Below, piece by piece: positions 1-64,000 of a DNA stretch of 64,000 nucleotides. Location: positions 6,442-70,441 of the IMG/VR virus record IMGVR_UViG_3300037512_001384. One strand, given 5' to 3'. This stretch comes from a virus. The notes under the pieces were generated by a model. The model ran no database searches and was not told the DNA's origin. It worked only from the letters and a program-made list of their open reading frames with translations. Made by a program: the position numbers and the translations under genes. Each line of letters starts with the position of its first letter. Within the stretch, counting starts at the first letter, position 1.

Positions 1-567
1 CAGGTCGCTCAGTTCCAGATTATGACCCGTGGCTTGATTCAGCTCGCCATACGTAGCGGTCAGTACCTCAGAATAACCAACGCCGTTGTACATGAGGGAG
101 AGCTTGTGAAGTATAACCCCTTCACTGATGACTACGAGTTTGACCCGACCAAACGCACAAGCGACAAGGTTATCGGTTATATGGCATACTTCCGTATGGT
201 TGACGGATATGAGAAGTATTTCTATATGACTGAGGCTGAAGTCCTGGCTCATGGCAAGAAATACTCCAAGTCTTTCAACTCCGGTCCTTGGAAGGACAAC
301 ACAGAGGCTATGTGTCTCAAGACCGTGATGAAGTTGCTCCTCTCCAAGTTCGGTATCCTGTCTATCGAGATGCAGCGTGCCATCAAGTATGACCAGGGTA
401 TCGCTAAGGGTGACTTCACTCAGATGGGTAGCGTCGAGGAGATTGACAATGCTGAAGTGGAATATGTCGATAACCCGGAAGAGAACAACAAGCCCGTTGA
501 AGAGAGCGCAGACAACAAGAAGGAAAGGATGCGCAAGGAAAAGAAGGAGAAACCGGAAATGCCGTAA
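1..567 (+). CDS. recT: RecT-family single-strand annealing protein (N-terminus upstream of window)
   Basis: Frame 1 is open from base 1. The core GYMAYFRMVDGYEKYFYMTEAEV..GPW..MCLKTVMKLLLSKFGILS resembles conserved RecT blocks. Charged K/E tail. Confidence 0.8.
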   Translation, partial: QVAQFQIMTRGLIQLAIRSGQYLRITNAVVHEGELVKYNPFTDDYEFDPTKRTSDKVIGYMAYFRMVDGYEKYFYMTEAEVLAHGKKYSKSFNSGPWKDNTEAMCLKTVMKLLLSKFGILSIEMQRAIKYDQGIAKGDFTQMGSVEEIDNAEVEYVDNPEENNKPVEESADNKKERMRKEKKEKPEMP

Positions 568-570
568 CGC

Positions 571-2658
571 ATGAACAAATACAGCAGCTACACTCCCGAT
601 GAGATGGATAACCTCCTGTCAGGTTATCTCATCGATTCATGGTCATACAGTAAGGTCAACACCTTCGCCCGTAACGAGAAGCAGTTTGAGAAGAACTTCG
701 TCTATCTCGAACCGGACAAACGCAGTATAAGCTCCATTGCCGGTAACGCCTATCACGAGGCGTTGAGGGTTTTCTTCATGGGCTACAATGAAGGTGCGAA
801 GAAGCCGGATCTTGTGGAGTTGTCAACGGTGGCATATAACTACATAGATGATGTTGACGCTAACACATGGAAGCTCAGTGATACTTATCCTTCCGTTGAC
901 CAGGCAAGAGAGCAATGTATCAAGATTGTCACTCTTCTGATTCAGAACTTCTGCGGCGAGTATGGTATCTATACCGACCATATAGCTGAGGTTCTGTCCG
1001 TCGAGGTCAAGGAAGAGTCTCTGGTGGTCTGCAACGGTGTCGATATCCCATTACCTCTGCATTATATTGCAGACCTTGTGATACGCACAAAGGACGGAAA
1101 GGTTGTCATCATAGACCATAAGAGCAAAAGCGCCTATACCGGTGACGATGAGGTCTCTCTTGTGCATGGTCAGCAGGCTATCGCTTACGTACTCGGATAT
1201 GAGCAGCATGACGAGAAGGATGACCGCCATGTAGATGAGGTCTGGTTCATCGAGAATAAGTATTCCAAGAACAAGAACGGCAGCGAGCAGCTTCGTCTGC
1301 ACCGTTTCGTGATGGATGAGGACTCACGCAAATTGCATGAGTATTATCTCTATCAGCCTCTTCGTCGTATGATAGAAGCTGTGGCTGATCCTGACTACAT
1401 CTACACAATCAACGCATCTGACAACCTTGCTGACAAGGCAGAGCTTTACGAGTTCTCGGCACGCACTCTGATTGCAGAGGTTGATGACTTCCCCAATATC
1501 CCGGAAAGGAAGAAGCCTCTGATAGAGAAACGTCAGCGTAAAATCAAGGACTCCAGCATCGCGATGATTTCACCGCGAGTCATACGTTCATTCAGAAAGA
1601 ATGCAGCATCGTTTATTACTTTCGACTATTCGCATAGCAATATGACAAACAAAGAAAAAATCGAACATAAGTTCCGTACCTTCGGCAAACAGGTTCAGGT
1701 AAGCCATGAGATAGAAGGATTCTCATGTAACACCTATCTGTGTGAGGTGGCGGCAGGCATACCCATCGCTTCTCTTAAGACATACGCGAAGGATATCGCT
1801 TACGCTCTTGATGTTCCGTCAGTACGTGTCGCTCAGGACCTGGTGGTACATGAAGGACGTTCTTATCTTTCCATAGAAGTGAGTAAGAAGAGTTCCGAGA
1901 TACTGGCATGGGATGCCAAATATCTTGAGGGTCATCGCATACCTCTCGGACTTGACAACTTCAAAGAGCCGGTAATATGGGATTTGGAGAACCATTCCAC
2001 TCCGCACATGCTTGTCTGTGGTGCTACCGGTTCCGGAAAATCCGTTCTTATCCGCTCTACTATCGCCTATGCCCTTCTCGCCAAGATGCGCGTTATCATC
2101 ATGGATCCCAAATACGAGTTCTCTGCATTCTCAGACAGATGTGAGGTTCATTCGGATATCGCAGACATAGAGAAACGCATGAAGGAACTTGTTGAGGAGA
2201 TGCAAGCCCGCAAGGGTACTTTCGGCGGTCTCACACTGATAGTATTCGATGAGTTCGCTGATGCAGTTTCATCGGCTCGTTCCGGCAAGGAGCTTGACAT
2301 CAGAGAGGAAGTGACAGTCGGTGAGTATAAGGATGGCAGACCGAAGAAGGAGTGGATTGTCACAGGACGTGACAAGAGTCTGGAAGAGAACCTGCAGATG
2401 CTCCTGCAGAAAGGTCGTTCTCTTGGTTATCGCATCCTGTCTGCCACACAGAGAGCTTCAGCCAAGGTTATCACAGGTGACGCCAAGGTCAATTTCCCAT
2501 GTATCTGTTGTTTCAGAGTACCCAAGGCTCTTGACAGTAAGGTTGTGATTGATGAGGATGGCGCACAAGCCCTTGCCGGTAACGGTGACGGACTGTTCAA
2601 GTCGCCTGAGTACATGGATCGTCTCGTGCGATTCCAGGGATTCTTCTATAAAGGATAA
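571..2658 (+). CDS. PD-(D/E)XK (RecB/Cas4-like) nuclease fused to an FtsK/HerA-type P-loop ATPase
   Basis: N-half: IADLV..VVIIDHKSK followed by HGQQAIAYVLGY (D..DxK plus QxxxY). C-half: Walker A CGATGSGKS, Walker B LIVFDEFAD, FtsK signature SATQRASAKVITGDAKVNFP. Starts 4 nt after the recT stop. Confidence 0.7.
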   Translation: MNKYSSYTPDEMDNLLSGYLIDSWSYSKVNTFARNEKQFEKNFVYLEPDKRSISSIAGNAYHEALRVFFMGYNEGAKKPDLVELSTVAYNYIDDVDANTWKLSDTYPSVDQAREQCIKIVTLLIQNFCGEYGIYTDHIAEVLSVEVKEESLVVCNGVDIPLPLHYIADLVIRTKDGKVVIIDHKSKSAYTGDDEVSLVHGQQAIAYVLGYEQHDEKDDRHVDEVWFIENKYSKNKNGSEQLRLHRFVMDEDSRKLHEYYLYQPLRRMIEAVADPDYIYTINASDNLADKAELYEFSARTLIAEVDDFPNIPERKKPLIEKRQRKIKDSSIAMISPRVIRSFRKNAASFITFDYSHSNMTNKEKIEHKFRTFGKQVQVSHEIEGFSCNTYLCEVAAGIPIASLKTYAKDIAYALDVPSVRVAQDLVVHEGRSYLSIEVSKKSSEILAWDAKYLEGHRIPLGLDNFKEPVIWDLENHSTPHMLVCGATGSGKSVLIRSTIAYALLAKMRVIIMDPKYEFSAFSDRCEVHSDIADIEKRMKELVEEMQARKGTFGGLTLIVFDEFADAVSSARSGKELDIREEVTVGEYKDGRPKKEWIVTGRDKSLEENLQMLLQKGRSLGYRILSATQRASAKVITGDAKVNFPCICCFRVPKALDSKVVIDEDGAQALAGNGDGLFKSPEYMDRLVRFQGFFYKG

Positions 2659-2663
2659 TCAAT

Positions 2664-3068
2664 ATGCAAGCAACTGGTAAGATTATAGCAATACTTGAAC
2701 CGCGTTCTGGCATTGCAAAGGCATCGGGCAATCCTTGGTTTATCCAAGGGTTCGTGCTTCAGACCGAAGAGCAATATCCGAAAAAGATACCATTTGAGGT
2801 ATCCGGTGAGGATAGAGTCAAGAACTTCAATATCCAAAAGGGTGAGACGCTGACCATCAGCTTCGATATTGACGCGAAAGAATGGAATGGAAAATGGATT
2901 CCTTCTATTCGATGCTTCAATATATCTCGTGGTGACGGTCAGCAGCAAGCAGCTCCGGCTCAAACGCAGAATCAGCAACCCGCACAACATGCTGCACCTG
3001 CACCGCAGGCACCGCCACCTGATCCGTTAGAGACCCAGGGAGGTGCAGATGATGATGTCCCCTTCTGA
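2664..3068 (+). CDS. DUF3127-type single-stranded DNA-binding protein with Q/P-rich linker and acidic DDDVPF tip
   Basis: MQATGKIIAILEPRSG..GNPW..QYPKKIPFEV..FDIDAKEWNGKW matches the Bacteroidota DUF3127 OB-fold pattern. The C-terminus ends DDDVPF, like the bacterial SSB tip. Confidence 0.75.
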   Translation: MQATGKIIAILEPRSGIAKASGNPWFIQGFVLQTEEQYPKKIPFEVSGEDRVKNFNIQKGETLTISFDIDAKEWNGKWIPSIRCFNISRGDGQQQAAPAQTQNQQPAQHAAPAPQAPPPDPLETQGGADDDVPF

Positions 3069-3133
3069 TTAGGATATGTCATTCATAGCCCGGTTAGGCT
3101 TGGTTGTCTCTCCGGGCACTAAAAGTGTTTTAC

Positions 3134-3418
3134 ATGAACGCAATAGATTTCACTCAGAAATACTCCTATGAGTTCATCCTTAAGCCTCCTCAAACCCTCG
3201 ATTATGAGGAATACAATGTTGATTGGTTCCTCACCCCTCGCGGTGACATGATGTGCAGGCGCGGCGGTTATGAAATATCGTCAGACATTCTGAACCGCCA
3301 ACACTGGCTGTGGTTTCTTGCAGAAAAACGTTGGTTTGACGCCAACACATTTCTTCCCGCCTATTTTGAGGCTTGTCGCAGAGCTGGGATAGAGAAAATT
3401 GAGATGAGGATAAGGTAA
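3134..3418 (+). CDS. hypothetical protein
   Basis: ORF-track ORF trimmed to the first ATG (MNAIDF). Preceded by hairpin GCCCGG..CCGGGC. Confidence 0.4.
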   Translation: MNAIDFTQKYSYEFILKPPQTLDYEEYNVDWFLTPRGDMMCRRGGYEISSDILNRQHWLWFLAEKRWFDANTFLPAYFEACRRAGIEKIEMRIR

Positions 3419-3424
3419 TTAACA

Positions 3425-4258
3425 ATGAAAGATTCATTTGTTTTTCATAAAGACTGGTACTTAGCCTTAAAAGGGTTAGACGTTCAAGACAAAGTTGAGG
3501 TCTATGAAGCTATAATGAGCAAAATATTTGATGGTGTAGATAAGAAACTTTCGCCTGTTGCACAGATGGCAATGAATTTTATTTCGCCACAAATTGAAAG
3601 GGATGTTGAACGTTATAATTCCATTTGTGAGCAACGCAAACTATTTGGTAGTAAGGGCGGTATAGCAAAAGCTACCAAAAGCTACCAAAAGGTAGCAAAA
3701 GGTAGCAAAAGCAAGCAAAAGGTGGCAAGTGTAGCTGATAATGATAATAATATATCATCTTCTACTAACGTAGAATCTGATAATGATATTATAGATATAG
3801 AAGTAAAAGATAAATCTTTTCCTTCTAAGAAAAAAAATAAATTATTTATACCGCCTACATTAAACGAAGTAGAGGCGTATGTAAAAGAAAAAGGCTATCA
3901 TTTCAGCGCCAAGGCATTCTTTGACTATTACGAAGCGGATGACTGGCATTACGGCAAAGGCAGTAATAGAACAAAGATATCGAACTGGAAGCGCTGTTGT
4001 GCCACATGGGAGGAGCGGCGTACTACAAGTAATAATATACCTCGTGAACCCGCATCGTTGTTTGATAACCATACTCCCGAACCGGAAGACGAACAGACTT
4101 TATTACAGAAAGCATACGAAGAACTGAACGACACCCAGGAGGCTGAGATATACGGAATGGTCCCCTATGAGTTTCACATGCTGAATGAGAACGGCAAGAA
4201 ATATTGGCGCGAAGTTTACAAGGAAAAGATGCTTGATTGGATCAAGAGCAACAGATGA
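3425..4258 (+). CDS. putative replication initiator / replisome organizer
   Basis: The N-terminal domain (FHKDWY..RKLFGSKGG) and the W-rich C-terminal block (FFDYYEADDWHYGKG..ISNWKRCCATWEERR) resemble phage replisome-organizer proteins. The central linker is encoded by iteron-like repeats plus an AT-rich tract. Confidence 0.45.
   Translation: MKDSFVFHKDWYLALKGLDVQDKVEVYEAIMSKIFDGVDKKLSPVAQMAMNFISPQIERDVERYNSICEQRKLFGSKGGIAKATKSYQKVAKGSKSKQKVASVADNDNNISSSTNVESDNDIIDIEVKDKSFPSKKKNKLFIPPTLNEVEAYVKEKGYHFSAKAFFDYYEADDWHYGKGSNRTKISNWKRCCATWEERRTTSNNIPREPASLFDNHTPEPEDEQTLLQKAYEELNDTQEAEIYGMVPYEFHMLNENGKKYWREVYKEKMLDWIKSNR
3661..3730. repeat. seven phased 10-bp units each ending AAAA (iteron-like array inside the organizer gene)
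   Basis: tatagcaaaa gctaccaaaa gctaccaaaa ggtagcaaaa ggtagcaaaa gcaagcaaaa ggtggcaagt. GCTACC and GGTAGC are inverted relative to each other. Confidence 0.85.
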
Positions 4259-6150
4259 GCGACAATATTCTTTATGTAGAGGATTTCAGACACGTCTTAG
4301 GCAGCAGGTCATCAGGTAACATAAAAACCTTCTGTCCTTTCTGCCATGAGAATCGTGGAAACAAGAGGGATAAATCCCTTTCGATAAACTGCGCGACCCT
4401 GGCATATAACTGCCATTATTGCGGTGCGAGCGGTTATCTGAAATCCCGGCATGAGGAAATGATGCGGAGAATAGACAGGGAAACAAGACAGATGTCCAAG
4501 ACTTATCGCAAACCCTCGGTCAAGCCCAACCTTCAACCTAAGCTCAATGCGGACATGGTTGAGTATTTCAAAGGGCGCGGCATCAGCGAGAAGACACTTC
4601 TTGAGGCGAAGGTCACAAAGGAGAATTTCTTTTTCCCGCAAGACAATTGCAAGCGCGGATGTATCGCTTTCAACTACTATGTTGATGACGAGCATATCAA
4701 CACCAAATATCGCACAAGGGACAAGCATTTCGCATTCATTGCCGGTGCCAAGGTAGTCCCCTATAACATAGACAGCATAAGAGAGAGCGCATTCAAGAAG
4801 GGTGAAAAGAAAATCTGCATCATCACTGAAGGTGAAGCGGATACTCTCACTTATATCGAATGCGGCTATAAGCATGTCATATCCATGCCGTCCGGTGCTA
4901 ACACCAATCTGGAATGGATGGATGACTTCACCGAATCCCACTTTGATAAACTTGAACTGATTTATGTATCGACAGACAGTGACAAGAAGGGTGTTGAAGC
5001 CAAGAATGAGATAGTACGAAGGTTTGGAGCTGAAGTATGTAAGATAGTTGAGTATCCGGAAGACTGCAAGGATATAAACGAGGTTCTTGTCAAATATGGA
5101 CCGGAGAAGGTAAAGGAATGCTTCGAGGGTGCTGCGGATATTAGAATCCAAGGTGTCGAGGAACTTGTTGACATAGAGTCAGACCTTGACAACCTGTTTA
5201 CTTCGGGACTTCAAAAGGGAGTAACCCTGGGATTGGAGGATATGGATAAACTTCTGTCCTTCAATACCGGAATGGTGACGGTCGTTACAGGAATCCCTTC
5301 GCACGGCAAAACCCAATGGTTGAATTTCGCTCTGATCAGACTCAATATCCTTCACTCATGGAAGGTGGCGTTCTTCTCTCCTGAGTTCTATCCTGTAGCG
5401 CTGCATATATCCCAAATCATAGAGACGCTTGGAGGTAAAAGGTTCTCATCCCAGAACTATACGCCTCAGACTTACGGCATCCTGAAGGAGTATGTCAACA
5501 AGAATTTCTTTTGGGTGGATCCTGATGACACGGATATAAGCTCAGTCTTGGACAGAGCCAAGTTCCTCATCCGCAAGAGAGGTATCAAGGCGTTTGTGAT
5601 TGACCCTTTCAATTCGCTGACAGACGAGAAGCGAACGATATACAAGCAGGATGAATATATTTCGGACTTCCTGCAGAAGATACGATGGTTCGCCAGGAAG
5701 TATGACGTTGCAATGTTCATCGTCATGCATCCCACCAAACAATACAAGCAGGATAACGGCTTATATCCGGTCTGTGACCTGTACTCATGTAAGGGTGCAT
5801 CTGAGATATACGACAAGGCTGATATCGGCATCACCGTATGGAGAAACGAGCAGGGTAATTACGGTGAGGTGCATGTGACCAAGATGAAGTTCCGTCACAT
5901 GGGACAGAAAGGACATGACACTTTCGTCTATAACTTCAATAACGCCCGGTTCGTTGAGATTCCCACTATGGACGCGAAGCGTGTGGCTCCCGACATGGAT
6001 AAAGTGAAGTGGGATAACAGCAATTATGTAATTGAGAATATCAAGACGCAGCAGAATCAGCAGGAATTGGATTTTGGAGCGGAGCAGCCGGAAACACCAC
6101 ATAATGAAAAACCCTTTGATGCGCCGATAGACGAAGATATCCCGTTCTGA
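4255..6150 (+). CDS. bifunctional primase-helicase (zinc finger + TOPRIM + DnaB/RecA-like helicase, T7 gp4-like)
   Basis: CPFC..CHYC zinc motif, TOPRIM ICIITEGEADTL and DSDKKG, Walker A GIPSHGKT. Start taken at the ATGA overlap with the preceding stop. Ends DEDIPF. Confidence 0.85.
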   Translation: MSDNILYVEDFRHVLGSRSSGNIKTFCPFCHENRGNKRDKSLSINCATLAYNCHYCGASGYLKSRHEEMMRRIDRETRQMSKTYRKPSVKPNLQPKLNADMVEYFKGRGISEKTLLEAKVTKENFFFPQDNCKRGCIAFNYYVDDEHINTKYRTRDKHFAFIAGAKVVPYNIDSIRESAFKKGEKKICIITEGEADTLTYIECGYKHVISMPSGANTNLEWMDDFTESHFDKLELIYVSTDSDKKGVEAKNEIVRRFGAEVCKIVEYPEDCKDINEVLVKYGPEKVKECFEGAADIRIQGVEELVDIESDLDNLFTSGLQKGVTLGLEDMDKLLSFNTGMVTVVTGIPSHGKTQWLNFALIRLNILHSWKVAFFSPEFYPVALHISQIIETLGGKRFSSQNYTPQTYGILKEYVNKNFFWVDPDDTDISSVLDRAKFLIRKRGIKAFVIDPFNSLTDEKRTIYKQDEYISDFLQKIRWFARKYDVAMFIVMHPTKQYKQDNGLYPVCDLYSCKGASEIYDKADIGITVWRNEQGNYGEVHVTKMKFRHMGQKGHDTFVYNFNNARFVEIPTMDAKRVAPDMDKVKWDNSNYVIENIKTQQNQQELDFGAEQPETPHNEKPFDAPIDEDIPF

Positions 6151-6688
6151 TCAAGACATACTTTATAGGCATATTATATTTCTTAGAGCCATGCATTATG
6201 GTATCCTTGCGACCGTCATAACCGGTTGCTATCTCCTGTATGGCTTCATGGTCAAAGAAATACTTCTCCTGTTTTGACATCAGGAATATATATTCATGTG
6301 CCTTCGTACAGCGGTCTTTGATGCTTTCGGGCTGCGGATTCAGCTTATGCCAGATGATGTCATTTCTCAGACGGAATCCGATACGGTCTCTTAGTGCGAA
6401 AGCCGCCATCCAGGGAATACCGATAAGACTTTTTGCATTGTCATAGCTATCTCCGAGGTTCAGCCAGAGCGTTCCTTCCGGTTTAAGAACGCGAAACACT
6501 TCCGTGAATACTTCGGTGAGTCTGTCGATATACTCTTCTGGTGACTTCTCCAGACCTATCTGACCGTCAATACCGTAGTCTCGCAGATTGAAATATGGCG
6601 GTGAGGTGACACAGCAATCAACGCAGTTGTCAGGAAGGCTTTTCATTCCGGTGAGGCAGTCTTCATTGAAAACTTTGTTGATTTCCAT
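6041..6688 (-). CDS. N-terminal half of a beta-class N4/N6 DNA methyltransferase (SPPY motif IV), separated from its 3' half by inversion
   Basis: MEINKVFNEDCL..DCCVTSPPYFNLRDY..LWLNLGDSY..NDIIWHK..HEYIFLMSK. Methyltransferase similarity stops at the repeat (6163-6175). The rest of the ORF is read-through antisense to the primase-helicase gene. Confidence 0.75.
   Translation of the reverse strand: MEINKVFNEDCLTGMKSLPDNCVDCCVTSPPYFNLRDYGIDGQIGLEKSPEEYIDRLTEVFTEVFRVLKPEGTLWLNLGDSYDNAKSLIGIPWMAAFALRDRIGFRLRNDIIWHKLNPQPESIKDRCTKAHEYIFLMSKQEKYFFDHEAIQEIATGYDGRKDTIMHGSKKYNMPIKYVLIRTGYLRLSAHQRVFHYVVFPAAPLQNPIPADSAAS
6163..6175. repeat. left inverted repeat of invertible segment 1 (TTATAGGCATATT)
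   Basis: Perfect reverse complement of 6692-6704. An imperfect extension brings it to about 20 bp. Confidence 0.9.
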
Positions 6689-6691
6689 TAC

Positions 6692-6704
6692 AATATGCCT
6701 ATAA
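6692..6704. repeat. right inverted repeat of invertible segment 1 (AATATGCCTATAA)
   Basis: Reverse complement of 6163-6175. Contains the ATG (6695) of the downstream ORF, in the same codon phase as the N-half. Confidence 0.9.
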
Positions 6705-7108
6705 TGCCTTCGGGTAACAGGCAGACGATGGCTACGCACGGGCATCAGCGATGGAGGTTCAAGAACCTTCAGGATGATGGACAGCAACCCAATTCGATGC
6801 ATATCAGACGTGCTGCCGGATTGCCGGACCAGCAATATCCGGTCAGAAACAAAAGGGATGTATGGAGTGTAGCCACCAAACCTGAGAAGGCGGCTCATTT
6901 CGCTGTCTATCCCGAAGAGCTCATCAGACCTTGCATCCTTGCCGGATGTCCGAAAGGTGGCCTGGTGCTTGACCCGTTTATGGGAAGTGGCACGACAGCC
7001 AGGGTCGCCCGTAAGTACAATCGCAACTTCATAGGGTATGAACTGAACCCTGAATATATCAAGATTATCAATCAGAAGACGGTGGTGACACCGGACTTGT
7101 TCTCATAG
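6695..7108 (+). CDS. C-terminal half of the same beta-class DNA methyltransferase (AdoMet-binding motif I)
   Basis: RNKRDVWSVATKP..AHFAVYPEELIRPCI..VLDPFMGSGTTARVA..GYELNPEY. No motif IV on this strand. Confidence 0.75.
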   Translation: MPIMPSGNRQTMATHGHQRWRFKNLQDDGQQPNSMHIRRAAGLPDQQYPVRNKRDVWSVATKPEKAAHFAVYPEELIRPCILAGCPKGGLVLDPFMGSGTTARVARKYNRNFIGYELNPEYIKIINQKTVVTPDLFS

Positions 7109-7114
7109 AAACCT

Positions 7115-7141
7115 ATTGTTTAACTAAATATCTATAGTATG
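7115..7141 (+). promoter_or_regulatory. plus-strand copy of the conserved leader motif (ATTGTTTAACTAAATATCTATAGTATG)
   Basis: Same motif and ATG spacing as the roughly 30 minus-strand cassettes at 27-45 kb. Confidence 0.5.
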
Positions 7142-7648
7142 GCAGGTTTAAGAAGTAGAAGTGGTTTTTGGATGGAAGCAACCATCGAGATCACAGAGAC
7201 AACCCCCAAAGGGTTGCCAAAGACAGTGAGAGAACGCTACACAGTTGAGGCAGCGTCATTCATTGACGGTGAGGAGAGAATCCGCAAGGAGCTCAACTAC
7301 TCCAACCGTCCTATCAAGACCGTGAGCGGTATGTTGCGCCCCAAGTACGGTGAGATTTGTTTCTCTGATGACGCAGCAGCTGAGAACTGGTACAAGGTTA
7401 AGGTTGATATGAAGGAGGAGGTAGAGGTAAGAACCCGTAAGGGTGGCACCCGCACCAAGACCAAGACCGTATCGCACTATTATCTTGTCCAGTCTGACTC
7501 CAACGAGAACGCTCGCAAGGCAATCGGTGACGAGATTTACAAGGGTTCAAACGCCGACTATGAGATAGCCGATGTCGTGAAGACCCGTATCCTGGATGTG
7601 CTGGAGAAGGATAAGCATCTGAAGAGTGCTGAGAAAAAGGAAAATTAA
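7139..7648 (+). CDS. DUF4494-like protein
   Basis: FWMEATIEI..YTVEAASFIDGEERI..WYKVKVDM..YYLVQSDS fits the Bacteroidota DUF4494 pattern. The start is supported by the leader motif. Confidence 0.55.
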   Translation: MAGLRSRSGFWMEATIEITETTPKGLPKTVRERYTVEAASFIDGEERIRKELNYSNRPIKTVSGMLRPKYGEICFSDDAAAENWYKVKVDMKEEVEVRTRKGGTRTKTKTVSHYYLVQSDSNENARKAIGDEIYKGSNADYEIADVVKTRILDVLEKDKHLKSAEKKEN

Positions 7649-7669
7649 CCGTACACCATTTTGTTGTTG

Positions 7670-7712
7670 GAAAGCCCTATGCCGTGCCATTGCGGTGTAG
7701 GGCTTTCTTTTT
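7670..7712 (+). terminator. rho-independent terminator
   Basis: GAAAGCCCTA..TAGGGCTTTC stem followed by TTTTT. Confidence 0.8.
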
Positions 7713-7722
7713 GAGAGAAGGG

Positions 7723-8202
7723 ATGAATACGTATGTAATTACTTTATCACAGACTTTCCCTGTGACACATAAACGCGCCGGTGAGCCCACCGACTTCGAG
7801 CATAAGTTCACCGCCGCGACCCACAAGTGGCTTGACCATTGGTGGAAGCGTCATACCATTCGTGCCAATTACGAATTATGGCGTAAGCGCTTTGAAAAGA
7901 TAGATGCCGGTCAAGCCCAGCTGTCTATACGTCAGTGGTCAGGTAAGCCTTACGCTTCCAAACAGGTTCAACTGGCTGTGCTCACCAAAGCTGACGGCAT
8001 CGGAATACAGAAACTGCAGTTCGATGTTGACAGGGATGGTATGCATTCCTTGAACCTGATAGAGATTGACGGCAAATCCGTAAGCAAGGAGCTTCTGGCA
8101 TATAACGATGGGTTGAAAATTGAGGATTGGATGGAATGGTTCCGTCGGTATGACCTCTCCAAACCTCTGGCTGTAATTCATTTCACAAGCATCAGGTATT
8201 AA
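7723..8202 (+). CDS. hypothetical protein
   Basis: ORF trimmed to MNTYVITL, downstream of the terminator. Confidence 0.5.
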   Translation: MNTYVITLSQTFPVTHKRAGEPTDFEHKFTAATHKWLDHWWKRHTIRANYELWRKRFEKIDAGQAQLSIRQWSGKPYASKQVQLAVLTKADGIGIQKLQFDVDRDGMHSLNLIEIDGKSVSKELLAYNDGLKIEDWMEWFRRYDLSKPLAVIHFTSIRY

Positions 8203-8222
8203 CGATTATATCTGTCTGGGTT

Positions 8223-8681
8223 ATGCACAAACACAACTATTTCGTATCGGTTTTTGTTCACGGTAGGCATGTCAACTCGTATTTCAGCGAGGATCTTGAT
8301 GACCTCGTAACCATAAAGGTTATGAATGGTCCGGACTGTGAGCTGTCGATATTCGACATTAGCCGGTTTGTGCTTCTTACAGCCGAGCAGGTGGAGATAG
8401 AGATAGTCAAATCCAGGAACAGATGGAAGAAATCCCTGGAGAAACATATCGAAGAACCTCCTGAAGAGCCGATTGAGGAGGAGGTGGAGGAGAAACCGAA
8501 GAAGAGCTATGTATGGAAACGACCTGTGTTGTGCGTTGAGACCGGACAGGTATTCAAGTCCATACGTGAATGCTCGGATAAGGTTGGTATCCCATATATG
8601 ACAATAACCAATTGTATCAAGAACAAGAACGCCACGAGAGGCGTTCATTTTATTCAACTTGAAGAAGACGAGACGGAGTGA
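8223..8681 (+). CDS. hypothetical protein with C-terminal helix-turn-helix-like module
   Basis: VLCVETGQVFKSIRECSDKVGIPYMTITNCIKNK resembles small DNA-binding modules. The fully overlapping minus-strand ORF looks non-coding. Confidence 0.5.
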   Translation: MHKHNYFVSVFVHGRHVNSYFSEDLDDLVTIKVMNGPDCELSIFDISRFVLLTAEQVEIEIVKSRNRWKKSLEKHIEEPPEEPIEEEVEEKPKKSYVWKRPVLCVETGQVFKSIRECSDKVGIPYMTITNCIKNKNATRGVHFIQLEEDETE

Positions 8682-9118
8682 TGAGACAGAAAACGATAGT
8701 CTTTGCCGTCATAGCAATGACGTGTGCCGCATTCATAGTGCTGCTTGGCGAGGCATGGCCGTTGATCCCCTTCATCTTGGCCGTATGGTGCGCAGTCAGA
8801 TGCTTCAATATAGAGAACGACCATGAGCCCTTTGACCGGGTGATTGCCGCCATGAGTGAGGCGAGCGGATTGGATACAGACTCGCTTCTTAAGAACACCA
8901 ACAAAAGGGACATCGTGTCATGCCGTTATCTGCTGTTCCTCTTCCTGTATGACAAATGGGAGTGGACAACGGGGCAGATAGGTCGTGCGTTCGGACGCGA
9001 CCATTCGACCGTGACTTACGGCATCAAGAGAGCCCGCGACTTCCTGTCGTTGGCATCCTACAAGAAAGAACAAGACATCTATGCCAAATTCCTGGCACAG
9101 ATACACAATATGGAGTAA
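8678..9118 (+). CDS. membrane-anchored protein with DnaA domain-IV-like HTH
   Basis: N-terminal hydrophobic helices. C-terminal WTTGQIGRAFGRDHSTVTYGIKRARD resembles the DnaA C-terminal DNA-binding domain. Confidence 0.5.
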   Translation: MMRQKTIVFAVIAMTCAAFIVLLGEAWPLIPFILAVWCAVRCFNIENDHEPFDRVIAAMSEASGLDTDSLLKNTNKRDIVSCRYLLFLFLYDKWEWTTGQIGRAFGRDHSTVTYGIKRARDFLSLASYKKEQDIYAKFLAQIHNME

Positions 9119-9292
9119 GCTAACTGGCATTTCTTTTTTATTTGGTTTATCCGGTCCCGTATGCAGTGATGTATGCGCGGCGGGTCTGCAGACGATGTGG
9201 TGCGGAGGTTTCTGGATTCGTTAGTTACTTGGAAGTAAAGTCATCTGCAGCAAGCGGGGCGGTTTGACAGCCTCCCCGCTGACTATATGGTC

Positions 9293-9363
9293 GGTCGTAT
9301 GGCGTAATGGTAGCGCAACAGACTTTGGTTCTGTGTGTCCCGGTTCGATTCCAGGTACGACTA
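9293..9363 (+). tRNA. tRNA-Gln (anticodon UUG)
   Basis: Manual cloverleaf: acceptor GGTCGTA/TACGACT (G1-U72), anticodon stem ACAGA/TCTGT, loop CTTTGGT, T arm CCCGG-TTCGATT-CCAGG (one C-A mismatch). No encoded CCA. Confidence 0.8.
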
Positions 9364-9374
9364 CAAATTATTTC

Positions 9375-9464
9375 AGGGGAAATAAAACCTGAATCGGGGA
9401 AATTTTATCGCCCCAAAATGTGAGAGAAAGGCAATATTGGGAAATCAAAGGAAAATTTCCCCTG
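9375..9464. repeat. 10-bp inverted repeat CAGGGGAAAT / ATTTCCCCTG with internal GGGGAAAT-like copies, followed by a T-run
   Basis: Arms at 9375-9384 and 9455-9464. Related copies at 9395-9404 and 9438-9446. TTTTT at 9465-9469. Confidence 0.7.
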
Positions 9465-9498
9465 TTTTTCAGGTCAAACGGAACAACAAGAAAACAAC

Positions 9499-9909
9499 AT
9501 GATAGATAACCCTTATGACAGCAGAGACCCGCGTTTCGAGCCTGATCCCATACCGGTAGGTTTTATGAAGACGGTCATAGTCACCTTAAGCAAGGAGGTT
9601 AAACTTGAAACCACCGCCTATGAGGACCACATTGATTGTGACGGTAAAGGTTACTGCACTGAGATTGTCGGCGAGACCGATTGGGAACAGGTGTTCAAGG
9701 ATGAGCACAGGACCATACCGCAGCTTCTTGAACTGCTTGAGAAAGAGTGTGAGCGTAAGAAACAGGCGTTGGAGAGATACTTCGGTGTCCTGGAGTGCCA
9801 GGGTGAGAAACCCACAAAGGAGCTGCTGGATAAGAAGAGATACTGGGAGAGTGTCATTGAGGACTGCCGTAACTGGAAGGTTGACGAGATAGACATTGAT
9901 GATATTTGA
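9499..9909 (+). CDS. hypothetical protein
   Basis: ORF-track ORF in the rightward gene train. No motif recognised. Confidence 0.5.
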   Translation: MIDNPYDSRDPRFEPDPIPVGFMKTVIVTLSKEVKLETTAYEDHIDCDGKGYCTEIVGETDWEQVFKDEHRTIPQLLELLEKECERKKQALERYFGVLECQGEKPTKELLDKKRYWESVIEDCRNWKVDEIDIDDI

Positions 9910-9915
9910 TGACCT

Positions 9916-10176
9916 ATGGACGAGATTCAAAGAGAACAATTAAGAGCTGTTGAAATAGCCTTATGTTCCATTAACGGGTATGTAGCACGAGACAAAGACG
10001 GTTCACTCTGGTTTCATTACAAAGAACCCCATAAGGAGAATGACATTGAGGAAACATGGTGGGGAAGTAACGATAAAGCATTTGAGATATTTGACAGCGA
10101 CTTTCCTCAGTTCAAGGATTTGCGTTGGCCGCAAGAGCCGGTTAAGGTTCAATTAGCGATACAGTTGAGTCAATAG
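9916..10176 (+). CDS. hypothetical protein
   Basis: ORF-track ORF in the rightward gene train. Confidence 0.5.
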   Translation: MDEIQREQLRAVEIALCSINGYVARDKDGSLWFHYKEPHKENDIEETWWGSNDKAFEIFDSDFPQFKDLRWPQEPVKVQLAIQLSQ

Positions 10177-10178
10177 AT

Positions 10179-10403
10179 ATGGAACCAAAATACATAGATT
10201 TCGGGGTTGCACCTTATGCCCTGCCTGATGTCTGTGAGGCATTATACAACAACGGGATAACCAATGGATTCCTCACTGTCGAAGACGGCGATATTCATGT
10301 TAGATGGCAATATGACATCAACCGCAAATCCAAACATCACGCAAAAACAAACGTCGATGGCTGCAATGAACAATCAGAAAACAAAGGCAAGCAGGATTCC
10401 TGA
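10179..10403 (+). CDS. hypothetical protein
   Basis: ORF-track ORF starting 3 nt after the previous stop. Confidence 0.4.
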   Translation: MEPKYIDFGVAPYALPDVCEALYNNGITNGFLTVEDGDIHVRWQYDINRKSKHHAKTNVDGCNEQSENKGKQDS

Positions 10404-10806
10404 GCTGAACGTAACCAATGAAGTTCCCCCCAAGACCGTCATCAAACACATGGCGCGTGAGAGGGGTAAACTTCTCGCCTATATCGATGAGCTTGAGGAA
10501 AAGCTCAAACGTAAGGACGAAGCCATTGCCGAGTTCAAGAAATGGCAAGCCAAGGTCGCAGATTACAAATGGCACTATTGGCTGAGCGAAGGCATCAAGC
10601 TCATGGAGGAACCGCCAGACAAGACCATGCTTAACGCGCTGAAGCATCTGTTGGGTTGTCACCGGATCTTCGACGAGTGGCAGAAAAAGGTGGTCAACGC
10701 ATGGGAGCAATACAAGAAAGCCAAGGAGAAGTTTAAGAACGCTCTGGAGGCTCAGAATAAAACTGAAAAGAAAGAAACATCACAAGATGGAAAAGATACC
10801 GTTTAA
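10357..10806 (+). CDS. hypothetical coiled-coil protein (start uncertain)
   Basis: ORF 10264-10806 trimmed to an internal ATG. Alternative starts at 10312 or 10450. Confidence 0.4.
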   Translation: MAAMNNQKTKASRIPELNVTNEVPPKTVIKHMARERGKLLAYIDELEEKLKRKDEAIAEFKKWQAKVADYKWHYWLSEGIKLMEEPPDKTMLNALKHLLGCHRIFDEWQKKVVNAWEQYKKAKEKFKNALEAQNKTEKKETSQDGKDTV

Positions 10807-11374
10807 CCCCAAATTCAGACCGCAGATTGAGTCCGGCGAATACCGTGTCGAGACCCGTTGCGGCTATCCGGTGCAGATTGTCTGTTGGAATCTCCGAGAC
10901 ACCAAGCATGAGGATGATACTCATAAACGCACCATACTTGGTCTTATAGACTGTGGCGACGGAACATTCGGACATGAGGTATTCAACTCAGAAGGATTAT
11001 ACATGCCGATTGCACAATCCAATATGGATTTGTTTGTCGTGACGGAAAATGTGCAACTGACGAAGTTCGAGAGCCGCTTATGTGAGATTCTTGATTACGC
11101 AATGCGTCACCCTGAAGATTCTCCAAATGCGATAATCTCTGTTGTCAAGCAGAAACTTTCTCCTGAGCTGATGGATTTAGCCCGAAAGGAGATAAAGACA
11201 GACGGTCCGAAATGGAGGATGGCTAAAGCCGGTACACGATTCGATAGCGATGCTGTTATTGTCGGCATAGGTGACGATAAGGACCCAAGGCTTGTAAGAT
11301 GTGCCGTGAATGACTGTTGGTATATCTTGGTGAAGGACCTGGTAGAGAAACTTACAAGTGAATTATCATTATGA
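10787..11374 (+). CDS. hypothetical protein
   Basis: ORF-track ORF. Confidence 0.5.
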   Translation: MEKIPFNPKFRPQIESGEYRVETRCGYPVQIVCWNLRDTKHEDDTHKRTILGLIDCGDGTFGHEVFNSEGLYMPIAQSNMDLFVVTENVQLTKFESRLCEILDYAMRHPEDSPNAIISVVKQKLSPELMDLARKEIKTDGPKWRMAKAGTRFDSDAVIVGIGDDKDPRLVRCAVNDCWYILVKDLVEKLTSELSL

Positions 11375-11952
11375 AACCTAAAGTTAAATTCTTGGAAGTA
11401 GGACGATATGTCCGTTGGATGTCACCCGAAGGTTACATGATGGCGGGTAAGATACTGGATGCGCCGGGAACGAACCGACAGAACCAATCAGTCTATCCCA
11501 TAGAACTTCTCAACGGCACCAAAACTGCCGTCAACGCCGATAAGCTGGAGGTGATCCCCAACTCACGAAAGAATATGTCTGCATCCGGCAAGCTGGCGCT
11601 TAAGAAAGAAATAGAAAACATAAACAATATGAAGAAAGGAAACAACCCCAATCAGAACGGAGGTATAGACCAGACCGCGTTACTCAAGGCTCGTGAAGCA
11701 GAGATAAGCGACCTGAAAGATAATCTCTCTCGTGGCAAACAGGAGTATGCAGAACTGCAGGCGAAGTTCGACGAGCTATCCAAGATGCGTGAGGAAACGC
11801 CTGTTAAGATTGATGTCATCCGCTCAGTCACCGAAGAGTTAAAGCAGTTGGTAAACGACCTTCTGTCCGACGAACAAGGTGAGACTGTGGAAACGAAAGC
11901 TGTGGCTCGTGGTCTGCTTCCGACTATCTATAAACTTGTAACACTGTGCTGA
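11371..11952 (+). CDS. hypothetical coiled-coil protein
   Basis: ATGA overlap with the previous gene. Confidence 0.5.
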   Translation: MKPKVKFLEVGRYVRWMSPEGYMMAGKILDAPGTNRQNQSVYPIELLNGTKTAVNADKLEVIPNSRKNMSASGKLALKKEIENINNMKKGNNPNQNGGIDQTALLKAREAEISDLKDNLSRGKQEYAELQAKFDELSKMREETPVKIDVIRSVTEELKQLVNDLLSDEQGETVETKAVARGLLPTIYKLVTLC

Positions 11953-11964
11953 CATTAAACAGCA

Positions 11965-12438
11965 TTGACTGCCATGTTTGACTTGGAGAAACTGAAAGAT
12001 AATAACTGCATCTTTTGGGTGTTCATGTGGCCGGAGATACGCAGGGTTGCTTATGAACACGGCTGGGCTGTTGCCTTGCACGGCTCAATAGTACATGACC
12101 TTGACCTTATGGCGATGCCCTGGGTTGAGGAGCATTCTTCTGCCGACGTCCTTGCAGAGAAACTGTCTGAGGTTATCGGTACGAAATATGATGCGCCGAA
12201 GCGTGTCGCCAAGGATGATGGCGGAAAACCCAATAACAGGGTTGTCTATACCATCATATCCGGTCAGACATGGATTGACCTCAATGTCATCAAGGAGGTT
12301 GAGCCGCATGAAATGACATGGCAGGACATCGAGAAGATAGTCAGCATTGCTGATGCACTTGTCCATGACAAGAAGTTTACCAACACCAAAGAAGGTTATT
12401 ATACTGAGATACTTGAACGATTCAAAAAAGAGAAATAA
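11965..12438 (+). CDS. hypothetical protein
   Basis: ORF-track ORF. Confidence 0.5.
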   Translation: MTAMFDLEKLKDNNCIFWVFMWPEIRRVAYEHGWAVALHGSIVHDLDLMAMPWVEEHSSADVLAEKLSEVIGTKYDAPKRVAKDDGGKPNNRVVYTIISGQTWIDLNVIKEVEPHEMTWQDIEKIVSIADALVHDKKFTNTKEGYYTEILERFKKEK

Positions 12439-12439
12439 C

Positions 12440-12895
12440 ATGTGTGATAATGTTATGTGCGGTGATAACCGCTTTCAGATCATAGCTGCCGCGAAGAAGG
12501 ATATGCTGGAGAAAACCAACATTGAAACCTCAGAGGACGAGATGAAGGTGTTGGACAACTTCCTATTCCGTTGTTGGCAGATGGGATGGCTTGAGAAGTA
12601 TAACAGCACCTCTCACGCTATCACGGAAGAAGTTCGTGATGCGGCGATAGACTTCTTCAAATATCAGCCTGAACCCAACCGTTCGCGGCTTATCGAACAG
12701 GCTATCCTTGGTGCCGAATGGAGGTACTTGAACAAAGATAAGCCCTATGAGGCTATGTACCGAGAGAAAGATATCAGATATCCGATACCCGAAGGTGGTC
12801 GCACCTACGCTGCGGCAATGGATTGCAGTGCCTTTGAGTATGGCGCAGGGCTTGCTTATGAGTTCATAAGACGTAAACACAAGGAGAAAGTATGA
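12440..12895 (+). CDS. hypothetical protein
   Basis: ORF 12347-12895 trimmed to MCDNVMCG, directly after the previous stop. Confidence 0.5.
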   Translation: MCDNVMCGDNRFQIIAAAKKDMLEKTNIETSEDEMKVLDNFLFRCWQMGWLEKYNSTSHAITEEVRDAAIDFFKYQPEPNRSRLIEQAILGAEWRYLNKDKPYEAMYREKDIRYPIPEGGRTYAAAMDCSAFEYGAGLAYEFIRRKHKEKV

Positions 12896-13029
12896 AAGTG
12901 TTGTTTATTATAATCATTGCCGTGGTGTTCCTCTTGCTTCTCAACAACATGGATGACCGGTTGCTGTACATAGAGAACTACCTGCGTCAGATCAAGGATT
13001 TGCTTCACGAAATCAAGAGCAAGTTATGA
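12892..13029 (+). CDS. small membrane protein (45 aa, not in ORF track)
   Basis: MKVLFIIIIAVVFLLLLNN.. hydrophobic helix. ATGA overlaps at both ends. Confidence 0.45.
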   Translation: MKVLFIIIIAVVFLLLLNNMDDRLLYIENYLRQIKDLLHEIKSKL

Positions 13030-13205
13030 GAATCATTCAATCTACTATAATCATCGACGAGAAACTGCCGGACATCATGGTGCAGTTCAAAGCCGACAAT
13101 AATGTGACGGTCTGGGATGATTTGTCACGCGAGGAACAGATAGCCGCGCTTAACGCTATGGCTGGTACTTGTTCTCTGTTTTCAAAAAACATAAAGAAAC
13201 CATAA
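13026..13205 (+). CDS. hypothetical protein (59 aa, not in ORF track)
   Basis: MRIIQSTIIIDEKLPD..; overlapping start and stop codons with both neighbours. Confidence 0.4.
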   Translation: MRIIQSTIIIDEKLPDIMVQFKADNNVTVWDDLSREEQIAALNAMAGTCSLFSKNIKKP

Positions 13206-13543
13206 TGAAAATCAACTATAAGGAGATACCCCCAACCGTCCGAATCGGGGGGGCGAACATCGAGATTCGTCAGGTCGAGAGATGTTCGAGTAATAACCTC
13301 GGAGAATGCTGCATCGCAGGCAGCTACATCGAGATTGCCGAGAAATTCGACAAGTGTGACCAGCAGAGCCAAGATAGCAAGCGCAACACTTTCTATCACG
13401 AATTGACTCATGCTATTCTCGATACTATGGGTGAGACTACGCTGAGCAGGAACGAGAAGTTCGTATGCGGATTCTCCAGCTTCCTGTGCGAAGCTATGAC
13501 CCACGCACGCTTTCAGGTTATGGAAGAAGACAACCAAGAGTAA
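13205..13543 (+). CDS. putative zinc metallopeptidase (HExxH)
   Basis: FYHELTHAIL motif. ORF trimmed to MKINYKEI. Confidence 0.5.
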   Translation: MKINYKEIPPTVRIGGANIEIRQVERCSSNNLGECCIAGSYIEIAEKFDKCDQQSQDSKRNTFYHELTHAILDTMGETTLSRNEKFVCGFSSFLCEAMTHARFQVMEEDNQE

Positions 13544-13554
13544 TCATCTGAACA

Positions 13555-14334
13555 ATGGGTACAAAAATAGAGTGGACCAACAAGGTATGGAATCCCGTAT
13601 CGGGCTGCACTAAGGTCAGTGAGGCTTGCCAGAACTGTTATGCTGAAGTGATGGCAAGACGTCTGAGCGGAATGCCTGGCAGCAAGGAGAAATACAAGGA
13701 TGGATTCAAGGTGACGATTCACCCGGAAAGCCTCTATGAGCCTTACAAGTGGAAGAAACCATGCATGGTCTTCGTTTGCTCTATGGGCGACCTGTTCCAT
13801 GATGATGTTCCTATCCAGTTCATTGACGAGGTGATGAACGTGATCAGCGAGAATCCGCAGCACACGTTCCAAATTCTCACCAAGCGGGCTGGAGCGATGT
13901 ATTCATATTTTCAACATGAGGATGTTCCGAAGAACGCATGGCTCGGTGTCACCTGCGAGAGTGCCAAACATTATGACAGGGTGAGTCTTCTCCGTGATAT
14001 TAACCGTGTGAGTCTTCTCACCGATTTCCATAGCAAGACTGTCAAGTTCCTGTCATGCGAGCCTCTGTTGGGTGACATGGCGGATATAAACCTTGACGGT
14101 ATTGATTGGGTGATTACAGGAGGCGAAAGCGGTTCGCGAGCCCGAAGGACACCGATTGAATGGTTTCGGAATCTTCGTGACAGGTGTGTCGAGACCGGCA
14201 CGCCTTTCTTTTTCAAGCAATGGGGTGCGTTCGGCCCGGATGGTATCAAACGCAGCAAATATCTGAACGGTTCTGTACTGGACGGTCAGCAGTGGAAACA
14301 GATGCCACTTATAAAGCAAGACGATAATGATTGA
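13555..14334 (+). CDS. phage Gp37/Gp68 family protein (DUF5131)
   Basis: IEWTNKVWNPVSGCTKVSEACQNCYAEVMARRL N-terminal signature and GGESG block. Contains an in-frame 27-bp duplication (RVSLLRDIN/RVSLLTDFH). Confidence 0.7.
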   Translation: MGTKIEWTNKVWNPVSGCTKVSEACQNCYAEVMARRLSGMPGSKEKYKDGFKVTIHPESLYEPYKWKKPCMVFVCSMGDLFHDDVPIQFIDEVMNVISENPQHTFQILTKRAGAMYSYFQHEDVPKNAWLGVTCESAKHYDRVSLLRDINRVSLLTDFHSKTVKFLSCEPLLGDMADINLDGIDWVITGGESGSRARRTPIEWFRNLRDRCVETGTPFFFKQWGAFGPDGIKRSKYLNGSVLDGQQWKQMPLIKQDDND

Positions 14335-16063
14335 CGAATTAGACAAGCAACTGCAGTATATCAAGACTTGCCCTCACTATACGGTCTTTGCCATAGACCT
14401 TTTCTGTGGCGCGGGCGGTGAAACGACAGGTATTGAACTGGCTATGGTGGATGGTAAGAAATGCGCCAAGGTCATAGCCTGCGTCAACCATGATCCGAAC
14501 GCTATTGCATCTCATGCTGCGAATCACCAATCCGTTCTGCATTATATCGAAGATATACGTACCCTCAACTTAGGCGGATTGGAGCAGTTGACGGAAGCTG
14601 TCCGGACTTTTCATCCAGGTTCATATATCCTGTTGCACGCTTCACTTGAATGTACAAACTTCTCCAAGGCCAAGGGTGGTCAACCACGTGACGCAGACTC
14701 CCGAACTCTGGCTGAGCATCTATTCCGATACATTGAGGCTATCAGACCGGATTATATCCAGATAGAGAATGTGGAAGAGTTTATGTGCTGGGGAGAGCTC
14801 GACAAGAACGGCAAGCCTTTGAGTAAAGACCGGGGTAGCAGTTATGTTCGTTGGGTGAACAACGTCAAACATTATGGGTATGATTTTGACTACAGGTTGC
14901 TTAACGCAGCTGATTTTGGCGCATACACAAGCCGTAAGCGCTTTTTCGGTCTTTTCGCCCGTCATGGATTACCGCTTGTCTTCCCGCATCAGACCTATGC
15001 GAAGAACGGTGACGAAGGTGGGCTTTTCCATCAGTACCGGAAATGGAAACCTGTACGTGAGGTGTTAGACCTGCAGGATGAAGGGGAAAGCATCTTTGGT
15101 AGAAAGAAACCGTTATGTGAAGCTACATTGGAGCGCATCTATGCAGGATTGGTGAAGTTTGTGGCAGGAGGTAAGCAGAAATGTGACGCCTGGATCCTAA
15201 AGTACAACTCCATGAATAAAGATAGAAGCCATAATGCACCCTCTATCGACGAGCCCTGTCCTACTGTTGCTGTGCAAAACAGATTAGGTTTATGCAAGTG
15301 TAATTTCCTGAGTCTGTATTATGGTGGCGCAGAGCATAACCAATCTATTGAAGAGCCAGCGGGTACTGTGACAACCAAAGACCATCATGCTTTCCTTTCG
15401 GTTCATTATGGACACGGTTGTAATAGAGATATTGACAAGCCTTCACCTACTGTGACATGCCAGGACAGAATTGAGCTTATTTCAAGCCAGTTCTTTGCCA
15501 ATGAGTATAGTGGCGGAGGACAGCTTTCTGATATAGAGAAACCTTCACCCGCTATACTTACCAAACCGAAACAGCATTTAGTCACGGCTAAACGCTGGCT
15601 GGCGAATACCAACTTCAAGAATGTGGGTAGCAGCATAGATTCTCCAGCACCGGTAGTGACAGCCAACTATAAGTACCACTATCTGATGAATCCGCAGTTT
15701 GCATCTGCAGGAGGTTCCATAGACAAGCCCTGTTTCACATTGATAGCCCGGATGGACAAGATGCCTCCGTATCTGATAAGCACAGAGAGCGGAGAAGTCG
15801 GAATCGCTGTATATGATTCGGATTCATCAATGACGTGCAAGGTCAAAGAGTTCATGGCTGCATACGGTATAGTGGATATCAAGATGCGTATGCTGAATGT
15901 GGGTGAACTTAAACGTATCATGGGCTTCCCTGATGATTATGTGCTTATCGGCACTCAGGCAGAGCAGAAGAAATATATAGGCAATGCCGTGGAGGTAAAT
16001 ATGTCCCGTATGTTATGTGAAGCACTTGCTACTAAATTAAACCTCACAAGACAAGCAATATGA
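14327..16063 (+). CDS. DNA (cytosine-5) methyltransferase with an expanded, repetitive target-recognition region
   Basis: Motif I DLFCGAGG, catalytic-region variant ECTNFS, IENVEEF, RKRFFG, GNAVEV. Six I(D/E)xPxPT-like repeats between motifs VIII and IX. Confidence 0.85.
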   Translation: MIDELDKQLQYIKTCPHYTVFAIDLFCGAGGETTGIELAMVDGKKCAKVIACVNHDPNAIASHAANHQSVLHYIEDIRTLNLGGLEQLTEAVRTFHPGSYILLHASLECTNFSKAKGGQPRDADSRTLAEHLFRYIEAIRPDYIQIENVEEFMCWGELDKNGKPLSKDRGSSYVRWVNNVKHYGYDFDYRLLNAADFGAYTSRKRFFGLFARHGLPLVFPHQTYAKNGDEGGLFHQYRKWKPVREVLDLQDEGESIFGRKKPLCEATLERIYAGLVKFVAGGKQKCDAWILKYNSMNKDRSHNAPSIDEPCPTVAVQNRLGLCKCNFLSLYYGGAEHNQSIEEPAGTVTTKDHHAFLSVHYGHGCNRDIDKPSPTVTCQDRIELISSQFFANEYSGGGQLSDIEKPSPAILTKPKQHLVTAKRWLANTNFKNVGSSIDSPAPVVTANYKYHYLMNPQFASAGGSIDKPCFTLIARMDKMPPYLISTESGEVGIAVYDSDSSMTCKVKEFMAAYGIVDIKMRMLNVGELKRIMGFPDDYVLIGTQAEQKKYIGNAVEVNMSRMLCEALATKLNLTRQAI

Positions 16064-16392
16064 ATATTATTTGTATGACAGAGGAGTTCTGGGCGAACTC
16101 ACAATTCAGCGTAGCAAGATATTATGGACGTATAGGAATTGACGGGCATGATTTCTTGATTGTAAACAAGGAAGGTAAGGATGTGTTCCAGTGTTCCGCC
16201 GAAGCAGAAAAGGATGGTCGTGAACATGCCATTGAGCCGGGTGAACCTGCAGACCTTTGCCGTTCTGATTTCGTCAAGTATTACAAGGAACTCAAACGTG
16301 ACAGATTCCTTGAAGTGTTGCGCGAGAATCCCAATGCCAGCGATAAGGAGCTATTAGAAATATTCAAACAACTGACAGCAAAGAAGAAATGA
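16060..16392 (+). CDS. hypothetical protein
   Basis: ATGA overlap with the methyltransferase stop. Confidence 0.5.
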   Translation: MNIICMTEEFWANSQFSVARYYGRIGIDGHDFLIVNKEGKDVFQCSAEAEKDGREHAIEPGEPADLCRSDFVKYYKELKRDRFLEVLRENPNASDKELLEIFKQLTAKKK

Positions 16393-16526
16393 AGTGCTAT
16401 TTCAACAACCGGACAGTGAATGATAGTGTTTGTTCTTCCTGTACGCTAAAGAATGAATGTGTTGCTTATAACACACGGCAGACAGAGCATGTCAGTTCCG
16501 GAACCCCAGTAAACGTTTATATATGA
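16389..16526 (+). CDS. small Cys-rich protein (45 aa, not in ORF track)
   Basis: MKCYFNNRTVNDSVCSSCTLKNECVAYN..; ATGA overlaps at both ends. Confidence 0.35.
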   Translation: MKCYFNNRTVNDSVCSSCTLKNECVAYNTRQTEHVSSGTPVNVYI

Positions 16527-17125
16527 AACTTGCATCACATAATACCTTCAGCTATCTGCCGGTACGCAAATGGTGGATGAAGCCTTTCGCATGGATGGCA
16601 CGCTGCCAGAGAATAACCACATATCAGCAGTTTAGATGTGGCGCTCGCTTCTTTGACTTAAGGGTCAGATTTGACAAGAAGAGAGAGCGAATAATATGTC
16701 ATGGGCTTATTGAGTATATGGACAATGAAGATACTTTGTCCGTTGCTCTTTCGATTCTTGATCATAAGGGTAGCTGCGGGATGAGGGTGGTCCTCGAAAC
16801 GAACAAGAGTGATGAGTTTCAGGAAGGTTGTTTCCGCCAATACTGCAGACACCTTCAAAATGAGTTTCCTAACATCATCTTCTGTGGCGGTAACAATCGC
16901 ACTGATTGGGGTTGCAAGCATCCCATATACGATTTCGGCAATCCACTTCCGGATATTGAGCATAAGTATTCAAGTACAACGAGCCTCTTTCCGAACGGTC
17001 CCAAGTGGCTGAGGCGTATCGATGACCTCTGTCCTTGGTATTATGCCAAACATCACAACAAGGAGAATCTTGAGAAGGGGACGAGCCATGAGTTTCTGAT
17101 GATTGACTTTGTTGATATACAGTGA
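16523..17125 (+). CDS. hypothetical protein (possible PLC-like phosphodiesterase fold)
   Basis: SHNTFSY..GARFFDLRV resembles the PI-PLC X-domain start. Weak. Confidence 0.35.
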   Translation: MKLASHNTFSYLPVRKWWMKPFAWMARCQRITTYQQFRCGARFFDLRVRFDKKRERIICHGLIEYMDNEDTLSVALSILDHKGSCGMRVVLETNKSDEFQEGCFRQYCRHLQNEFPNIIFCGGNNRTDWGCKHPIYDFGNPLPDIEHKYSSTTSLFPNGPKWLRRIDDLCPWYYAKHHNKENLEKGTSHEFLMIDFVDIQ

Positions 17126-17439
17126 TGAAGAAATTAGACGAGTTATGTATTGCCAACGCTGTGGTCGCTCATGGTACTATGGCGGGTCTTCCTGTATATG
17201 AGCCTCCATATTATTGGTGGATAACCGATATAGAAAGGCGCATGTGGGTGCGAGAAGAAATGCGCAGGTATGGCAATAAATTACTGCATTTGCAACTCAG
17301 TAAGTACAATAAGCGTTACACAAAAATAGCTAATGAGTTGTTTGTACACAGCAATATGGGTTTTGCCGATATTGGTAGAACCCTTGGCTATCAGGGTTCA
17401 CTCTGGATGGCAAACGAATTTAACAAACACACAATATGA
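17122..17439 (+). CDS. hypothetical protein
   Basis: Overlapping start and stop. Confidence 0.5.
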   Translation: MMKKLDELCIANAVVAHGTMAGLPVYEPPYYWWITDIERRMWVREEMRRYGNKLLHLQLSKYNKRYTKIANELFVHSNMGFADIGRTLGYQGSLWMANEFNKHTI

Positions 17440-17675
17440 AACCAGTAGAGTTTGAGGGCGTAAATACGACATACGCAAAGAATCAACCAGAGTATCTTCC
17501 ATTACCGGCACAGAGGATTAACGACAATACAATCATCACATGCTGGGAGTTGACCGATGAAGAAATCAAAGTGCTTAAAAAGACCAAGAAGCTGTGGCTT
17601 GGTGTGATGACATTCAACAAACCCTTGCAGCCGCTTCTTCCATCAGTATCAAAACAAGACATTTTAGAAGCATGA
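17436..17675 (+). CDS. hypothetical protein
   Basis: Overlapping start and stop. Confidence 0.5.
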   Translation: MKPVEFEGVNTTYAKNQPEYLPLPAQRINDNTIITCWELTDEEIKVLKKTKKLWLGVMTFNKPLQPLLPSVSKQDILEA

Positions 17676-18304
17676 ATAAGTTACAAAAATTCTTCAACTT
17701 TTTCAACCAGAAGGTACTTATATGTGACCTTGACGGCACACTGATAGAAACAAAGAGCGGTAAGACTTTTCCTGAGAATGAGGACGATTGGAAATTCAAG
17801 AAGAACATCAGGGAGGCCATCCAAGAGTATAATCCCAAGTACGTTTTCATCGTAACCAATCAAGGTGGTATCGAAAAGGGTTTCGTCGATGAAGGTAAAT
17901 TCGCAACTAAACTGAGGGTTATTAAGGATGAAATCCGGTCGTGGGGTGATTATATTGTCTATGCCACTTACTGCACCTCCAACGATAAGAACTGTAAGTA
18001 TCGCAAGCCCAACACCGGAATGATAGATTGGTTGCGTCACGATTATGTTGGCGGCAATGACTTCAACCCTCGTAATGCGCTCATGATCGGCGATGCAAGC
18101 GGTCTTATAGGTCAGTTCTCAGATACAGACTTACAGTGTGCTCGTAATGCCGGTATCAAATACATTGATGTTGCAGATTTCATTAGGGCTATGGTGCCTT
18201 GCAGCATGTGCGATTCATGCAGTCTGGGTAGGGACATACCCGTATCGCGTCCATGTGACTTTAGTAAGAGATTCAGGCTGAAGGCTAACCTTTTAAACAA
18301 GTGA
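17672..18304 (+). CDS. HAD-superfamily phosphatase (polynucleotide 3'-phosphatase / heptose-bisphosphate phosphatase-like)
   Basis: DLDGTLI, TNQGG, RKPNTGM and GDA motifs. ORF trimmed to MNKLQKF at an ATGA overlap. Confidence 0.65.
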   Translation: MNKLQKFFNFFNQKVLICDLDGTLIETKSGKTFPENEDDWKFKKNIREAIQEYNPKYVFIVTNQGGIEKGFVDEGKFATKLRVIKDEIRSWGDYIVYATYCTSNDKNCKYRKPNTGMIDWLRHDYVGGNDFNPRNALMIGDASGLIGQFSDTDLQCARNAGIKYIDVADFIRAMVPCSMCDSCSLGRDIPVSRPCDFSKRFRLKANLLNK

Positions 18305-18308
18305 AATA

Positions 18309-18620
18309 ATGAAAGCAAGAAACACTGTTACAGGCGAAGTATTTAGGGATTTTGGAATCTCTAAGGAATTTGGGACAGCATCAGGAATTGATGAGAATAA
18401 CAAATTGAGATTCTTTACGCCTGCAGATGGCGCTTTTGAGATAATTGATGAACCAGAGGGGAAAGATTGGGATGAGTTCAGATGTGATGCTGCGAGTCGA
18501 TTTATGGCGGCTGCTTATGGTAAATACGGAACGCTCTTGGAACCGCGTATAACTGCCAAACAAAGCATTCATTACGCCGACATTCTTATTGAAGAACTTA
18601 AAAAACAAAGTGATATATGA
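18309..18620 (+). CDS. hypothetical protein
   Basis: ORF-track ORF. Confidence 0.5.
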   Translation: MKARNTVTGEVFRDFGISKEFGTASGIDENNKLRFFTPADGAFEIIDEPEGKDWDEFRCDAASRFMAAAYGKYGTLLEPRITAKQSIHYADILIEELKKQSDI

Positions 18621-18799
18621 GAGACAACAACAAAAGTAGAGGCTTGGGTCTTTGCGGAGTGCTGACGGTAGTATTCGTCGTTCTTAAACTGACCCATAAC
18701 ATTGATTGGTCATGGTGGTGGGTGCTTGCTCCATTATGGGGTGGCATAGCTCTTATCATTGCCTTGTTACTAATCTTGTTAATCATTAAACTGTTATGA
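18617..18799 (+). CDS. small membrane protein
   Basis: Two hydrophobic helices, W-rich loop. Confidence 0.5.
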   Translation: MRDNNKSRGLGLCGVLTVVFVVLKLTHNIDWSWWWVLAPLWGGIALIIALLLILLIIKLL

Positions 18800-18996
18800 C
18801 TGTAAATTTCACAAACGAAAAGGAAGAGCATATTAAGAGCTGGCCCAATTGGACCGGAGTCGTTCCTCAAATCGGAGATACTGTAATCCTCAACTTTGGC
18901 GATTACAATGAAATCCCGGAGAAGCATACGGTTACAGGTCGAGTCATCGATGGAAAGAAGCCGGACAAGGTTACTCTTGTCATAAATTGGGATTGA
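18796..18996 (+). CDS. hypothetical protein
   Basis: Overlapping start and stop. Confidence 0.45.
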   Translation: MTVNFTNEKEEHIKSWPNWTGVVPQIGDTVILNFGDYNEIPEKHTVTGRVIDGKKPDKVTLVINWD

Positions 18997-18997
18997 T

Positions 18998-19465
18998 ATG
19001 GATGCGGGTATTCATTTGGGTATGGATAAAGCCCATAAGGAGTTGGAGGATGAAGCCAAGCGCATGATAGCAAGTTCGATTCTTGACGATTCACCTAAAC
19101 CGGTCTTTGTCGCTGCAGACTTTGGACAAGGAAAAGATTTGAGTTCGCTCATGCTTATAGATAAAGGCACCGGTAAAGTTGTCAGTTATGACAAAACAGC
19201 TGTCATTTCCATAAATGAGAACATGAAGATGGAAGTGCGCAAGAACGATTTTTCATATACGCCTCCTTCCGCAGAATGGAATGCCAAACTCAATTTCACC
19301 CATAAGCAGGCACGCCAGTTCCGAAAACTCAGAAGGGAAGTTGGTTTACACAAGTCACGTATTCCACGCAAAAGAAAGAAGAAGTTTAAGGCTTTTATGC
19401 GTATGACGATGCTATGCTGGCCAGATAGCGTATTCAGCCAAGTTTGCGATTATTCTAATTATTAA
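18998..19465 (+). CDS. hypothetical protein
   Basis: ORF-track ORF, followed by a terminator. Confidence 0.5.
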   Translation: MDAGIHLGMDKAHKELEDEAKRMIASSILDDSPKPVFVAADFGQGKDLSSLMLIDKGTGKVVSYDKTAVISINENMKMEVRKNDFSYTPPSAEWNAKLNFTHKQARQFRKLRREVGLHKSRIPRKRKKKFKAFMRMTMLCWPDSVFSQVCDYSNY

Positions 19466-19470
19466 CCGAC

Positions 19471-19497
19471 AGGCATTCCGACAAGGATGCCTTTTTT
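19471..19497 (+). terminator. rho-independent terminator
   Basis: AGGCAT..ATGCCT stem followed by TTTTT. Confidence 0.75.
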
Positions 19498-19509
19498 ATT
19501 TCCATAACA

Positions 19510-19806
19510 ATGAAGACTATTTTCGTTTCAATCCCCTGCACCGATCACATGGCAGAGCTGCCAGCAAGGTGCAAAGCCGCGCATGAGAAGTATGATGCGC
19601 CCGGTGTTAAGGTATTCACGCCTAAAGATGTGGTTCCGGATTCAAGCACACCCTATGCCACATGTCTGGGTAAGACCATTGAGAAGGTTCTGGAAGTTGA
19701 TGAAGTTGTCTTCGCCAACGGCTGGGCTGATTCCAAAGGTTGTACTATGGAAATGCACGCCGCACAGACCTATAACAAGAAATGGATTGTAGATGTCAAG
19801 ATTTGA
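19510..19806 (+). CDS. DUF4406 / nucleoside 2-deoxyribosyltransferase-like protein
   Basis: DEVVFANGWADSKGCTMEMHAAQ resembles the DUF4406 C-terminal block. Confidence 0.45.
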   Translation: MKTIFVSIPCTDHMAELPARCKAAHEKYDAPGVKVFTPKDVVPDSSTPYATCLGKTIEKVLEVDEVVFANGWADSKGCTMEMHAAQTYNKKWIVDVKI

Positions 19807-19827
19807 TAACGATTAAAACCAGGAGAT

Positions 19828-20028
19828 ATGACTGACGCATTATGCTTTATTGCGCTCGTGATAGCCGCTTTCGCTGTCATAATTGCTGGCGCTGTATTCA
19901 TCGCAGTAAGATGCCTCGCCGATGATATTAGGGAGCAGATTGAAGGTTTTGAAAAGCGTCTGGACAACTTCGCTGAGGCTCGGATGTTTGAAAGGAAAGA
20001 ACAACGATATCACCATGACGAAAAGTGA
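19828..20028 (+). CDS. small membrane protein
   Basis: N-terminal hydrophobic helix. Confidence 0.4.
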   Translation: MTDALCFIALVIAAFAVIIAGAVFIAVRCLADDIREQIEGFEKRLDNFAEARMFERKEQRYHHDEK

Positions 20029-20191
20029 ATTTCTCTCAGAGTACACAGCCTTACTGACAAGGTATTGTGTGAACAACAAGGATTATGAGAACATTCAGCA
20101 TAGGGATATTCTCAAAACAGACATTCCCATAAAAGCAAGGAGCAGCGTAAGAGTGCAGCTGTCCACTTACCTGACAGCAACAGATGAATAG
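20015..20191 (+). CDS. hypothetical protein
   Basis: ORF 19922-20191 trimmed to MTKSEFL. Confidence 0.35.
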   Translation: MTKSEFLSEYTALLTRYCVNNKDYENIQHRDILKTDIPIKARSSVRVQLSTYLTATDE

Positions 20192-20211
20192 ATAACCTAA
20201 AAGAAATACTT

Positions 20212-20736
20212 ATGAAACGTGATGTGTGGAAAGACGTAAAAGGCTATAAGGGTCTTTATAAGATAAACCGTGAAGGTGTTGTCATCAACAAACGAGGCAA
20301 GGTGGTAGGGACAGAGTTGTCGCAACGAGGTTACGTGCGCGTCAGACTGTATAAGAACAACGTCAAGAAGAATCATAAGGTTCACCGCTTGGTAGCCCAG
20401 GCTTTCATCCCCAACCCCAGACGTCTGTCACAGATAGACCATATCAATGGTGATAAGACGGACAACAGAGTCCAGAACCTTCGATGGATGGACAACAGAG
20501 AGAACAACAACGCATTCAAGAGTGAACATCTGAACAAGCAGCCGGTGGTAATCATCGGCTGTTTTGGTGAAATACTGAGATACTTCTCTTCATTACGCGA
20601 AGCAGCATCTGCCATAGGTGTCAGCAGGCATGGTATTTCAGCCGCCTGCCGTGGATTACAGAAGACATCAGGCGGTTATTCATGGCGTTTCGTGACTGAA
20701 GCTGAATTTGCTTTGTTCAACAGGAAGGCTGTATGA
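20212..20736 (+). CDS. HNH homing endonuclease (NUMOD4 + HNH)
   Basis: WKDVKGYKGLYKINREG, then HRLVAQAF..IDHINGDKTDNRVQNLRW..NN. Confidence 0.85.
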   Translation: MKRDVWKDVKGYKGLYKINREGVVINKRGKVVGTELSQRGYVRVRLYKNNVKKNHKVHRLVAQAFIPNPRRLSQIDHINGDKTDNRVQNLRWMDNRENNNAFKSEHLNKQPVVIIGCFGEILRYFSSLREAASAIGVSRHGISAACRGLQKTSGGYSWRFVTEAEFALFNRKAV

Positions 20737-20770
20737 CATATACGGCCCGGAGAAAAACAATATCATTCTA

Positions 20771-21745
20771 ATGTATCGAAAAAAGAAACCGGCAGGTTTT
20801 GATGAACGTCTTCAGTGGTCTATCAATTTGTTGAAGAAAGCAGAAAAACTCGCTTTGCAATATGATCCTGATGACGGATTCTATTTAGCCTTCTCAGCAG
20901 GCAAGGATTCCCAAGCATTATATCACATCGCCAAACTTGCAGGTGTCAAGTTTCAGGCTCACATGAACTTTACGAGTATTGACCCTCCAGAGGTTATTCG
21001 CTTCTGTCGCGAACATTATCCTGATGTCATAACTCATGCACCCGAGGACAGCATCTACAATATTGCCGTAAACGGGAAATATCTGCTGCCTTCACGTATC
21101 ATTAGATGGTGCTGTGCCATTCTTAAAGAGACTGGAGGTGCCGGTACGGTCTGTCTTACAGGTGTACGCAGACAGGAAAGCATCAGACGCTCCAAACGTA
21201 ACAGCGTTGAAGTTAGCAACAGCTCCTTCTCCGGGGACCTCGATGCCTTCGAGACGTGGAGAAAAGAGAAGATTGCCAAGAAGATTCAGCATCTCAACCA
21301 GGACCAATTCAGTGAACAAGACGAGGAACAAATCAGATGTATCGGCGGCAAGGATAAAATCATTGTCAATCCGATAATAGACTGGTCTGAGTCTGATGTC
21401 TGGTATTTTCTCAACGAAGTTGTGAAAGTGCCTCACTGCTCGCTATATGACAGAGGATATAAACGTATCGGATGTATCTGCTGTCCTATGGCAAATTATA
21501 AGCAGAAACTCATCGAATTGGCGGATTACCCCCATGTCAAGCGCAACTGGATAAATGCCATCAAGCGGATACGCGAGCAGGGTATCGCAAAGAATATCCT
21601 GACAGAGAACTATTTCGGCAATGGTACGGAAGACGAGATATGTGAGAACATCTTCCAATGGTGGATCAGCGGGAAATCCTATGACGAATGGTATGCTGAG
21701 ACATTCCTTCAGCAAAGGATTGATTTTGGAGAGGAACAACAATAG
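20771..21745 (+). CDS. PAPS-reductase-family (PP-loop ATPase) protein
   Basis: PP-loop FSAGKDS, C-terminal IGCICCP cysteine cluster. ORF trimmed to MYRKKKP. Confidence 0.8.
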   Translation: MYRKKKPAGFDERLQWSINLLKKAEKLALQYDPDDGFYLAFSAGKDSQALYHIAKLAGVKFQAHMNFTSIDPPEVIRFCREHYPDVITHAPEDSIYNIAVNGKYLLPSRIIRWCCAILKETGGAGTVCLTGVRRQESIRRSKRNSVEVSNSSFSGDLDAFETWRKEKIAKKIQHLNQDQFSEQDEEQIRCIGGKDKIIVNPIIDWSESDVWYFLNEVVKVPHCSLYDRGYKRIGCICCPMANYKQKLIELADYPHVKRNWINAIKRIREQGIAKNILTENYFGNGTEDEICENIFQWWISGKSYDEWYAETFLQQRIDFGEEQQ

Positions 21746-21772
21746 AATGATATTGTAACCGGCAGTAGCAAA

Positions 21773-21789
21773 CAATATGTGGGTATTGT
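21773..21789. repeat. left inverted repeat of invertible segment 2 (CAATATGTGGGTATTGT)
   Basis: 16 of 17 bp reverse-complementary to 22468-22484. The 13-bp perfect core is ATGTGGGTATTGT. Confidence 0.85.
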
Positions 21790-21798
21790 ATTTCCATT

Positions 21799-22455
21799 TC
21801 AGAATAATTCGAGTTGTGTGATTGTGGTGCCGTCTTGCAATTTGGTCTCTCCGAGGCATTCCTCCCTGAACCGCTCTTCCTGGAGGTCATAGTATTCTTT
21901 GCTTATCTCACAAGCGTAGAAGTCAAACCCCATCTTATAGGCAGCGATGCGGCTTGAACCACTTCCAAGATGGCTGTCGAATATCTTGTCACCCGGCTTT
22001 GCGAAGGTCTTTAGCAGATAGGCGTATAGTTCTATTGGTTTACAGGTGGGATGCCATACAACCTTGTCGATGTGACCGCCTCGGTTGGATATTGTGATCA
22101 GTTTGGCTGGTTTATCAAATGACGTCCAGGCAAACTCACATTGACTGAAGTTCTCCCATACCTGCTGCTTATCCCAGATGACAAAGCAACGGCAAGGAGG
22201 TAAGGGAAAGTAGTTACCTCCCCAGATAATCTGGTTCTTGCTGACGCGGAATAACTCCTTCCAATATTCTGTGGGGGGTGCAACATCCCAACTCATATCA
22301 TGGCGGTTGAGGGTGCGATTCTTAAGTTTCCCGCTCCCTTGAACAGAGGATTTCTTGAGCTGATACGGCGGGTCCACTATCGCAAGGTCAAAGAATGCGT
22401 CTGGAAGCGTCTTCATATAGGCTAAGCAGTCTGTATTGAACACTTCGCTAACCAT
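21799..22455 (-). CDS. N6-adenine-type DNA methyltransferase (DPPY), complete gene in leftward orientation
   Basis: DLAIVDPPYQL, WGGNYF, FDSHLGSGSSRIAA. It is the only complete leftward gene in the first 26.6 kb. Confidence 0.85.
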   Translation of the reverse strand: MVSEVFNTDCLAYMKTLPDAFFDLAIVDPPYQLKKSSVQGSGKLKNRTLNRHDMSWDVAPPTEYWKELFRVSKNQIIWGGNYFPLPPCRCFVIWDKQQVWENFSQCEFAWTSFDKPAKLITISNRGGHIDKVVWHPTCKPIELYAYLLKTFAKPGDKIFDSHLGSGSSRIAAYKMGFDFYACEISKEYYDLQEERFREECLGETKLQDGTTITQLELF

Positions 22456-22467
22456 TGTCTTTGGGTA

Positions 22468-22484
22468 ACAATACCCACATAATG
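22468..22484. repeat. right inverted repeat of invertible segment 2 (ACAATACCCACATAATG)
   Basis: Pairs with 21773-21789. Ends 2 nt before the ATG of the next methyltransferase gene. Confidence 0.85.
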
Positions 22485-22486
22485 TA

Positions 22487-23245
22487 ATGCTTCATGGGGA
22501 TTGCCTTGAACTTATGCGGGATATTCCGGATAAGAGTATCGACATGATTCTGAGTGATCCGCCTTATGGAACGCTAAACAAGAGCAACCCGGATGCGCAA
22601 TGGGATAAGGAAGTTGACCTTAAGGCATTATGGAGGCAATACAAGCGCATCATCAAGCCCAACGGTGTCATTCTTCTGTTCGGTCAAGGTGTCTTTGGAG
22701 CCAAGCTGATTATGAGTAACCCGAAATGGTTCAGATATGACTTCGTTTGGGATAAGGTCAGGAAATCCAATTTCCTTAACTGTAAGAAGATGCCGATGCG
22801 TCAGCATGAGCAGATATTCGTGTTCTACGGCAAGCCGCCTCTGTATAACCCTCAGATGGTCCGGTGCAAGGAGTCTCAGAAGAACCACAGCAGAGGCACG
22901 ACAGGACGAGAGCAGAAGACCTCCTGTTACGGCAAATACAACGTGACGGAAACCATAGATACCGATTACAAGTATCCCGGAACTATCGTTCGGTTTCCCA
23001 AAGGGCACAGTAAGGAAGACTGGAAGCACGGGACAACCAAACCGGTCAATCTCTTGCGTTATCTCATCAGGACATATTCCAAAGAGGGTGATGTCATCCT
23101 TGACAATTTTGCAGGATCCGGCAATACACTGATTGCCGCCATCAAAGAGAAGAGAGACTGGATAGGTATGGAGATATCGGATAAGTTCTATGCTTTGGCT
23201 CAGCAACGTATAAATGACGAACTAAGAGAACCAACTTTATTCTGA
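22487..23245 (+). CDS. N6-adenine-type DNA methyltransferase (DPPY)
   Basis: DMILSDPPYGT, YDFVWDK, LDNFAGSGNTLIAA. Confidence 0.85.
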   Translation: MLHGDCLELMRDIPDKSIDMILSDPPYGTLNKSNPDAQWDKEVDLKALWRQYKRIIKPNGVILLFGQGVFGAKLIMSNPKWFRYDFVWDKVRKSNFLNCKKMPMRQHEQIFVFYGKPPLYNPQMVRCKESQKNHSRGTTGREQKTSCYGKYNVTETIDTDYKYPGTIVRFPKGHSKEDWKHGTTKPVNLLRYLIRTYSKEGDVILDNFAGSGNTLIAAIKEKRDWIGMEISDKFYALAQQRINDELREPTLF

Positions 23246-23246
23246 A

Positions 23247-23459
23247 ATGAGCAAACAACAACGAGGTGGCGTAATCCATTTTCGCGACCGTGACAGGGAT
23301 GCATGGCCGCAATCTGATTTCAGGGATGTATATGTCAAGCCTAATATCAAGCTGCCTGAAGCACCCAAGAATCACATGATTTTAACTTGTAACCCTTCCG
23401 GGCTAAATATTTTCCATAAGAATTTCATCAACGACAACAATGAAAGAGATTCCCGATGA
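23247..23459 (+). CDS. hypothetical protein
   Basis: ORF-track ORF. Confidence 0.4.
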   Translation: MSKQQRGGVIHFRDRDRDAWPQSDFRDVYVKPNIKLPEAPKNHMILTCNPSGLNIFHKNFINDNNERDSR

Positions 23460-23715
23460 GCTGTACAACCAATTAGACTACTTGGGGTTGATTCCCAACG
23501 AAGTCCGTTCAACCAATGTAGGCAAGAGTGATTACTCCAAGCATTTCATCCAGCCCTGGACAATATGGTTGGATGCCAATCTCAACCCGTGGGATGCGGA
23601 TATAGTCAAGCGCATATTGAGGACAAAAGAAGGTGATTCCCGTATGATGGACTATGAGAAAATCATCCATATATGCGAGGAGCGTATCAGACAGCTTAAG
23701 TTCACTGCGAAATGA
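23440..23715 (+). CDS. DUF3310-like protein
   Basis: GKSDYSKHFIQPW..LNPWDADIVKRILR pattern. Confidence 0.55.
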   Translation: MKEIPDELYNQLDYLGLIPNEVRSTNVGKSDYSKHFIQPWTIWLDANLNPWDADIVKRILRTKEGDSRMMDYEKIIHICEERIRQLKFTAK

Positions 23716-24377
23716 AAAAGGTTGTAATCAAAACCGTGATGGAATATGAAGGTATGGAGTGGACATCACGGGTTGTGGACTTTGGTATTAGCCTTATGGT
23801 GGCGGCGGCTATCAACGAAGTGATTTGCGCCTTTATCATGGTGAAGGAATCCGACCTGTTCCGTCGTTCCGTCAAGCATAATGCGACAAGGGCTGTCAAG
23901 GAGGCTGAAGCCAAGCAACGTGAGTTGAAGGAATCGGCCGGGGATGGAGAGCTGTTCGCGTCTTACTCCGATGCAGTCATAGACAAGGCGCGTAACGACA
24001 TAACATTGCTGCAGCTTGCCATCAAGCAGGCGCTTGACACGCATAAAGTCAAACATTCAGATATCCTTGCTCGCGCTGAATGTGCGAGGGTATTATTGGA
24101 TATGTCAGCGAAGCAGTTCGCCAATACCATCAGGACTGCCGAATGCAGGTATCTGAAAAACTTCTATGAGCACTTCAAGGAGTTTGACATGAAGCATCTG
24201 CATGATGCATGGAAGATGGTTTGTACGGAACTGTTCGTGGGTTATAACGTTGACCTCAACACACCGACGGTGAAGGGGCTGTTCGAGTCTATGCTTAACA
24301 AGTTCTCCAACGGAGAGTACATATATGGTTGTCTGGACCAGGCGTATGAGGAATATCCCGAGAAACGACCTAATTAA
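23712..24377 (+). CDS. hypothetical protein
   Basis: Overlapping start and stop. Confidence 0.5.
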   Translation: MKKVVIKTVMEYEGMEWTSRVVDFGISLMVAAAINEVICAFIMVKESDLFRRSVKHNATRAVKEAEAKQRELKESAGDGELFASYSDAVIDKARNDITLLQLAIKQALDTHKVKHSDILARAECARVLLDMSAKQFANTIRTAECRYLKNFYEHFKEFDMKHLHDAWKMVCTELFVGYNVDLNTPTVKGLFESMLNKFSNGEYIYGCLDQAYEEYPEKRPN

Positions 24378-24391
24378 ACATCAAAATAACT

Positions 24392-25162
24392 ATGGGAAAA
24401 TTTATCATTTATTTCAAGGAGAACAGAAACGGGCATTGCGCTTATCGTTTCGTCAAGAGTTATCGTAAGGGTGGTTTCTTAAGGAAAGAGCGTATTGAAT
24501 ATACGCTGGACTTGGTTCAGGCTATGGACTTTCCGGATATGGAAGTCGTAGTCAAAGCCCACAAGCGTTTGTCTGCAGATTATCCCGATGCGGCTGTGAA
24601 CTATATGGATGTCGAGGAGTTCAGGGACAGATTCGCACTGCATCGGTTCTGGCTGATATGCAGGCATGACAATAACGGTCAACCAATCGAGTATTACAGC
24701 GGCACCGGTAAGGGACATTTCTCCTGGACGAACGACATCACTAATGCCCTGTTGGGTCTGGATGCGAAGACGCAGGAAGAAACTTTCAGGCGTATCCGTC
24801 TGACCGGTGACAGGATTACCCTCATCCCTGTCTATCTCGACCTGATCAACGACCTTCTGAACCCCAACTTCATCATCACCTGTACCAGCAAGACCGGTGA
24901 ACAGAAGACCAAGTTCTTCGCCCGCAGGGAGGGTAACAGACTGAGGTTGGTTGAGACATCCGATGCCGCCAAGAAATTCAACTACCGCGAAGGACTGGAG
25001 GCGTTCGAGACTCTGAAGATAAACAACAAGAACTTCTTATATGCCATGCTTCCTGCATTCAAGGAGAATGTGTCATATAAGAATCTGGAAGCCTATTGCA
25101 AGGCAAACAACCCGTCTCGCGCCCTGCAGATGGAGATTAAGCTGGACGCTCTGAATAAATGA
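24392..25162 (+). CDS. hypothetical protein
   Basis: ORF-track ORF. Confidence 0.5.
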   Translation: MGKFIIYFKENRNGHCAYRFVKSYRKGGFLRKERIEYTLDLVQAMDFPDMEVVVKAHKRLSADYPDAAVNYMDVEEFRDRFALHRFWLICRHDNNGQPIEYYSGTGKGHFSWTNDITNALLGLDAKTQEETFRRIRLTGDRITLIPVYLDLINDLLNPNFIITCTSKTGEQKTKFFARREGNRLRLVETSDAAKKFNYREGLEAFETLKINNKNFLYAMLPAFKENVSYKNLEAYCKANNPSRALQMEIKLDALNK

Positions 25163-25165
25163 CGT

Positions 25166-25426
25166 ATGGACCAGACAAAAGCGCAGAAACTCGTTGATGA
25201 CCTTATGGAACTCATCAACAAGGAGAAGCTGGAAGGTTCTGAACGTCTCGCGGTCGTTTCGATGTTCTTCTCCACGGAGATAGCATGTGCGTTCTTGTCC
25301 GGCGTGATAGATGACACGCTGCCTACAGACCAGGTTCTGGACGGTGCGTTTGAAATCATACGTAAGGAGGTGAAGGATGCCATCTCACATGGCGGAGTGG
25401 CAGTGGATATTAAGGGAGATTGTTGA
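25166..25426 (+). CDS. hypothetical protein
   Basis: ORF-track ORF. Confidence 0.45.
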   Translation: MDQTKAQKLVDDLMELINKEKLEGSERLAVVSMFFSTEIACAFLSGVIDDTLPTDQVLDGAFEIIRKEVKDAISHGGVAVDIKGDC

Positions 25427-25442
25427 CGTGAAACATAAGACT

Positions 25443-25667
25443 ATGACTGAGCAGGAGGGACAGGAGATCCTGGACCGTATATCCGAGTTGTTCAACGAAC
25501 ATGAACTCACACTCGGTGACGCCTTTCGGGTACTGTCCTCCATGTTCATCAGTCTCACGAATGACGTTCAGAAGAGATATCCGAAAGAGAATGTCATTGG
25601 CGAAGCGGTCAAGTATCTGAATATCATCCGATATAACGTACTACCTCCTAAAGACAGACCGAACTGA
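25443..25667 (+). CDS. hypothetical protein (start uncertain)
   Basis: ORF 25377-25667 trimmed to the first ATG after the upstream stop. Confidence 0.4.
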   Translation: MTEQEGQEILDRISELFNEHELTLGDAFRVLSSMFISLTNDVQKRYPKENVIGEAVKYLNIIRYNVLPPKDRPN

Positions 25668-25668
25668 T

Positions 25669-26619
25669 ATGGCACGATTGAAGAAAGCAGAGAGGGAACG
25701 TAGGGAGAAAGAGAGGATACACCGCGAGACTGACTGTATCAGACGTAAGGTCGTGGGTGATTTCTTTATCAGCTTCTCACGTCATATACGTCCTTGGCTC
25801 CTTGGTATGGCGGAACGGTATATCGAGAGAGGTATATACCCGATGCTGGCGCAGTCTATCCTGCCTTCCTATTACGAGGACAAGAATGACAAGGAGATAG
25901 CTGCTTTCGCGTCCCTGTTGCTGGACCCCGAATCAGAGTTTGACAGGATCCAGGCGTTCCGCGAGATGATGGGGGAGCATCCGTTTCTTTGGTTTGGTAA
26001 AAGGGATTATGTCATACTCTCTACCGGTGCCAATCAGAACAAACTGATAGGCGGCGTCCCGGGATGGAAGATAGCCAGGCTGATGGAGAAGCTATGGCAG
26101 CGAGGACGTATGGACGCTCAGGAAGGTGACGGTACATACTATGTCCTTACACCTATCATGGTGACACTGAATGTGAAGTACCTCAACTGGCTTCCGGAGG
26201 ATGCCGTACTTGATATGATAGGTGACTGCATTCCCAAGAAAGAGAGTCTTTATCGAATAAGGCTCGCATTGCTCGTTCTTTTGACGCCTGACGGCATCGG
26301 TCAGGATGTGTGGTCAGTTGAACCGGAACGTCTGAGATGTCCACTCTCAACCAAAATAACACCGTTCCTTGAAACGTGGTTTCCCGACTATACGAGATAC
26401 GGTACAAGGGAAGAGGCTATTGAGCTGTTCGACATGCCTCATCATTATGATTTCTTCTATGCTTATCTGGCTTACATGGAGATAGGCAAAAGAAAACCCC
26501 GCGAGTGCAGCAGGCTCGCCACTACATACCGACGATGGTATGACCGTGGCGATGATAAATACAGACCTGCTGTCTGGCGGGAAATAATGGACAGGGTGGA
26601 ACAACAAGACCTTGCTTAG
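25669..26619 (+). CDS. hypothetical protein
   Basis: 316-aa ORF, last gene of the rightward block. Confidence 0.5.
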   Translation: MARLKKAERERREKERIHRETDCIRRKVVGDFFISFSRHIRPWLLGMAERYIERGIYPMLAQSILPSYYEDKNDKEIAAFASLLLDPESEFDRIQAFREMMGEHPFLWFGKRDYVILSTGANQNKLIGGVPGWKIARLMEKLWQRGRMDAQEGDGTYYVLTPIMVTLNVKYLNWLPEDAVLDMIGDCIPKKESLYRIRLALLVLLTPDGIGQDVWSVEPERLRCPLSTKITPFLETWFPDYTRYGTREEAIELFDMPHHYDFFYAYLAYMEIGKRKPRECSRLATTYRRWYDRGDDKYRPAVWREIMDRVEQQDLA

Positions 26620-26627
26620 TCTTATCG

Positions 26628-26666
26628 TGTGGGGAGTAGCTGTCATGCTGCTCCCCACTTTTTTTT
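26628..26666 (+). terminator. rho-independent terminator between convergent blocks
   Basis: GTGGGGAG..CTCCCCAC stem followed by eight T. Confidence 0.8.
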
Positions 26667-26667
26667 G

Positions 26668-27510
26668 TTATGTGCCGGTGAAGAACCCCATACCGCTCAA
26701 GTCGAGATTATCGGCATCCACGCAGATGTAACGTGATGTCATGTTCTCGTTCTTGTTGTGGTTCATCAGGGCGCAGATGACGGCACGCGGCACACCGCGC
26801 AGAGTCAGGTTGGTGGCGAAGGATCTCCGGGCCGTATGACTCCCGACATACTCGTACTTGGGTCGCGTCTGCGTCTTACCGTGATAGAATATCTTGGTTT
26901 CCTGACTGATACCGCATCGGCGACAGATACGTTTGATGACATCGTTATAAACGGCTCTGTTATGTTCGCCGGTGGGCTTGTACTGCAGGTAACGCATGAG
27001 GTTGCGATGTATCGGTATGGAGCTCTCCACCTTCGTCTTCTGACTCACATAACACAGTCTGCCGTCAATGATGTTATGCTCGGTGAATGACTTGACATCG
27101 GACGTCCTGGCACCGCAGTAGCACTCGATGAGGAAAGCCGCCTTGATGTCCCGTTCCGTGTCATTATGGGGAACATATCGTTCGATACGCTCTATCTCCT
27201 CTTCCGTGAGATAGACGTTCTGTGACGGCACTCTCTTAGCCTTCAATTCCTTCCCGGGATTCTTACAGGGGAATAAATTCTCATCCAGATAAGCGGAAAG
27301 GAAAGCCTTCAATACGGCGAGATAGGTACATGCCGTATTACCGGCTACGTTGTCACAGATATTATCCCTCATCTCGGACAGGTTAAGCGTCGTGAGGTCG
27401 CTCCACTGCACCTCCTGAACGCCTATCGCATCACGCATATACCGAAGGATATGCGCATAGCTGGGTTGTCTTCTGACAAACTCCTGCTCAAAACTTAAAA
27501 TTCCGTTCAT
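26668..27510 (-). CDS. tyrosine recombinase (phage integrase family)
   Basis: CGARTSDV (Arg I), HTARRSFATNL (HxxR), MNHN.. and the terminal ..MTSRYICVD (catalytic Tyr). Confidence 0.85.
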   Translation of the reverse strand: MNGILSFEQEFVRRQPSYAHILRYMRDAIGVQEVQWSDLTTLNLSEMRDNICDNVAGNTACTYLAVLKAFLSAYLDENLFPCKNPGKELKAKRVPSQNVYLTEEEIERIERYVPHNDTERDIKAAFLIECYCGARTSDVKSFTEHNIIDGRLCYVSQKTKVESSIPIHRNLMRYLQYKPTGEHNRAVYNDVIKRICRRCGISQETKIFYHGKTQTRPKYEYVGSHTARRSFATNLTLRGVPRAVICALMNHNKNENMTSRYICVDADNLDLSGMGFFTGT

Positions 27511-27696
27511 ATCATTTGGTTTTTATTGATTACGACGAGTGAAGCCGGACAATATCCCATCGTCCGGCTCCTGATTAACCTAAATACTTATGTGGTAAAA
27601 ACGTACACACGAAAGTATGTGTAAACATGTTGACCACACTGCTACGACTATGGTAATCTTGCTGCCGGAGGACGTTTTACCGTCATCCGGCATTGT

Positions 27697-29073
27697 TTAC
27701 AGGCGCAGTGTACCCGCTCTTGCCGCCTCACAGCGTCTCAGCACCTCCTTACGGTCACGTATGAGTATCCTGGCTCTCATATCCATACCTTCGCCCGTGG
27801 GCTTATCCAGGACACCTATCGCAACCATCGTGAGGAAGTCCTCGATTGCCATACGGCGTGTAAGAAGGAAGGGGAACATACCGAAGTTACGTGGCGTCAA
27901 CTCTGTCCTGCCTTGTGACTCCTGCAGGAAGAGGCATTCGGGTTGTCCCTTGATAGTAACGGTGACACATGGCGCATCCTCCTGTCCCGGGATGTCAAGC
28001 ACGGAACCGGTAAATGTACCTCTGCAGACAAGGTTGAGCAGTATAGCATCCTCGATGTACTCCGTATCTGCATATCCGCATTGTACGCGCACGTCATCAA
28101 TGCCGTCTGAGTAGAGCATATCACCCTTACCCATCAGGTCCTCGGCACCGGTATGGTCGAGGATGACACGCGAATCAATACCCGATGCGACGCGGAACGC
28201 GATACGTACCGGGAAGTTCGCCTTGATGTTTCCTGTCACGATGGTCGCCGACGGACGTTGCGTGGCTATGATCATGTGGATACCGACGGCACGGGCTTTC
28301 TGTGCGATACGGCATATCATACGCTCCATATCCTTCCCGGCTGTCATAATAAGGTCGGCATACTCGTCTATGACCACGATGCAGTAACGCATGTAGTCTT
28401 CACCGTTGAGCTTGTCATTATACTCTTTGATGTTACGTACTCCTTTCTGCGAGAGAAGGGTGTAACGGTACTCCATGAGGTTAATGACACGCTGCAGGAT
28501 AGCGACAGCATCCTCTGTGGTCGTGGCTATGTCATCGGCGAGATACTTGTGCCAGAGAGGAGCGTAGATGTTGAGCTCAACCTGTTTGGGGTCGATGAGC
28601 ACCAACTGCATCTCTTCCGGTGTGCGCTTGCTCATCAGTGAGAGCAGCAGCATGTTCAGGCATACCGACTTACCTTGACCGGTCGCACCGGCAATAAGCA
28701 GGTGCGGCATCTGTGTGAGGTCACGGATGAAGAGTTCTCCCTGTACCGTCTTGCCTATGGCGCATGGAAGTGCCATCCTGCAGGACTCGTAATCGACATG
28801 ATGCAGAACGCTGTCCATGTGTACTATCTGACGTTGGAAGTTGGGAACCTCAATGCCAATCGTACCGCCTGCGAGCGGTCCCATGATGCGTACCGACTCC
28901 GTACCGACCGCCAAGGCAAACTCATCAGCGAGTCTGCGTACACGTGTCATATTCACACCCATATCCGGTCTGAACTCATACAGGGTGACGCTGGGTCCTT
29001 TCGTGACTCTCCAGCTCAGCGGTTCAATCTTATGAACCCTGAGCACCTGTTCTAACTTGTAAGTGTAATCCAT
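27697..29073 (-). CDS. FtsK/SpoIIIE-family DNA translocase-like ATPase
   Basis: Walker A AGATGQGKS, Walker B VVIDEYADL, ATQRPSATIVTGNIKANFP..GAEDLMGKGDML. Start set at MDYTYK by the cassette. Confidence 0.85.
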   Translation of the reverse strand: MDYTYKLEQVLRVHKIEPLSWRVTKGPSVTLYEFRPDMGVNMTRVRRLADEFALAVGTESVRIMGPLAGGTIGIEVPNFQRQIVHMDSVLHHVDYESCRMALPCAIGKTVQGELFIRDLTQMPHLLIAGATGQGKSVCLNMLLLSLMSKRTPEEMQLVLIDPKQVELNIYAPLWHKYLADDIATTTEDAVAILQRVINLMEYRYTLLSQKGVRNIKEYNDKLNGEDYMRYCIVVIDEYADLIMTAGKDMERMICRIAQKARAVGIHMIIATQRPSATIVTGNIKANFPVRIAFRVASGIDSRVILDHTGAEDLMGKGDMLYSDGIDDVRVQCGYADTEYIEDAILLNLVCRGTFTGSVLDIPGQEDAPCVTVTIKGQPECLFLQESQGRTELTPRNFGMFPFLLTRRMAIEDFLTMVAIGVLDKPTGEGMDMRARILIRDRKEVLRRCEAARAGTLRL

Positions 29074-29157
29074 AATGATTGTTTGAGTTATTATTGGCGG
29101 AGCAGCTGATGTCACTCAATCAGCTCCAGGACGTGGGATTTGTCCTTTGGAAAAGTG

Positions 29158-29245
29158 ATGCGCACCCATGTCAATGAGTACGCATCTGTTTAACTCTTTA
29201 AATACTACAACTATGCGCCTCACGGCGTTCGTATGTAATAATTAG
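29158..29245 (+). promoter_or_regulatory. solo cassette in the opposite (plus) orientation, followed by a 10-codon mini-ORF
   Basis: Hairpin ATGCGCAC..GTACGCAT, then CTGTTTAACTCTTTAAATACTACAACTATG (near-perfect consensus), then MRLTAFVCNN and a stop. Confidence 0.55.
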
Positions 29246-29320
29246 CACAAAGATAAGGATTCGCCCTTATCCTTGTATGGCGATGTTAATCCTTAACATA
29301 GTTAATGTACGGATTTAACA

Positions 29321-29593
29321 TTAGTAGTGTTGCTGAACGAGGTTGTCGATAGAATCAAGCACCTCATCCACGTCACGTATCACTCCCATCTTACCGAGAT
29401 CTTCCACGATACATTTAAGTCTGACGTAGTTCTTAACCCCCACACGTGTGGCTCCTACGCCGTTTTTTACGAATGACGGGCGTATGGAATGGAAGTGCTT
29501 ACGGAAGAACTGTTCAAGCGACATGAAGCCCACTGTCTTGCTCTTCTGTTCCCTGTTGCTGAAATACTCAGCGGCTAATTTCCTCAGTCTCAT
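29321..29593 (-). CDS. hypothetical protein
   Basis: ORF-track ORF with a weak cassette upstream. Confidence 0.5.
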   Translation of the reverse strand: MRLRKLAAEYFSNREQKSKTVGFMSLEQFFRKHFHSIRPSFVKNGVGATRVGVKNYVRLKCIVEDLGKMGVIRDVDEVLDSIDNLVQQHY

Positions 29594-29626
29594 AGTTACT
29601 TCTCAATTAGTTAAGTTACTACCCTG

Positions 29627-29779
29627 TTAATTACTGACCGCCTGCACCGTATGAGCCTTGAAGTGGAATAATGCATCTGCAGGTGTCATAGGAATCGGGG
29701 TTGAAAGTATTTCCTCCTTACCCCGGCGGTACACCCTCCATTGGGTGTACTTCTTCTGGGTTGTTTTCTCTTCTTTCAT
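29627..29779 (-). CDS. hypothetical protein (50 aa, not in ORF track)
   Basis: MKEEKTTQKKYTQWRVY..; start preceded by the cassette (hairpin TATAGCTG..CAGCTATA). Confidence 0.45.
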   Translation of the reverse strand: MKEEKTTQKKYTQWRVYRRGKEEILSTPIPMTPADALFHFKAHTVQAVSN

Positions 29780-29844
29780 TGCGAATCATTTTAGTTAGAC
29801 ATAATGGCGATTATAGCTGCGTTTCCACAGCTATAACCTTCTTG

Positions 29845-30435
29845 TTACTCGGCGATGTAATCATTCCAGAGAGCTTGTGCCATGATCTCCGCTGCAATCT
29901 CGTCCTCGGGAAGTTGGTTGAACATATCCAATGTGTTGCCATGAAGATCCTCGTCCCCGGCTTCCAAAACATCTCTAATCTCAGAGATGACATCGAGCAT
30001 ATCATCTTTGAGCTGTTGAAAATCCTCAATAGGATTACCGTCGCTGTCATAACAATGGTCGTTCGGATCATTAAGGTTAAGTAGGATGTCGCCCGTTAAG
30101 TTGATAAAGTGATATTCATGATACCCGGGTACGAACGAATACTCTGTCTTGGCGTACTGTTCGCGCAGTGATTTGAGAATGAATATCAGCTCTTCTACCG
30201 GATGCTGAATAACGTATTCGCCTTCTTCTTGGTAGTCTTCAAAGAGCAGGATGATACCGTTATCGATTGGATTTAGGTCCACACCCTGCAGCAATACCTC
30301 GCCGTCATGGTCGTCAATCATGATAGGTGTCTCGAACGTCCACGCAAATCCCATTTTCTTCATCTCCTTGCGGATGTCAGCGATTACCTGCTCTTTGAGC
30401 TCCTTTACTTTTTCGTTGTAGTTTTTTGTTTCCAT
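29845..30435 (-). CDS. hypothetical, strongly acidic protein
   Basis: Cassette-defined start. D/E-rich throughout. Confidence 0.55.
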   Translation of the reverse strand: METKNYNEKVKELKEQVIADIRKEMKKMGFAWTFETPIMIDDHDGEVLLQGVDLNPIDNGIILLFEDYQEEGEYVIQHPVEELIFILKSLREQYAKTEYSFVPGYHEYHFINLTGDILLNLNDPNDHCYDSDGNPIEDFQQLKDDMLDVISEIRDVLEAGDEDLHGNTLDMFNQLPEDEIAAEIMAQALWNDYIAE

Positions 30436-30497
30436 AATTGATGTTTTTTAGGTTAAACGTGGTTCCCTGCAAGCATTTCCGTACTTGCAGGAATAAA

Positions 30498-30977
30498 TCA
30501 CCAATGATTCGCAGTACGTATGTGTTTCATTGTGAATGTAGCGGTCTCTAATGAGCCCTTGAACTTGATGCGGGTAAAGAATGTCACACCCAATTCTCCT
30601 GTGTTGGACAGTTCAGTCTCGACCTTTGTGATTTTGGATGTGTGATTCTTTCCGTCATCAGGGCAATACCATTTGACGGTATCGTTGATGCTGTAGGGAA
30701 TGACAATCAATCCGTTCGGTTTCTCACCCAGATCCACGAAGAAATCAGTCCATCGGTCGTGGCAATTTGCGTTCTTTTCAGGAAGGTATGGCCAGGCGTG
30801 ACTTGCATTCATCTTGTCATTGGTTATAAACCCACAGTCATATTTGCCGGGAGTATAGTTCTCCTTCTGTGAGTAGGCGGGCTCAAAATCACATAGGTAA
30901 ATCCGTCCTTTGCGATAGTAACCCTTGATGTCCTGTTTGCACAAAAACATGTGCCCTTTAATAATCCTCGGTTCCAT
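30498..30977 (-). CDS. hypothetical protein
   Basis: Cassette-defined start. Confidence 0.55.
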   Translation of the reverse strand: MEPRIIKGHMFLCKQDIKGYYRKGRIYLCDFEPAYSQKENYTPGKYDCGFITNDKMNASHAWPYLPEKNANCHDRWTDFFVDLGEKPNGLIVIPYSINDTVKWYCPDDGKNHTSKITKVETELSNTGELGVTFFTRIKFKGSLETATFTMKHIRTANHW

Positions 30978-31202
30978 TGTAGTATGATTTAAGAGTTAAA
31001 CAATTGTTGCCGTCACAAAAACTTTCATATCTTTGTGACGTGGAAACTAAAACGGATGTTCAGTCCGTATGTCGGGACTTACCTAAACCCAAGACTTATA
31101 GTCAGGGTGAAGTGCCACACTCTCAGGGAAATTGTAATGCGCATAATTACAATATTTAAAGAGTTAGTTTCCGTCCTCAGCTTAGGGCGCATGAGGGGCC
31201 TA

Positions 31203-31235
31203 AATGGATGTCTCGCTGGCATCCATTCTTTTTTT
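31203..31235 (+). terminator. plus-strand rho-independent terminator inside the leftward block
   Basis: AATGGATG..CATCCATT stem followed by C and seven T on the plus strand only. Confidence 0.55.
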
Positions 31236-31665
31236 ATGACCTGATTACACGGGCGTAGGAGTGAGTCGGATAGAATATTTCCTCTGCATTCCATGCGCTC
31301 GCCAAATCGTGCAAGTCCTCGAAGCAATCCACGTAATCCGAACCGGCATCGTACATCTCCAATATCTCCTTGTCGGATATTTCATTAAACTCTTTCTCGT
31401 CAAGGATGTCAGCATTGCTATCCAAGATATAGATGCGCTCACGAGATAATGGTTCCTTCATCAGACAACAGAGTAATGCGTCATTGAGCAGATTGGGGAG
31501 TTCTTCCTCGAAATAACCATCCGCGTAATTATCGATTACCTTTCCCTTGAGATTGCAGATGTCAAGGCGGTACGTGTTGTCTTCAGCTTTGACGCTTAGC
31601 TTATAACCGCGTTCTTTTAATTGTTCGTTGGCGAACTTCAGCAGTTTCTTGTTTTCTTTTTCCAT
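31234..31665 (-). CDS. hypothetical acidic protein
   Basis: Cassette-defined start. Confidence 0.55.
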   Translation of the reverse strand: MEKENKKLLKFANEQLKERGYKLSVKAEDNTYRLDICNLKGKVIDNYADGYFEEELPNLLNDALLCCLMKEPLSRERIYILDSNADILDEKEFNEISDKEILEMYDAGSDYVDCFEDLHDLASAWNAEEIFYPTHSYARVIRS

Positions 31666-31730
31666 AATAGTGTAGTGTTAGAGTTAAACAATAGCTGATG
31701 CTGTCAGTGTCATCCGGCAGCATCGTAGAT

Positions 31731-32030
31731 TCATATCCAGCTCACGAAGTCAATCTCCGTCTCTTCAGTGATGTTGATAGGCTCTTCGGTGACAATCGTA
31801 CCGCAGAAGTTGACCATGATACCGGCACCTTCCTTCTGAACTGTTACGGGTGTACTCCAGTCCCCGTCATCATTGTGTCTGGTGTGATACATGTGTTTGC
31901 CTTCGGGGATTGAGTTCGGATCAAGGCGCATTCCGTCAAAGAACTGCACTTCCCGGTTCTTATCTTCTCCTACTACATGAATCTCCAGCTTGTCGCAGTA
32001 ATCGAGATGTTCGTTGTAATTGTAAAGCAT
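31731..32030 (-). CDS. hypothetical protein
   Basis: Cassette-defined start. Confidence 0.55.
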   Translation of the reverse strand: MLYNYNEHLDYCDKLEIHVVGEDKNREVQFFDGMRLDPNSIPEGKHMYHTRHNDDGDWSTPVTVQKEGAGIMVNFCGTIVTEEPINITEETEIDFVSWI

Positions 32031-32094
32031 AATAATATAATTTTGAGTTAAACATATTTGCTTTGGTGTCGAATATCACTCCGACACCAAACAA

Positions 32095-32706
32095 TCAGAA
32101 CGGAAGAGGAATGTCCTCGATGATTTCATTCATAACCTCTTTCTCGAACTTCTCCAACTCCTCGATGTAGTCATAGTTGCCTTCGTCTTCATCCTTGCCG
32201 CCCAACCTCTTCTCAAATTCAACAGCTTTCTTGATGAAGTAAGCGGCTTTATCTCTGGAATCCAACCAAGGGTAACTTCCGCTTTTCTCAATCTTGGCGA
32301 TGTCTTCAGCGAGGTCTGCTACCAGATGTACGGCATTCTCCATCTCCTTGTAGGTGTATGTACGCACTTCGTCTTCTCCCTTGACCTCTATCTCAGGCAG
32401 ATAATCCATGATAAAATCAATGTGCGAATAGTGTACATCACCGAGTCCAATCTCAATGTCTGACACAGAACCGTCATGCAGATTGACTGACATACGGATG
32501 TTACCTTTGGACTCCACCCATATTTTCATCACATCTACGTCGCCTACATACTCGCAATCGTCAATGCTGGCTGTTATGATGGGGTATTCTATACCGGAAT
32601 CCTTCCATGTAAAACTGCCTCCCAGCTTTTCCAGGCACTTGCGCAATTCCCTTTGTTCCTTTACGGCTATTTCAGCATACGCTTTGTAAAATGATTCATG
32701 TTTCAT
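32095..32706 (-). CDS. hypothetical acidic protein
   Basis: Cassette-defined start. Confidence 0.55.
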   Translation of the reverse strand: MKHESFYKAYAEIAVKEQRELRKCLEKLGGSFTWKDSGIEYPIITASIDDCEYVGDVDVMKIWVESKGNIRMSVNLHDGSVSDIEIGLGDVHYSHIDFIMDYLPEIEVKGEDEVRTYTYKEMENAVHLVADLAEDIAKIEKSGSYPWLDSRDKAAYFIKKAVEFEKRLGGKDEDEGNYDYIEELEKFEKEVMNEIIEDIPLPF

Positions 32707-32749
32707 AATTGTAGTTTTAAGAGTTAGTTACATGGTGGAGAGATGCATT

Positions 32750-33250
32750 TTACTGCATCATCTCCTTCGGTATCAGACAGGTTGGGTTATCATTGATGTA
32801 TCTTATGATTCGCTCTATTGTAACCCAGCCGAGGCTTGCCACTCGGTCATGCCAATCATCTGCATCATCCGGATTATCCGTGTATATTATGCCCGGATTG
32901 ACGTAGTGGTAGCACATAAGATGCTCAGAGCCGTCATTTTCTTTCCGTATGTAGATACAACGGATAGAACGGTGGGTAAATTCATCTTCGAGAAGGTCAT
33001 AAACGTTATCGTCAATGTCACTCATGGAGATTTCAGGATTGACGAGACTCTTCATCTTGATAACTTCACATCCGGCTCTCTCATTGAAGGACAATACGTG
33101 AGTTGCCTCTGCTCCGTCCAAATCCAATCCGAACTCCTTGATGTCACCGGGCGTGGGCTTATGTCCTTTCTCGCGAACATACTCCATGAGTTGTTTAACC
33201 ACCTCATCCGCAGCTCTGTTCATTGATGTCATTAAGTCACTTGCTTTCAT
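32750..33250 (-). CDS. hypothetical protein
   Basis: ORF 32750-33337 trimmed to MKASDLM by the cassette. Confidence 0.5.
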   Translation of the reverse strand: MKASDLMTSMNRAADEVVKQLMEYVREKGHKPTPGDIKEFGLDLDGAEATHVLSFNERAGCEVIKMKSLVNPEISMSDIDDNVYDLLEDEFTHRSIRCIYIRKENDGSEHLMCYHYVNPGIIYTDNPDDADDWHDRVASLGWVTIERIIRYINDNPTCLIPKEMMQ

Positions 33251-33308
33251 AATCGTATTTATTTGAGTTAAGTTGTATCCTTGCGCCCGGTTAAGAGCGC
33301 ATGGATAG

Positions 33309-33854
33309 TCAGATCTCGTAGAAGGGAATCTGGTCATCGGCTGTCATCCTTCCTGTAAGCAGTTGGAAGAAGACCGTCTCATAACGTCTATGCTCAGGAC
33401 CTTCGGAATTTCTCATACAATCGAAGTATTTCTCCATTGCGGCTCGTCTGGTCATTACCTCTGTGTCGTTGTAGCAGATGACAGTTACCTGCTCTTCGAG
33501 TTTACTTTCAGCTAAACCGCTGAGAGCAGATGCTTTTGGTTCACTGAGTTCCTTGTCAAGCGTAGCCCATACGTCTATGAGAGATTCACCGAGATAGTTT
33601 AGAAGGCTGTCGCCAATCACCCATTCGGTCTCCTTGCCGGATACTTCCGTAGATACCTCGAATCGTAGTTCTCCGTCAGAATCAGCCATAACGGAATGAC
33701 ACAATTCCTTGGCGCATACCTCACCTTCAAGGAAGAAGATTTGTACGGGCTTCTTGAACTTATGGCAAACTCCCATACCCAGGCGGTTGAGCATATCACT
33801 AATCATCTGGCGTTTGGCGGCCTCAATCATCGTTTCATAAACTTGTCTTTGCAT
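33309..33854 (-). CDS. hypothetical protein
   Basis: Cassette-defined start. Confidence 0.55.
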   Translation of the reverse strand: MQRQVYETMIEAAKRQMISDMLNRLGMGVCHKFKKPVQIFFLEGEVCAKELCHSVMADSDGELRFEVSTEVSGKETEWVIGDSLLNYLGESLIDVWATLDKELSEPKASALSGLAESKLEEQVTVICYNDTEVMTRRAAMEKYFDCMRNSEGPEHRRYETVFFQLLTGRMTADDQIPFYEI

Positions 33855-33919
33855 AATTGTAGAGTATTTGAGTTAAACAATTGGTATGTGGCAAGGAAGC
33901 TGCTCGTTGCCACACTGAC

Positions 33920-34126
33920 TTACTTGACCTCATAGTAATCGTCGGGATAACGGCTCATATAGTTGCGAATATCCTCCTCTGTCCAATCATCGGTCATACA
34001 TCCTTTACCCTGAACGTTGGTCCTATATTTGGCTATTACCTTGCCTTTCTCATATACCCTGATGGTGTAAGTCCTGTCATGGTGGTTAGCCTTGATTCTG
34101 TAATTTCTGTCTTTTCTGTTGTACAT
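33920..34126 (-). CDS. hypothetical protein
   Basis: Trimmed to MYNRKDRN by the cassette. Confidence 0.5.
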   Translation of the reverse strand: MYNRKDRNYRIKANHHDRTYTIRVYEKGKVIAKYRTNVQGKGCMTDDWTEEDIRNYMSRYPDDYYEVK

Positions 34127-34187
34127 AGTTTCGGTTTTAGTTGAACATAGTGACCATTCTATTGTTTCCAATAAAATGGTCCGGGTG

Positions 34188-34544
34188 CTAACTTACATAG
34201 TTACCGCAAGGGGTATCTGTTGTAACGTTGGCAAAACTAAGACGATAATCGGCTGGCTTGCCGTCAAAATACGTGTTGATAGTCTCAAGGATTTCTTCCT
34301 CAGAATGGTCATCCTGATATTGGCTGAAATCGCAGTAGCTGTCATCTACATAGTCTTTGTTCTCTGACATGTGGCGTACAAAATCCTCCAATTTCTCGAT
34401 GAAGAAATCGCACTCCATATTGGCCCAGTAATCCTCATTGTGGTAGATGTAACCGAAGATATGGATAAACTTTACTCCATGCTCTTCATAAATCTGGAAG
34501 AAGTCCAATTCTTCCGGTTTGGTTAATTTCTCGAATTTCTGCAT
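34188..34544 (-). CDS. hypothetical acidic protein
   Basis: Trimmed to MQKFEKL by the cassette. Confidence 0.5.
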   Translation of the reverse strand: MQKFEKLTKPEELDFFQIYEEHGVKFIHIFGYIYHNEDYWANMECDFFIEKLEDFVRHMSENKDYVDDSYCDFSQYQDDHSEEEILETINTYFDGKPADYRLSFANVTTDTPCGNYVS

Positions 34545-34603
34545 AGCTGTACGTTTTGAGTTAATGGCATCTCCTGTCGGTGTCGCCCGGCAGAAGATGA
34601 TAG

Positions 34604-34834
34604 TCACTTGATCCAATAGAAGGATGCACGTTTGCCTACGATAGCCACCGCGTCAGTTACAAGCCCTCTCGCGTTGCTGATGTCATAGACTTGTCCGAGA
34701 CGCGATTCATACCTCTCGCTCTTGTTGGCTATGAATGTCTCCCAGTACATCTTGTCGATGACCAGCAATCCAAGGTCCATCAGATCTTTTGCGCTACCCG
34801 CAAGATGCAGGTCTTTCTTTGTCAGTTTCTCCAT
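34604..34834 (-). CDS. hypothetical protein
   Basis: Cassette-defined start. Confidence 0.5.
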   Translation of the reverse strand: MEKLTKKDLHLAGSAKDLMDLGLLVIDKMYWETFIANKSERYESRLGQVYDISNARGLVTDAVAIVGKRASFYWIK

Positions 34835-34885
34835 AATCTTTTGTTTTGAGTTGGTGGACAGGCGAATGTTATTCCGCCTTATCCT

Positions 34886-35083
34886 TCAGGCGACAATCTC
34901 CAGCTCGTGAGGGAACGCCTCTAAGTCTGAATACTCGTCGGAGCACTGCACAAAATCGCCCTTGAGATTGTCAATGGTGAAGATGCGCGACAAGTCACGG
35001 TTCTCAATGTCAGGATCGTAGAATCTTACCTTAGCGCCAACAGACAATTCCTTTCCGTTGATGTCATACATTTTCTCTTCCAT
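34886..35083 (-). CDS. hypothetical protein
   Basis: Cassette-defined start. Confidence 0.5.
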   Translation of the reverse strand: MEEKMYDINGKELSVGAKVRFYDPDIENRDLSRIFTIDNLKGDFVQCSDEYSDLEAFPHELEIVA

Positions 35084-35143
35084 AATTTAGAGTTTAAGAG
35101 TTAGTAGCTCCGTAACCGTCCGTCAAGACCGCTACGGAAATAG

Positions 35144-35269
35144 TTACGGGCGATAGAAGAAGCGGTGGTCCATTGATACCATGATAACTGAACCGTTGCT
35201 CTGCTCGTGCTCAAAAAAATCCTGATGCAGATATTCTTTGTTAATCTGCTTGCCTCGGAGTTCCGTCAT
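35144..35269 (-). CDS. hypothetical protein (41 aa)
   Basis: ATGA overlap with the stop of the upstream gene. No cassette of its own. Confidence 0.35.
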   Translation of the reverse strand: MTELRGKQINKEYLHQDFFEHEQSNGSVIMVSMDHRFFYRP

Positions 35270-36039
35270 GCCGCAATTTTTGAGAAGTGAATCTCTTCCA
35301 GCCTGTACGGTGTGCCGAAGTTGCCCCATGAGCTTGTCTTTACCTCGTACATGATGTGATACATGCCGTTCTTGCTCCGTTCATACTTGTAGCCTATTAT
35401 CGTTCCCTCTGTACGTTCATCAGCGTGACGGTAAAGTTTGACGTAGCATTTCTTGCCAATCTCAAAGCCGGATGCAGGGCGCAAATCTTCAGCGACCAGG
35501 CTCCCGTCCCAAGCTCCAAGATCAACCTTTTCCCATCCCTCACGGAACGCTTTCGGCATACGCTCGATGGTGTCGAACTTGATGTCTTCGGTGGAGGTGA
35601 TGAGCTTGTCCTTGCGGAGCTGCACGAGAAGATTGTTATATACATACTGCTGAATCTCTGTCGGAGCTTTGCAAGCCTCCTTATAGACGGCATAATACTG
35701 AGATGCTATCTGTCTGTTCTCGGAGAGATACTTCAGGTTCTGTCCGAAAGTCAGACCACCCAGATAATCATCGTTGACACGTGACGGATGCGAGTAGTTG
35801 CAGCCCCAATTCTGATAGTGGGATTCCCTGCGGTTCTCCGCATCCCATCTCTTCTTGAGTTCAGGGCGAAAGTCATGCCTCTCGCCATACTTGTCCACGT
35901 CATACTTGGGATAGGTGTATTCAAAATCGCCTACTTTCACTCTGACGCATTCGGTCTCGTGATTCCAATCGTCCTTGACGGTGATGTCCTCGCTCGTTCC
36001 TTTGTCGAGATAATCGAGGATGTTTTCTTTCTTTGCCAT
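35266..36039 (-). CDS. hypothetical protein
   Basis: ORF 35266-36231 trimmed to MAKKENIL by the cassette. Confidence 0.55.
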   Translation of the reverse strand: MAKKENILDYLDKGTSEDITVKDDWNHETECVRVKVGDFEYTYPKYDVDKYGERHDFRPELKKRWDAENRRESHYQNWGCNYSHPSRVNDDYLGGLTFGQNLKYLSENRQIASQYYAVYKEACKAPTEIQQYVYNNLLVQLRKDKLITSTEDIKFDTIERMPKAFREGWEKVDLGAWDGSLVAEDLRPASGFEIGKKCYVKLYRHADERTEGTIIGYKYERSKNGMYHIMYEVKTSSWGNFGTPYRLEEIHFSKIAA

Positions 36040-36103
36040 AGTTGTAGTCTTAAGTTGGTTAAACAATATGGCTCCAAGGGAAGATTCTACTCTTCCCTCA
36101 GAT

Positions 36104-36349
36104 TCAGAGCGCCCAGAAGATTTCCTCTTCGTCATCAAAATCCTCCGGGGCCCAATCGGAATCGTATCCCTTTTCGTCTGCAAAATCCGATATAAGTTCG
36201 ATAATAGCATCAATGATTTTACTTCCGTCATGGGTCATACGTAGAGGGCAGCGTTTGTGATCAACATCCACTAAAGCACGCCCTTCTTCCTCTTCTGTCC
36301 ACGTCTTATTGTCGCGGATGTACTGCAACAATTCATCTTTCAGCTCCAT
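36104..36349 (-). CDS. hypothetical acidic protein
   Basis: 12 nt downstream of the preceding gene, no cassette (co-transcribed). Confidence 0.5.
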   Translation of the reverse strand: MELKDELLQYIRDNKTWTEEEEGRALVDVDHKRCPLRMTHDGSKIIDAIIELISDFADEKGYDSDWAPEDFDDEEEIFWAL

Positions 36350-36361
36350 ATCCGTAAAAGT

Positions 36362-36538
36362 TTAGATGATTCCATTCTCGCGAAATTCGCGTGTCAGTCC
36401 GAATCGTCTGGCCAGCTTTGCGAAGAAGTTGCCGAAATAAGCCAACTCCGAATAGGAGTAGTTGTGGTTTGCAAAATCATACTGCCAGTCGATAGCTTTC
36501 TCTCTGGCGGCAGCTTTTCTTTTCTGATAATCTGTCAT
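36362..36538 (-). CDS. hypothetical protein (58 aa)
   Basis: ORF 36362-36718 trimmed to MTDYQKRK by the cassette. Confidence 0.45.
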   Translation of the reverse strand: MTDYQKRKAAAREKAIDWQYDFANHNYSYSELAYFGNFFAKLARRFGLTREFRENGII

Positions 36539-36597
36539 AGTCGTGTAGTTTTGGTTAATGGCGCACCATACCGATGTCATCCGATATGATGCATGAC

Positions 36598-36729
36598 TCA
36601 CCGCGTGGGCTGCTTGTGACGTTTCATATCTTCCGCGTGCCAGCATATCTGACATACACCGCCATAGCGGATATACTGCAAATCGGATATCTCCTTTCCG
36701 CAGTTCAGGCATTTGCAAGGTTTACTCAT
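36598..36729 (-). CDS. zinc-ribbon protein (43 aa, not in ORF track)
   Basis: MSKPCKCLNCGKEISDLQYIRYGGVCQICWHAEDMKRHKQPTR with two CxxC pairs. ATGA overlap with the upstream stop. Confidence 0.5.
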   Translation of the reverse strand: MSKPCKCLNCGKEISDLQYIRYGGVCQICWHAEDMKRHKQPTR

Positions 36730-37097
36730 GGCTGTGGCTTGCAGTAGATACACTTCACTTCATAATGCTGGCGTGTGAAGAGTTTGAGCAGTGCGTCCGA
36801 ACCCTTGTATGCCATATTCAGCTTAATCTCGTTGATTGTATCTTTCCCGAAGAAATCACTCCCCGAACGCAGGATATTGTTCACGTGATCCTTGTCGGCA
36901 AGGAAGGAATAGAGAGTGCATCGCCACGAACCATCCTCGTTCTGTACTCTATGTACAAAAGCGGCCAGCGCGTTACACTCGTAGATTCCGATAGTGAAAT
37001 CCACATACTTGTCACCCTGTTTCTGCGTGAGCTTGACCTCACCCATCTGATGATTGTACTTTACTTCTAACATAGTCGTAATATTTTGGTTAAACAA
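36726..37097 (-). CDS. hypothetical protein
   Basis: Cassette-defined start. Confidence 0.55.
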   Translation of the reverse strand: MFNQNITTMLEVKYNHQMGEVKLTQKQGDKYVDFTIGIYECNALAAFVHRVQNEDGSWRCTLYSFLADKDHVNNILRSGSDFFGKDTINEIKLNMAYKGSDALLKLFTRQHYEVKCIYCKPQP

Positions 37098-37139
37098 TTT
37101 GCGCCCAGAGCGGATGTCATTCCGCTCCAGACTGAAAGG

Positions 37140-37925
37140 TTAATCGCGCTTTACGGCAATAACATCTTCGCAACCCATATCACTCACGCGGAGTCTGATT
37201 CTGAGCAATTTGTATGCTCTGCTGGGAAGGAGGTCATACTCCTCTTCGTTTACGTCCTCCTGATAGGCTACAAGATTATATCTACCGTTTGCGTTGGCGT
37301 TGAAAGCCAGCATGTCGCAGTTATCGGCATCATAGGCGAAACCGATACCCTTCTCTTGTGCGTTCTTCCAAGCATCCTCTACCGCTTTCAGCGCCTCCTT
37401 CTGCTCGTCTGTCAGCATGACCTTACGGACAACTCCTTCATGGACTTTCTCGTTGCCCTCTTCATCGACATACTTGAATGAAGACATTCCGGCACAAATT
37501 TCCTTGTCGATGTAGTAGTCATCGGGGAGGGAATCAGCCTTGAAGTCCCATACATCAGAGGCATTGATATGTCCTTCTATCGTCTGGAAGTCAAACTCAT
37601 GCTCAACTGGCTGGCCGTTCTCTGATGTGAAGTAACGCCATTCGTTATTGAGATTGAGCTGATAAGGCGACAGGGTGTCGGGAGATGCAGGTATATTCTC
37701 GGTGTACGCTTTCATGTTGGGATAGAGCTGGGTATAGTGAATCTTCATGTTTTCACTATCCTTGTCTGTCCTGACGATGAGATGAATGTCATTGTGGATA
37801 GGGTTGCCGTTCTCGTCCTCTTTCTTTGTGAGAATCTGACCGACAACTTGCACCTTACGCAGAGCGCCACCTGTGAATACGAATCCTTCTTTCAGATACA
37901 CACAATAAATGTTTGAATGTGTCAT
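37140..37925 (-). CDS. hypothetical protein
   Basis: Cassette-defined start. Confidence 0.55.
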   Translation of the reverse strand: MTHSNIYCVYLKEGFVFTGGALRKVQVVGQILTKKEDENGNPIHNDIHLIVRTDKDSENMKIHYTQLYPNMKAYTENIPASPDTLSPYQLNLNNEWRYFTSENGQPVEHEFDFQTIEGHINASDVWDFKADSLPDDYYIDKEICAGMSSFKYVDEEGNEKVHEGVVRKVMLTDEQKEALKAVEDAWKNAQEKGIGFAYDADNCDMLAFNANANGRYNLVAYQEDVNEEEYDLLPSRAYKLLRIRLRVSDMGCEDVIAVKRD

Positions 37926-37989
37926 AGTTGTAATTTTTTAGAGTTAAACATAATGGTTGCTCCCGCCTGAGTTTTCATACCCAGGCAGG
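37926..37989 (-). promoter_or_regulatory. representative cassette (hairpin + leader box)
   Basis: Minus strand: CCTGCCTGGGtatgaaaaCTCAGGCGGG, then gagcaaccattATGTTTAACTCTAAAAAATTACAACTATG. Confidence 0.6.
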
Positions 37990-38012
37990 ATGATTTGAGT
38001 TTGAACGAATGT

Positions 38013-38246
38013 TCAATAATCCACCTTAATCCCGCATCTCCTGACAACATCCTCTTGCGAACGATGAACCCAGCAGGGATATTTATCACCCTCAGTCCAC
38101 ATTATCAATTCGCCATCGTGCATAGTTCGTTTGTAATCAATATAATGAGCCCTTATAGCTTCTATATGTAACCCATTTTTTTGCAATACCTCAAGAACCT
38201 CATGCACAGAGTTCCTTCGCGTCTCGATGTAATATAGATTATTCAT
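38013..38246 (-). CDS. hypothetical protein
   Basis: Cassette-defined start. Confidence 0.5.
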   Translation of the reverse strand: MNNLYYIETRRNSVHEVLEVLQKNGLHIEAIRAHYIDYKRTMHDGELIMWTEGDKYPCWVHRSQEDVVRRCGIKVDY

Positions 38247-38297
38247 AATTATAAGTTTTGGTTTGCGGATTCGGGGATGTCGTTCCCCGGAATCCTG

Positions 38298-38759
38298 TCA
38301 TGCCGCCATCTTCTCCCATTCCTCAATCTGCTCGTATGTCAGCCATTCGGGTTTGAGGTCTTCGGGTATCTTGTTCCAATACTCCTTGACGGCGGCAATA
38401 GTGTCGCGGATGCTACCGCCTATAAAATGCTCATTATGATAGCGGCAGTCCCATTTGTCGTTATCCTCGTTGCCTGACTTGCCGAAATATGCGGCTGCGT
38501 CATCGCTGAGGCGGCTCAGCATCATGTACTCGAACTGAAATCCTTTCATCCTCCGTTCTTTGTCCGTCAGAGGATTGGTGATTTCAAAGTTCTCGATACA
38601 AACATCCGGCTCTCCGTCTTGTTCCGTAGGAGGACACAGGCGGTAAAGTGCATTTGGATTGTCGTTGTTGCAGTCCACGTAATACCTGCCATATTCGTCC
38701 TTATACAGAGTTCCTTCCATTCGGTGCTCTCCGATTCTCGTCACTTTGATTTTTTCCAT
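38298..38759 (-). CDS. hypothetical protein
   Basis: Overlaps the upstream gene by 19 nt (co-transcribed). Confidence 0.55.
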   Translation of the reverse strand: MEKIKVTRIGEHRMEGTLYKDEYGRYYVDCNNDNPNALYRLCPPTEQDGEPDVCIENFEITNPLTDKERRMKGFQFEYMMLSRLSDDAAAYFGKSGNEDNDKWDCRYHNEHFIGGSIRDTIAAVKEYWNKIPEDLKPEWLTYEQIEEWEKMAA

Positions 38760-38944
38760 ATCAGATACAGTTTTCTTAATAATCCATAGACTTGCATTCT
38801 CATTAGATTTTCAAGGCGGTAACGCTCCATGTAGTTAAAGGCGTATGACTTAGCCGTCATGTAGCCGCATCGTCTGTAACGTCTGCCTATACATCTGAGG
38901 AATGCTTTGAACATCACGGGTGAACACGTTGTTTTTTCTTCCAT
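38741..38944 (-). CDS. hypothetical protein
   Basis: Cassette-defined start. Confidence 0.5.
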   Translation of the reverse strand: MEEKTTCSPVMFKAFLRCIGRRYRRCGYMTAKSYAFNYMERYRLENLMRMQVYGLLRKLYLIWKKSK

Positions 38945-39004
38945 AGTCTGTAATTTATAGTTAAACAGTTCCGCATGGAGATTTTGCTCTCCACGCAGAT
39001 AATG

Positions 39005-39997
39005 TCACGCATCGGCCCAGTAAGTCCAAGTGTGGATCTTGCTCACCCCGTAGCGGTTGAGGTAGGCGTCGAGACGTTTGCGGAACTTCTCCAGCCCGAA
39101 CTTCAGACCGTCAAGGATGAGGGCGCGTTCCTCCTTGCTCGCCTCATGGCCTTCGTTGTTGTACCACGACCTGCCGATAAGGAAATCGAGCTTGTTCTTG
39201 TAACCTGTCTCAGCGATACGCAGTGTCTCACCCTTCTCGATGCTCTCAATGGAGCGAGTGAAGGCGCTTTCGTTCTGCTGGATGAAATACTGACGGAGTT
39301 TACTCTCGTCTTTCATCAGCTCGCAATAGAACTTATAGTCCGGTCCTTCGTCATGGAAGCAGAAGCGGTTGTCTATTGACGGCTTGGTTATCAAGTAGAA
39401 ATGTCCGTCAATCTTCACCGCTCCGACACATCCCTTGCTGTAGTAGTCGCGGTCTGACTTGTCATCTTTGCACTCGGTGTCAAGAAACTCGCTGAGCCAC
39501 GTGATGAACTTCTCGTCCTTCTTGGCAGTCTTCTCGACCTTGGCGGTAATATGTGATGCTCCGCCTCCGATGAACGCCTCCACAGCCTCGCGCTTGTCGT
39601 TATTGAACAGCCAGCCCGCTCCGCAGGAGAGGAACTTGTTGAACTTCCAAGCCCCGAGTTTCTTCAGCTGCTCGCGGTAAGTGAACGTGTCACCCACAAC
39701 CGCGAAGCATTTCTCTGAATATTCTACGATTCTCAGGTCAGGCCCGTCGGTTTTCAGAGCCGCCTTGATGTCGTTGAAATCCTCCTCACCCAGCCAATCC
39801 GAACAGGAGAGGCCGTCAGGGAAATCCTCGGTGTCCTGAATCATAAACTCCGGATCGCTCTCGTTCTTGTGCAGTTCTTTGCACTTCGAGATAAACGCAT
39901 TGTAGTTCTCACAATCCGCGAGAGAAACCCATCCGCCCGCGATGCTGCCGTTGTTGTACTTACCCCAAGTACCGACATAAACTTTTGGATTACACAT
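39005..39997 (-). CDS. ArdA-like antirestriction N-terminal domain fused to a C-terminal domain of unknown function
   Basis: KVYVGTWGKYNNGSIAGGWVSL..PEFMIQDTEDFP parallels the ArdA N-terminus (VYIANLGKYNEGELVGAW..). Cassette-defined start. Confidence 0.6.
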   Translation of the reverse strand: MCNPKVYVGTWGKYNNGSIAGGWVSLADCENYNAFISKCKELHKNESDPEFMIQDTEDFPDGLSCSDWLGEEDFNDIKAALKTDGPDLRIVEYSEKCFAVVGDTFTYREQLKKLGAWKFNKFLSCGAGWLFNNDKREAVEAFIGGGASHITAKVEKTAKKDEKFITWLSEFLDTECKDDKSDRDYYSKGCVGAVKIDGHFYLITKPSIDNRFCFHDEGPDYKFYCELMKDESKLRQYFIQQNESAFTRSIESIEKGETLRIAETGYKNKLDFLIGRSWYNNEGHEASKEERALILDGLKFGLEKFRKRLDAYLNRYGVSKIHTWTYWADA

Positions 39998-40058
39998 AGT
40001 TGTAGAATTTAAGGTTAAACATAGTGGCGGTTACGGGAGATTCCGCTCTCCCATAACC
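39998..40058 (-). promoter_or_regulatory. representative cassette
   Basis: Minus strand: GGTTATGGGAGAgcggaaTCTCCCGTAACC, then gccactATGTTTAACCTTAAATTCTACAACTATG. Confidence 0.6.
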
Positions 40059-40319
40059 TTAACATTCGCCAAGCGGCTTAAGTCCGACATACTGATATTC
40101 TGCGTCGCCTGTTCCGTTTTTCTTGAAAGTCTGATAGAGTGCGCAATTGCGATTCCAATCGTGAGAATACGCCTCGCCCGGCTGGAAGATTCCTCTTTCC
40201 CAAGTTGCAGGCGGTAACGCACCGCACAGTTCCCAGAACACTTCGTTTGATATGAACTGACCGACTTTGACGTTCAGAGTCTTATCTTTCTCCCATTGCT
40301 CCATTGTGTAGATATCCAT
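40059..40319 (-). CDS. hypothetical protein
   Basis: Trimmed to MDIYTMEQ by the cassette. Confidence 0.5.
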   Translation of the reverse strand: MDIYTMEQWEKDKTLNVKVGQFISNEVFWELCGALPPATWERGIFQPGEAYSHDWNRNCALYQTFKKNGTGDAEYQYVGLKPLGEC

Positions 40320-40469
40320 AATCGTAGAATTAAGAGTTAAACAATAGCACCCCAGAGAATATTTCCTATTCCCTGAGATTTGACGTGTAAGGAAATTTCT
40401 CATACCCTCGTGAGAAAATCTACCGCTGAGAGGGAGAAAATCGTTTGTAGGGCAAAAATTGCGGGAAAT

Positions 40470-40910
40470 TCACGCTGATTCCTCCATATCCAACTCTCCG
40501 AGACAATAGAGGGCGAAGTTCTCAGCCGTATCCTTCGCCTCATCCCATCCGATAGCCTCACCGAATCCGTCCGCGTATTGGCTGACCTCCTTCGCCTCCA
40601 CTCCGAGAGTGTTCTTGTAGTCACTGACGTAGCACGAGCCGAGGCAAATCTGACCGCGCAGTTTCTTCAGTTCATTGTAGCACAGGTCATCCACGTGTCG
40701 CCACGGCTGCAAATCGGTCGGATCACAGAGGAATGTCTGTCCGTCCGAATCCACGACATAGACGTTCACTAATTTCGGGGTTTGGTCAATCTCCTTCTTG
40801 GTGGGCTGGTTCTCATTGCACAGGTCAAGAATCTCGTCAATAGTGACAACCTCCTTGAACCAAGTATGGAAAACCTTCTTCCCTGACTTTACGAATCTTG
40901 AGTATTTCAT
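40470..40910 (-). CDS. hypothetical protein
   Basis: ORF 40470-41084 trimmed to MKYSRFV by the cassette. Confidence 0.5.
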   Translation of the reverse strand: MKYSRFVKSGKKVFHTWFKEVVTIDEILDLCNENQPTKKEIDQTPKLVNVYVVDSDGQTFLCDPTDLQPWRHVDDLCYNELKKLRGQICLGSCYVSDYKNTLGVEAKEVSQYADGFGEAIGWDEAKDTAENFALYCLGELDMEESA

Positions 40911-40971
40911 AATCATAGAATTTGAGTTAAACTTGGTTTCCGGAACCGCTCTCGCACGATTCCGGAATGAT

Positions 40972-41361
40972 TCATACATACTGCTCGATGCTCTCAGCGA
41001 TAGAGCCCAGCGTCTCATAGCACAGGTAATCTCCGTCACCGAAGGCGAACCAATCGGGATCCCACGTGGAATCGTTGGCGTCAAACACCTCGCCCGGCTC
41101 GTTGAGGTTTATCTTGTCGGTGTTAGGGAGAATCTGCAGGGTGTCGTTCTTGACGCGCACCGCGATGACCTCATAGGGGAACATAATGTCCAAGCTGCCG
41201 TCAGAGCAGAACCTGTACGTCCAGATGTTGTCCGTTGCTCCGTCTTCCTTCACGTGGGTGTCTATGTATCCTTTCTCGCCCTGATGCAGACGGATGAAAT
41301 TCTTCACAACTTCCTCCAGCGCCTTGGTGCCGTGGAACATCAAATCCTTAAGTATTTCCAT
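40972..41361 (-). CDS. hypothetical acidic protein
   Basis: Cassette-defined start. Confidence 0.55.
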   Translation of the reverse strand: MEILKDLMFHGTKALEEVVKNFIRLHQGEKGYIDTHVKEDGATDNIWTYRFCSDGSLDIMFPYEVIAVRVKNDTLQILPNTDKINLNEPGEVFDANDSTWDPDWFAFGDGDYLCYETLGSIAESIEQYV

Positions 41362-41464
41362 ATCGTTTCAATTTTAGGTTAAACATAGTAGGCGCAGCCG
41401 GATTCCATCCCGCTGCACCCGAAAAACACTTAAATACACAACTAAGATTGTTGTTATCCTTTCG

Positions 41465-41785
41465 TCACGCAGGGACGGCCGGTTCGTACTCCAGCTCGCA
41501 GCTGCCGATTCCCTCGTCATAGAGTTTCAGCTCGGGAGCGCAGCACGAGATGACATCCGTTCCCTCATAGAAGAAACACGTCTTCTTGGACATCCCCACG
41601 ATGATTTTCTCACGCGCCCACTCAAGGTTGCGCTTGTTGAGGAAATCACGTTTGTATCGCTGGCAGATATAGAGAGTAAGCGCATAATAGGCGGAATATT
41701 TGCCCTCATACGTGGCCAGCTCCTCTATCTCGCCATTCTCGTGAATGACATTGATGACATTCAGGTTCTTGTTGGTCCTTCTCAT
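41465..41785 (-). CDS. hypothetical protein
   Basis: Cassette-defined start. Confidence 0.55.
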   Translation of the reverse strand: MRRTNKNLNVINVIHENGEIEELATYEGKYSAYYALTLYICQRYKRDFLNKRNLEWAREKIIVGMSKKTCFFYEGTDVISCCAPELKLYDEGIGSCELEYEPAVPA

Positions 41786-41849
41786 AATCGTAGCATTAAA
41801 GAGTTATTCGCTCCGACAGGAGTTATCTCTCCTCCTGCCGGAAATAGTG

Positions 41850-42149
41850 TCAGTTGCCGATGACGAATCCGTAGCGTTTCCACATCTCCATACCGGTTTC
41901 CTTGTATTCGGCGTCCTTGTCCCAATTCTCGGGAATCCACACGTCAATGCCGAAGTCGCTGTCCTCTATGTATTCCCTCGGAATACCCAGGTCCTGACAT
42001 AGCATCTGCACGTCAGATAATGTCGGTACGTTACAGCCTCCGTAGATGCATACTTCTCCTTCTGTTTCCCAATCCTCGGTTGAATAGCCGAAATCGTGGT
42101 TCTGGGCTATATGCTCGATACCCCAGCATAATACTTCAATTTTCTTCAT
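41850..42149 (-). CDS. hypothetical acidic protein
   Basis: Cassette-defined start. Confidence 0.55.
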   Translation of the reverse strand: MKKIEVLCWGIEHIAQNHDFGYSTEDWETEGEVCIYGGCNVPTLSDVQMLCQDLGIPREYIEDSDFGIDVWIPENWDKDAEYKETGMEMWKRYGFVIGN

Positions 42150-42204
42150 AGTTGTATAGTTTAAGAGTTGGTTGGCGCGTCAGGGAATTTCCGTATTCCC
42201 TGAC
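42150..42204 (-). promoter_or_regulatory. representative cassette
   Basis: Minus strand: GTCAGGGAAtacggaaaTTCCCTGAC, then gcgccaaccAACTCTTAAACTATACAACTATG. Confidence 0.6.
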
Positions 42205-42211
42205 ACAAAAG

Positions 42212-42874
42212 TCACGCTGCGTCCGGCTCGCATATACCACGGAACAGCGTTCCGTCCTCGCAGTAGATCTCGTCCTCGTCAATCAGCAGCTCCTCGCGGA
42301 CGTACTCGTCACTTCCTCCGGATTCCATATCATCCCGCCTTTCCTTGAAGAAACTGTCCAGGCAGTCATCCACCAAATCATACAGGGATTTGTTGTAGTC
42401 GGGTTTCCTGAACCATTCATAGACAGGATGCAGGATGAAGTTGTCACCGCAGAATCCGGTGAGCGGACAGTCGTAGTCCACGAGCAGGATCTTGGAGTTC
42501 TTGCTCTTGCCGTACACCCACTTGCCGTCCTCTCCGAGATGTCCTTTCGCGGAGATATATTTCCCTTTGAATACGTACTTGTGGATGTCACGCATAAAAC
42601 GCGCCAGATATTTTCCTGTCACGTCCTCCGCGTCTCTCTCATAGACGTCATTCTTGAAACGGAACCGGTAATCGTAGGAACAGGAATCCACCTCCCAGTG
42701 TCTCACGTCAATACCGAACAGCTCGCAGAACTCTTTCAGCGAGTCGCGGTATTCCGATTCCCAGGCGTCTATGTGTAACCGCTGTATGTCGTCACGCTCG
42801 CGGTCAATGACTTTCTTCTGAGCCTCTTCGCTCAGCTCCTCAAACTTGTAGAGCTTACATTTCACTTCTCTCAT
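42212..42874 (-). CDS. hypothetical protein
   Basis: Cassette-defined start. Confidence 0.55.
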   Translation of the reverse strand: MREVKCKLYKFEELSEEAQKKVIDRERDDIQRLHIDAWESEYRDSLKEFCELFGIDVRHWEVDSCSYDYRFRFKNDVYERDAEDVTGKYLARFMRDIHKYVFKGKYISAKGHLGEDGKWVYGKSKNSKILLVDYDCPLTGFCGDNFILHPVYEWFRKPDYNKSLYDLVDDCLDSFFKERRDDMESGGSDEYVREELLIDEDEIYCEDGTLFRGICEPDAA

Positions 42875-42896
42875 TGTCGTAGTATTTAAGTATGGT

Positions 42897-43227
42897 TTAT
42901 CGTACTCCGGTAGTCCGTCAGGACAGCCGGAATCATTTTCACGCAGCGGAGTATGATTTATCGTACTTTCCGAACTGTCCGTACATCGTCAGGTTCTTTC
43001 CCGTACTCTTGGCGGTCAGCTCATAACTCCTGTTGCGGATTCTCCTGTAGATTCTCGTCTTCATAATCGTAGTATTTTAGAGTTGGTGATAATCGTACTG
43101 CGTAGGGTTTCCGTACTCTCCGTCAGTTTTCGTACTGCGGATAATTATCGTACTATCCGCAGTTATGGCCGCGAATCGCTTTGTCTGTCATCCGCGTGAC
43201 GTATCCTCAGCCGTTGGTTTACGTACT
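42897..43227 (+). repeat. array of eight CGTACT hexamers (plus one CGTACA), all on the same strand
   Basis: Copies at 42901, 42962, 43002, 43094, 43112, 43131, 43149 and 43222. Sub-families TTATCGTACT (3 copies), TCCGTACTCT (2) and CGTACTGCG (2). Confidence 0.85.
42939..43064 (-). CDS. hypothetical basic protein (41 aa, not in ORF track)
   Basis: MKTRIYRRIRNRSYELTAK..; cassette-defined start. Confidence 0.4.
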   Translation of the reverse strand: MKTRIYRRIRNRSYELTAKSTGKNLTMYGQFGKYDKSYSAA

Positions 43228-43239
43228 GATTCCGCGTTC

Positions 43240-43380
43240 TCAGGACAGACCTTCAAGCAATCCGCAAAGGAGTATGAACAGGACACAGCCGGACATCGTG
43301 ACGATGATCCCGCCTATCGTGTAGTCCTCATCGAGCCAGTGCACTTTCTTGCACAGCAAATCCAAAATCTTCTCTTTCAT
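43240..43380 (-). CDS. small membrane protein (46 aa)
   Basis: Trimmed to MKEKILDLL by the cassette. C-terminal hydrophobic helix. Confidence 0.4.
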   Translation of the reverse strand: MKEKILDLLCKKVHWLDEDYTIGGIIVTMSGCVLFILLCGLLEGLS

Positions 43381-43411
43381 AATCGTAGTATCTATAGAGT
43401 TGTAGTTTCCG

Positions 43412-43768
43412 TCACGCATTTCCCATACGTGACAGAATGACCACGCGGTCCTGTTCCGGCAGTGTCGGGAGGATCGCGAAGAACAGCTTCTTGGCGGATG
43501 TGAAATCCACTCCGTTCTCCGCCAGAAATTCCTTTGACCATCGGTACTGCGCCATATCTTTCTTAAGGGCGCAGAAGTCAAACATAAAATCAAAGACTTT
43601 CATCGATACCTTGCGGGCCTCCGGTGTCTGCATCCATTCGGCCGATTTCAGGTATTCGGGAAAGTCACGTCCGTAAACCTTGAGGTTGCGGACGTCACGA
43701 GGGAGCTGCATCATATAATCCCAGGCACGCTGGCGCTCATACTCCCGTCTTTCCTTGTCTGCGTTCAT
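43412..43768 (-). CDS. hypothetical protein
   Basis: ATGA overlap with the upstream micro-ORF. Confidence 0.5.
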   Translation of the reverse strand: MNADKERREYERQRAWDYMMQLPRDVRNLKVYGRDFPEYLKSAEWMQTPEARKVSMKVFDFMFDFCALKKDMAQYRWSKEFLAENGVDFTSAKKLFFAILPTLPEQDRVVILSRMGNA

Positions 43769-43863
43769 AGTTCAAGAGAATCTTCTGCGCACAGACATTC
43801 GATCATCTCCTCCGCTCCCAGTCTTTCAAGCAGCTTGGAGGATAACCTGATAAATTCTTTCAT
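43765..43863 (-). CDS. hypothetical protein (32 aa, not in ORF track)
   Basis: MKEFIRLSSKLLERLGAEEMIECLCAEDSLEL. Cassette-defined start and ATGA overlap downstream. Confidence 0.35.
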   Translation of the reverse strand: MKEFIRLSSKLLERLGAEEMIECLCAEDSLEL

Positions 43864-44463
43864 AGTTGCGCGTATTTAAGGTTAAACAATATTCGTAAGC
43901 GGACCGGCAATCTTTCAGCCGTTCCGCCCTGTCCTGTGTCTTTCATCTCTCAGGCGTTTTCCAATAGATTCTAAGTTTAACCATAACTCTGAATCCCACA
44001 GCTCCGGCCTACCGGAGATTCCAGCGGAATTATTCTCAGGCGGAAAAGGGAAATAAATTCCGGTCCGCGAGGAAAGCCCAGGGATTCGCGTAACGATACG
44101 CAAATCCGCATAATCCGCTGATTAGGGATGATGTTCAACGCTGCCGTATAATCCGCGCTCCGATTACTCACTGTTTCGGCTTTCATCTTTCACTACTTGC
44201 CTATATCACTTTCAAACGGAGTGCGCCCTGATCCTGCACGCAGCGCAAAAGCACCGGTACAGGACCGCACGGGAACAGCGCCCGCTATCCGCCAGCTCTT
44301 TGCAGAACAGCCGGAAATATTCGCGTCCAATATGTCAATGTACGTTTTATTAACTTGCACCCTTCACGGAATCCAACCGCGCCCAGATAAGCAGCTCACC
44401 TGGGTTGCAAAAAGGGTATGATCCAAGCGCCCACCTGATAGGCAAATCCTTTCAGATAGGCAC

Positions 44464-44500
44464 AAAAAAGATAGGCGGCGGAAAGTATCCGCCACCTATC
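44464..44500 (-). terminator. rho-independent terminator (minus strand)
   Basis: Minus strand: GATAGGTGGCGG..CCGCCGCCTATC followed by TTTTTT. Confidence 0.75.
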
Positions 44501-44515
44501 AAACAGGGTTAAAAT

Positions 44516-45100
44516 TTAATCAACTTTGCAAACTCTTGTAAAACCAAATTTTGCCAACAGTTCAGGAGTTAAAAGACTTGCGTCTATTCCAAGACTTGCG
44601 GCCAGACTTGCGGACGCTCTTTGCAATTGCTTTTCATTTGCCTGCTTGCGTGCAGTCCGTGCAACTTCATCCCTGAATATATCGTAACTATTAAAACAAG
44701 TACGGAGGCCAGCGGCCGAAATTGTAGTTTTACGGTATGGAGTTAAACCGCTTTCCGTATTTCCTATTGTGTTTGTATCCGCTTCACTTTGAAAAGTGAT
44801 TGTAAAGTTGTTTGTTGCTTTCCTCACTTTTGCAAACACCCTCAAAAACAGATATTTTTCTGTTGCCATAAAAGGAGCGGAACGGAAAGAATCCGCAAAA
44901 CAAGCGGATAATTTATTAAGGTTTTCGGCCTCAATACTTGCGTTTTCGTTGTCAATACTTGCAAGTAGTTTGCTAATTGTGGTTTTACTTGCGTTTGCTT
45001 TTCTCAATTCCTTAACTGAAATACTTGTTACCAGTGTTTCAAGTTCAACGGTTGAAATACCTGAATAAAGGTAATCAACAAGATTTTTGTTTACTTGCAT
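44516..45100 (-). CDS. hypothetical protein (first gene of the leftward block)
   Basis: Cassette-defined start. Has its own terminator. Confidence 0.55.
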   Translation of the reverse strand: MQVNKNLVDYLYSGISTVELETLVTSISVKELRKANASKTTISKLLASIDNENASIEAENLNKLSACFADSFRSAPFMATEKYLFLRVFAKVRKATNNFTITFQSEADTNTIGNTESGLTPYRKTTISAAGLRTCFNSYDIFRDEVARTARKQANEKQLQRASASLAASLGIDASLLTPELLAKFGFTRVCKVD

Positions 45101-45763
45101 AGTTGTAATATTTAAGAGTTAATAAAATAGTGTCAAAGTGCGCATATCGGAAACACCTTTCCGACACTATAAAATTACAAAAATAATCCGATATAATGCC
45201 AATATTTGTATATTTAACTTATGTTTAATTGATTGATATATAGTAAGTTATAAAGAAAGATTATACAATATTGTAGTATATATACAGGTTATTATTGTAT
45301 ATATACATAGATAGTTAATTATATAATAACTTAAATATATAGATATTTAACGGAAAAATACTTACAAATTGATCCCAGAGTTTCGGCAATAGGTGCAAAC
45401 CGATGAACACACAACCAACACGGCAATAAAGCGGAAAAGTTGCAAGGAGCGACAAACCCCACAACGGACCGACAACGCGACCGCGAGCGGATACAATACA
45501 ATTATAATGTATTTGTTTTGCAGGAAAAACCGCGCGAATACCCCACCCAGAGAAGGCTACCCCCGACCCCCTAAATACGTTTGTATTGCGTGGGGGTCAG
45601 CCCCCGCCGAGATTTTCAATTTTTCATTTTTCGTTTTTACTTTTCGTATGCGGAACATGTTTCTGTGTATCTCAATCGGTGTTTCTGGTCTATATATATC
45701 AGTCCTGATGCCGTGTATCCTTGTCTGCGCGTTGATTATGGTCTGATACATGGGTATCTATGG

Positions 45764-45845
45764 AAAAAGGGTCAAAAAAGCCTGAAAAAGCCCCAAAATA
45801 CCCTGAAAATAGGGGTCAAAAAGAGGTGCTTTTCCTCAAAAAAGG
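45764..45845. repeat. helically phased A-tracts (predicted intrinsic bend)
   Basis: A-runs start at 45764, 45774, 45785, 45795, 45806, 45818 and 45838, spaced 10-12 bp. GGGTCAAAAAG occurs twice. Confidence 0.75.
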
Positions 45846-45865
45846 CTGTTTTTGGCGTATGAATG

Positions 45866-45982
45866 TACCAAAAATGGAATTTGATGTACCAAAATAGAGA
45901 TTACCAAAAAAAAACGTAAGTTATTGAAATATAGGGTAGATATTTGTCATGCAATGAACCAAATGAACCAAATGTACCAAAT
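45866..45982 (+). repeat. six (G/T)(T/A)ACCAAA(A/T) repeats upstream of the D5-like helicase gene
   Basis: gtaccaaaaa 45866, gtaccaaaat 45887, ttaccaaaaa 45901, gaaccaaat 45956, gaaccaaat 45965, gtaccaaat 45974. Confidence 0.8.
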
Positions 45983-46025
45983 TTCGATACCCAGGTATTG
46001 GTTTGTTTAGTTATTGTTTTTATAT

Positions 46026-47483
46026 ATGGGTAAAGGTACACAAAACAACAATTTCACGCTTATTGAAGACCTTAGTAAGCTGATTTACAACTCGCTGAAC
46101 AAAGCTCCGTTGAAGGAGTCCTATAAGCTGTATTCATCGGGTGACAGGGTATATGTCTATCAGGAGGTCATCCTTGATGCCTGCAGCAAGTGTTTCCGGT
46201 CTTACATGGGTGATGTATATTACTTCGACGGCAGGATATGGTGTCCTCTGGCTGATATTGTGCTTGAGACTGCGTTGAGCAAGGCGTTGGTGCAGGGAGG
46301 AGCGCGTAAGTCGGATATCGTGAATGCCAGGAGCAAGATTCTGTATTCGGCACGTGGCGGTGCGTCGATGTCACCGTTGGAGTTGCGTGCGTCGGTCATC
46401 GGATTCCGTAACGGCGTATGGGATTTCACTGACATAGACAACCCGGTCTATCACTCTTTTGCCGAGCGTATGCCTGTGGTGCGGATACTCCCTTACGACT
46501 ATGACCCTGATGCGGGCTGTCCGAAGTGGCAGGCGTTCCTGCAGTCCATCTTGCCGAAGGGTGAGATAATGAAGCTCCAGAAGTACCTCGGTCTCGGCTG
46601 TGCTGACCGTAAGAGCATGACGCATAAGATTGAAGAGACGCTGTGGCTCATCGGGTCGGGTGCCAACGGCAAGTCCACCATCTTCGACGTGGTACGCGGG
46701 GTGTACGGTGCGGATAACATCAGCTATGTGGGTCTCGATACGCTGCTTAGCGGCTCGTCGGACGTGCGTGCGCGGTTCATCGGGAGCATCGTGGGTAAGA
46801 TCTTCAACTACTGCTCGGAGATACAGGCGGATGACATATCACGTTACGCCGATACCTTCAAGTCCCTCTGTTCGGGTGAGCCGCAGACCGTGAGAAGGTT
46901 GGGTCAGAACCCCGAGACCACCTTCGACATACCGTTCCTTGTGTTCAACATGAACCAGAAGCCCACGAACCGGCGTATGGACCAGGCTCTCGTGCGCCGT
47001 CTGCTCTTCATACCTTTCAAGACCACCGTCTCTGCCGCCGACATGAACCGTGAGCTCTCGTCGGAGCTGCTGAAGGAGCTGCCGGGTATCCGCAACTGGA
47101 TGATAGAGGGCTATAAGATGCTCATACGTGACGGCTATCAGTTCAACACCACCAAAGCCGCCGATGATGAGATGACCGACTACATGCTGGAGAACGGTCA
47201 GACGGTGCAGGTGTTCCTACAGAAGAAGGGCTACTCATGTAACAGGCGCACGGGACACTGGGAGGACCGTATCCAGTGGGTTCCTGCGTCCGCTCTCTAT
47301 GAGGACTATGTGTCGTTCTGCGAGAAGTGGCTGCAGGATCCTGTCAAGCAGCGTGCTTTCGGCAGTGAGATGGCACGTCTCGGATGGCATGAGACGGGAG
47401 GGAACCGCAAACGTACCGGCACGGGTTACGCCTACGGCATCTTCTGCGAGAAGGATATCGATTACGCAAAAAATAACATCTGA
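46026..47483 (+). CDS. P4-alpha / poxvirus D5-type primase C-terminal domain with SF3 helicase
   Basis: YDPDAGCPKWQAFLQSIL..LQKYLG..WLIGSGANGKSTIFDV (Walker A). ORF trimmed to MGKGTQ. Confidence 0.8.
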   Translation: MGKGTQNNNFTLIEDLSKLIYNSLNKAPLKESYKLYSSGDRVYVYQEVILDACSKCFRSYMGDVYYFDGRIWCPLADIVLETALSKALVQGGARKSDIVNARSKILYSARGGASMSPLELRASVIGFRNGVWDFTDIDNPVYHSFAERMPVVRILPYDYDPDAGCPKWQAFLQSILPKGEIMKLQKYLGLGCADRKSMTHKIEETLWLIGSGANGKSTIFDVVRGVYGADNISYVGLDTLLSGSSDVRARFIGSIVGKIFNYCSEIQADDISRYADTFKSLCSGEPQTVRRLGQNPETTFDIPFLVFNMNQKPTNRRMDQALVRRLLFIPFKTTVSAADMNRELSSELLKELPGIRNWMIEGYKMLIRDGYQFNTTKAADDEMTDYMLENGQTVQVFLQKKGYSCNRRTGHWEDRIQWVPASALYEDYVSFCEKWLQDPVKQRAFGSEMARLGWHETGGNRKRTGTGYAYGIFCEKDIDYAKNNI

Positions 47484-47486
47484 GCT

Positions 47487-47768
47487 ATGGTGACGGGAAG
47501 AGACAGACAGCCGCTCTCGGAGGAGCAGGAGCGTGAGATAAGGAAGGAGCTGGAGATGATGGACGCCGACGAGCGTGCCATGCTCGCGGGTTACGGACTC
47601 CCGCAGATAAGACGTATCCGTGACATCTGCCATTCGGACATGCAGCCGGATGCGATGAGCGCGATACTGCGTATGGAGGGTTTCGTCAACATAGCCGATG
47701 ACATAGACCGCCGCCTGGAGGAATACAGGCAATACAGGGAGAAGCATAAAAACGACACTATTGTTTAA
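47487..47768 (+). CDS. hypothetical protein
   Basis: ORF-track ORF. Its stop lies inside the next leader motif. Confidence 0.45.
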   Translation: MVTGRDRQPLSEEQEREIRKELEMMDADERAMLAGYGLPQIRRIRDICHSDMQPDAMSAILRMEGFVNIADDIDRRLEEYRQYREKHKNDTIV

Positions 47769-47786
47769 CCAATACTATTATCTATG
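47757..47786 (+). promoter_or_regulatory. plus-strand copy of the leader motif (ATTGTTTAACCAATACTATTATCTATG)
   Basis: Same box and ATG spacing as the cassette family. Confidence 0.45.
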
Positions 47787-48608
47787 AAGAAGTTTCTTTT
47801 GTTTCTGGCAGTAGCTTTATTGACAAGCATTGCGATGACCTCCTGTCACGGTGTCCGTCCGGATGCCGACGAGGAGGCGGTGCTCATTCACAAGCCGTGG
47901 TTCTTCGGTCATGGCGGCGTGGCAGATAACCCTGTCGAGACCGGACTGCGCTGGTGCTGGTGGAGCACGTCGAGTGAGACGTTCAAGATCGTGCCGCAGA
48001 AGCAGCAGGTGGATATGGAGGACTTGGTATCCAACGACAACACACCGCTGGACTTCCATACGGTCATCATCACGCAGATCGTCAAGGGCAAGTCACCCGT
48101 CCTGCTGGTCAACTACGGCACGGACTGGTTCAACACCAACCTCTACAACTACTACTGTAACCGTGTGCGTGACTACATATCACAACACAGCCCCTTCGAC
48201 CTGATGTCCAATCGTGAGGTGTTAAATGAGATTGACACCAAGGTGCTCAGGGAGATGCGCGAGTACGTAGCCGAGCTGTCAGCCGAGAAGGAGTTCCCCG
48301 TGGAGATAAAACAGGTGGTCATCGGACGTGCCATTCCCAACGCGGAGCAGCTGGAGGAGATGAACCGCACCGCCAAGGCTGTTCAGGCGAAGCAGACACA
48401 GGAACGTGAGGTGGAGGTGCAGCTGGCACGTGAGAAAGCCGAGCGTCAGCGTGCCATCGCGGATAAAGCCTATCAGAATGAGATGGGACTGTCGGCACAG
48501 CAGTTCATACAGCTCAAGGCATGGGATATCATCGCGCAGAAGCAGGGTGCCAACATAGACGTCCTCTTCGATGCGGACGGAGCAAGCAAGATGTGGAACA
48601 TTAAATAA
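47784..48608 (+). CDS. SPFH/band-7 domain lipoprotein
   Basis: Signal peptide with lipobox (LTSIAMTSC). SPFH-like core and a Q/E/A/R coiled-coil tail. Confidence 0.6.
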   Translation: MKKFLLFLAVALLTSIAMTSCHGVRPDADEEAVLIHKPWFFGHGGVADNPVETGLRWCWWSTSSETFKIVPQKQQVDMEDLVSNDNTPLDFHTVIITQIVKGKSPVLLVNYGTDWFNTNLYNYYCNRVRDYISQHSPFDLMSNREVLNEIDTKVLREMREYVAELSAEKEFPVEIKQVVIGRAIPNAEQLEEMNRTAKAVQAKQTQEREVEVQLAREKAERQRAIADKAYQNEMGLSAQQFIQLKAWDIIAQKQGANIDVLFDADGASKMWNIK

Positions 48609-48616
48609 CTATCACT

Positions 48617-49348
48617 ATGGGTACAATCAGAGTAGGACAGAAAGACCCCAAGAAATTCGCAAACGAGGGTATCACACTGGTACGTCCCACCAAGGTGGAG
48701 GCAGGGACCTCCATGACAGAGGACGAGAAGAAGCGTTTCATCGACGCCGTGATGCAGATGCCGAAGGAGAAGCGTGTCGGTATGCTGCGTGAGAAGGGTC
48801 TCACGAAAGAGGCTGACGAGTATGAGCAGTTTCTCGCGGAGGATCACCTGCGTGAGATGCGCGAAGCCAACCGCAAGAAACGTCTTGAGGATATACGTAC
48901 ATTACCGGAGGATGAGCAGCTGCCGCTCCTGATAGCCGAGGGTTATGAGGATGAGGCGGAGGAGCTGTCCGCCAAACTCGCCGAGGAGAAAGCCGCCGAG
49001 AAAGCCGCGAAAGCGGCAGCAGAGGCTAAGGGCTCAGGCGAGGGTAAGGAAGATACTGATGCCGGCACCGGTGAAGGTGAGCAAGCCCCCGAACAGAACG
49101 GTGAGGGTGAGCAGGCATCAGGTGAAGCCAAGGAGGGTGAGGAAACCCAGGAGGAGGCACCTGCTGACGCTGCACCTGCTGAGAGCGAGGCTGCACCAGA
49201 GCCAGAGCCGGAACCCGAGCCCGAACCTGCACCTGCACCGGCGGAGGAGAAAGCCGCTGTGAATGAGAGTAAGAGCAAGAAGAACGTCGCCAAGGCACCA
49301 TCCAAGGCCAAGGCTCCGTCAAAAGCAAATAACCCTTCAAAGAAGTGA
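48617..49348 (+). CDS. low-complexity acidic protein with (EP)n repeat and a basic tail
   Basis: ORF-track ORF. Contains EPEPEPEPEPAPAP and a KAPSKAKAPSKA tail. Confidence 0.45.
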   Translation: MGTIRVGQKDPKKFANEGITLVRPTKVEAGTSMTEDEKKRFIDAVMQMPKEKRVGMLREKGLTKEADEYEQFLAEDHLREMREANRKKRLEDIRTLPEDEQLPLLIAEGYEDEAEELSAKLAEEKAAEKAAKAAAEAKGSGEGKEDTDAGTGEGEQAPEQNGEGEQASGEAKEGEETQEEAPADAAPAESEAAPEPEPEPEPEPAPAPAEEKAAVNESKSKKNVAKAPSKAKAPSKANNPSKK

Positions 49349-49351
49349 GTT

Positions 49352-49825
49352 ATGGATGAAGAGAAAAGACAAAAGATAGAGTCGTTCGTCAGTGGTCTGA
49401 CGGAGGCTGAGGCACGGGAGCAGCTGAAACTGGCTTACGAGCAGATGGAGTTATGCAATGAACTCCTGCACGGTCATAAGGCAGAACCTGTAGAGATGAA
49501 GGACAACGGTCTGTCATCTGACCTGGAGTTGTTCTACAGCTGTAAGAAGATACGTATCGAGCTCAACGGCTATACCGGCGAGAAATTCGGCGAGGGACAG
49601 AACTATCCCGTCTTCGAGGTCGGCGAGGAGGTCTTCTACATGCGTGACAACAGGATTCGCATGTCTGCGGTCAAGGAGGTGGACGCCAGTGACATAGAGA
49701 ACGTCATGTACACCCTGGAAACAGGTGAGGTCATGGCGGAGGATGACCTCTATGACGGCATCGACGAGCTGACGGAAAGCCTCGTGTTTAATCTCTATGA
49801 GGATCTGAGACAGGAGGGTGACTGA
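49352..49825 (+). CDS. hypothetical protein
   Basis: ORF-track ORF. Confidence 0.45.
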   Translation: MDEEKRQKIESFVSGLTEAEAREQLKLAYEQMELCNELLHGHKAEPVEMKDNGLSSDLELFYSCKKIRIELNGYTGEKFGEGQNYPVFEVGEEVFYMRDNRIRMSAVKEVDASDIENVMYTLETGEVMAEDDLYDGIDELTESLVFNLYEDLRQEGD

Positions 49826-49826
49826 T

Positions 49827-51404
49827 ATGCATGTAGGCAAGAGAAGAGGTTACAGGGCACCGCTGCGGGTTTCGACCGGCGGCGGTATCGCCCTTTGTGT
49901 CATCGGACGTATGGAGAACCGCTATGCTGTGGAGTTCGTGGAGCATTACCTCTCTCTGGGATTCGACAAGATATACGTCTGTGACAACAACAGGGACGGC
50001 GAGGAGCGGTTCGAGGATGTGTTGCAGCCTTATATCGACGAGCACCGTGTGACGATAGTGGATTACCGTAACCGCAGTGCGGCGCAGTGTCCCGCCTATG
50101 CAGAGGTCTATGAGCAGCACCGTAACGAATACCGGTGGATGGCGTTCTTCGACTTCGACGAGTTCCTGGAGCTGGAGGTCTGTGATGACATACATGAGCT
50201 CATGGATAACTACTCGGGGTTCGACTGTGTGTTTTTCAACTGGAAGAACTACGGTGACAACGGTCAGGTGCGTGATGACGGTCGTGACCTGCAGGAGCGT
50301 TTCACCGAGCCCTTACCCGATAACCTGTGCGTGCAGTATGATGACATACCCGAGAACTGGCATGTCAAGAGCATCGTCCGTGGCGGCATCAGGGATCTGG
50401 CGTTCCATTCCAACCCTCATATACCGTCCAAGTTCATGCGTTGCTGTAACACGTCGGCTCAGGAATGTGAGCAGAAACCCTTCCAAAAACCCGACTTCTC
50501 GGTGGCTTACCTAAAGCATTACATCACCAAGACCGTTGAGGAATGGGCTTCCGTCAAATGCAGGCGTGGCGGTGGCACGCACCGTAACCTTGAGCAGTTC
50601 CGCTCCCTTTATACCGGGCGATTCTTCAAGTATAACGAGTGGACACAGGAGAAGGAGGACATCTTCCGCCGTATAAGCGGTATGCCGCCGTTCAAGGCAG
50701 CTAAGAACCGTAACGTCGTTATCGTCAACTACAACACGCAGAAGCTCACGGATGCGACGATAATGTCTCTCAACAGGCATACTCCGGGATGTAAGGTGTA
50801 TGTGTTCGACAACAGCAACAAAGAGCCGTTCGTCAACACCTTCGGTAACGTCGAGGTGATTGACAACACCAAGTGTCAGCATATAGACTTCGAGAAGATG
50901 CTGCAGGAGTATCCGGACCGTGTGGTTGAGACGTGGGTCGGCAGTAACTACGGTTCTGCGAAGCACTGCAGGACGGTGGACATTTGTCTTGACCTCTTCC
51001 CCGAGGGATTTCTTCTCATGGACAGTGACGTCCTGGTGAAGAAGGACATAACGCCGTTCTTCGACGCCTCATGTGTCTGGACGGGTCTGGTGGGTAATCA
51101 TACGAGCCGCTGGGGTATCACCGTGCCGCGTGTGCTGCCTTACATCTGCTACCTCAACGTGCCGATGATACGTAAGAACGGCATACGTTACTTCAACGGT
51201 GACAAGATGTACGCCCTCACCGACCGTGAACCGAATAAAGCCTATGATACCGGTGCCTGGTTCTATGAGGACTGCAACAACCACGGTCTGCCGGTCCACG
51301 ACCTGCAGATCAACGACTATATCCTGCACTTCGACCACGGGAGCTGGCTTGACAAGAGCCCCGACGAGTGGCTGGATGAACATTCTGATTTATGGAAAGA
51401 CTAA
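49827..51404 (+). CDS. two-domain glycosyltransferase (GT92/DUF23-like N-domain + GT2-like C-domain)
   Basis: N-domain: ENRYAVEFVEHYLSLGFDKIYVCDNN..MAFFDFDEFL. C-domain: VVIVNYNT..VYVFDNS..LLMDSDVLV. First ATG used (the track start is GTG). Confidence 0.6.
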   Translation: MHVGKRRGYRAPLRVSTGGGIALCVIGRMENRYAVEFVEHYLSLGFDKIYVCDNNRDGEERFEDVLQPYIDEHRVTIVDYRNRSAAQCPAYAEVYEQHRNEYRWMAFFDFDEFLELEVCDDIHELMDNYSGFDCVFFNWKNYGDNGQVRDDGRDLQERFTEPLPDNLCVQYDDIPENWHVKSIVRGGIRDLAFHSNPHIPSKFMRCCNTSAQECEQKPFQKPDFSVAYLKHYITKTVEEWASVKCRRGGGTHRNLEQFRSLYTGRFFKYNEWTQEKEDIFRRISGMPPFKAAKNRNVVIVNYNTQKLTDATIMSLNRHTPGCKVYVFDNSNKEPFVNTFGNVEVIDNTKCQHIDFEKMLQEYPDRVVETWVGSNYGSAKHCRTVDICLDLFPEGFLLMDSDVLVKKDITPFFDASCVWTGLVGNHTSRWGITVPRVLPYICYLNVPMIRKNGIRYFNGDKMYALTDREPNKAYDTGAWFYEDCNNHGLPVHDLQINDYILHFDHGSWLDKSPDEWLDEHSDLWKD

Positions 51405-51416
51405 TAACAATGTGAT

Positions 51417-52034
51417 ATGGAGAAAGAAGAGTTGACAATTAAGATACCGTTCGGCAAGGCCGCACGTATCGGTAACTTCAAGATATGGCGTTCACGTGTG
51501 GAGCAGCAGTTCATGCCTCAGCTCTCCGACGAGCAGAAGGAGATGATAAAGGAAGGCAAGGCGCGACCCAAGAAGCTGAAAGGGGACATCGAGGCTATCA
51601 ATATCAGTAACCTTGACGGCACATGGATGGTACGCATACCGCAGACCTATGAGATGTTCGGCATGATCACCTGCTGCTATCAGTGGAGTCAGAGCCACAA
51701 CCCCGAGGACCGTGAGCGTGGTGTGAGTTTTCTCTCCACCGCTTTGTCGAACATGATATTCTGCTCGACGATTTGCAACGGATTCTACCACCAGGCTCTT
51801 AAGATGATAGCCACCGCCTACGCCCATCCGTCACTGCTGTCCGACAAGAAGCAGCGTAAGGATTTCGATAAGGAAGCCAAAGACCTCATCAAACGGTTCC
51901 TTGACTGGCGTGTGGAGTATGAGCGTCATCTCAAGGAGAAGGAGCTCAGCGATAAGGAACTGGAGCGTGACGCCAAGGCCGATGCCATGCGTGAGGAGCT
52001 GGCAAAAGCCGAGGAGGGTGAGAAAAGCGAGTGA
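51417..52034 (+). CDS. hypothetical protein
   Basis: ORF-track ORF. Confidence 0.45.
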   Translation: MEKEELTIKIPFGKAARIGNFKIWRSRVEQQFMPQLSDEQKEMIKEGKARPKKLKGDIEAINISNLDGTWMVRIPQTYEMFGMITCCYQWSQSHNPEDRERGVSFLSTALSNMIFCSTICNGFYHQALKMIATAYAHPSLLSDKKQRKDFDKEAKDLIKRFLDWRVEYERHLKEKELSDKELERDAKADAMREELAKAEEGEKSE

Positions 52035-52624
52035 TAGCTATGGAACTCTCGAAGACCAAGCAGAACGAAGCGAATAAATTGGGTGTGCCATTGCAGTATC
52101 TCATCATGGCGGATCTGATGGCTCTGGGTTATACCGAGGATGACGCGCATACCCTCGCCTATCCGGAGAACGCCTTGCTGTCCGAACAGAAGAAGAAGAC
52201 GGTCATCACCGGTATCATCGAGACCGCCAAGTTCCGCAAGCTGCTTGACACCCGCCGCGCACGTATCAAGGACGGTACGGCCGCTCCCATACTGCTTGAC
52301 GAGGTGGAGCTGGCAGACACAGAGGAGGTGCTGAAGGAGGTGCTGCGCTCAGCCAAGCAGCAGCCGGTCGGCTCCAAGGAACGCGCAGACCTGTTCGCAC
52401 GCTATCACGAGATAAAGACCAAGAACGAGCAGGGGTCGGAGGACGAGACCGATTACATCAACTTCGTCCTTCCCCTCAAATGCAACCAGTGTCCGCTCCT
52501 GTCGGCTTATAACGACTTCTTGAAACAGGAGGGTAAGAAAGAGCTCAGACCGGATGAGATGATGCATGTGATGCGTAACGCACATGTCGTTGTCGATGCG
52601 GCACGTAAGGCACATACGCTGTAA
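52031..52624 (+). CDS. hypothetical protein (possible small terminase-like HTH; weak)
   Basis: ALGYTEDDAHTLAYPE.. is reminiscent of TerS N-termini. Position is not adjacent to TerL. Confidence 0.3.
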   Translation: MIAMELSKTKQNEANKLGVPLQYLIMADLMALGYTEDDAHTLAYPENALLSEQKKKTVITGIIETAKFRKLLDTRRARIKDGTAAPILLDEVELADTEEVLKEVLRSAKQQPVGSKERADLFARYHEIKTKNEQGSEDETDYINFVLPLKCNQCPLLSAYNDFLKQEGKKELRPDEMMHVMRNAHVVVDAARKAHTL

Positions 52625-52644
52625 CCGACGGCTCATAAGAAGGC

Positions 52645-52685
52645 GAAAGGCGATCTCTTCACAGAGACCGCCTTTCTGATTTTTA
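52645..52685 (+). terminator. rho-independent terminator between convergent genes
   Basis: GAAAGGCGaTCTCT tcac AGAGAcCGCCTTTC followed by tgaTTTTT. Confidence 0.75.
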
Positions 52686-52702
52686 ATTTCATTACTATGA
52701 TG

Positions 52703-53587
52703 CTATTGCGGATTATCTATTGTATTCTCATCGAGAAGGAAGATTGGGATTGCGTAACAGCAGCAGTTGGCATGATACATGGGGAATCCCTCCTTGTCCT
52801 TGATGTCATGGAAGCCCACCATCGAGTCACATTTCGCACACGGATAGGTCGAGCCGCGCAGCACGTAATAGCCCACTGCACCGTCTTTCTCGTAATCCAT
52901 GCCGAGAGACTTCATCCATGCCATCTGCAGCGTTGTCTTCGCCATGTTGGTGACGTTGGTCGAGCCGTTGTTGGATATGCCGACCGCGCCGTGCTGCACG
53001 CCGAGGCTCTGTATATACTGAGCGGCGAAGTCACGGTTATGCTTGAACGCCGCCAGCACCTCCGGCATGACATATATGGCATGTTTGTACATCTTGAGTC
53101 TGATGACCGCCTGTGCCATCGTGACCTTCACGGCCCGGAGCGCGGCGATAGCGGCTTCAAAGTCCTTCATCGTCTTATACAGGTAGCCGTCGAGGGTGTC
53201 ACGCAGGTTCTTGTTACCACGTCCGAGTACAGCCATCCATGCGAGCAGCCGTGCTATACGGTCCTTGTCATCGGTCACACGTGTCGAATACTCGTTGATG
53301 AGATTCAGTATCCTCTCTTCGACATCATCCATGACCTCCGATATCTCACTCATCATGTCCTCGTTGTACTGGTAGCTGATGGTGAAGGTCTCGGGGTCCA
53401 CGTCATAACGGTAACAGATGGTGACGATACGTTCAGCCATGTCATCGAGGATATCGTCAACACGTGACGCGAGGGCACGCGCCATCTCGTTACGACGGAG
53501 TATGAAATCCTTGGCAGAACGGATGTCATCCTCCTTCGGTAAACGGTAGCGTGTGCCGTCAATCTTTATCCTGATGGTGCTGGCCAT
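52703..53587 (-). CDS. minor head protein (Mu gpF / SPP1 gp7-like)
   Basis: C-terminal YPCAKCDS..HANCCCYAIP resembles the family HPNCRC motif. Lies directly downstream of the portal gene. Confidence 0.6.
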   Translation of the reverse strand: MASTIRIKIDGTRYRLPKEDDIRSAKDFILRRNEMARALASRVDDILDDMAERIVTICYRYDVDPETFTISYQYNEDMMSEISEVMDDVEERILNLINEYSTRVTDDKDRIARLLAWMAVLGRGNKNLRDTLDGYLYKTMKDFEAAIAALRAVKVTMAQAVIRLKMYKHAIYVMPEVLAAFKHNRDFAAQYIQSLGVQHGAVGISNNGSTNVTNMAKTTLQMAWMKSLGMDYEKDGAVGYYVLRGSTYPCAKCDSMVGFHDIKDKEGFPMYHANCCCYAIPIFLLDENTIDNPQ

Positions 53588-53590
53588 GAA

Positions 53591-55348
53591 TTAGTGTGTT
53601 GCGTTCCACCGGTTCCAGTTGTTCTCGTTCGGACGATTACCCCACTTGTCGGTATTCAGACGGTTGGGTCTTCCCTGTCCGCGACCTGTGGCTACCGAGC
53701 CTTTGGTCTTCTTTGAGACCTTACCTTTCTCCTCCTGTCCCTGCTCAATCCTGTTCTCAGCTTTGGCGACCTCAATTTGCTGGTTGGTCTCAATCTCACT
53801 GAGCTCACGCTGCATGTCTATGTTAGCGTCGTTCTGAATCTCCAGACGTTGCTCTTCAAGGAGCAGCTGGTTCATCATAGCCTCATGCTCCTCGTTGCAG
53901 ATACGCTCCCATTCGTTCGGTGTAGCATACGGGCTCTTCTCGGATGCCGTCTGTCGTGACAGGAACTTACCTACCACGGATGTGTTGAGGTTATTGGTCA
54001 GCTCGGTGTTGTTGACATGGATGTAAGGCTCAAGGTAATGACGTATGTTGGTTTTCATAAACGACAGCCTCATCTCAGCCTCGATGCCGTAACCCCATGT
54101 GAATATCTGAACCATGTCATCCACCACGCCGTCATACTCCTGTGCGTCATTCATAGCCTTCTCATAGGCGTCGGAGTACATGATCTTCAATGCCACACCC
54201 GGAGTGTCACCGGACTTGAGCTCAGGAGTCTTGACGGCGAAGGACTGCTTGTATATGGCATCCTCCACCTTATCCAGCTCGGCTTTGTAGGCGTTGGAGG
54301 CATCCTGGCGGTTGAGGAATCCAATCTCACCGTCTTCAGGAAGCAGCATTATCTTCGATGCGTATGACATATCCTTGGTGGTGATCTCCTCCGAACCCTC
54401 GCCCTTGACATACATGATAGGCAGACCGAAGTCATGGTTGCTGTGGGCGAGGTTGGAGAAGGCTACCTCATAGTTCTCGATGGACTCCTCTGAGAATGTC
54501 CAGCACGGACCGTTGTCATCACGCTTGTAAGCGACCGGGATACCGTTGAAACCATGCGGTTCTATGTACTCCAGCTTATAGCCGTCGGTGGAGAATATCT
54601 TCAGTATGAGTTGCTTCGCCTTATCGAAGATATTGGAAGGGTCGCCGTCAGCCACGAACCGGTAGTAGTAGGTGTTGTCCCATACGTCGATGTAACGCTT
54701 GGTGACGCTGCCGTCTTCCGAGTAGTTGCAGTAGGTACGTGCCAGGGTGTTGATTTTGCCGGTACGCATGTCATAATGCGGAAACAGACGGTCGCCGTTG
54801 AGGAAGCTCAGCACCTTCCATCCGAACTTACCGTTATCCATGAAGCCCACGAACGCGCCGTCACCGGTCGCCTTGACGGACTTGGCCAGCTGATACCATG
54901 CCACCTCCATGTTCTTGTTCGCCCATCCGTTACGGAAGGCGTTGAAGACGTTACGGCTCTCTTCGGTCACGGTGGTATCCGACAGCTCGAACTGCACGTC
55001 ATTACCGCACAGGTGTGTGAGGTGCTTGACGAGTATGATCTGCTGGTATGCGAAGGCGTAACGTGGTATCTCCTGGATATACCAGCGTCCGTCCTCCTCG
55101 TTCTGCTGCCATACGTCAGGGTAGAGCTCCCTGTCGTTGATGATGTGTCCTGCAGGATCCAGCTCACGCAAGAAATCCTCCTGTGTGATAATCTTACGTC
55201 TGAGGATGTCATGTGTCAGCGGAATCTCCGACGCTTCGTTCCAAACATACCCGTGGTCATAATGACCGTCGGGAAGGATACGAGTGAAAGGCTTCTTTGT
55301 CAGAAGGTCTCTCAGTTGTTTCTTGGTCTCGATGATGTTGTCTGCCAT
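53591..55348 (-). CDS. portal protein
   Basis: 585 aa, between TerL and the MuF-like gene. Basic disordered C-tail. Called by size and position. Confidence 0.6.
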   Translation of the reverse strand: MADNIIETKKQLRDLLTKKPFTRILPDGHYDHGYVWNEASEIPLTHDILRRKIITQEDFLRELDPAGHIINDRELYPDVWQQNEEDGRWYIQEIPRYAFAYQQIILVKHLTHLCGNDVQFELSDTTVTEESRNVFNAFRNGWANKNMEVAWYQLAKSVKATGDGAFVGFMDNGKFGWKVLSFLNGDRLFPHYDMRTGKINTLARTYCNYSEDGSVTKRYIDVWDNTYYYRFVADGDPSNIFDKAKQLILKIFSTDGYKLEYIEPHGFNGIPVAYKRDDNGPCWTFSEESIENYEVAFSNLAHSNHDFGLPIMYVKGEGSEEITTKDMSYASKIMLLPEDGEIGFLNRQDASNAYKAELDKVEDAIYKQSFAVKTPELKSGDTPGVALKIMYSDAYEKAMNDAQEYDGVVDDMVQIFTWGYGIEAEMRLSFMKTNIRHYLEPYIHVNNTELTNNLNTSVVGKFLSRQTASEKSPYATPNEWERICNEEHEAMMNQLLLEEQRLEIQNDANIDMQRELSEIETNQQIEVAKAENRIEQGQEEKGKVSKKTKGSVATGRGQGRPNRLNTDKWGNRPNENNWNRWNATH

Positions 55349-55359
55349 ATCTGTTGATG

Positions 55360-58107
55360 TTAATTATAGTGTGGTGACAGCTTACGCACTGTCCTTACCC
55401 GGTTTCCTTTCTGGAGCCAGTTGGGTACGGTAGCCTGCGTATGCTTGATGTCGAAAATCTCACGCATAAACAGAGCCTCGAAGAAGTCCGGTGAGTGACC
55501 TACGACGGCTTTGTTCTTCATCTGTTCCTTGTGAATAAGACACCATCCCTTATCGGCTTTTGACATATCCTGCTTGACGCATTTACGTTCAAGCTGCAGG
55601 ATGGCATATAATGTCTTGATCTCCTTTCCTATCTTGTATTTGCGCTGCAGCAGTGTCGGCTCGATGCTCCATCCGGACTGCTGTGTGCGCTCCGCGAACT
55701 TGTAAGCGCACTGTGACTTCTTGTTGTCATAGAGATGCTTGTCCTTGACGGACACAGCCTCCTGGTTGTTGAACGGTACGGCACGCGGGAACGCACCTTT
55801 GAGCACCTGTCCCATTCCGTTGAGGTCATAGGCGAAGTTCTCCTCCAGCACACCCCACTCACGCAGTTTCTCTTTCAGCATGGATGCGGTGGTGAAGGGG
55901 TCACGACGGCATACGAAGACATCGGCGACATGCCATCCTATCCACAGCCATGTGACGCAGTTGTCACCGCCGTCACCTGCTACGTCACAGGTGGCGCGAC
56001 GTATCTTGTCACCTACCATCTGTGAGTTCTTGAAGCAGGAATCGAGATGGAACGGCTGTATCATGTCATCACCCATCTTGATGATGTCCCAGTTACCGTC
56101 GAACTCACGGGCCCTGATTTCAGGAGGTTGGTTGAGCAGTGATGCTATATAACCCGGGTCGTTCTTGAGCAGCGCCTTGTTGTCCTTGAGGTTAGCCTTG
56201 ACGAAAGTGACCGATTTGACGAAGAAGGAGGTCTTGGTGTAGCCGTACTGCTCCCACTCGGGGTCCCATGCGTCATCAATCATCTCCTTACACTGCTCAT
56301 ATACCTCTTCGGGTGTGTCACCCCAGATGATGTTATCCACGCTATCATCCGGCATGTAGCAGTAACGCAGCACGCCGTCACGCTCCGGTATGGCGAACCC
56401 TTTGCGTTCCGGGTGTTTCTTACCGTCGAGATAGACGGTATCCTCCTTGCCTATCCACCAGTCCACGAACTTACGCAGCCATGACAGAGGGTCGGGGTTG
56501 CAGGTGCCGAGGATACGAGAATGGACACCGACGGTGTTACGGTTACAGGTCATCAGGAACTTGAACATCTCGAACGGCATCTGCGGCAGCTCGTCGATAC
56601 CGATATACGCGAACTGCTGTCCACGGAACTTTCTGTCGAAGTCCGCCATCGGCATGTCGTAAATGGTCAGTCCCAGCTTGGCTCCGGAACGGAAGTTCCA
56701 GGTCATATCATCCTTGGACTTGTTGTATCGTCCGAGTCCGGAGAACCAACGCTGGCTTTCGTTGATGATATTATCGAAGTCATCCTTGTTCCTTCTGAAG
56801 ATGTAACCATTAAAGTGCTTGTTCTTGATGTCATACATCGGTTCCATGAGCATTGTCACGGTATTGTGGTTGATGGTGTATGCATCGGTCAGATACAGGT
56901 GGTCACGTCCGGTGACGGTGATGCAACGGCACTGCTGCTTGGTATGATCCTTCGTTATGTACTGGATTTTCTTGGACAGCATGTTGGTGCATTGCGGGTT
57001 GGTCGGACATTCGGCGTTGACCCTGACAGTCCGGTCCGCTCCGCTGCCTTTCCTGAACAGTTCCTTGTCGTTCGGCGCCTTCATGGTGACGCGCCACCAT
57101 CCGAGGTAATTGGGTTCATCCTCTACCTGATGCACACGCGCCCATATACCCAGCGAGCGTGCGAGTTCAGCTATATCATCTATGAAATCCTTGTTCGGGA
57201 GTGTGATTATCGGACAGTTATGTCTTGTACGTCCGGAGCGTGCCATGATGCCAAGCAGGTATGACCATCTCACGGACACCGCTGCAGTCTTATACTCATG
57301 CGGTATGCGACAGGGCTCTTCCTGTCTGCAGCATGTTATCCTGCGTCTGTTTTCGTCGCTGATGCCGCGAATATAGAAGAAGCCGTCTTCTGCGTTGAGG
57401 TTGACCTTATAACCCCAAGCGCGGTATCTGACACGCATGAACTTGTCATCATCGAGGCGGATTCCCTTCTTGCCGAACTCCCATGTCCCCTTGCTGCTAA
57501 GAACGCCGAGCAGATACGGATGTATAGGCATATCGATGGCGGTCTTCTGCTCGTTCATCTCCACCTTGCCACAGAGCGGTATCTCCACATACTGTGTCTT
57601 ACCCCTACGCAGTGACATAGGGAACGGACGGTCTATGACGTAGTTGTCGAATATCTCACGTGCGGTCATCTCATGGTATATGTCACCTGCACCCACGCGA
57701 GCCCAGAACCGGTGGTTGTTCATGCATTTGAGTGTCGTGCCGTCATCGAAGTGTAGCGTGTATATCGTCTGCTCACCCTGCTCGAATATCTCACTGACCT
57801 TCTGAACGCCGTTGTAGGGCGTACATATAAGGTCGCCCACCTCCAGGTCGCCCATCCTGCGGAATCCCGAGGGTGTGGCTACCATAGTGCTGTAGGGGTT
57901 GGCTTTGCCGCCGCCCCTGTTGCCGCCGAACACCGTGATGTCCGCGACATTACCGAGTCCGAACTCCTGAGCGCCATCCTGGACGATGAAATATTTGTTT
58001 TTCTTGTCCGTTTCGGCTATCGTCCGAATATGCGGTAAAAAATCGTGACTAAAGATGTTCTTTCCATCCTTAGTACGTAACGCTGTCAAGCATGTTGAAT
58101 CCTGCAT
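55360..58107 (-). CDS. terL: terminase large subunit interrupted by an intein in the Walker A motif
   Basis: FGGNRGGGK | intein | TVTM.. restores GxxxxGKT. Downstream are IGIDE (Walker B) and LGTCNPD. ATG at 58107 is preferred over GTG at 58152. Confidence 0.85.
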   Translation of the reverse strand: MQDSTCLTALRTKDGKNIFSHDFLPHIRTIAETDKKNKYFIVQDGAQEFGLGNVADITVFGGNRGGGKANPYSTMVATPSGFRRMGDLEVGDLICTPYNGVQKVSEIFEQGEQTIYTLHFDDGTTLKCMNNHRFWARVGAGDIYHEMTAREIFDNYVIDRPFPMSLRRGKTQYVEIPLCGKVEMNEQKTAIDMPIHPYLLGVLSSKGTWEFGKKGIRLDDDKFMRVRYRAWGYKVNLNAEDGFFYIRGISDENRRRITCCRQEEPCRIPHEYKTAAVSVRWSYLLGIMARSGRTRHNCPIITLPNKDFIDDIAELARSLGIWARVHQVEDEPNYLGWWRVTMKAPNDKELFRKGSGADRTVRVNAECPTNPQCTNMLSKKIQYITKDHTKQQCRCITVTGRDHLYLTDAYTINHNTVTMLMEPMYDIKNKHFNGYIFRRNKDDFDNIINESQRWFSGLGRYNKSKDDMTWNFRSGAKLGLTIYDMPMADFDRKFRGQQFAYIGIDELPQMPFEMFKFLMTCNRNTVGVHSRILGTCNPDPLSWLRKFVDWWIGKEDTVYLDGKKHPERKGFAIPERDGVLRYCYMPDDSVDNIIWGDTPEEVYEQCKEMIDDAWDPEWEQYGYTKTSFFVKSVTFVKANLKDNKALLKNDPGYIASLLNQPPEIRAREFDGNWDIIKMGDDMIQPFHLDSCFKNSQMVGDKIRRATCDVAGDGGDNCVTWLWIGWHVADVFVCRRDPFTTASMLKEKLREWGVLEENFAYDLNGMGQVLKGAFPRAVPFNNQEAVSVKDKHLYDNKKSQCAYKFAERTQQSGWSIEPTLLQRKYKIGKEIKTLYAILQLERKCVKQDMSKADKGWCLIHKEQMKNKAVVGHSPDFFEALFMREIFDIKHTQATVPNWLQKGNRVRTVRKLSPHYN
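56863..57903 (-). mobile_element. 347-aa intein with a degenerate LAGLIDADG domain, Ala at position 1, ends HN, +1 Thr
   Basis: Block A ANPYSTMVATPSGFRRMGDL, block B LKCMNNHRFW, LAGLIDADG-like YLLGVLSSKG and YLLGIMARSG, block F/G CRCITVTGRDHLYLTDAYTINHN|T. Confidence 0.75.
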
Positions 58108-58261
58108 ATTTCTTATACATTTTTGACAAAGATATTTCAGAACAAGTGTCACATACGGTGTATTTCATTGGTAAAATGAAAGATTACCAAAATAAAAGCG
58201 CTTAGGAAAACACCAATCACTATAATTTGGCGAAAAATCTTTACAAATTATAGCAATTGGT

Positions 58262-59125
58262 ATGGAAAAAACAGCACTAATTCAGGAATTTAGGACCAGG
58301 CTTGGAGAAGACAACGCCAAGGTCATCAGTGACAAAACTTTCGACGGTATCGCCGATACAGTATTACCTCTCTTCGCGGATGACTCGAAAATCACCGAAG
58401 AGACGTGGAAGCTCCCTATCGCCATGCTGACTCAGTATGCAGGGCAGAAGCGTCACGATGAAGCCGAGTTCGCCAAGAAGTATCAAACCGAGTACGCCAC
58501 ACAGCATGAGCAAGATGTTGCCAAGCGTATCAAGGACGCAGCTGGCAAGGCTGTCGAGGAGTACAAGAAAGCTCACCCGGATAAGCCCGGTGGAGAAGGT
58601 GGCGACGGCGGTAACGGCGGCGAAGGTGGAAAGGACGATCTCAAAACAATGGTAAGTAACGCCGTAGCCGAGGCTATGAAGGGACTGACCGGTGACGAGA
58701 GCGAACTTTCAAAGGCACTGAAATCAATAAACGCATTTACGGCTTCACAGGCTGCACGGGAAAAAACCGACAACAAGAACCGCGTGAAGACCGAGCTCAT
58801 CAGCTACCTCACCGGTCTGGAGAAGGAAGCCCGCAAGGGTGGAGATATCCCGGCCGAGATTCAAGCTCTCATCGAAGATGCCGCTACTTACCTCGATTAC
58901 GGAGAAGACCCGAAGACTGACGCTCTCAAGCCCAGCATCAAGGCTTTCTACGAGAAGGAGTACAAGCGTCGCTACCCCAACGGAGGACAACCCTTCGGCG
59001 GTTCAAGCACCGGCGGTGGCGGCGGAGAGACGAACACCTTCGTCAAGGAGAAGATCGAGCAGCTGAAGAAGGAGGCCAAGGAAAGCGCGGACTACGCCAC
59101 CGAACAGGAGAAGACCTTCTGCTAA
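58262..59125 (+). CDS. hypothetical head-assembly protein (possible scaffold)
   Basis: Helical, charged, with a G-rich linker. First gene of the rightward head module. Confidence 0.3.
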   Translation: MEKTALIQEFRTRLGEDNAKVISDKTFDGIADTVLPLFADDSKITEETWKLPIAMLTQYAGQKRHDEAEFAKKYQTEYATQHEQDVAKRIKDAAGKAVEEYKKAHPDKPGGEGGDGGNGGEGGKDDLKTMVSNAVAEAMKGLTGDESELSKALKSINAFTASQAAREKTDNKNRVKTELISYLTGLEKEARKGGDIPAEIQALIEDAATYLDYGEDPKTDALKPSIKAFYEKEYKRRYPNGGQPFGGSSTGGGGGETNTFVKEKIEQLKKEAKESADYATEQEKTFC

Positions 59126-59171
59126 TCCAGGGGGCAAACAAAAGGTTTGTTAAACAAAAACTCACAGAAAA

Positions 59172-59834
59172 ATGAGAACAGGAACTATCAACAACTATGT
59201 GAAGTTCAGCAAGAGCTTCGGTGGTGTCCGCAAGTGCTACGAGGGCAAGCCCGAGATCGTAGTAGGCGGTTTCTCCTGCGACAAGTCATTGATGCCGCTT
59301 GACGGCGCTGCAATGGCTGCTGGAACCCCCGTGCTCTATGACGAGCAGCTCCGCACCCTCGTTCCTCTCTACACCTTCCGTGTCCTGGATGTTGACACCG
59401 AAGAGAACACCATCAAGGTGGAGAAGTTCGAGACCGGTAGTATCGCCAAGGTCGGCATGAACCTCATCGTCGTGGGTGATGACCTGACCGCCGCCGCTGC
59501 AGCCGTCCTGACCATCACCGATATCGACAAGTCAGCATCAGACTATGACATCCTGACCGTTACCGGTCTCACCGGTGGCAGCTCAGCCAATGTCCAGGTC
59601 GGTGACATCCTCGCAGAAGCCATGTCTGCAGTGGTGAAGAAAGTTAAGGTCATACCTAACGGTCTCACCTATTGCGACAACGTGCTTGACAACGATGCCT
59701 ACGCCATTGACGTAGATCCCATCTATTTCAGCGTGCGCCCCGTCCTTGAGCGTCGTATGCCTCCTCTGACCGCCAGTCTGAAGAAGGCCCTCATCGAGAA
59801 CGGTTGCTACTTCAATTTCTCAAACCGCAAGTAA
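59172..59834 (+). CDS. hypothetical head protein (possible decoration or accessory protein)
   Basis: Position immediately upstream of the putative capsid gene. Confidence 0.3.
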   Translation: MRTGTINNYVKFSKSFGGVRKCYEGKPEIVVGGFSCDKSLMPLDGAAMAAGTPVLYDEQLRTLVPLYTFRVLDVDTEENTIKVEKFETGSIAKVGMNLIVVGDDLTAAAAAVLTITDIDKSASDYDILTVTGLTGGSSANVQVGDILAEAMSAVVKKVKVIPNGLTYCDNVLDNDAYAIDVDPIYFSVRPVLERRMPPLTASLKKALIENGCYFNFSNRK

Positions 59835-59851
59835 ACAAAGGAGATTAGATT

Positions 59852-61015
59852 ATGAGAGACCAAAATCTTTATGGAATCAACGGTCTGCATCAGTATGTGG
59901 ACGCTGAGAGCTTCGGTCTGATCCTCGATAACGTCAACGCAAAGTACAACAATGCGATTTGGCGTCAGTTTGCTTCGTGGGGACAGCCGTCAAACGAGAG
60001 AGAGTGGAAGCAGGGTCTGAAGAAGACTCCTATCCTGGTACGTGCCAGCGTGCTCGGTACTCATTCCGAGAAGCCGCAGCGCTCAACCCAGGGTTGGGAA
60101 CTCTACGGAGGCACACTGCCCAAGGTAGGTCACGGATTCAGCATCGACCAGGATGACCTGATTGAGCTCCGTCGTTACAGCAAGGTCAATGACATCACCT
60201 TCGGTGAGGCCATTACCGACAGCTTCATACAGAACTCCAGCAACATGCTCGGAGGTGTACACAACGAACTCTCCTACATGACCCTCCAGGCCATGTCAAC
60301 AGGTGAGATTCACGATGTCGCCGTTGACGGCTACAAGTACGACTTCAAGTTCCAGATCCCCGAGGAGAACTTCGTAGCTCCCGACTCTGGCAAGGAGTGG
60401 TATGTATGGGATACCACCAGTGGCACTCCCAAGCTCGTCGCCAACGAGAACGCCGATGTCATCGAGGACATCTTGACCTTCCAGGATTACTACACCAACG
60501 TCCGCAACCTTGGTGTTGACCACTGGAAGCTGTCGAAGAACCTGCTCGACAAGATCGTGCTCCATCCGAGTGTCGTGAAGGCTTACATCGCCAGCAAGAA
60601 CTACTTCTCACCGACCAACGTGAAGGTGGTTCGCACCGATGTGCTGGCATGGATGCACAATGACATGAAGATATGGCCGTTCCAGGTCATCGACTTCAAG
60701 TCACGTCACGAGGAGGACGGCAAGCCCGTTGCCGATGCTCCCGCCTTCGATGAGCACAACATGGTAGCTGCCTCACGCGCTTACCGTCTCTTTGAGATGA
60801 AGTGCATGAACAGCGTCTATGTTGACCGCGTGAAGCTGGGTGGTCTGAGCGCTTCGGACCGCTATTCATTCGTTGAGGGACGTATCGCCGTGCTCAATAC
60901 ATGGCAGGAGCGTCCTATCAAGAACATCGTGGACTGCGAGCTCTTCGCCGGTCCTGTGTTCAACAACGTGAATGACTACGGCATCGCTACCGTATGGTAC
61001 GACTACGCCGGGTAA
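59852..61015 (+). CDS. putative major capsid protein
   Basis: 387 aa. Called by position in the head module and size only. Confidence 0.5.
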   Translation: MRDQNLYGINGLHQYVDAESFGLILDNVNAKYNNAIWRQFASWGQPSNEREWKQGLKKTPILVRASVLGTHSEKPQRSTQGWELYGGTLPKVGHGFSIDQDDLIELRRYSKVNDITFGEAITDSFIQNSSNMLGGVHNELSYMTLQAMSTGEIHDVAVDGYKYDFKFQIPEENFVAPDSGKEWYVWDTTSGTPKLVANENADVIEDILTFQDYYTNVRNLGVDHWKLSKNLLDKIVLHPSVVKAYIASKNYFSPTNVKVVRTDVLAWMHNDMKIWPFQVIDFKSRHEEDGKPVADAPAFDEHNMVAASRAYRLFEMKCMNSVYVDRVKLGGLSASDRYSFVEGRIAVLNTWQERPIKNIVDCELFAGPVFNNVNDYGIATVWYDYAG

Positions 61016-61037
61016 TACTTTGACAATGTGATTTGAC

Positions 61038-61451
61038 ATGTCCGAACCCGAGGTACATATCTACACAGCTGAGGAGTATATCCAGAGCCTGTCACCCAAT
61101 GCCAACGTCAGTGAGAGCACCATGTCCGGTGTTCTCGCTGATGCGGGCATTAAGGCTGACACCGCCTTCGAGACCCTTACTGAGAAACAGAAGGACCTGG
61201 CTCAAGCCTATCTTTTCATTCGTTTCGCAAGCAATCCCATTCAGTCACAGAGAGTGTCTGACAAGGATGGTGACTGGGAACATTCGGAAGGTAGCGAGCA
61301 GTGGTCACGTTCGCAGATGCAGCAGTTCCTGTTGCTGGCACGTGACCTTTTGAAGAAGTGGGGTATCACTGATCAGCGTGTCGAGTCTCTTGCTCCCAAG
61401 TGGGGCATGAAAGGTAACGGTTTCCACAAGATACGCAGACCTATACGGTAA
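61038..61451 (+). CDS. hypothetical head-tail joining protein
   Basis: Position only. Confidence 0.35.
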   Translation: MSEPEVHIYTAEEYIQSLSPNANVSESTMSGVLADAGIKADTAFETLTEKQKDLAQAYLFIRFASNPIQSQRVSDKDGDWEHSEGSEQWSRSQMQQFLLLARDLLKKWGITDQRVESLAPKWGMKGNGFHKIRRPIR

Positions 61452-61455
61452 AGCT

Positions 61456-61926
61456 ATGAGAGTCAACAATCCGCGATTTCCCCATACCTGCCGCATCACG
61501 CGCAACACTGACGAAGGTCCCATGTCAGACGAGTCGGTAGTCAGCAATCCCATGCTTGACGAAGACCCTATGGCAGACAGCGAACCGACGTCCGGCACTG
61601 GCGGTGACGAGACGCAGGATCCCGCGCAGGAAGAACCCACGCAGGAGGGCGAAGAGGTCAAGGAGGGAGATTCGGTCATCTATGAGGGCAAATGCCGCGC
61701 CTACGACAAGCATACGACGTCAGACAAGGGAGAGGTTATCACGTCATACCGTGCTCTCGCCTTGCCTCTCACACGGGACGACTGGCAGAAGCTGGGTGTG
61801 GTGCCGAGAGCAGGTGACATCATCGTTGTTGACCGTGGCGGTTATACCGAATATGGTTTTGTGCTGGATGCCAACCCAGCGAATTTCGGAGGGACACATC
61901 TGATTTGGAAATATGGCAGGAACTAA
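61456..61926 (+). CDS. hypothetical structural protein
   Basis: Position only. Confidence 0.35.
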   Translation: MRVNNPRFPHTCRITRNTDEGPMSDESVVSNPMLDEDPMADSEPTSGTGGDETQDPAQEEPTQEGEEVKEGDSVIYEGKCRAYDKHTTSDKGEVITSYRALALPLTRDDWQKLGVVPRAGDIIVVDRGGYTEYGFVLDANPANFGGTHLIWKYGRN

Positions 61927-62458
61927 CGACAGTATCATAGACAAGGCTTGTAAGGATTACAAGAAGGCGATTTTCAACGAGGTTGAGAAGCGCTGTAAGT
62001 CTTTCTGCGATGACCTCTGTCTCAGGGCTATCGAGTTCCGTAAGTCCGCACCGGGTAAGCATGACTTCACCGGTAACTTGCTGACATCTATCGTGGTCTG
62101 TCTGTATCGCAACGGCAGACCGGTATATGCTTGTTACGCGGGTGACAGTCTCTCTTATCCCATCCAGGTCAAGATGACCGCTCCCAAGAAATATCACTTC
62201 AAGGTTGACTATGAGGGTGCTGAGAGTCATTACACACCTTCAGTGAAGACCGATGAGGGTTGGGGACCGGATGATGCGGTCAAGTTCTTCCAGTCGTACA
62301 GACCGGAGGGCAAGAACCTGTTCGACATCGTTGTGGCATACCCTGTTGAGTATGCTTCATGGGTGGAGAAGCAACGCAGCACCACCGGTATCCTGCAGAC
62401 CTATGCCTACGCCGAGCGCGTGGGTACTACCTTCCTCGGATTACCACGAGCCGCTTAA
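61913..62458 (+). CDS. hypothetical structural protein
   Basis: Position only. Confidence 0.35.
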   Translation: MAGTNDSIIDKACKDYKKAIFNEVEKRCKSFCDDLCLRAIEFRKSAPGKHDFTGNLLTSIVVCLYRNGRPVYACYAGDSLSYPIQVKMTAPKKYHFKVDYEGAESHYTPSVKTDEGWGPDDAVKFFQSYRPEGKNLFDIVVAYPVEYASWVEKQRSTTGILQTYAYAERVGTTFLGLPRAA

Positions 62459-62470
62459 CACATTACGACT

Positions 62471-62887
62471 ATGGCAAGCAAACCGCTGATATACCGCATC
62501 TATGAGGATATGAGTGCAGCCCTTCTGACCGTCACGTCGAAGGTGTACTTAGGACGTCCCAAGACCACCGACTCCAATCTCTCGGAGTTCCTGGTCTTTG
62601 AGATTCCGACGGAGCTGCTGGGTATGATTGCCGGAAACGCCGATGTGCGGTCGGACTGTTACCCTCTCATCTCTGTCTATGTGAATGCCAAGAGCAACGG
62701 CACTCTCAACATAGGGGCACAGAGTAACCTCATTCAGAAGGTTCTCGACCTGTTTCCCATCAACGGGAAGCATATCGTAGCCAAGAAGCCGAGGATACTC
62801 ATGCGCGGCAATGATGACACGGGTTATCAGGTCACACAGATAACGTTCAAGCTGAGAACCAAGTTCAATGCGAGAACTATAGAGTAA
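62471..62887 (+). CDS. hypothetical structural protein
   Basis: Position only. Confidence 0.35.
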   Translation: MASKPLIYRIYEDMSAALLTVTSKVYLGRPKTTDSNLSEFLVFEIPTELLGMIAGNADVRSDCYPLISVYVNAKSNGTLNIGAQSNLIQKVLDLFPINGKHIVAKKPRILMRGNDDTGYQVTQITFKLRTKFNARTIE

Positions 62888-62909
62888 TCAATCCAAAAAC
62901 TATACGACA

Positions 62910-63527
62910 ATGAAAAAGAAGATTCAACTGCAAGACGAGGTATTTGAGGGCATATCCTCAGTATTCGCCGTGAAGGGTGGTTTCGATTTCACCATCCCCA
63001 CTTCTGGTTCAGGTGCAGGTAAGGCTTCCGCAAGCATCAACAGCAACGACAGCAACCTGTTCGAGTTCCCCGTCTCTGACGAGTCAGGTTTCAACTTCGA
63101 CACCGGTGCTCCTACTGTTGACAACTTCAAGATCAAGGGTCTTGGAGCAGCTTGGGTGAGCACATTCACTCCTGGTGATGGCTCCATCACACTGGAGATC
63201 CCCTGCAATGAGACCAACATCATGGAGGCTTGCTTCGGCAGCGCTCCTGTTGAAGCCACCATCGAGCTCAAGAGCGGTATCCTGGGTAACAGCGCTGTCA
63301 GCTTCAAGGGCGCAGCCTTTGCAGCTCCTCAGAAGGCTGTTTACTTCGGTATGCTCATCTTGAACGACGCCGAGGACAAGCTGCTCTTCATCAAGAAGGC
63401 GAAGTTCATGGCTCAGGCCATCTTCGACGGCAGCAACAAGCCTCTGTGCGTGGTGCTGACCGGCAATCTCAGCGCAGCTGCCGATCCCACCTCATTCGGT
63501 GTGCTGACCAAGGTGGTTGCAGCCTAA
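62910..63527 (+). CDS. hypothetical structural protein (possible tail tube)
   Basis: Position, followed by a terminator-like hairpin. Confidence 0.3.
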   Translation: MKKKIQLQDEVFEGISSVFAVKGGFDFTIPTSGSGAGKASASINSNDSNLFEFPVSDESGFNFDTGAPTVDNFKIKGLGAAWVSTFTPGDGSITLEIPCNETNIMEACFGSAPVEATIELKSGILGNSAVSFKGAAFAAPQKAVYFGMLILNDAEDKLLFIKKAKFMAQAIFDGSNKPLCVVLTGNLSAAADPTSFGVLTKVVAA

Positions 63528-63549
63528 GTGCTGTCGGGACCGATTCCTT

Positions 63550-63597
63550 AAAGGGTAGTGGCGGCGTACAACCACCGCTGCCCTTTAAAATTTCAAA
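63550..63597 (+). terminator. terminator-like hairpin
   Basis: AAAGGGTAGTGGCGG..CCACCGCTGCCCTTT imperfect stem, then AAAATTT. Confidence 0.45.
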
Positions 63598-63606
63598 CGA
63601 GACGAT

Positions 63607-64000
63607 ATGCAACAGATAGATTACGTAGTACCGATGGTGTTCACTGATGACCCTGTATGGCAGGCGCAGTGTGCAGAAGCTATGGGACGTCCGGTGGAGT
63701 CACTGAATGAGTCACCGCGTTGGCGTAGCTGGGGTACGGAGGAGCTGCTGGTGAAGGCAATCCTCAAGTTCATGCCGTGGATACGTCGTATCCATATCCT
63801 GCTGTCCGGTGAGAGCCAGGTGCAGCCGTGGATGAAGGATTACGAGAAGGTCAACGTGGTGTTCCATAAGGATGTTATTCCCGAGGAGTACCGTCCGTGC
63901 TTCGTGTCACGCACAGTGGAGATGTTCCTTGGTTCCATCCCGGGACTGGCTGCGCAGTTTATATACGGCAATGATGACATGTATCCGTTGTCACCCTTGG
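63607..64000 (+). CDS. Stealth-family (CR1/CR2) hexose-1-phosphoryltransferase-like protein, 3' end outside window
   Basis: Not in the ORF track because it is open to the window end. IDYVVPMVFTDDPVW (CR1-like) and WRSWGTEELL..PWIRRIHILLSG..PCFVSRTVEM..IYGNDDMYP (CR2-like). Confidence 0.6.
   Translation, partial: MQQIDYVVPMVFTDDPVWQAQCAEAMGRPVESLNESPRWRSWGTEELLVKAILKFMPWIRRIHILLSGESQVQPWMKDYEKVNVVFHKDVIPEEYRPCFVSRTVEMFLGSIPGLAAQFIYGNDDMYPLSPL

Follow-up and report, generated by a model that had tools for sequence, protein, structure and literature searches.

In a temperate phage that infects rumen Bacteroidales, each of about 30 small accessory genes has in front of it a unit of ~60 nt in which a hairpin is followed by a G-free leader. 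The window analyzed here, 64,000 nt in length, is part of this 107-kb phage, and the cassettes lie in a hyperplastic, ORFan-rich block of ~17 kb that reads leftward and carries accessory genes (an ArdA anti-restriction gene, LPD-domain genes, and ORFans). We tentatively favor the explanation that the unit is an intercistronic expression adaptor in the leftward mRNA, with host promoters at the array head and the hairpin as a stabilizer or insulator. The lack of promoter motifs in internal cassettes, the −7 box before cassette 1, and the context of the leader together favor such an RNA-level module.

According to this model, part 1 would be an RNA stem-loop of 10 to 16 bp that lacks a U-tract and has a loop of the GNRA type or of the form R-Y-R-R-N-A, and part 2 an unstructured, A/U-rich, G-free leader of ~25 nt (the box plus TAC(A/G)AYT) at which translation of the next ORF would start without a Shine-Dalgarno sequence, in the Bacteroidetes manner. 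Host RNA polymerase would initiate at ordinary TAnnTTTG promoters at the array head and not at each cassette. The hairpins would not terminate transcription; they may protect or insulate segments of the mRNA, as a barrier at the 3′ end of the upstream cistron and a stem-loop at the 5′ end of the downstream one, and may keep the start region from pairing with coding sequence.

Cassette anatomy

An earlier, sequence-only reading listed 32 minus-strand starts. In the 90 nt extracted from in front of each, the three-part unit claimed in that reading is present at nearly all of them. At 27 of the 32 sites, a single strong hairpin (dG ≤ −12 kcal/mol) ends 17 to 36 nt before the ATG and is followed by box and leader. 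The typical order is stop codon, ~5 nt (the median distance from stop to hairpin), hairpin, ~28 nt, and ATG, and the modal intergenic length is 58 to 66 nt. Mean folding energy of the 60 nt ahead of the box is −18.8 kcal/mol, compared with −11.5 kcal/mol for coding windows of the same block (n = 413; Mann-Whitney p = 4e-14) and −11.9 kcal/mol upstream of plus-strand genes. With at most one mismatch, TGTTTAACTC was found 11 times against 3.55 expected, a count reached in none of 100 shuffles, and a profile of box plus leader matched the minus strand 27 times within 30.4 to 45.1 kb and only twice elsewhere. Gene calls made independently on an identical contig agree with most of the starts that the cassettes define. 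Where an array gene has no cassette, it overlaps or directly adjoins the ORF before it, which means translational coupling.

The first cassette (45098 to 45170, minus strand, as are all array features below) comprises a hairpin at 45170-45127, the box TTATTAACTCTTAAAT, the leader, and ATG 45100 of gene 1 (194 aa). Behind it, cassettes precede a 32-aa ORF (43861 to 43928, ATG 43863) and a 220-aa ORF (42872 to 42933, ATG 42874), where the hairpin is followed by AGTACGA, and further copies lie at 41359 to 41420 (ATG 41361), 36037 to 36106 (ATG 36039), 35081 to 35138 (ATG 35083), 34832 to 34904 (ATG 34834), 33852 to 33915 (ATG 33854), and 33248 to 33307 (ATG 33250). At 36536 to 36592 the short start, ATG 36538, is supported by a homologue in the relative L182 that is likewise 58 aa long. 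One start needed correction: 37097 is a TTG inside the box, and the true start of that cassette (37071 to 37132, loop ATGACA) is ATG 37073. Two cassettes are atypical, with weaker hairpins more distant from the ATG; one has GTACGA repeats (43062 to 43153, ATG 43064), and the other heads an ORF of only 21 codons, its hairpin ending 57 nt upstream of the ATG (31142 to 31228, ATG 31144). The copy at 29591 to 29630 (ATG 29593), already called weak, has a box and no convincing hairpin.

Stems of 10 to 16 bp are near perfect, without extrahelical bases, and the hairpin sequence varies between copies. Loops, mostly 4 to 9 nt, are nonrandom, following R-Y-R-R-N-A or GNRA; 14 of 16 hexaloops fit the former (p = 2e-14), and the GNRA-type character is seen on the sense strand only. 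Purines make up 72% of loop positions against a background of 55%, and the GGAA loops are real, both as previously described. Examples are GGGAA (43378 to 43444, ATG 43380, 46-aa ORF), ACGGAA (42147 to 42206, ATG 42149), GCGAGA (40908 to 40966, ATG 40910), GCGACA (34542 to 34599, ATG 34544), GTAAAA (32704 to 32765, ATG 32706), GTGATA (32028 to 32089, ATG 32030, an LPD28-domain gene), ATGACA (31663 to 31724, ATG 31665), ATGAAA (30975 to 31040, ATG 30977), and CGGAAA (30433 to 30503, ATG 30435), with GAAA tetraloops at 34124 to 34188 (ATG 34126), where the hairpin overlaps the box, and at 29777 to 29838 (ATG 29779). Pairing is kept despite divergence in sequence; comparison of the window with the relative L229 shows one compensatory change from A-T to G-C, and loop mutations stay inside the pattern (GCGGAA to ATGAAA, ATGAAA to GTGAAA). 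In L171 the loops are GCAA with GA/TC closing, and a hairpin base of ACTYTY...RRAGT followed by ACGAT is conserved in many relatives.

The leader as a proposed translation start region

The single conserved box described earlier proved to have two parts. AAC(T/C)C..(T)TAAA and the ATG-anchored TAC(A/G)A(C/T)T are invariant, whereas (A/T)TGTTTAAC, the upstream half, can be missing: about 10 of the 32 copies have no TGTTT at all. Of the two, the invariant part is the one nearer the ATG. Box variants (TTTAAC, TTTCAC, ATTCAC) are specific to lineages of related phages. In 6 of 32 copies here, and in most copies of L171 and L231, the upstream half-box contains an ATG or TTG in the A(T/C)TATG context that the true start also has, which is odd for an optimized start region because AUG is depleted in Bacteroidetes start regions (PMC6847099).

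Start determinants defined experimentally in Bacteroidetes are A-3, A-6, A-12, and A-13 (PMC6847099). The frequency of A in the leader is 91% at −3, 66% at −6, and 83 to 89% at −11 to −13, and G does not exceed 4% across −21 to −7, or 10% as far as −5. Pairing probability is 0.31 to 0.36 in the leader versus 0.8 in the hairpin arms. In composition, the leader matches the known Shine-Dalgarno-free start context of Bacteroidetes. The TACGAYTATG context is also found ahead of structural genes without hairpin or box, and it is therefore read as a translation context. The leader of T7 gene 10 has the same order of a 5′ hairpin, then TTTGTTTAACTTTAAG, then ATG, as verified on its sequence. It has been described as a translational enhancer (PMC8748333).

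On the plus strand, the boxes reported at 7139 and 47784 are there, with leader and ATG, ahead of a DUF4494 gene (7114 to 7141) and a Band_7 gene (47755 to 47786); the hairpin is missing at both. A cassette-like hairpin with a TAACCTAAAAG leader precedes an HNH homing-endonuclease gene (20152 to 20214, start 20212), and a further, perfect copy of box, leader, and ATG at 29186 to 29215 heads an ORF of only 10 codons.

Promoters, terminators, and alternative explanations

The Bacteroidota −7 element TAHHTTTG occurs in no internal cassette of the window. The likeness of the box to TAnnTTTG is only loose, as the sequence-only reading had it. Across the window the element was found 13 times against 17.9 expected, and it is absent from 8 kb of the array in L229 and L230; sigma-70-type sites stay at chance level, with 32 against 30.9 expected. 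With these counts and ~28 nt between hairpin and ATG, a host-promoter character of the box is not supported by its sequence, and transcription may not initiate there. A canonical −7 element, TATTTTTG, lies at 45178 to 45185, with 7 nt between it and the first hairpin. At least six relatives (L171, L178, L179, L180, L181, and L231) likewise have such an element just ahead of the hairpin or hairpins, box, and leader of the first gene, and hairpin, box, and leader would therefore be transcribed within the 5′ UTR there. At the other end of the array, the FtsK-like gene (degenerate cassette with degenerate box, 29071 to 29158, ATG 29073) and the Xer-like gene beside it probably have a separate host-type promoter, a canonical −7 box (TATCTTTG, 29255-29248) in the 3′ arm of a hairpin at 29246 to 29277. 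The ~83 kb covered of the 107-kb genome yielded neither an RNA polymerase nor a sigma gene; given also the lysogeny module of the phage, use of the host polymerase is expected.

T-runs behind the cassette hairpins never exceed 3 nt, in agreement with the claim that U-tracts are lacking, and the same phage has canonical hairpin-plus-T-tract terminators at operon ends. One of these, a 13-bp stem followed by TTTTTTG (44470 to 44500), stands directly after gene 1 and is conserved behind the gene-1 homologues of L229 and L231. Between it and cassette 2 there is no recognizable promoter, which counts against the adaptor model, since the model then needs antitermination or an unrecognized promoter, a role that the box could fill. 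Also counting against the model are the variation of the box by lineage, as if it coevolved with a phage factor, the perfect opposite-strand copy with its 10-codon ORF, and a sense-versus-antisense stability difference that is not significant against the coding control (p = 0.059).

Several of these points would be accommodated if the hairpin ended the upstream transcript and the box were a compact, noncanonical promoter to which a phage factor, for instance the conserved product of gene 1, redirects the host polymerase; every small gene would then be its own transcription unit with a leader of ~15 nt. This serious rival, to which we assign a minor share of the probability, would make the units resemble PeSLs, which have the order stem-loop, expression signals, and ATG (PMC4122927). 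The analogy, drawn previously, holds for the order of parts, the ORFan block, and the cassette-bounded swaps; it is not supported where it would make the box a host promoter. TATGTTTA agrees with TAnnTTTG at 7 of 8 positions, the conserved host promoter, gene 1, and strong terminator with no promoter visible behind it resemble an immediate-early gate, and lineage variation of the box and the hairpinless boxes at 7139 and 47784 also speak for a promoter. The opposite-strand copy with its 10-codon ORF is more easily understood as a promoter, and an in-box ATG would stay untranscribed from one. However, TGTTT is absent from about 10 of 32 copies, the invariant part is the one nearer the ATG, G at −9 and A at −5 almost never occur in real −7 elements, and a GC-rich hairpin spans −18 to −45, where Bacteroidetes promoters are AT rich (PMC6847099). 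Moreover, the hairpins lack U-tracts, the first cassettes keep a full box despite the canonical promoter upstream, the G-free stretch reaches −21, past the predicted start point, and no similarity of gene 1 to sigma factors or activators was found. It is rather improbable that the hairpins are reiterated sites for a phage-encoded RNA-binding regulator, either a processive antiterminator like lambda N/boxB, reloaded along the operon, or a translational repressor or endoribonuclease like RegA/RegB, whose targets would be all the array mRNAs together. Loops are conserved within lineages when stems are not, mutated loops remain within the pattern, and the hairpin base and ACGAT are kept in many relatives; the order of promoter, hairpin, gene 1, and terminator recalls pL-nutL-N-tL1 of lambda. 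Yet GNRA-type loops are also thermodynamically preferred in RNA and can be explained without a protein, an operon has one nut site and not 30, and no candidate RNA-binding protein was found, gene 1 having no known fold.

Two explanations at the DNA level fare worse. Integron attC-like sites, at which a tyrosine recombinase at the array end would capture promoterless ORFs, are very unlikely, even though the array is a co-oriented series of ORFans behind a single promoter, its separators conserve structure and not sequence, GTTTAAC in the box is compatible with RYYYAAC, exchanges are ORF precise, and a 280-aa tyrosine recombinase is encoded at 26668-27510. The hairpins have no complementary flanking R″/R′ pair and no extrahelical bases. 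Against Xer and integron-integrase models the recombinase falls far short of the cutoffs, and it adjoins an FtsK-like gene, as in dimer-resolution modules; crossovers fall in the shared box and leader, as homologous recombination predicts. Promoters like those of the N4 virion RNA polymerase, in which an extruded DNA hairpin is the promoter, had been offered as another reading. Purine-rich loops and a position upstream of early-type genes speak for them, yet we give them almost no credence. N4 promoters have 5- to 7-bp stems, 3-nt loops, and fixed bases, rules from which these long, variable hairpins depart; the phage is temperate, and no giant RNA polymerase gene was seen in the part of the genome covered, the 2422-aa ORF occupying the tape-measure position. 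RNA stability or processing sites fit best among the three options of the sequence-only reading, to which the adaptor model adds the leader as a Shine-Dalgarno-free translation start region.

Gene exchange between cassettes

Related phages carry the cassette, and the comparison of their gene content between cassettes, proposed earlier, revealed swaps of whole ORFs. A relative 97% identical to the window differs from it by complete ORFs, and the breakpoints fall at the ATG and at either the stop codon or the base of the hairpin. Gene replacements and indels in relatives have cassettes as their boundaries. Homology to L229 and L171 stops exactly at ATG 40319 (cassette at 40317 to 40379), behind which the ORF is replaced, and in L229 it restarts at the stop codon and hairpin base of the cassette of the ArdA-like gene (39995 to 40071, ATG 39997, loop GCGGAA). 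A 67-aa ORF (38942 to 39006, ATG 38944) is missing from L229, the ORF behind a cassette with a degenerate box (38244 to 38295, ATG 38246) is replaced there, and homology resumes at the 5′ base of the next hairpin (37923 to 37990, ATG 37925, loop ATGAAA). The gene at ATG 41785 (41783 to 41842) is common to L171, and the cassettes preceding it in the two phages are unrelated.

Sequence comparison among relatives directly supports gene shuffling at the cassettes. Since the 3′ half of the cassette hardly differs among the copies or between related phages, this half of the unit that would adapt each small gene for expression would also be the site at which whole ORFs are exchanged by recombination.

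The cassette in front of the array genes

Nearly all of the 32 leftward starts singled out in the sequence-only reading carry the three-part unit it described, comprising a hairpin, a short spacer, and a conserved box with a leader running to the ATG. Spacing is regular: a stop codon, about 5 nt, a hairpin of about 30 nt, about 28 nt, and the next ATG. Hairpins with a dG of -12 kcal/mol or lower, ending 17 to 36 nt ahead of the ATG, were present at 27 of the 32 sites, and the hairpin region folded with a mean of -18.8 kcal/mol, compared to -11.5 kcal/mol in coding windows taken from that block (p = 4e-14). The 10-mer TGTTTAACTC, allowing at most one mismatch, occurred 11 times against 3.55 expected, and a profile of box plus leader recovered 27 minus-strand copies inside the block and 2 elsewhere. 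Certain details required revision. The start placed at 37097 is really at 37073; the site at 29593, listed as weak, has a box, but no hairpin was found there; and the units at 31144, 43064, and 29073 are present but atypical. The plus-strand boxes at 7139 and 47784 exist but are without a hairpin.

Aligned on the ATG, the copies resolve into a strongly conserved layer anchored at the start codon and an optional part farther upstream. The anchored layer has T at -1 in 93% of copies, A at -3 in 91%, A at -6 in 66%, and A at -11 to -13 in 83 to 89%; G does not exceed 4% from -21 to -7 (10% at most to -5). The upstream part, (A/T)TGTTTAAC, is missing from about 10 copies and in the others shifts by 1 to 3 nt relative to the ATG. 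Predicted pairing probabilities were 0.31 to 0.36 for the leader versus 0.8 for the hairpin arms. The loops are 72% purine, and R-Y-R-R-N-A fits 14 of 16 hexaloops (p = 2e-14), an asymmetry confined to the sense strand; cassettes of related phages add GNRA tetraloops. Hairpin length and sequence vary so widely among copies that a MAFFT-based alignment would be unreliable. Hairpins were more stable in the sense than in the antisense orientation by -1.9 kcal/mol, which was not significantly beyond the -1.1 of a coding control (p = 0.059). The context TACGAYTATG also precedes structural genes lacking hairpin and box. An alternative reading of the box as a mini-ORF (ATG/TTG-TTT-AAC...) was rejected, as frames and stops were inconsistent between copies.

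Two further units lie outside the usual arrangement. A perfect box, leader, and ATG on the opposite strand (29186-29215, plus) is antisense to the long 5' UTR of an FtsK-like gene; the ORF behind it has only 10 codons (MRLTAFVCNN*), and a hairpin follows (29186-29277). Candidate explanations for this element are an antisense promoter, a mini-gene, and what remains of a cassette that became inverted. In the replication region, an HNH/NUMOD homing-endonuclease gene (20152-20736, plus; start 20212) has in front of it a hairpin resembling those of the cassettes, followed by a TAACCTAAAAG leader, as though gene and adaptor had been imported together.

The phage, its host, and its relatives

Identical contigs gave a whole genome of 107,074 bp. 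Within the window are genes for a large terminase with an intein, an SPP1-type portal, the major capsid protein, a primase-helicase, a D5-type primase, RecT, DNA methylases, two FtsK-like proteins, and a small tyrosine recombinase; a lysis module, a 378-aa integrase, an HTH_17 gene, and RusA lie to its left and tail genes to its right. Integrases 67 to 71% identical to that of this phage adjoin tRNA-Lys in rumen Bacteroidales and Prevotellaceae MAGs, every match of the portal among cultured phages (tblastn) was to a Bacteroidota phage, the nearest being Bacteroides phages (best match LoVEphage, 41% identity), and a Shine-Dalgarno (SD) sequence is missing before most genes. From this evidence, the host is a Bacteroidales bacterium and the phage is temperate-like.

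Several other features were observed. The 930-aa TerL gene (55360-58152, minus) encodes Hint and homing-endonuclease domains, constituting an intein inserted in TerL. Two FtsK/SpoIIIE-type ATPases occur in this one phage: that at 571-2658 (plus) is fused to a PD-(D/E)XK nuclease domain, and that at 27697-29073 (minus) adjoins a 280-aa Xer-like recombinase, a pair resembling a dimer-resolution module. The major capsid gene is the one clear exception to the SD-free rule, with AAAGGAG 8 nt ahead of its ATG (59830-59852, plus). A single tRNA-Gln gene (TTG anticodon; 9293-9364, plus) lies in the replication region and was the sole match of an Rfam search of the window, which returned no cassette. 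Iteron-like direct repeats at 45860-45990 (TTGGTACAT / TTGGTTCAT, plus 'tttttggtaatctctattttggtacat') occupy an AT-rich gap of 900 nt that separates the array from the D5-type primase gene, and they recur in the related locus L171; this is probably the replication origin.

Related loci were fetched from IMG/VR, metagenomes, and Logan assemblies with homologues of the portal, the D5 primase, ArdA, and gene 1 (the 194-aa ORF behind cassette 1, the first of the array) as anchors. The cassette was found in every array-bearing lineage, on the coding strand only. Box forms follow lineage (TTTAAC, TTTCAC, ATTCAC, or TAACC), as do loops, those of L171 being GCAA closed by GA/TC. In many cassettes of relatives (L176-L182 and L165), the hairpin has a conserved base, 5'-ACTYTY...RRAGT-3', followed by ACGAT(A/T)A; the TACGAT of this motif also closes the leader. 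GTACGA, found in the window at 42904-42933 and 43062-43153, is strongly sense biased (27 versus 4 in L182, 20 versus 2 in L178, and 14 versus 0 in L171). The distantly related LoVEphage (L185), the nearest cultured relative, has a few partial copies of box and leader (10832-10858, 11150-11217, and 12630-12671), one of them with a hairpin (ATTATTCACCCTTTAAATTTTGTATTATG), and the signal therefore predates this phage family. Searches of the literature found no cassettes of this kind described for Bacteroidota phages. A megablast search of the block against cultured phages gave no match, and the FtsK-like gene as an anchor in viral contigs retrieved nothing. The exact box was discarded as a means of finding relatives in IMG/VR, since its 112 matches were all single copy, with no multicopy contigs, and were attributed to chance. 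The profile, trained on the window, had few matches in portal-anchored loci because the flanks there hold structural genes.

Whole-ORF exchange between cassettes

Array content is almost unique to each lineage, and a relative whose D5 primase is 86% identical has only two array genes in common with the window. Between the window and L171, homology is limited to the cassette alone (A1), extends over the cassette and its upstream DNA and stops at the ATG (A2), or covers the gene alone, starting at the ATG (A3). The clearest case is a second relative, L229, whose array is 97 to 98% identical to that of the window apart from differences in three whole ORFs. In place of the 86-aa gene at 40319-40059, L229 has a 162-aa gene, and a 115-aa gene stands where the window has its 77-aa gene at 38246; the 67-aa ORF at 38944 has no counterpart in L229. 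Breakpoints coincide with the ATG (40317, 38940, and 38240) or with the stop codon or hairpin base (40062 and 37990). Hairpins of these two arrays are more diverged than box and leader, with pairing kept and one compensatory change of A-T to G-C, and loop changes stay within R-Y-R-R-N-A. In the locus L212, one cassette joins parts of two L178 cassettes situated on either side of a module of about 835 nt, making it a chimera whose crossover lies between hairpin and box. Comparisons with L229, with L171, and between L212 and L178 bear out the earlier suggestion of gene shuffling at the cassettes. Ends of high-scoring pairs (HSPs) fell at cassettes in 7 of 26 cases for the window alone (14.5% expected; p = 0.07) and in 170 of 1263 across 20 arrays (7.4% expected), although these HSPs are nonindependent. 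For that reason, and because intergenic DNA diverges faster, we relied on the junction alignments instead.

Promoter-early stem-loop (PeSL) cassettes of T4-type phages (Arbiol 2010, PMC2839356; Comeau 2014, PMC4122927) are a close parallel: there too a stem-loop stands immediately ahead of expression signals and an ATG, is repeated between small ORFans in a hyperplastic region, and marks the ends of insertions, deletions, and replacements between close relatives. The differences are equally specific. The cassette described here, of about 60 nt versus a longer, promoter-containing PeSL, has no -35/-10 or -33/-7 promoter and no SD, and its conserved part is read as a translation start region rather than a promoter. 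Its carrier is a temperate phage of a Bacteroidales host with an SPP1-type portal and an integrase/lysogeny module, not a T4-like myovirus. Stem-loop and location are thus those of a T4-type PeSL, while the defining host promoter and the T4-like carrier are lacking. The exchange seen in the alignments is the PeSL phenomenon (PMC4122927) in another group of phages, resting on a conserved element of another sort. The sequence-only reading is supported in part: its shuffling analogy stands, its assignment of a promoter does not.

Integron attC arrays resemble the array in their co-oriented promoterless ORFans, structured spacers in which structure outweighs sequence, and exchange of single genes. 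They differ in that the phage units have no R''/R' core sites, extrahelical bases, or IntI-type integrase, and exchange apparently proceeds through box and leader homology. Complementary RYYYAAC and GTTRRRY cores were absent from the cassettes, whose stems are near perfect, and the small recombinase scored 24 to 38 bits against cutoffs of 220 to 335 bits for the XerA/integron-integrase (NF040815), XerD, and XerC models.

Expression signals and the role of the array

Host promoters were sought at the cassettes. Sites of the sigma-70 type occurred at chance level only. The Bacteroidota -7 element, refined as TAHHTTTG with transcription starting 4 to 5 nt downstream (PMC6847099), was not enriched in the window (13 found versus 17.9 expected) and was absent from every internal cassette, where only about 28 nt separate hairpin and ATG. 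The box TATGTTTA, which agrees with the -7 element at 7 of its 8 positions, is missing from one third of copies; G at -9 and A at -5, both present in the box, are almost never found in real -7 elements (PMC6847099). As an ECF-type -35 or -33 element, the box would by inspection set the transcription start inside the ORF, and this candidate was rejected. The host flanks of related prophages held no box in about 21 kb, too small a sample to rule out a host signal. A hairpin-dependent promoter like that of phage N4, another earlier suggestion, fails on structure, the cassettes having stems of 10 to 16 bp and loops of mostly 4 to 9 nt against the N4 rule of a 5- to 7-bp stem and a 3-nt loop with fixed purines; N4 also has a virion RNA polymerase gene, and the roughly 83 kb examined of the 107-kb genome showed neither an RNA polymerase nor a sigma gene. 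The motif comparisons do not support the box as a host promoter.

Outside the internal cassettes, sites matching the sigma-ABfr promoter include those at 45185-45178 and 29255-29248. The first is a canonical -7 box 7 nt upstream of the hairpin of cassette 1 (ATG at 45100), in a promoter region common to L229; the array heads of L171, L178, L179, L180, L181, and L231 likewise present a canonical -7 box, one or more hairpins, box, leader, and ATG. With the -7 box upstream, hairpin and box must there belong to the 5' UTR, and the hairpin cannot terminate an upstream gene. At the second, upstream of the FtsK-like/Xer-like gene pair, a hairpin (29246-29277, minus) contains the -7 box TATCTTTG within its 3' arm and is the only true composite of hairpin and host promoter in the block. 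Canonical hairpin-plus-U-tract terminators occur elsewhere in the window, for example, at 44500-44470 and 19471. The cassette hairpins are not of this kind, and their lack of a U-tract was confirmed, a T-run longer than 3 following none of them.

The leader reproduces in its composition the experimentally defined positive determinants of Bacteroidetes translation (PMC6847099). Like the SD-free initiation region described by Baez (2019, PMC6847099), it has A at -3, -6, -12, and -13 and is G poor, unstructured, and without an SD, but the phage copies vary far less than host genes do (A at -3 in 91%, T at -1 in 93%) and have the upstream box in addition. The T7 gene 10 leader, a translational enhancer (PMC8748333), combines a 5' stem-loop, the 'epsilon' enhancer UUAACUUUA, and an SD, and the cassette similarly has a hairpin and then a U/A-rich element, TTGTTTAACT..TTAA, about 20 nt before the ATG. 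When the T7 sequence was checked, hairpin, TTTGTTTAACTTTAAG, SD, and ATG followed in order, and 10 consecutive bases equaled the box consensus, a match that may reflect chance or convergence on S1-type binding. The T7 leader differs in being single copy, in having an SD and an E. coli host, and in that its hairpin begins a transcript made by T7 RNA polymerase. Intercistronic stabilizer or processing hairpins include the T7 early RNase III sites, the T4 CUUCGG/GNRA hairpins, and REP elements. These too are stable, tetraloop-type stem-loops without a U-tract between cistrons of a long operon, whereas the cassette stems, at 10 to 16 bp, are short for RNase III and stand, in about 30 copies, at a fixed distance from a conserved start region.

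The absence of promoter motifs from internal cassettes, the -7 box upstream at the array head, a leader matching translation determinants, and the occurrence of TACGAYTATG before structural genes without hairpin or box lead us to favor, at slightly less than even confidence, the reading that the cassette is an RNA-level intercistronic expression adaptor, in which the hairpin would be a nonterminating stabilizer or insulator stem-loop and the leader an SD-free translation start region. Some observations around gene 1 fit this less easily. Gene 1 (44516-45100, minus) heads the array, is always behind a predicted host-type promoter, and has homologues in 17 clusters (45 to 98% identity); no known family or fold was detected, and its AlphaFold model is confident (pLDDT 84) but without structural relatives. 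A canonical terminator follows it in the window (44500-44470), L229, and L231, with a hairpin lacking a T-tract in L230. The 570 nt from there to cassette 2 (43900-44470, minus) are ORF poor, with no gene called on the identical contig and a 69-aa ATG ORF at most, and are predicted to be unusually structured (z = -3.5); canonical promoter, Rfam match, and conservation in relatives are all absent from this stretch. Transcription may pass the terminator by antitermination, possibly through gene 1 as a candidate array regulator; otherwise, the boxes would have to be promoters specific to the phage.

The latter alternative, a terminator-promoter unit of the PeSL type, draws on the strong terminator after gene 1 with no recognizable promoter before cassette 2, the ATG or TTG often found inside the box in a context matching that of the real start codon, the tracking of box form with lineage, and the perfect copy facing the opposite way (29186-29215). 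We nevertheless consider it unlikely, as TAHHTTTG is absent from internal cassettes, sigma-70-type sites are at chance level, no U-tract follows the hairpins, and the first units place hairpin and box in the 5' UTR, downstream of a -7 box. Those same four observations, which the adaptor reading leaves unexplained, also keep alive the proposal that the conserved loops bind a phage RNA-binding regulator, which we regard as very doubtful. In lambda, an arginine-rich protein of the N type binds the boxB hairpin, of which an operon has one; the loops here are GNRA-like but occur 30 times, and no known protein with similarity to gene 1 was detected.

Extending the adaptor reading, the array might be a phage-borne, integron-like 'plug-and-play' platform for gene cassettes, combining adaptor, crossover half, gene-1 gate, and loop-recognizing factor, a combination we judge unlikely as a whole. 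The 60-nt RNA adaptor of hairpin and SD-free start region would make any captured ORF expressible, and the conserved half of the cassette would be the crossover point at which rumen and gut Bacteroidales phages trade anti-defense and accessory genes one ORF at a time. The conserved immediate-early gene 1 and its terminator would gate the whole array, and a phage factor would recognize the lineage-specific loops (R-Y-R-R-N-A, GCAA).

If the adaptor and exchange readings are correct, at least 30 natural copies per genome over many lineages would define the consensus of a strong SD-free Bacteroidales 5' UTR module, which could be put to use directly in designing expression for Bacteroides and Prevotella, and the copies would constitute a natural test of the rules for A at -3, -6, -12, and -13. 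Cassettes would also fix the starts of many tiny ORFs better than ORF tracks do. The array would represent a clear case of ORF-precise modular exchange at repeated regulatory cassettes outside the T4-like phages and, containing an ArdA anti-restriction gene and polyvalent-protein (LPD) domains, would bear on the movement of anti-defense genes among gut and rumen phages. Its gated layout, in which a host promoter, gene 1, and a strong terminator precede a long array lacking any recognizable promoter, would imply an uncharacterized mechanism of antitermination or promoter switching in phages of the Bacteroidota.

Follow-up and report, generated by a model that had tools for sequence, protein, structure and literature searches.

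The 64,000-nucleotide stretch of phage DNA analysed here (the window) carries a reversed copy of a repeated sequence cassette in the 247-nt gap between a 90-aa gene (29321-29593, minus strand) and an FtsK/SpoIIIE-like translocase gene (458 aa; 27697-29073, minus strand; Pfam FtsK_SpoIIIE E=1e-49), which is where an earlier note on this DNA had placed it. The copy is a genuine motif, beyond chance, and it appears to be embedded in an RNA structure of the minus strand, with no hairpin of the plus-strand cassette's own. This conserved structured RNA, on the strand opposite to the one first proposed, likely has a regulatory antisense role. In the explanation that we consider the best, and that we hold tentatively and at somewhat short of an even chance, the plus-strand cassette would be the complement of a functional minus-strand RNA that is antisense to the initiation region of early genes.

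The window is a portion of a large phage-like genome, and the closest cultured relatives of its portal are all Bacteroidota phages (LoVEphage and phages of Phocaeicola, Parabacteroides, Porphyromonas, Riemerella and Cellulophaga). Initiation in Bacteroidota hosts is not led by Shine-Dalgarno sequences and their promoters are unusual; the genes of the window lack Shine-Dalgarno sequences. Plus-strand genes (primase-helicase, methylases and a second FtsK-like gene) occupy 1-26.6 kb. A leftward block of densely packed small genes runs from 45.1 kb to 26.7 kb and terminates in the FtsK-like gene followed by the gene of an Xer-like tyrosine recombinase (280 aa; 26668-27510, minus strand). An AT-rich control region lies at 45.1-46.0 kb, and past it come a D5-like primase, a portal, an intein-bearing terminase and a capsid gene. 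A near-identity search of GenBank phages with 27-32 kb of the window gave no match, a single-protein query of IMG/VR with the FtsK-like protein returned no close relatives, and a metagenome protein scan returned no closer ones, its matches being dominated by generic Walker-motif patterns. Genome-collection scans with a 27-nt element and with the P0006 protein found no host genome or integrated copy. At gathering level, the only Rfam hit in the window was a tRNA at 9293-9363.

In the leftward intergenic regions, we identified a regular unit of about 60-65 nt in total, in which a stop codon is followed by a unique 10-13-bp hairpin without a U-tract, 2-8 nt, the cassette and an ATG. The cassette family reads T(A/T)TGTTTAAC(T/C)CTTAAA, then 13-18 nt ending in TACAA(C/T)T, and abuts the ATG of about 30 leftward genes, so that each leftward intergenic region has the layout hairpin, TTGTTTAAC(T/C)CTTAAA, about 10 nt, ATG. 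Of 24 ordinary intergenic hairpins, 20 are RNA-level structures in the sense of their gene. The reversed copy (TGTTTAAC..TACAACTATG; 29187-29215, plus strand) adjoins a hairpin at 29157-29186 and comprises block A (TGTTTAACTCTTTAAA, 29187-29202) and block B with the ATG (TACTACAACTATG, 29203-29215); CTGTTTAACTCTTTAAATACTACAACTATG is present at 29186-29215. Scored with a two-block position weight matrix built from the minus-strand copies, it reached 32.5 bits, compared with maxima of 14-22 bits in the 20 shuffles that served as control. In leave-one-out scoring it reached 33.2 bits and ranked fourth of 32 (top copy, 36.3), and it is therefore not the best-consensus copy for which it had been taken. 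It is the sole strong cassette on the plus strand, all others above 23 bits being on the minus strand at 29-45.1 kb; with a motif-to-ATG spacing of 18 nt and a score above chance, it belongs by motif to the cassette family. The hairpin, the motif and the short open reading frame (ORF) MRLTAFVCNN that the earlier note had described on the plus strand are all present in the sequence. The reversed copy precedes no real conserved gene on that strand, and its upstream hairpin favours the opposite one. The word ATGCGCA was not enriched in the window as a repeated operator (9 found vs. 9.3 expected), and literature searches did not find the cassette motif in Bacteroides phages.

The hairpin beside the reversed copy (H1; 29157-29186) has the inverted-repeat arms ATGCGCAC (29158-29165) and GTACGCAT (29178-29185). 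On the plus strand the repeat contains a C.A mismatch, whereas on the minus strand the stem is unbroken over 13 bp, two of its pairs being G.U, and is capped by a UGAC loop; H1 is therefore not a hairpin of the plus-strand cassette's own. An alignment in the FtsK sense, made from 7 sequences, showed pairing in 95.6% of the cells, 18 of them as G.U, and 9 of the 13 pairs had changes on both sides; none of 500 shuffles reached the score. The reverse-complement alignment of the same 7 sequences had 75.8% of its cells paired and no G.U. The inverted repeat reported earlier is thus real, but its assignment to a plus-strand cassette is not upheld, since H1 covaries in the FtsK sense and all G.U cells are found there.

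H1 is part of a predicted structured 5' leader of the FtsK-like gene (29074-29243, minus strand; minimum free energy (MFE) of the fold -57.1 kcal/mol, z = -4.3). The predicted order on the minus strand is hairpin H0 (29203-29241), anti-block A (29202->29187), H1, H2 (29129-29145), H3 (29099-29127) and the CAA-rich initiation region of the FtsK-like gene (29071-29097). We refer to the minus-strand reading of the reversed cassette within this leader (29215->29187) as the anti-cassette. H0 forms between its left arm (29231-29241) and anti-block B, and encloses a GNRA hairpin, CGCC-GUGA-GGCG (29216-29227, minus strand). A 5'-proximal loop of the GNRA type (GUGA, GAGA or GCAA) occurs in 6 of 7 lineages, in the minus-strand reading only, and in each of the 8 sequences folded the leader was more stable as the FtsK-sense RNA than as its antisense. 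Rfam covariance models gave no match over 29074-29277 on either strand. The element is an RNA feature of this predicted leader, uncatalogued and conserved in a clade of Bacteroidota phages.

We take the sigma-A promoter consensus of Bacteroidota to be TTTG at -33 and TAnnTTTG at -7. A minus-strand -7 box of the Bacteroidota type, TATCTTTG (29255->29248), matches TAnnTTTG exactly, and TTATCTTTG is conserved in the window, L010, L013, L011/L027 and L026, at 22-33 nt from the anti-cassette; in L026, there is no hairpin that could explain this conservation. Because the -7 box is conserved upstream in five lineages, the element would lie in the leader of the FtsK/recombinase operon, with transcription probably starting at about 29242 and a leader of some 170 nt. 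The anti-cassette is also kept in L035 and L037, where no obvious -7 box is seen. A terminator-like hairpin of 14 pairs with the tail CTAATTATTA (29246-29277, minus strand) closes the unit of the 90-aa gene and overlaps the -7 box. Across the whole window TAnnTTTG is not enriched (22 found vs. 30 expected), and the only intergenic minus-strand -7 boxes of the leftward block are the one at 29255->29248 and one at the start of the block (45185->45178). The full -33/-7 pattern had no two-element match in the window, TTTG or TTG at the right distance for a -33 element (17-23 nt upstream of -7) was seen only in L027 and L010, and a sigma-70 promoter scan of the window gave chance level. The control region that precedes the primase in related phages was located with a primase query (the first leftward gene as query gave no hit) and is packed with -7 boxes on both strands. 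The term for the Bacteroidota -7 motif occurs in PMC6847099.

The earlier note had suggested looking for the element in homologous phages, and the element withstands this comparison because it is conserved in them. The same arrangement and orientation were found in 9 near-identical contigs from different samples, and distant phages whose FtsK is 46-59% identical retain the order small gene, gap, FtsK, recombinase; FtsK-recombinase synteny is maintained in all phage relatives. The FtsK gap holds a reversed cassette in L010, L011/L027, L026, L035 (FtsK 55%), L037 (FtsK 51%) and L013/L014, and about 11 related lineages have reversed cassettes upstream of FtsK, the recombinase or both. Searching the relatives with a covariance model of the anti-cassette and hairpin located the module in the FtsK-recombinase interval of L031, L035, L036, L037, L039 and L044, and by eye it was added for L028 and L029. 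The window itself has a second, degenerate anti-cassette, CATAAGTATTTAGGTTAATCAGG (27570-27592), with a hairpin (27543-27569), immediately before the start of the recombinase (together 27543-27592, minus strand); upstream of the recombinase, forward and reversed cassettes stand back-to-back around a hairpin. Each genome has its own flavour of the motif (TGTTTAAC in the window and L010, TGTTTCAC in L011, GT(C/T)TCAC in L026), and the reversed copy follows the flavour of its own genome. In L013/L014 a solitary copy of the complete leader is found in a bacterial contig, where its neighbour is a type II-C CRISPR array and other cassettes are absent from the vicinity; the CRISPR spacers of L013/L014 gave no match to the window or to any of the loci.

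In the antisense explanation, the FtsK/recombinase operon would be transcribed from its own host-type promoter with the -7 box TATCTTTG, and its leader of about 170 nt would carry the anti-cassette between H0, with its GNRA tetraloop, and H1. If the cassette is an initiation region, the FtsK/recombinase mRNA would for that reason carry the antisense of about 30 early-gene start sequences, and this anti-initiation region would most likely pair with the early mRNAs, while the start regions of FtsK and the recombinase are CAA-rich and would be unable to pair with it. Expression of FtsK and the recombinase would then be tied inversely to the early programme, as an RNA-level immunity or switch. On the same premise the plus-strand copy would have no transcript, because no plus-strand -7 box was found upstream of it and a strong terminator (26629-26658) ends the rightward block; what is conserved would then be its complement in the FtsK leader.

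Comparison of the anti-cassette with the 33 leftward start regions gave a mean duplex energy of -20.7 kcal/mol, vs. -8.6 kcal/mol for shuffled sequences. Duplexes of -20 to -34 kcal/mol that span the start codon were obtained with 20 of the 33, the strongest partner being a 21-codon ORF at 31144 (-34.0 kcal/mol) and the weakest the start regions of FtsK (-7.4 kcal/mol) and the recombinase (-4.2 kcal/mol). The anti-cassette of a lineage paired best with the start regions of its own genome in 3 of 4 lineages. Phage immunity has known leader-embedded antisense RNAs, the c4 RNA of P1/P7 and the CI RNA of P4. As in those systems, the putative antisense sequence belongs to the 5' untranslated region of an operon, is flanked by hairpins and is complementary to the initiation regions of other phage genes, a complementarity that we found here. 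In contrast to them, the element is the complement of a motif of about 30 genes and not of one or two sites, and has no sequence or Rfam relationship to either RNA.

Several observations count against the antisense explanation. The complements of the ATG and of block B are kept in most lineages without being needed for the leader fold, high complementarity is automatic for a near-consensus copy, and the tracking of flavours could be explained by gene conversion among the cassettes, without any function. The -7 boxes at the position of block A in L035 and L037 favour a promoter reading. The predicted accessibility of anti-block A (0.32-0.66, vs. a leader mean of 0.42-0.49) is only average and does not aid the choice between models. 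The furthest-reaching version, in which the leader, transcribed from a host-type promoter, would be a 'master antisense' RNA that collectively silences about 30 early genes and serves as an immunity or lysis-lysogeny switch of these phages of about 100 kb, we consider improbable. On that version, the copy in L013/L014 could reflect bacterial capture of the module as an anti-phage decoy RNA.

The nature of the cassette decides the mechanism, and we lean modestly towards a translation-initiation region rather than a promoter. The fixed distance from cassette to ATG argues for the former, as do the host-type -7 boxes, which occur at unit starts but not inside cassettes, and the intergenic hairpins without U-tracts, which fit one long mRNA with a start signal for each cistron. 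A promoter is suggested by L035 and L037, in which two genes have a true -7 box, TTAACTTTGCAAAA, at the place of block A relative to the ATG, and by the motif flavour, which changes in concert in each genome as if read by a phage-encoded factor. A close resemblance to the leader of T7 gene 10 is a further point for an initiation region: that leader has a 5' hairpin and then, upstream of the ATG, TTTGTTTAACTTTAAG, which contains the 'epsilon' translational enhancer. Block A here is TTGTTTAACTCTTAAA, of which the first 10 nt, TTGTTTAACT, are identical in T7; TTAA then follows, directly in T7 and after one extra C in the cassette, an AT-rich match that could have arisen by convergence. Between enhancer and ATG, T7 has a Shine-Dalgarno sequence, unlike the phages of the window type. 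The epsilon motif is described in PMC9590205.

Alternatively, the cassette could be a compact promoter of the phage, followed by a short leader; its plus-strand copy would then be an antisense promoter facing the FtsK promoter, with the two starts about 40 bp apart. Whenever the early programme is on, it would fire into the FtsK promoter, causing transcriptional interference and producing a short antisense RNA that has a 5' overlap, and the mini-ORF would be incidental. We regard this as the most serious competitor to the antisense explanation, possible though doubtful. The reversed copy is among the top-ranked cassettes, its orientation-specific parts (block B and the ATG) are retained in about 9 of 14 reversed copies, and the -7 boxes at the position of block A relative to the ATG in L035 and L037 are genuine; the back-to-back cassettes around a hairpin upstream of the recombinase are arranged like divergent promoters. 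Against this, TAnnTTTG is absent from the cassettes, yet it is used at unit starts by this phage group, and 5 reversed copies have lost the ATG while retaining block A. The hairpin next to the cassette and the sequence downstream of it are optimised for the opposite strand, a good plus-strand terminator is not found nearby, and a promoter for each gene is not required because the ordinary intergenic hairpins lack U-tracts. Face-to-face promoter switches are a feature of P2/186-type phages, and 5'-overlapping sense/antisense pairs are a comparable arrangement. The FtsK gap is similar in that a conserved minus-strand -7 box stands against a candidate plus-strand cassette promoter, with predicted starts about 40 bp apart, but it differs in that no repressor genes flank the element and the cassette promoter is only a candidate. 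Both main models, antisense RNA and facing promoters, predict that FtsK/recombinase expression and the cassette-driven programme are antagonistic.

The gap at 30978-31233, which also speaks for facing promoters, has the same layout. A minus-strand cassette with its ATG at 31144 precedes a 21-aa ORF (MRITISLRVWHFTLTISLGFR, conserved in L011 as MRVTITIRIWHFAISLGVSFR) and is faced by a conserved plus-strand -7 box, TATCTTTGTG (31028-31035). A terminator at 31203-31235, 170 nt downstream of this box, closes the plus-strand unit, and the predicted 196-nt plus-strand RNA of the gap folds with z = -4.3. This parallel shows that a putative host-type promoter facing a cassette is a recurrent design in the phage. 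The terminator at 31203-31235 is better explained by a local plus-strand RNA that starts at the 31028-31035 box and ends here, and since it pairs with this conserved box of its own, the earlier proposal of a 2-kb antisense unit running from the reversed copy to this terminator finds no support. Nor is it the only plus-strand terminator inside the leftward block, as had been stated: it is the strongest, with weaker plus-strand candidates at 29446-29463, 29811-29836 and 30199-30220.

The reversed cassette might also be an evolutionary relic, that is, an old inverted cassette that is held in place by the leader structure, kept consensus-like by gene conversion with the roughly 30 other cassettes, and functionless. 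Such a history, to which we assign a small probability, is consistent with the pairing of anti-block B in H0, with variants inside block A (TTTAAA -> TTGAA, in 2 of the 9 near-identical contigs and in L010), with the single cassette flavour of each genome, which suggests concerted evolution, and with the gap-2 module, which is flanked by different genes in L011 and in the window, suggesting cassette-mediated shuffling. It fits poorly with the presence of the reversed cassette in about 11 lineages (46-59% FtsK identity), one of them an isolated case in a bacterial contig without other cassettes nearby. In addition, 45 nt around the cassette are almost invariant between the window and L010 while the H1 stem changed at 5 of its 13 pairs, and none of the predicted helices requires anti-block A. 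The related suggestion of the earlier note, an empty cassette left behind by recombination, is rejected: the element is not a recent scar, being kept at this position in lineages with 51-59% FtsK identity, in each with its own flavour.

Two further explanations appear very unlikely. As a cis-acting translational attenuator, the anti-cassette would hide the start codon of the downstream gene in the same mRNA. The recombinase leaders are compatible with this: in the MFE fold of all 8 that were examined, the start region of the recombinase is paired with the anti-cassette (including CAUAAU:AUUAUG; -5 to -14 kcal/mol). In the FtsK leader, by contrast, pairing in cis between the anti-cassette and the start region of FtsK itself was no better than shuffled in 7 of 7 lineages, for which reason it was rejected, and the FtsK start is the second-weakest of the 33 partners in the window. 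Equally unlikely is a DNA site for the tyrosine recombinase, namely an inverted repeat of the dif, attP or inverton type. The inverted repeat does adjoin the FtsK/Xer-like gene pair, and its arm GGTGCGCAT may resemble the XerC arm of E. coli dif. However, the arms are not conserved in sequence and covary like RNA (18 G.U cells on one strand vs. 0 on the other), the spacer is 4 nt and not 6-8, the orientation is identical in 9 contigs and all lineages, with no sign of inversion, and no prophage junction was seen at the site.

The mini-ORF behind the reversed cassette (MRLTAFVCNN*, ATG CGC CTC ACG GCG TTC GTA TGT AAT AAT TAG; 29213-29245, plus strand) has 10 codons, or 11 including the stop. Frames at the corresponding position span 6-95 codons and are unrelated between lineages: MRLTAFVCNN in the window, MRLTAFRYK in L010, MNVSRRESY in L013, MKPIH.. 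with 77 codons in L026, MIGPS.. with 29 codons in L035, and MNFEF.. with 95 codons in L011 vs. 14 in its close relative L027. The ATG is replaced by ACG, ACA or ATA in 5 of about 14 reversed copies. The codons common to the window and L010 (CGC CTC ACG GCG) are the complement of the CGCC-GUGA-GGCG hairpin, and the whole ORF region, read on the minus strand, corresponds to the GNRA hairpin and the left arm of H0. That MRLTAFVCNN is the product of a genuine micropeptide gene is scarcely credible, for although an ATG stands downstream of a top-scoring cassette and the frame has 9-10 codons in three lineages, length and sequence are unconstrained, the window and L010 are frameshifted past codon 6, the conserved codons overlap the opposite-strand GNRA hairpin, and the start codon falls within H0. 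The 10-codon ORF is not a gene, and under either view of the cassette its annotation as one would be unwarranted. The earlier alternative of a micropeptide or small RNA gene consequently loses its first half, the frame being unconserved; its second half survives in spirit, as a regulatory RNA, but the structured and conserved RNA is that of the minus strand.

A type I toxin was also considered and rejected: such a toxin calls for a conserved small hydrophobic ORF, which the 10-codon ORF is not. Ibs/Sib-like loci are type I toxin-antitoxin or cis-antisense small RNA loci. They share with the present arrangement a tiny ORF faced by a convergent promoter, and the gap at 30978-31233 fits this description well; the FtsK gap differs in that the 10-codon ORF is unconserved and the 'antisense RNA' continues as the FtsK/recombinase mRNA.

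The repeated unit has a further parallel in the 'promoter-early stem-loop' (PeSL) cassettes of T4-type phages, of which, to our knowledge, a conserved inverted copy in an operon leader is not a described part. PeSLs (PMC2839356, PMC4122927) likewise combine a stem-loop with a conserved motif repeated between many small early ORFs of unknown function, show signs of modular shuffling, and include the idea of an empty cassette; they differ in belonging to phages of another host phylum, and the motif of the window lies 13-18 nt from the ATG, with stem-loops that lack U-tracts. Here, too, we found a stem-loop and motif repeated between small ORFs, with the host promoter consensus absent inside the motif.

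Taken together with known systems, the element is a variant of antisense or convergent-promoter control and not a new kind of system. Gene regulation in Bacteroidota phages is almost unexplored territory, and these results describe in it a regular intercistronic unit, one inverted copy of which is conserved in an uncatalogued leader RNA predicted ahead of an FtsK/Xer-like module. Should the cassette be a promoter, the arrangement would be a conserved face-to-face promoter switch controlling the recombinase. If the antisense explanation is true, the leader would provide a compact means for one transcript to oppose a whole block of early genes, and would offer an experimental handle on the function of the cassette.

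The cassette, a two-block motif (A and B) placed directly before the ATG of leftward genes, occurs a second time in reversed orientation, as a degenerate copy accompanied by a hairpin, at 27543-27592 (minus strand), immediately upstream of the tyrosine recombinase gene. We folded eight recombinase leaders, the window's own and seven from related phages, and in all of them (8/8) the reversed cassette was predicted to pair with the recombinase start region, including the start codon. In the related loci L011 (5797-6000), L027 (1283-1487) and L026 (2849-3039), the FtsK leader contains two modules in tandem, each a reversed cassette with a hairpin, of which the second lacks the complement of the ATG; these three leaders begin at their 5' start with a small hairpin, GCCGAU-NNNN-GUCGGU. 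The whole FtsK leader is also kept in L013 (5640-7720) and L014, where a lone FtsK homolog (56% identity) is found in a bacterial-looking contig. This leader has its Bacteroidota-type -7 box and a hairpin with a GAGA loop, and it retains both H1, the leader's 13-bp hairpin, and a perfect copy of the reversed cassette. This module has no recombinase and directly adjoins a CRISPR array of 46-nt repeats, past which lie Cas2, Cas1, a Bro-N protein and Cas9; the spacers of the array matched neither the window nor any of the collected related loci.

Cassettes in forward orientation are part of one shared layout of 60-65 nt that recurs in ~25 intergenic regions of the leftward block (29.6-45.1 kb, minus strand), where the stop codon is followed by a 10-13-bp hairpin, the cassette and the ATG. 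Each of these hairpins is unique in sequence and has no U-tract, and the gene-sense strand gives the stabler hairpin in 20 of 24 cases. Block A resembles the ‘epsilon’ leader of T7 gene 10, with which it shares the 10 identical nucleotides TTGTTTAACT, whereas the TTAA that follows is preceded in the cassette by one extra C.

Downstream of a cassette within 31079-31166 (minus strand) lies a hydrophobic 21-aa ORF, MRITISLRVWHFTLTISLGFR, which is kept at equal length in L011 and L012. A conserved -7 box on the plus strand, TATCTTTGTG (31028-31035), points toward this ORF, and the predicted plus-strand RNA of ~196 nt, whose fold has z = -4.3, ends at the strong terminator at 31203-31235. Together, 31028-31236 (plus) and 31079-31166 (minus) may form a cis-antisense locus or one resembling a type I toxin-antitoxin system.

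Elsewhere in the window, Hint and homing-endonuclease domains precede the Terminase_6N domain in the 930-aa large terminase ORF (55360-58152, minus), which suggests an intein. A second FtsK-like gene (571-2658, plus) is fused N-terminally to a PD-(D/E)XK nuclease domain, and ORF 3425-4258 includes a tandem repeat of five 10-nt, TAGCAAAAGC-like units (3663-3728). The tRNA gene at 9293-9363 (plus) was the only gathering-level Rfam match in the window.

An AT-rich control region (45100-46014) separates the leftward block from the plus-strand primase. Both of its strands bear -7 boxes (45185->45178, 45576-45583 and 45976->45969), and GC content rises abruptly there from ~45% to ~53%. Despite this jump, comparison with relatives shows that both flanks belong to one phage genome of ~105 kb; the related contigs L133 and L015 derive from the same UViG.

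What the first reader, a model, noticed from the sequence alone, without database searches (positions are those of the whole stretch)
29321..43863. A 14.5-kb island of about 38 small, mostly acidic ORFan genes including an ArdA-like protein: candidate anti-defence or host-takeover arsenal
Seen: about 38 leftward genes of 32-330 aa. Many are strongly D/E-rich, for example 29845-30435, 31234-31665, 32095-32706, 36104-36349 and 41850-42149. One (39005-39997) has an N-terminus close to the ArdA antirestriction pattern (VYVGTWGKYNNGSIAGGW). There are also zinc-ribbon, basic and membrane micro-proteins. Established: ArdA is a DNA-mimic inhibitor of type I restriction. Acidic small proteins in early phage regions, and in plasmid leading regions, are enriched for anti-defence functions. 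Inference: this block is an early-expressed counter-defence island, complementing the methyltransferase arsenal. Apart from ArdA, no function is supported by sequence motifs I can read.
Basis: partly seen in the sequence, partly recalled or inferred. Interest (0 to 1): 0.6.

Follow-up and report, generated by a model that had tools for sequence, protein, structure and literature searches.

The report
Swappable small-gene cassette array in phage
A Bacteroidales phage carries about 34 small, mostly acidic genes of unknown function, each packaged behind the same 60-base control module (an RNA hairpin plus a conserved leader), and related phages gain, lose and swap these gene cassettes at that module, which fits a fast-changing host-takeover or counter-defence toolkit although no such function was shown.

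Summary
The observation largely holds. Window 29321-43863 holds 34 leftward genes of 21-330 aa, not 38. They are enriched for acidic proteins (16 of 29 versus 10 of 64 elsewhere, p=1.6e-4) and almost all are ORFans. The "ArdA-like" protein matches only ArdA domain 1, which is dispensable for antirestriction, fused to about 250 aa of a distinct conserved family. Two other genes carry the polyvalent-protein domains LPD11 and LPD28.

The main result is architectural. About 27 intercistronic spacers share one island-specific module: stop codon, a 10-13 bp RNA hairpin with no U-tract, a WTGTTTMAC box, an exaggerated Bacteroidetes Shine-Dalgarno-less translation start, then ATG.

Sister phages from metagenomes differ by whole-cassette insertions, deletions and replacements, with breakpoints in this module. 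One cassette is 93% identical between phages whose flanks are unrelated. Six loci yield 62 cassette families. Genes are under purifying selection (dN/dS 0.20) with mosaic dS.

The closest analogue is the PeSL regulatory cassettes of T4-type hyperplastic regions, here in a LoVEphage-related Bacteroidales phage with different signals. The block runs on to 45100 and to an FtsK-like plus Xer-like pair.

An anti-defence role is plausible but unproven. No expression timing or function was tested.

The parts
26668..45185 (-). Whole leftward block: candidate promoter box, first gene, cassette array, FtsK-like gene, Xer-like recombinase
   Evidence: All genes lie on the minus strand. The leader PWM hits occur only here. 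Gene calls come from an identical contig.
45178..45185 (-). TATTTTTG. This is the only exact Bacteroides-type -7 box (TAnnTTTG) on the coding strand upstream of the array, and a candidate leftward promoter
   Evidence: pattern scan; sequence. Function is inferred.
44516..45170 (-). Cassette 1: hairpin 45127-45170, leader 45101-45124, ORF 44516-45100 (194 aa, pI 9.1, no family)
44464..44500 (-). Canonical intrinsic terminator (13-bp GC-rich stem plus U6) directly after the first gene
43864..44463 (-). Structured non-coding stretch between the first gene and the array (whole 652-nt gap z=-5.6)
   Evidence: No gene was called here.
43240..43934 (-). Cassette 2: hairpin 43884-43934, leader 43864-43887, ORFs 43765-43863 (32 aa), 43412-43768 (118 aa), 43240-43380 (46 aa, TM-like C-terminus, own leader)
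42897..43227 (-). Cluster of AGTACGA(T/A)AA repeats (6-7 copies, coding strand only), overlapping the spacers and the small ORF 42939-43064. A possible protein-binding site
   Evidence: Similar strings appear in L002 units.
42939..43096 (-). Cassette 3: leader 43065-43088, ORF 42939-43064 (41 aa, pI 10.4)
42212..42945 (-). Cassette 4: module plus ORF 42212-42874 (220 aa, net -17). The family is widespread in phages and Bacteroides (phrog_10310); function unknown
41850..42207 (-). Cassette 5: module plus ORF 41850-42149 (99 aa, pI 4.2)
41465..41843 (-). Cassette 6: module plus ORF 41465-41785 (106 aa). L010 has an extra 122-aa cassette downstream of it
40972..41420 (-). Cassette 7: module plus ORF 40972-41361 (129 aa, pI 4.3)
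40470..40967 (-). Cassette 8: module plus ORF 40470-40910 (146 aa, pI 4.6)
40059..40386 (-). Cassette 9: module plus ORF 40059-40319 (86 aa). In L010 and L145 a different 162-aa ORF sits between the same leader and the next hairpin
39005..40063 (-). Cassette 10: module plus ORF 39005-39997 (330 aa): ArdA domain-1 homologue fused to a small beta-alpha domain and a conserved C-terminal domain. At least 669 homologues
38298..39016 (-). Cassette 11: module plus ORFs 38741-38944 (67 aa, basic, absent from L010) and 38298-38759 (153 aa, LPD11 domain, E=5.5e-18)
38013..38309 (-). Cassette 12: module plus ORF 38013-38246 (77 aa)
37140..37990 (-). Cassette 13: module plus ORF 37140-37925 (261 aa, net -19)
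36104..37132 (-). Cassette 14 (three genes behind one module): 36726-37073 (115 aa), 36362-36712 (116 aa), 36104-36349 (81 aa, 31% D/E). The last gene is a divergent allele in L010 (63% aa, dS 1.37)
35144..36106 (-). Cassette 15: module plus ORFs 35266-36039 (257 aa) and 35144-35269 (41 aa)
34886..35151 (-). Cassette 16: module plus ORF 34886-35083 (65 aa, pI 4.3). Absent from L010, where one chimeric module remains
34604..34901 (-). Cassette 17: module plus ORF 34604-34834 (76 aa)
34188..34615 (-). Cassette 18: module plus ORF 34188-34544 (118 aa, net -18). Replaced in L010 by a Cys-rich 68-aa ORF
33920..34188 (-). Cassette 19: module plus ORF 33920-34126 (68 aa)
33309..33915 (-). Cassette 20: module plus ORF 33309-33854 (181 aa, pI 4.7)
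32750..33307 (-). Cassette 21: module plus ORF 32750-33250 (166 aa, pI 4.7)
32095..32765 (-). Cassette 22: module plus ORF 32095-32706 (203 aa, net -22)
31731..32094 (-). Cassette 23: module plus ORF 31731-32030 (99 aa, LPD28 domain, E=1.6e-13)
31234..31724 (-). Cassette 24: module plus ORF 31234-31665 (143 aa, pI 4.5). L010 has an extra 131-aa cassette inserted at its GCTATTGTTTAA box
31079..31230 (-). Cassette 25: hairpin, leader and 21-aa micro-ORF 31079-31144
   Evidence: Conserved at 99.6% in L010.
30498..31047 (-). Cassette 26: module plus ORF 30498-30977 (159 aa). L010 has two extra cassettes (93 and 118 aa) inserted at its box
29845..30503 (-). Cassette 27: module plus ORF 29845-30435 (196 aa, net -33, only 4 homologue clusters known). 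93% nt identical to a cassette in the otherwise unrelated island of L142
29627..29838 (-). Cassette 28: module plus ORF 29627-29779 (50 aa, basic)
29321..29617 (-). Last small gene 29321-29593 (90 aa, basic), with a leader-like upstream sequence and no hairpin
29181..29277 (+). Inverted copy of the leader (29181-29212), then a 10-aa ORF and a hairpin (29246-29277), at the left edge of the array
27697..29145 (-). FtsK/SpoIIIE-like translocase (458 aa), preceded by a module-like hairpin and leader
26668..27571 (-). Xer-like tyrosine recombinase (280 aa), preceded by a hairpin and a weak leader. The same FtsK-recombinase pair ends the arrays of L142-L144
45186..46013 (.). Non-coding AT-rich control region between the array and the rightward P4/D5-type primase gene. 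It carries TTTGGTACAT repeats and is a probable divergent promoter and origin region

Best explanation
What it is. The region is the hyperplastic accessory arm of a LoVEphage-related phage of Bacteroidales. The arm is probably an early-left operon. It is built from about 27-29 expression cassettes in one orientation.

Cassette anatomy. Each cassette has a roughly 60-nt intercistronic module followed by one to three small ORFs. The module reads: the upstream stop codon; about 7 nt; a 10-13 bp hairpin with a 4-6 nt loop and no U-tract, which is selected on the mRNA strand; 5-12 nt; an island-specific box WTGTTTMAC; and an A-rich leader with A at -13/-12/-11, -6 and -3, an exaggerated form of the Shine-Dalgarno-less translation start used by Bacteroidetes.

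Shown:
- The module is specific to this block.
- The hairpins are far more stable than chance and fold better as sense RNA.
- Closely and distantly related phages carry the same design.
- Those phages differ by insertion, deletion, replacement, reordering and inter-phage transfer of whole cassettes, with breakpoints inside or at the edges of the module.
- The ORFs evolve under purifying selection with cassette-by-cassette mosaic ancestry.

Inferred:
- The module gives every incoming gene strong translation, and either its own weak promoter or a processing and stability signal within a long early transcript.
- Its conserved sequence acts as the recombination substrate that lets phages trade genes without disrupting expression.
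- The cargo consists of host-takeover or counter-defence effectors made soon after infection or induction. The cargo is mostly lineage-restricted acidic proteins, plus an ArdA-domain-1 fusion and solo LPD11 and LPD28 domains.
For: Module.
- The PWM built from the leaders hits 24 sites on the minus strand between 30436 and 45132, and nothing upstream of any other gene in the window.
- Spacers are uniform at 51-66 nt.
- 24 of 27 hairpins have z<-2 against shuffles. They also differ from random island windows (p=2.5e-15).
- The sense strand folds better in 22 of 26 hairpins (Wilcoxon p=6e-5). G-U pairs number 48 of 342 on the sense strand against 20 of 320 on the antisense strand.
- Of 22 stem substitutions between orthologous hairpins, 16 keep pairing.
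- Leader A frequencies at -13, -12, -11, -6 and -3 are 73, 87, 87, 73 and 87%, against 61, 55, 35, 55 and 45% for other genes in the window. These positions match the determinants measured by Baez et al. 2019 (PMC6847099).
- The phage's canonical terminators carry U-tracts. The island hairpins do not.

Shuffling.
- Window against L010, collinear at 95-99%, shows seven or more whole-cassette events.
- Breakpoints fall in the ATTGTTTAA/AACTC box (E4, E6, E7) or at the leader/ATG and the next hairpin (E2, E5).
- Six loci give 62 cassette families, 27 of them singletons, with order changes and duplications.
- The two extra L010 cassettes recur in L142 in a different context and carry the L142-type box.
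- Cassette 29845-30435 is 93% nt identical between the window and L142 over exactly the ORF plus 16 nt, while the flanks are unrelated.
- Pooled dN/dS is 0.20. dS ranges from 0 to 1.37 between neighbouring cassettes.

Cargo.
- Acidic proteins are enriched.
- ArdA domain 1, LPD11 and LPD28 are present.
- Homologues of the ArdA-N fusion sit beside giant polyvalent proteins and PcfJ/PcfK in other elements.
- Iyer et al. 2017 (PMC5512222) propose that solo LPD domains facilitate the early phase of invasion.
- There are no structural, housekeeping or defence hits.

Position. The block lies directly leftward of a 925-bp control region. Its first gene is followed by a terminator, and it ends in a recombinase.
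Against: - No expression data exist, so 'early' rests on position only.
- No cargo protein has a demonstrated or homology-supported anti-defence activity. The one named family member lacks the ArdA domains that do the work.
- The box is not an exact Bacteroides -7 element, and no sigma-70-type promoter excess is present. A canonical terminator sits between the candidate promoter and the array. How the array is transcribed is therefore unresolved.
- Comparisons rely on metagenome-assembled contigs.
- The direction of each event, gain or loss, is unknown.
- Breakpoints in the only conserved sequence are expected under any homology-dependent process, so they do not prove a dedicated mechanism.
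- Several gene starts were chosen using the leader itself.
Confidence: 0.6

Rival explanations
1. Each module is a true promoter-plus-terminator cassette, a full PeSL equivalent. The hairpin stops or attenuates transcription from upstream. The box WTGTTTMAC is a weak or factor-dependent -7-type promoter that starts a monocistronic mRNA with a leader of about 18 nt.
For: - Many boxes read TAnnTTT(A/C), which is 7 of 8 matches to the Bacteroides -7 consensus TAnnTTTG.
- The box-to-ATG distance would give a typical short leader.
- A canonical terminator after the first gene, together with no exact -7 box further downstream, means the array needs either its own promoters or antitermination.
- PeSL stem-loops also overlap promoter elements (PMC2839356).
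Against: - The invariant G of TAnnTTTG is systematically missing.
- About half of the boxes lack the TA or have altered spacing.
- No conserved -33 element is possible inside hairpins of variable sequence.
- The hairpins have no U-tract, whereas this phage's real terminators do.
Confidence: 0.35
2. The array is one long transcript, read through by antitermination. The modules act after transcription. The hairpin is a 3' stabiliser or processing signal, the AU-rich box next to it is an endonuclease site, and the leader is only a strong translation start. This resembles the RNase III sites between T7 early genes.
For: - The structure is selected on the sense RNA.
- There is no U-tract.
- A stable stem followed by a single-stranded U-rich stretch is a typical design for endonuclease entry. 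This point comes from my own knowledge and was not tested.
- The 3' half of the leader matches the translation determinants exactly.
- The first gene is a basic 194-aa protein followed by a terminator, an arrangement like lambda N-tL1.
Against: - No antiterminator homology was found for the first gene.
- No nut-like conserved hairpin sequence is present.
- Stems of 12-13 bp are short for RNase III.
Confidence: 0.35
3. The array is an integron-like, site-specific cassette platform. The adjacent Xer-like tyrosine recombinase, with the FtsK-like translocase, recombines cassettes at the conserved box beside each hairpin.
For: - Cassettes share one orientation, with a hairpin at the 3' end of each.
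- GTTTAAC fits the integron inverse-core pattern RYYYAAC.
- Three independent events (E4, E6, E7) break within the same box of 12 nt or less, rather than in the equally conserved leader.
- A tyrosine recombinase plus FtsK pair ends the array in divergent lineages.
Against: - The recombinase scores only weakly against Xer models and is not recognised as an integron integrase.
- No inverted GTTRRRY partner lies on the other side of the hairpins, and the stems are near perfect without extrahelical bases.
- G-U pairs and the sense-strand bias point to RNA, not single-stranded DNA.
- Other breakpoints lie at the ATG, at the stop codon or inside the leader.
- The recombinase is more simply the phage's integrase or dimer resolvase.
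Confidence: 0.1
4. The cargo is not counter-defence. It is a set of lysogenic-conversion, superinfection-exclusion or other prophage 'moron' genes that benefit the host, or a nursery of young genes with little function.
For: - The phage is probably temperate, given the recombinase and relatives described as temperate (PMC8525569).
- Islands in relatives include Cro/CI-type HTH and Bro-N proteins.
- Most genes have very few homologues, for example 4 clusters for 29845-30435.
Against: - No hits to known defence systems.
- The proteins are small, acidic and cytoplasmic rather than enzymes or membrane exclusion proteins.
- dN/dS of 0.20 argues against junk.
- All genes share an expression module that differs from the rest of the phage.
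Confidence: 0.15

Closest known systems
PeSL (promoter-early stem-loop) mobile regulatory cassettes of the hyperplastic regions of T4-type phages (Arbiol et al. 2010, PMC2839356; Comeau et al. 2014, PMC4122927)
   Same: - A repeated composite intergenic motif containing a stable stem-loop, placed between the upstream stop codon and the downstream translation start.
- Concentrated in a plastic region full of ORFans.
- Closely related phages differ by insertion, deletion or replacement of ORFs flanked by the motifs, leaving a single chimeric motif.
- The motif supplies expression signals to whatever it flanks.
   Different: - The host phylum is Bacteroidota, not Proteobacteria or Cyanobacteria, and the virus is a temperate LoVEphage-like siphovirus-type genome, not a T4-like myovirus.
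- There is no sigma-70 -35/-10 consensus and no Shine-Dalgarno sequence. In their place are a WTGTTTMAC box and an A-rich SD-less leader.
- The hairpin always lies upstream of the box rather than at variable positions.
- Promoter and terminator activity and mini-circles are untested here.
Integron gene-cassette arrays (IntI, attI, attC)
   Same: - A unidirectional array of small, mostly unknown genes.
- A hairpin-forming element at the 3' end of each cassette.
- Exchange of whole cassettes.
- A tyrosine recombinase next to the array.
   Different: - No IntI signature was found.
- There is no R''/R' inverted core, and there are no extrahelical bases.
- The structure is selected as sense RNA.
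- The conserved sequence continues to the start codon as a translation leader.
- The recombinase sits at the distal end in the same orientation.
ArdA antirestriction protein (Tn916 Orf18, PDB 2w82; McMahon et al. 2009, PMC2731889)
   Different: - The protein is 330 aa, not about 165.
- Domains 2 and 3, the antirestriction motif and the VF motif are not detectable.
- The rest of the protein is near neutral and belongs to a separate conserved family of at least 669 members.
- Domain 1 alone is reported as dispensable for antirestriction.
Polyvalent proteins and their solo LPD domains in phages and conjugative elements (Iyer, Burroughs, Anand, de Souza, Aravind 2017, PMC5512222)
   Same: - ArdA, LPD11 and LPD28 domains belong to that repertoire.
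- The authors note solo versions encoded as small neighbouring ORFs and propose roles early in invasion.
- Homologues of the ArdA-N fusion lie beside polyvalent proteins of about 5,300 aa in L011 and L012.
   Different: Here the domains are separate small genes in a cassette array, not parts of one giant protein. No embedded peptidase or delivery signal was seen.
Early-left operon of lambdoid phages (pL-N-tL1 ... ral, gam, ea genes ... xis-int) and the RNase III-processed early region of T7
   Same: - A leftward block starts at a control region.
- Its first gene is followed by a terminator.
- A long run of non-essential small genes follows, which in lambda includes anti-host functions.
- The block ends in a recombinase.
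- Intercistronic hairpins are present, as in T7.
This comparison is from my own knowledge.
   Different: No sequence homology to any of these genes was found. The repeated identical module before nearly every gene has no counterpart in lambda.

Membership tests
PeSL-type mobile regulatory cassettes | Repeated composite intergenic motif concentrated in a plastic, ORFan-rich region | tested here: met
   The leader PWM gives 24-27 hits on the coding strand of the island and none before other genes. Only 4 of 34 genes have any family hit.
PeSL-type mobile regulatory cassettes | Stable stem-loop within the motif | tested here: met
   24 of 27 hairpins have z<-2, mean dG -17.8 against -8.2 for shuffles. 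The sense-strand bias is shown.
PeSL-type mobile regulatory cassettes | Consensus host early promoter (sigma-70 -35/-10 in the original; the host equivalent here would be TTTG/TAnnTTTG) | tested here: not met
   No exact TAnnTTTG occurs in any module. Sigma-70-like sites are at the chance level, 32 against 30.9. The boxes are only near matches (TAnnTTTA/C).
PeSL-type mobile regulatory cassettes | Differences between close relatives are insertions, deletions or replacements bounded by the motifs | tested here: met
PeSL-type mobile regulatory cassettes | Measured promoter and terminator activity; excised mini-circles | not testable with these tools
   This needs reporter assays and junction PCR or read-level data.
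Integron | IntI-type integrase | tested here: not met
   NCBIfam gives only weak XerA/XerD/XerC-type hits (38, 27 and 24 bits against cut-offs of 220-335). The dedicated integron-integrase family was not among the hits.
Integron | attC sites with inverted core sites (RYYYAAC ... GTTRRRY) flanking an imperfect hairpin with extrahelical bases | tested here: not met
   Only one core-like box is present per module. There is no inverted partner between the stop codon and the hairpin, and the stems are near perfect.
Integron | Unidirectional array of exchangeable cassettes | tested here: met
ArdA (PF07275) | Domain 1 (N-terminal beta-sheet domain) | tested here: met
   Pfam 42.2 bits against a cut-off of 27, residues 6-65 on profile positions 1-60. 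phrog_2059 also hits.
ArdA (PF07275) | Domains 2 and 3, with the antirestriction motif and VF motif that bind the methylase core and form the dimer | tested here: not met
ArdA (PF07275) | Continuous negative surface mimicking DNA along the whole protein | tested here: not met
   Net charge is -9 for residues 1-85, +1 for 86-146 and -3 for 160-330. This is a sequence-level test only.
Polyvalent-protein-associated domains | LPD11 and LPD28 domains above the Pfam thresholds | tested here: met
   LPD11 scores 65.2 bits and LPD28 50.5 bits, both against a cut-off of 27.
Polyvalent-protein-associated domains | Domains embedded in one large multidomain polypeptide | tested here: not met
   Both are solo proteins, 153 aa and 99 aa. 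Giant polyvalent proteins are seen only next to homologues in L011 and L012.
Anti-defence gene island | Members homologous to experimentally shown anti-defence proteins | tested here: inconclusive
   Only the partial ArdA match was found. Nothing came from Pfam, PHROGs, NCBIfam or PDB for the rest. No dedicated anti-defence profile library was available.
Anti-defence gene island | Early expression and inhibition of a host defence | not testable with these tools
   This needs transcript time courses and defence-panel assays.

The most novel reading that the evidence does not exclude
The conserved box beside each RNA or DNA hairpin is a dedicated recombination site. The array would then be a phage-borne, integron-like gene-capture platform, possibly served by the adjacent Xer-like recombinase and FtsK-like translocase. 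Bacteroidales phages would use it to assemble and trade counter-defence genes. That would be a cassette system distinct from both integrons and PeSLs.
Probability: 0.12. Interest if true: 0.85.

Novelty: new variant of a known kind. Interest (0 to 1): 0.55.

Why it matters
Gut Bacteroidales phages are abundant and poorly understood, and most of their genes have no known function.

This block shows a simple grammar: hairpin, box, then a Shine-Dalgarno-less leader. That grammar marks accessory cassettes, fixes their true start codons, and reveals micro-ORFs that gene callers miss. It also appears to be the seam along which phages exchange genes.

The grammar gives a sequence handle for mining the accessory repertoire of this phage group. 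Six loci already yield 62 families. It also provides a ready-made portable expression module for Bacteroides genetics, and a defined set of about 34 candidates to screen for inhibitors of Bacteroides defence systems.

Finally, it extends the PeSL idea of regulatory cassettes driving modular shuffling from T4-like phages to an unrelated phage lineage and host phylum that uses different expression signals.

Tried and rejected
- Megablast of the island against 50,697 phage records gave no match.
- tblastn of the ArdA-like protein against phages gave one weak hit, to the N-domain only.
- An exact scan of IMG/VR for TTGTTTAACTCTTAAA gave 112 contigs with one hit each and no arrays. I read this as roughly what chance would give, an estimate of my own that was not computed.
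- Rfam on 26-47 kb gave only a sub-threshold, implausible snoRNA hit.
- The first 50 kb of LoVEphage itself hold only 2 PWM-plus-hairpin hits (0.4 per 10 kb, background level) and no array. The remaining 21 kb were not examined. On what was examined, the design looks lineage-specific within the wider group.
- A scan for perfect stems of at least 9 bp was too strict and found only 2 hits. It was replaced by energy-based scans.
- All-against-all comparison of the island proteins showed no significant paralogy, so this is not a gene-family expansion.
- PADLOC found no defence systems.
- NCBIfam returned nothing above the curated cut-offs: no hit for eight of the ten proteins tested, and two chance-level hits (E 0.015-0.026, scores far below the cut-offs) for the other two.
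- PDB sequence searches of four further proteins found nothing.
- The confident model of the 42212-42874 family has no informative fold match.
- The AFDB50 fold library was unavailable.
- The idea that divergent alleles (ArdA-N, 36104-36349) reflect positive selection was rejected. Their dN/dS is 0.16-0.23 with very high dS, which indicates imported alleles.
- The idea that the hairpins are ordinary terminators was rejected. They lack U-tracts, while the phage's clear terminators have them.

Full report
**Context.** The window is a tailed-phage genome.
- It encodes a large terminase with a homing-endonuclease-type insertion, an SPP1-type portal, a major capsid protein and a primase-helicase.
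- It also encodes C5 and N6/N4 DNA methylases, a PAPS-reductase-like protein, DUF5131, a P4/D5-type primase, a tyrosine recombinase and two FtsK-like proteins.
- The portal is 41% identical to that of Bacteroides phage LoVEphage and its cultured relatives. LoVEphage is a 71-kb temperate phage of Bacteroides described by Van Espen et al. 2021 (PMC8525569).
- Genes lack Shine-Dalgarno sequences. Upstream adenines show the Bacteroidetes pattern.
- Homologues of island genes occur in Paludibacteraceae and Bacteroidales MAGs and in Bacteroides.
- No phage record is close at the DNA level. Identical or near-identical contigs do exist in public metagenome assemblies.

**Observation.** An independent gene caller on an identical contig places 32 minus-strand genes between 45100 and 29321.
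- The conserved leader adds three small ORFs the caller missed: 42939-43064 (41 aa), 43240-43380 (46 aa, hydrophobic C-terminus) and 31079-31144 (21 aa).
- It also corrects three starts, at 38944, 37073 and 35083.
- Acidity is real. 17 of 33 proteins have pI<5. Among proteins of at least 60 aa, 16 of 29 are acidic against 10 of 64 elsewhere in the window (Fisher p=1.6e-4).
- There are basic micro-proteins and one membrane-like micro-protein. Zinc ribbons are not supported.
- Family searches leave almost everything unassigned. Only four island proteins hit anything above threshold: ArdA (N-terminal part), LPD11, LPD28 and the uncharacterised phrog_10310.
- The island proteins are not paralogues of each other.
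- The most acidic protein (29845-30435, net -33) has only four homologue clusters in 5.8 billion proteins.

**The 'ArdA-like' gene.** Pfam ArdA matches residues 6-65 of the 330-aa protein to profile positions 1-60 of 155.
- A profile of the family against PDB sequences aligns only residues 3-23 to Tn916 ArdA.
- The structure paper (PMC2731889) states that domain 1 (residues 3-61) can be deleted without loss of antirestriction. It also states that domains 2-3 bind the methylase core and carry the antirestriction and VF motifs and the dimer interface.
- Here only the N-domain is acidic (net -9). The rest is near neutral.
- The protein belongs to a large, well-conserved family of at least 669 members of about 330 aa.
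- In other elements this family lies beside polyvalent proteins of about 5,300 aa and PcfJ/PcfK.
- It therefore contains an ArdA domain but is not an ArdA. Its function is unknown.
- It could still act on restriction complexes. In the published model, domain 1 projects towards HsdR. That link is inference.

**The module.** Reading the spacers showed that nearly every gene, or tightly coupled group of 2-3 genes, is preceded by the same arrangement:
- a stop codon;
- about 7 nt;
- a hairpin with a 10-13 bp stem and a 4-6 nt loop;
- 5-12 nt;
- a box with consensus (A/T)TGTTTAAC;
- TCTTAAA, a short variable stretch, CTACAAYT, and then ATG.

Spacers are strikingly uniform at 51-66 nt.
- A PWM of the leader finds 24 sites on the coding strand between 30436 and 45132, and none in front of any other gene in the 64-kb window. 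The single strong hit on the other strand is an inverted copy at the left edge of the array.
- The hairpins differ in sequence but not in shape. 24 of 27 have z<-2 against shuffles, and they differ from random island windows at p=2.5e-15.
- They fold better as sense RNA in 22 of 26 cases (p=6e-5), with 48 G-U pairs on the sense strand against 20 on the antisense strand.
- Of 22 stem substitutions between orthologous hairpins of two phages, 16 preserve pairing. The structure is therefore selected in the transcript.
- The hairpins lack U-tracts. The phage's clear intrinsic terminators, after the first gene at 44470-44500 and at 19471-19492, have them.
- The 3' half of the leader is an exaggerated Bacteroidetes translation start. 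A frequencies at -13, -12, -11, -6 and -3 are 73, 87, 87, 73 and 87%, with T at -1 in 87%. Other genes of the window show A at the same five positions in 61, 55, 35, 55 and 45%, and T at -1 in 55%.
- These are the positions Baez et al. 2019 showed to stimulate initiation in a Shine-Dalgarno-less bacterium (PMC6847099).
- The 5' half, the box, is specific to the island. It resembles the Bacteroides -7 promoter element TAnnTTTG but consistently lacks its G. No exact -7 box occurs in any module.
- One exact box lies at 45178-45185, upstream of the first module.

**Shuffling.** L010, a 78-kb contig from another sample, is collinear with the window at 95-99% identity but differs by whole cassettes.
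- It has an extra 122-aa gene after 41465-41785, an extra 131-aa gene before 31234-31665, and two extra genes before 30498-30977.
- It lacks 38741-38944 and 34886-35083.
- It has different ORFs in place of 40059-40319 and 34188-34544.
- At nucleotide level, three events have their breakpoints between hairpin and leader, within ATTGTTTAA/AACTC, leaving one chimeric module. This is the geometry proposed for PeSLs (PMC2839356).
- Two replacements swap the ORF between a shared leader/ATG and the next hairpin.

More distant relatives show the same thing on a larger scale.
- L142-L144 are ENA contigs of 32-135 kb. They share the FtsK-like and recombinase genes at only about 74% over the short stretches that align.
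- They have the same design, with a box variant ATGTTTCAC; 23 of 24 ORFs in L142 are preceded by hairpin plus leader.
- Their cassette content is almost completely different.
- Six loci give 62 cassette families, 27 of them singletons, with changes of order and duplications.
- The two cassettes that are extra in L010 recur together in L142 in another context, and in L010 they carry the L142-type box.
- Cassette 29845-30435 is 93% identical in DNA between the window and L142 over exactly the ORF plus 16 nt of leader (window 30451-29852), with unrelated DNA on both sides. This is transfer of a single cassette between divergent phages.
- Still more distant phages (L002, L003; ArdA-N fusion 49% and 46% identical) keep hairpins followed by TAACC...AAA...ATTATG.
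- The first 50 kb of LoVEphage show no such array.

**Selection.** Across 26 orthologous pairs, dN/dS is 0.20, so these are real genes under constraint.
- dS varies from 0 to 1.37 between neighbouring cassettes. It is 0.83 for the ArdA-N gene and 1.37 for 36104-36349, against 0.01-0.05 for their neighbours.
- Even the divergent alleles have dN/dS of about 0.2.
- The divergent alleles are therefore imports from distant relatives, not products of local positive selection.

**How it probably works.**
- Shown: a block-specific module joins an mRNA hairpin to a very strong translation start in front of each cassette, and cassettes are exchanged at the module.
- Inferred: the module makes any captured ORF expressible and insulated. 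Its conserved 12-30 nt provide the homology for relaxed phage recombination, so that gain and loss occur at harmless positions.
- Unresolved: how the array is transcribed. A canonical terminator follows the first gene. The array therefore needs either promoters in the modules (near-consensus -7 boxes) or antitermination of a long transcript, with the hairpins as stabilising or processing elements. I rate these two about equally.
- An integron-like site-specific mechanism is not excluded but lacks its defining features.

**What the cargo does.** Position suggests an early-left operon. The block lies next to a 925-bp control region with repeats and an AT-rich tract, and runs through to an FtsK-like and Xer-like pair.
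- The cargo shows an acidic bias and carries ArdA-N, LPD11 and LPD28 domains. Iyer et al. 2017 link solo LPD domains to the early phase of invasion (PMC5512222).
- It also shows extreme turnover and has no structural, metabolic or defence assignments.
- These features are what one expects of host-takeover or counter-defence genes.
- Nothing here demonstrates that role. Lysogenic-conversion or exclusion functions remain possible.

**Verdict.** What is new is the cassette grammar and the direct evidence for cassette exchange. This is a variant of the PeSL and hyperplastic-region principle in a new phage lineage and host phylum.

Noticed in passing
window 44464-44500 (-) and 43864-44463 (-): A textbook intrinsic terminator (13-bp stem plus U6) follows the first, basic 194-aa gene of the leftward block. 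After it comes about 600 nt of highly structured non-coding sequence (z=-5.6) before the array. The arrangement recalls lambda N-tL1 and hints at antitermination or a non-coding RNA.
   Followed up: partly
window 42897-43227 (-): Six to seven copies of AGTACGA(T/A)AA cluster on the coding strand around the small ORF 42939-43064. Similar strings occur in modules of the distant relative L002. They may be a regulator-binding site.
   Followed up: partly
window 29181-29277 (+): An inverted copy of the leader lies on the opposite strand at the left edge of the array. It is followed by a 10-aa ORF and a hairpin. It may be a relic of an inverted cassette or a convergent boundary element.
   Followed up: no
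window 26668-29073 (-); also 571-2658 (+): An FtsK/SpoIIIE-like translocase sits directly next to a 280-aa Xer-like tyrosine recombinase, and the pairing is conserved in L142-L144. A second FtsK-like domain is fused to a PD-(D/E)XK nuclease at 571-2658. This suggests an Xer/FtsK-style resolution or integration system in a phage.
   Followed up: partly
window 55360-58152 (-): The large terminase gene encodes 930 aa and has a homing-endonuclease (Hom_end) domain inserted upstream of the terminase N-domain match. It is probably an intein or a mobile insertion.
   Followed up: no
window 45186-46013: This is a 925-bp gene-free control region. It carries three to four TTTGGTACAT repeats (about 45860-45990) and a very AT-rich tract (about 45240-45360), next to the P4/D5-type primase gene. 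It is a likely replication origin and divergent promoter region.
   Followed up: no
window 31203-31237 (+): A terminator-like hairpin with a T-run lies on the non-coding strand, inside the conserved spacer that also holds the 21-aa micro-ORF. It could end an antisense transcript.
   Followed up: no
window 13555-16063, 20708-23245 (+): The rightward arm carries a DNA-modification set: DUF5131, a 578-aa C5 methylase, a PAPS-reductase-like protein and an N6/N4 methylase.
   Followed up: no
L011 1-5532 and L012 1-6354: Other elements that carry the ArdA-N fusion family encode polyvalent proteins of about 5,300 aa (ddrB-ParB, AAA_34, Helicase_C_4, LPD38) plus PcfJ/PcfK. This links the family to Bacteroidota conjugative or phage-like elements.
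   Followed up: partly
L010 14974-15180: The cassette that replaces 34188-34544 in the sister phage encodes a Cys-rich 68-aa protein that looks like a zinc ribbon.
   Followed up: no
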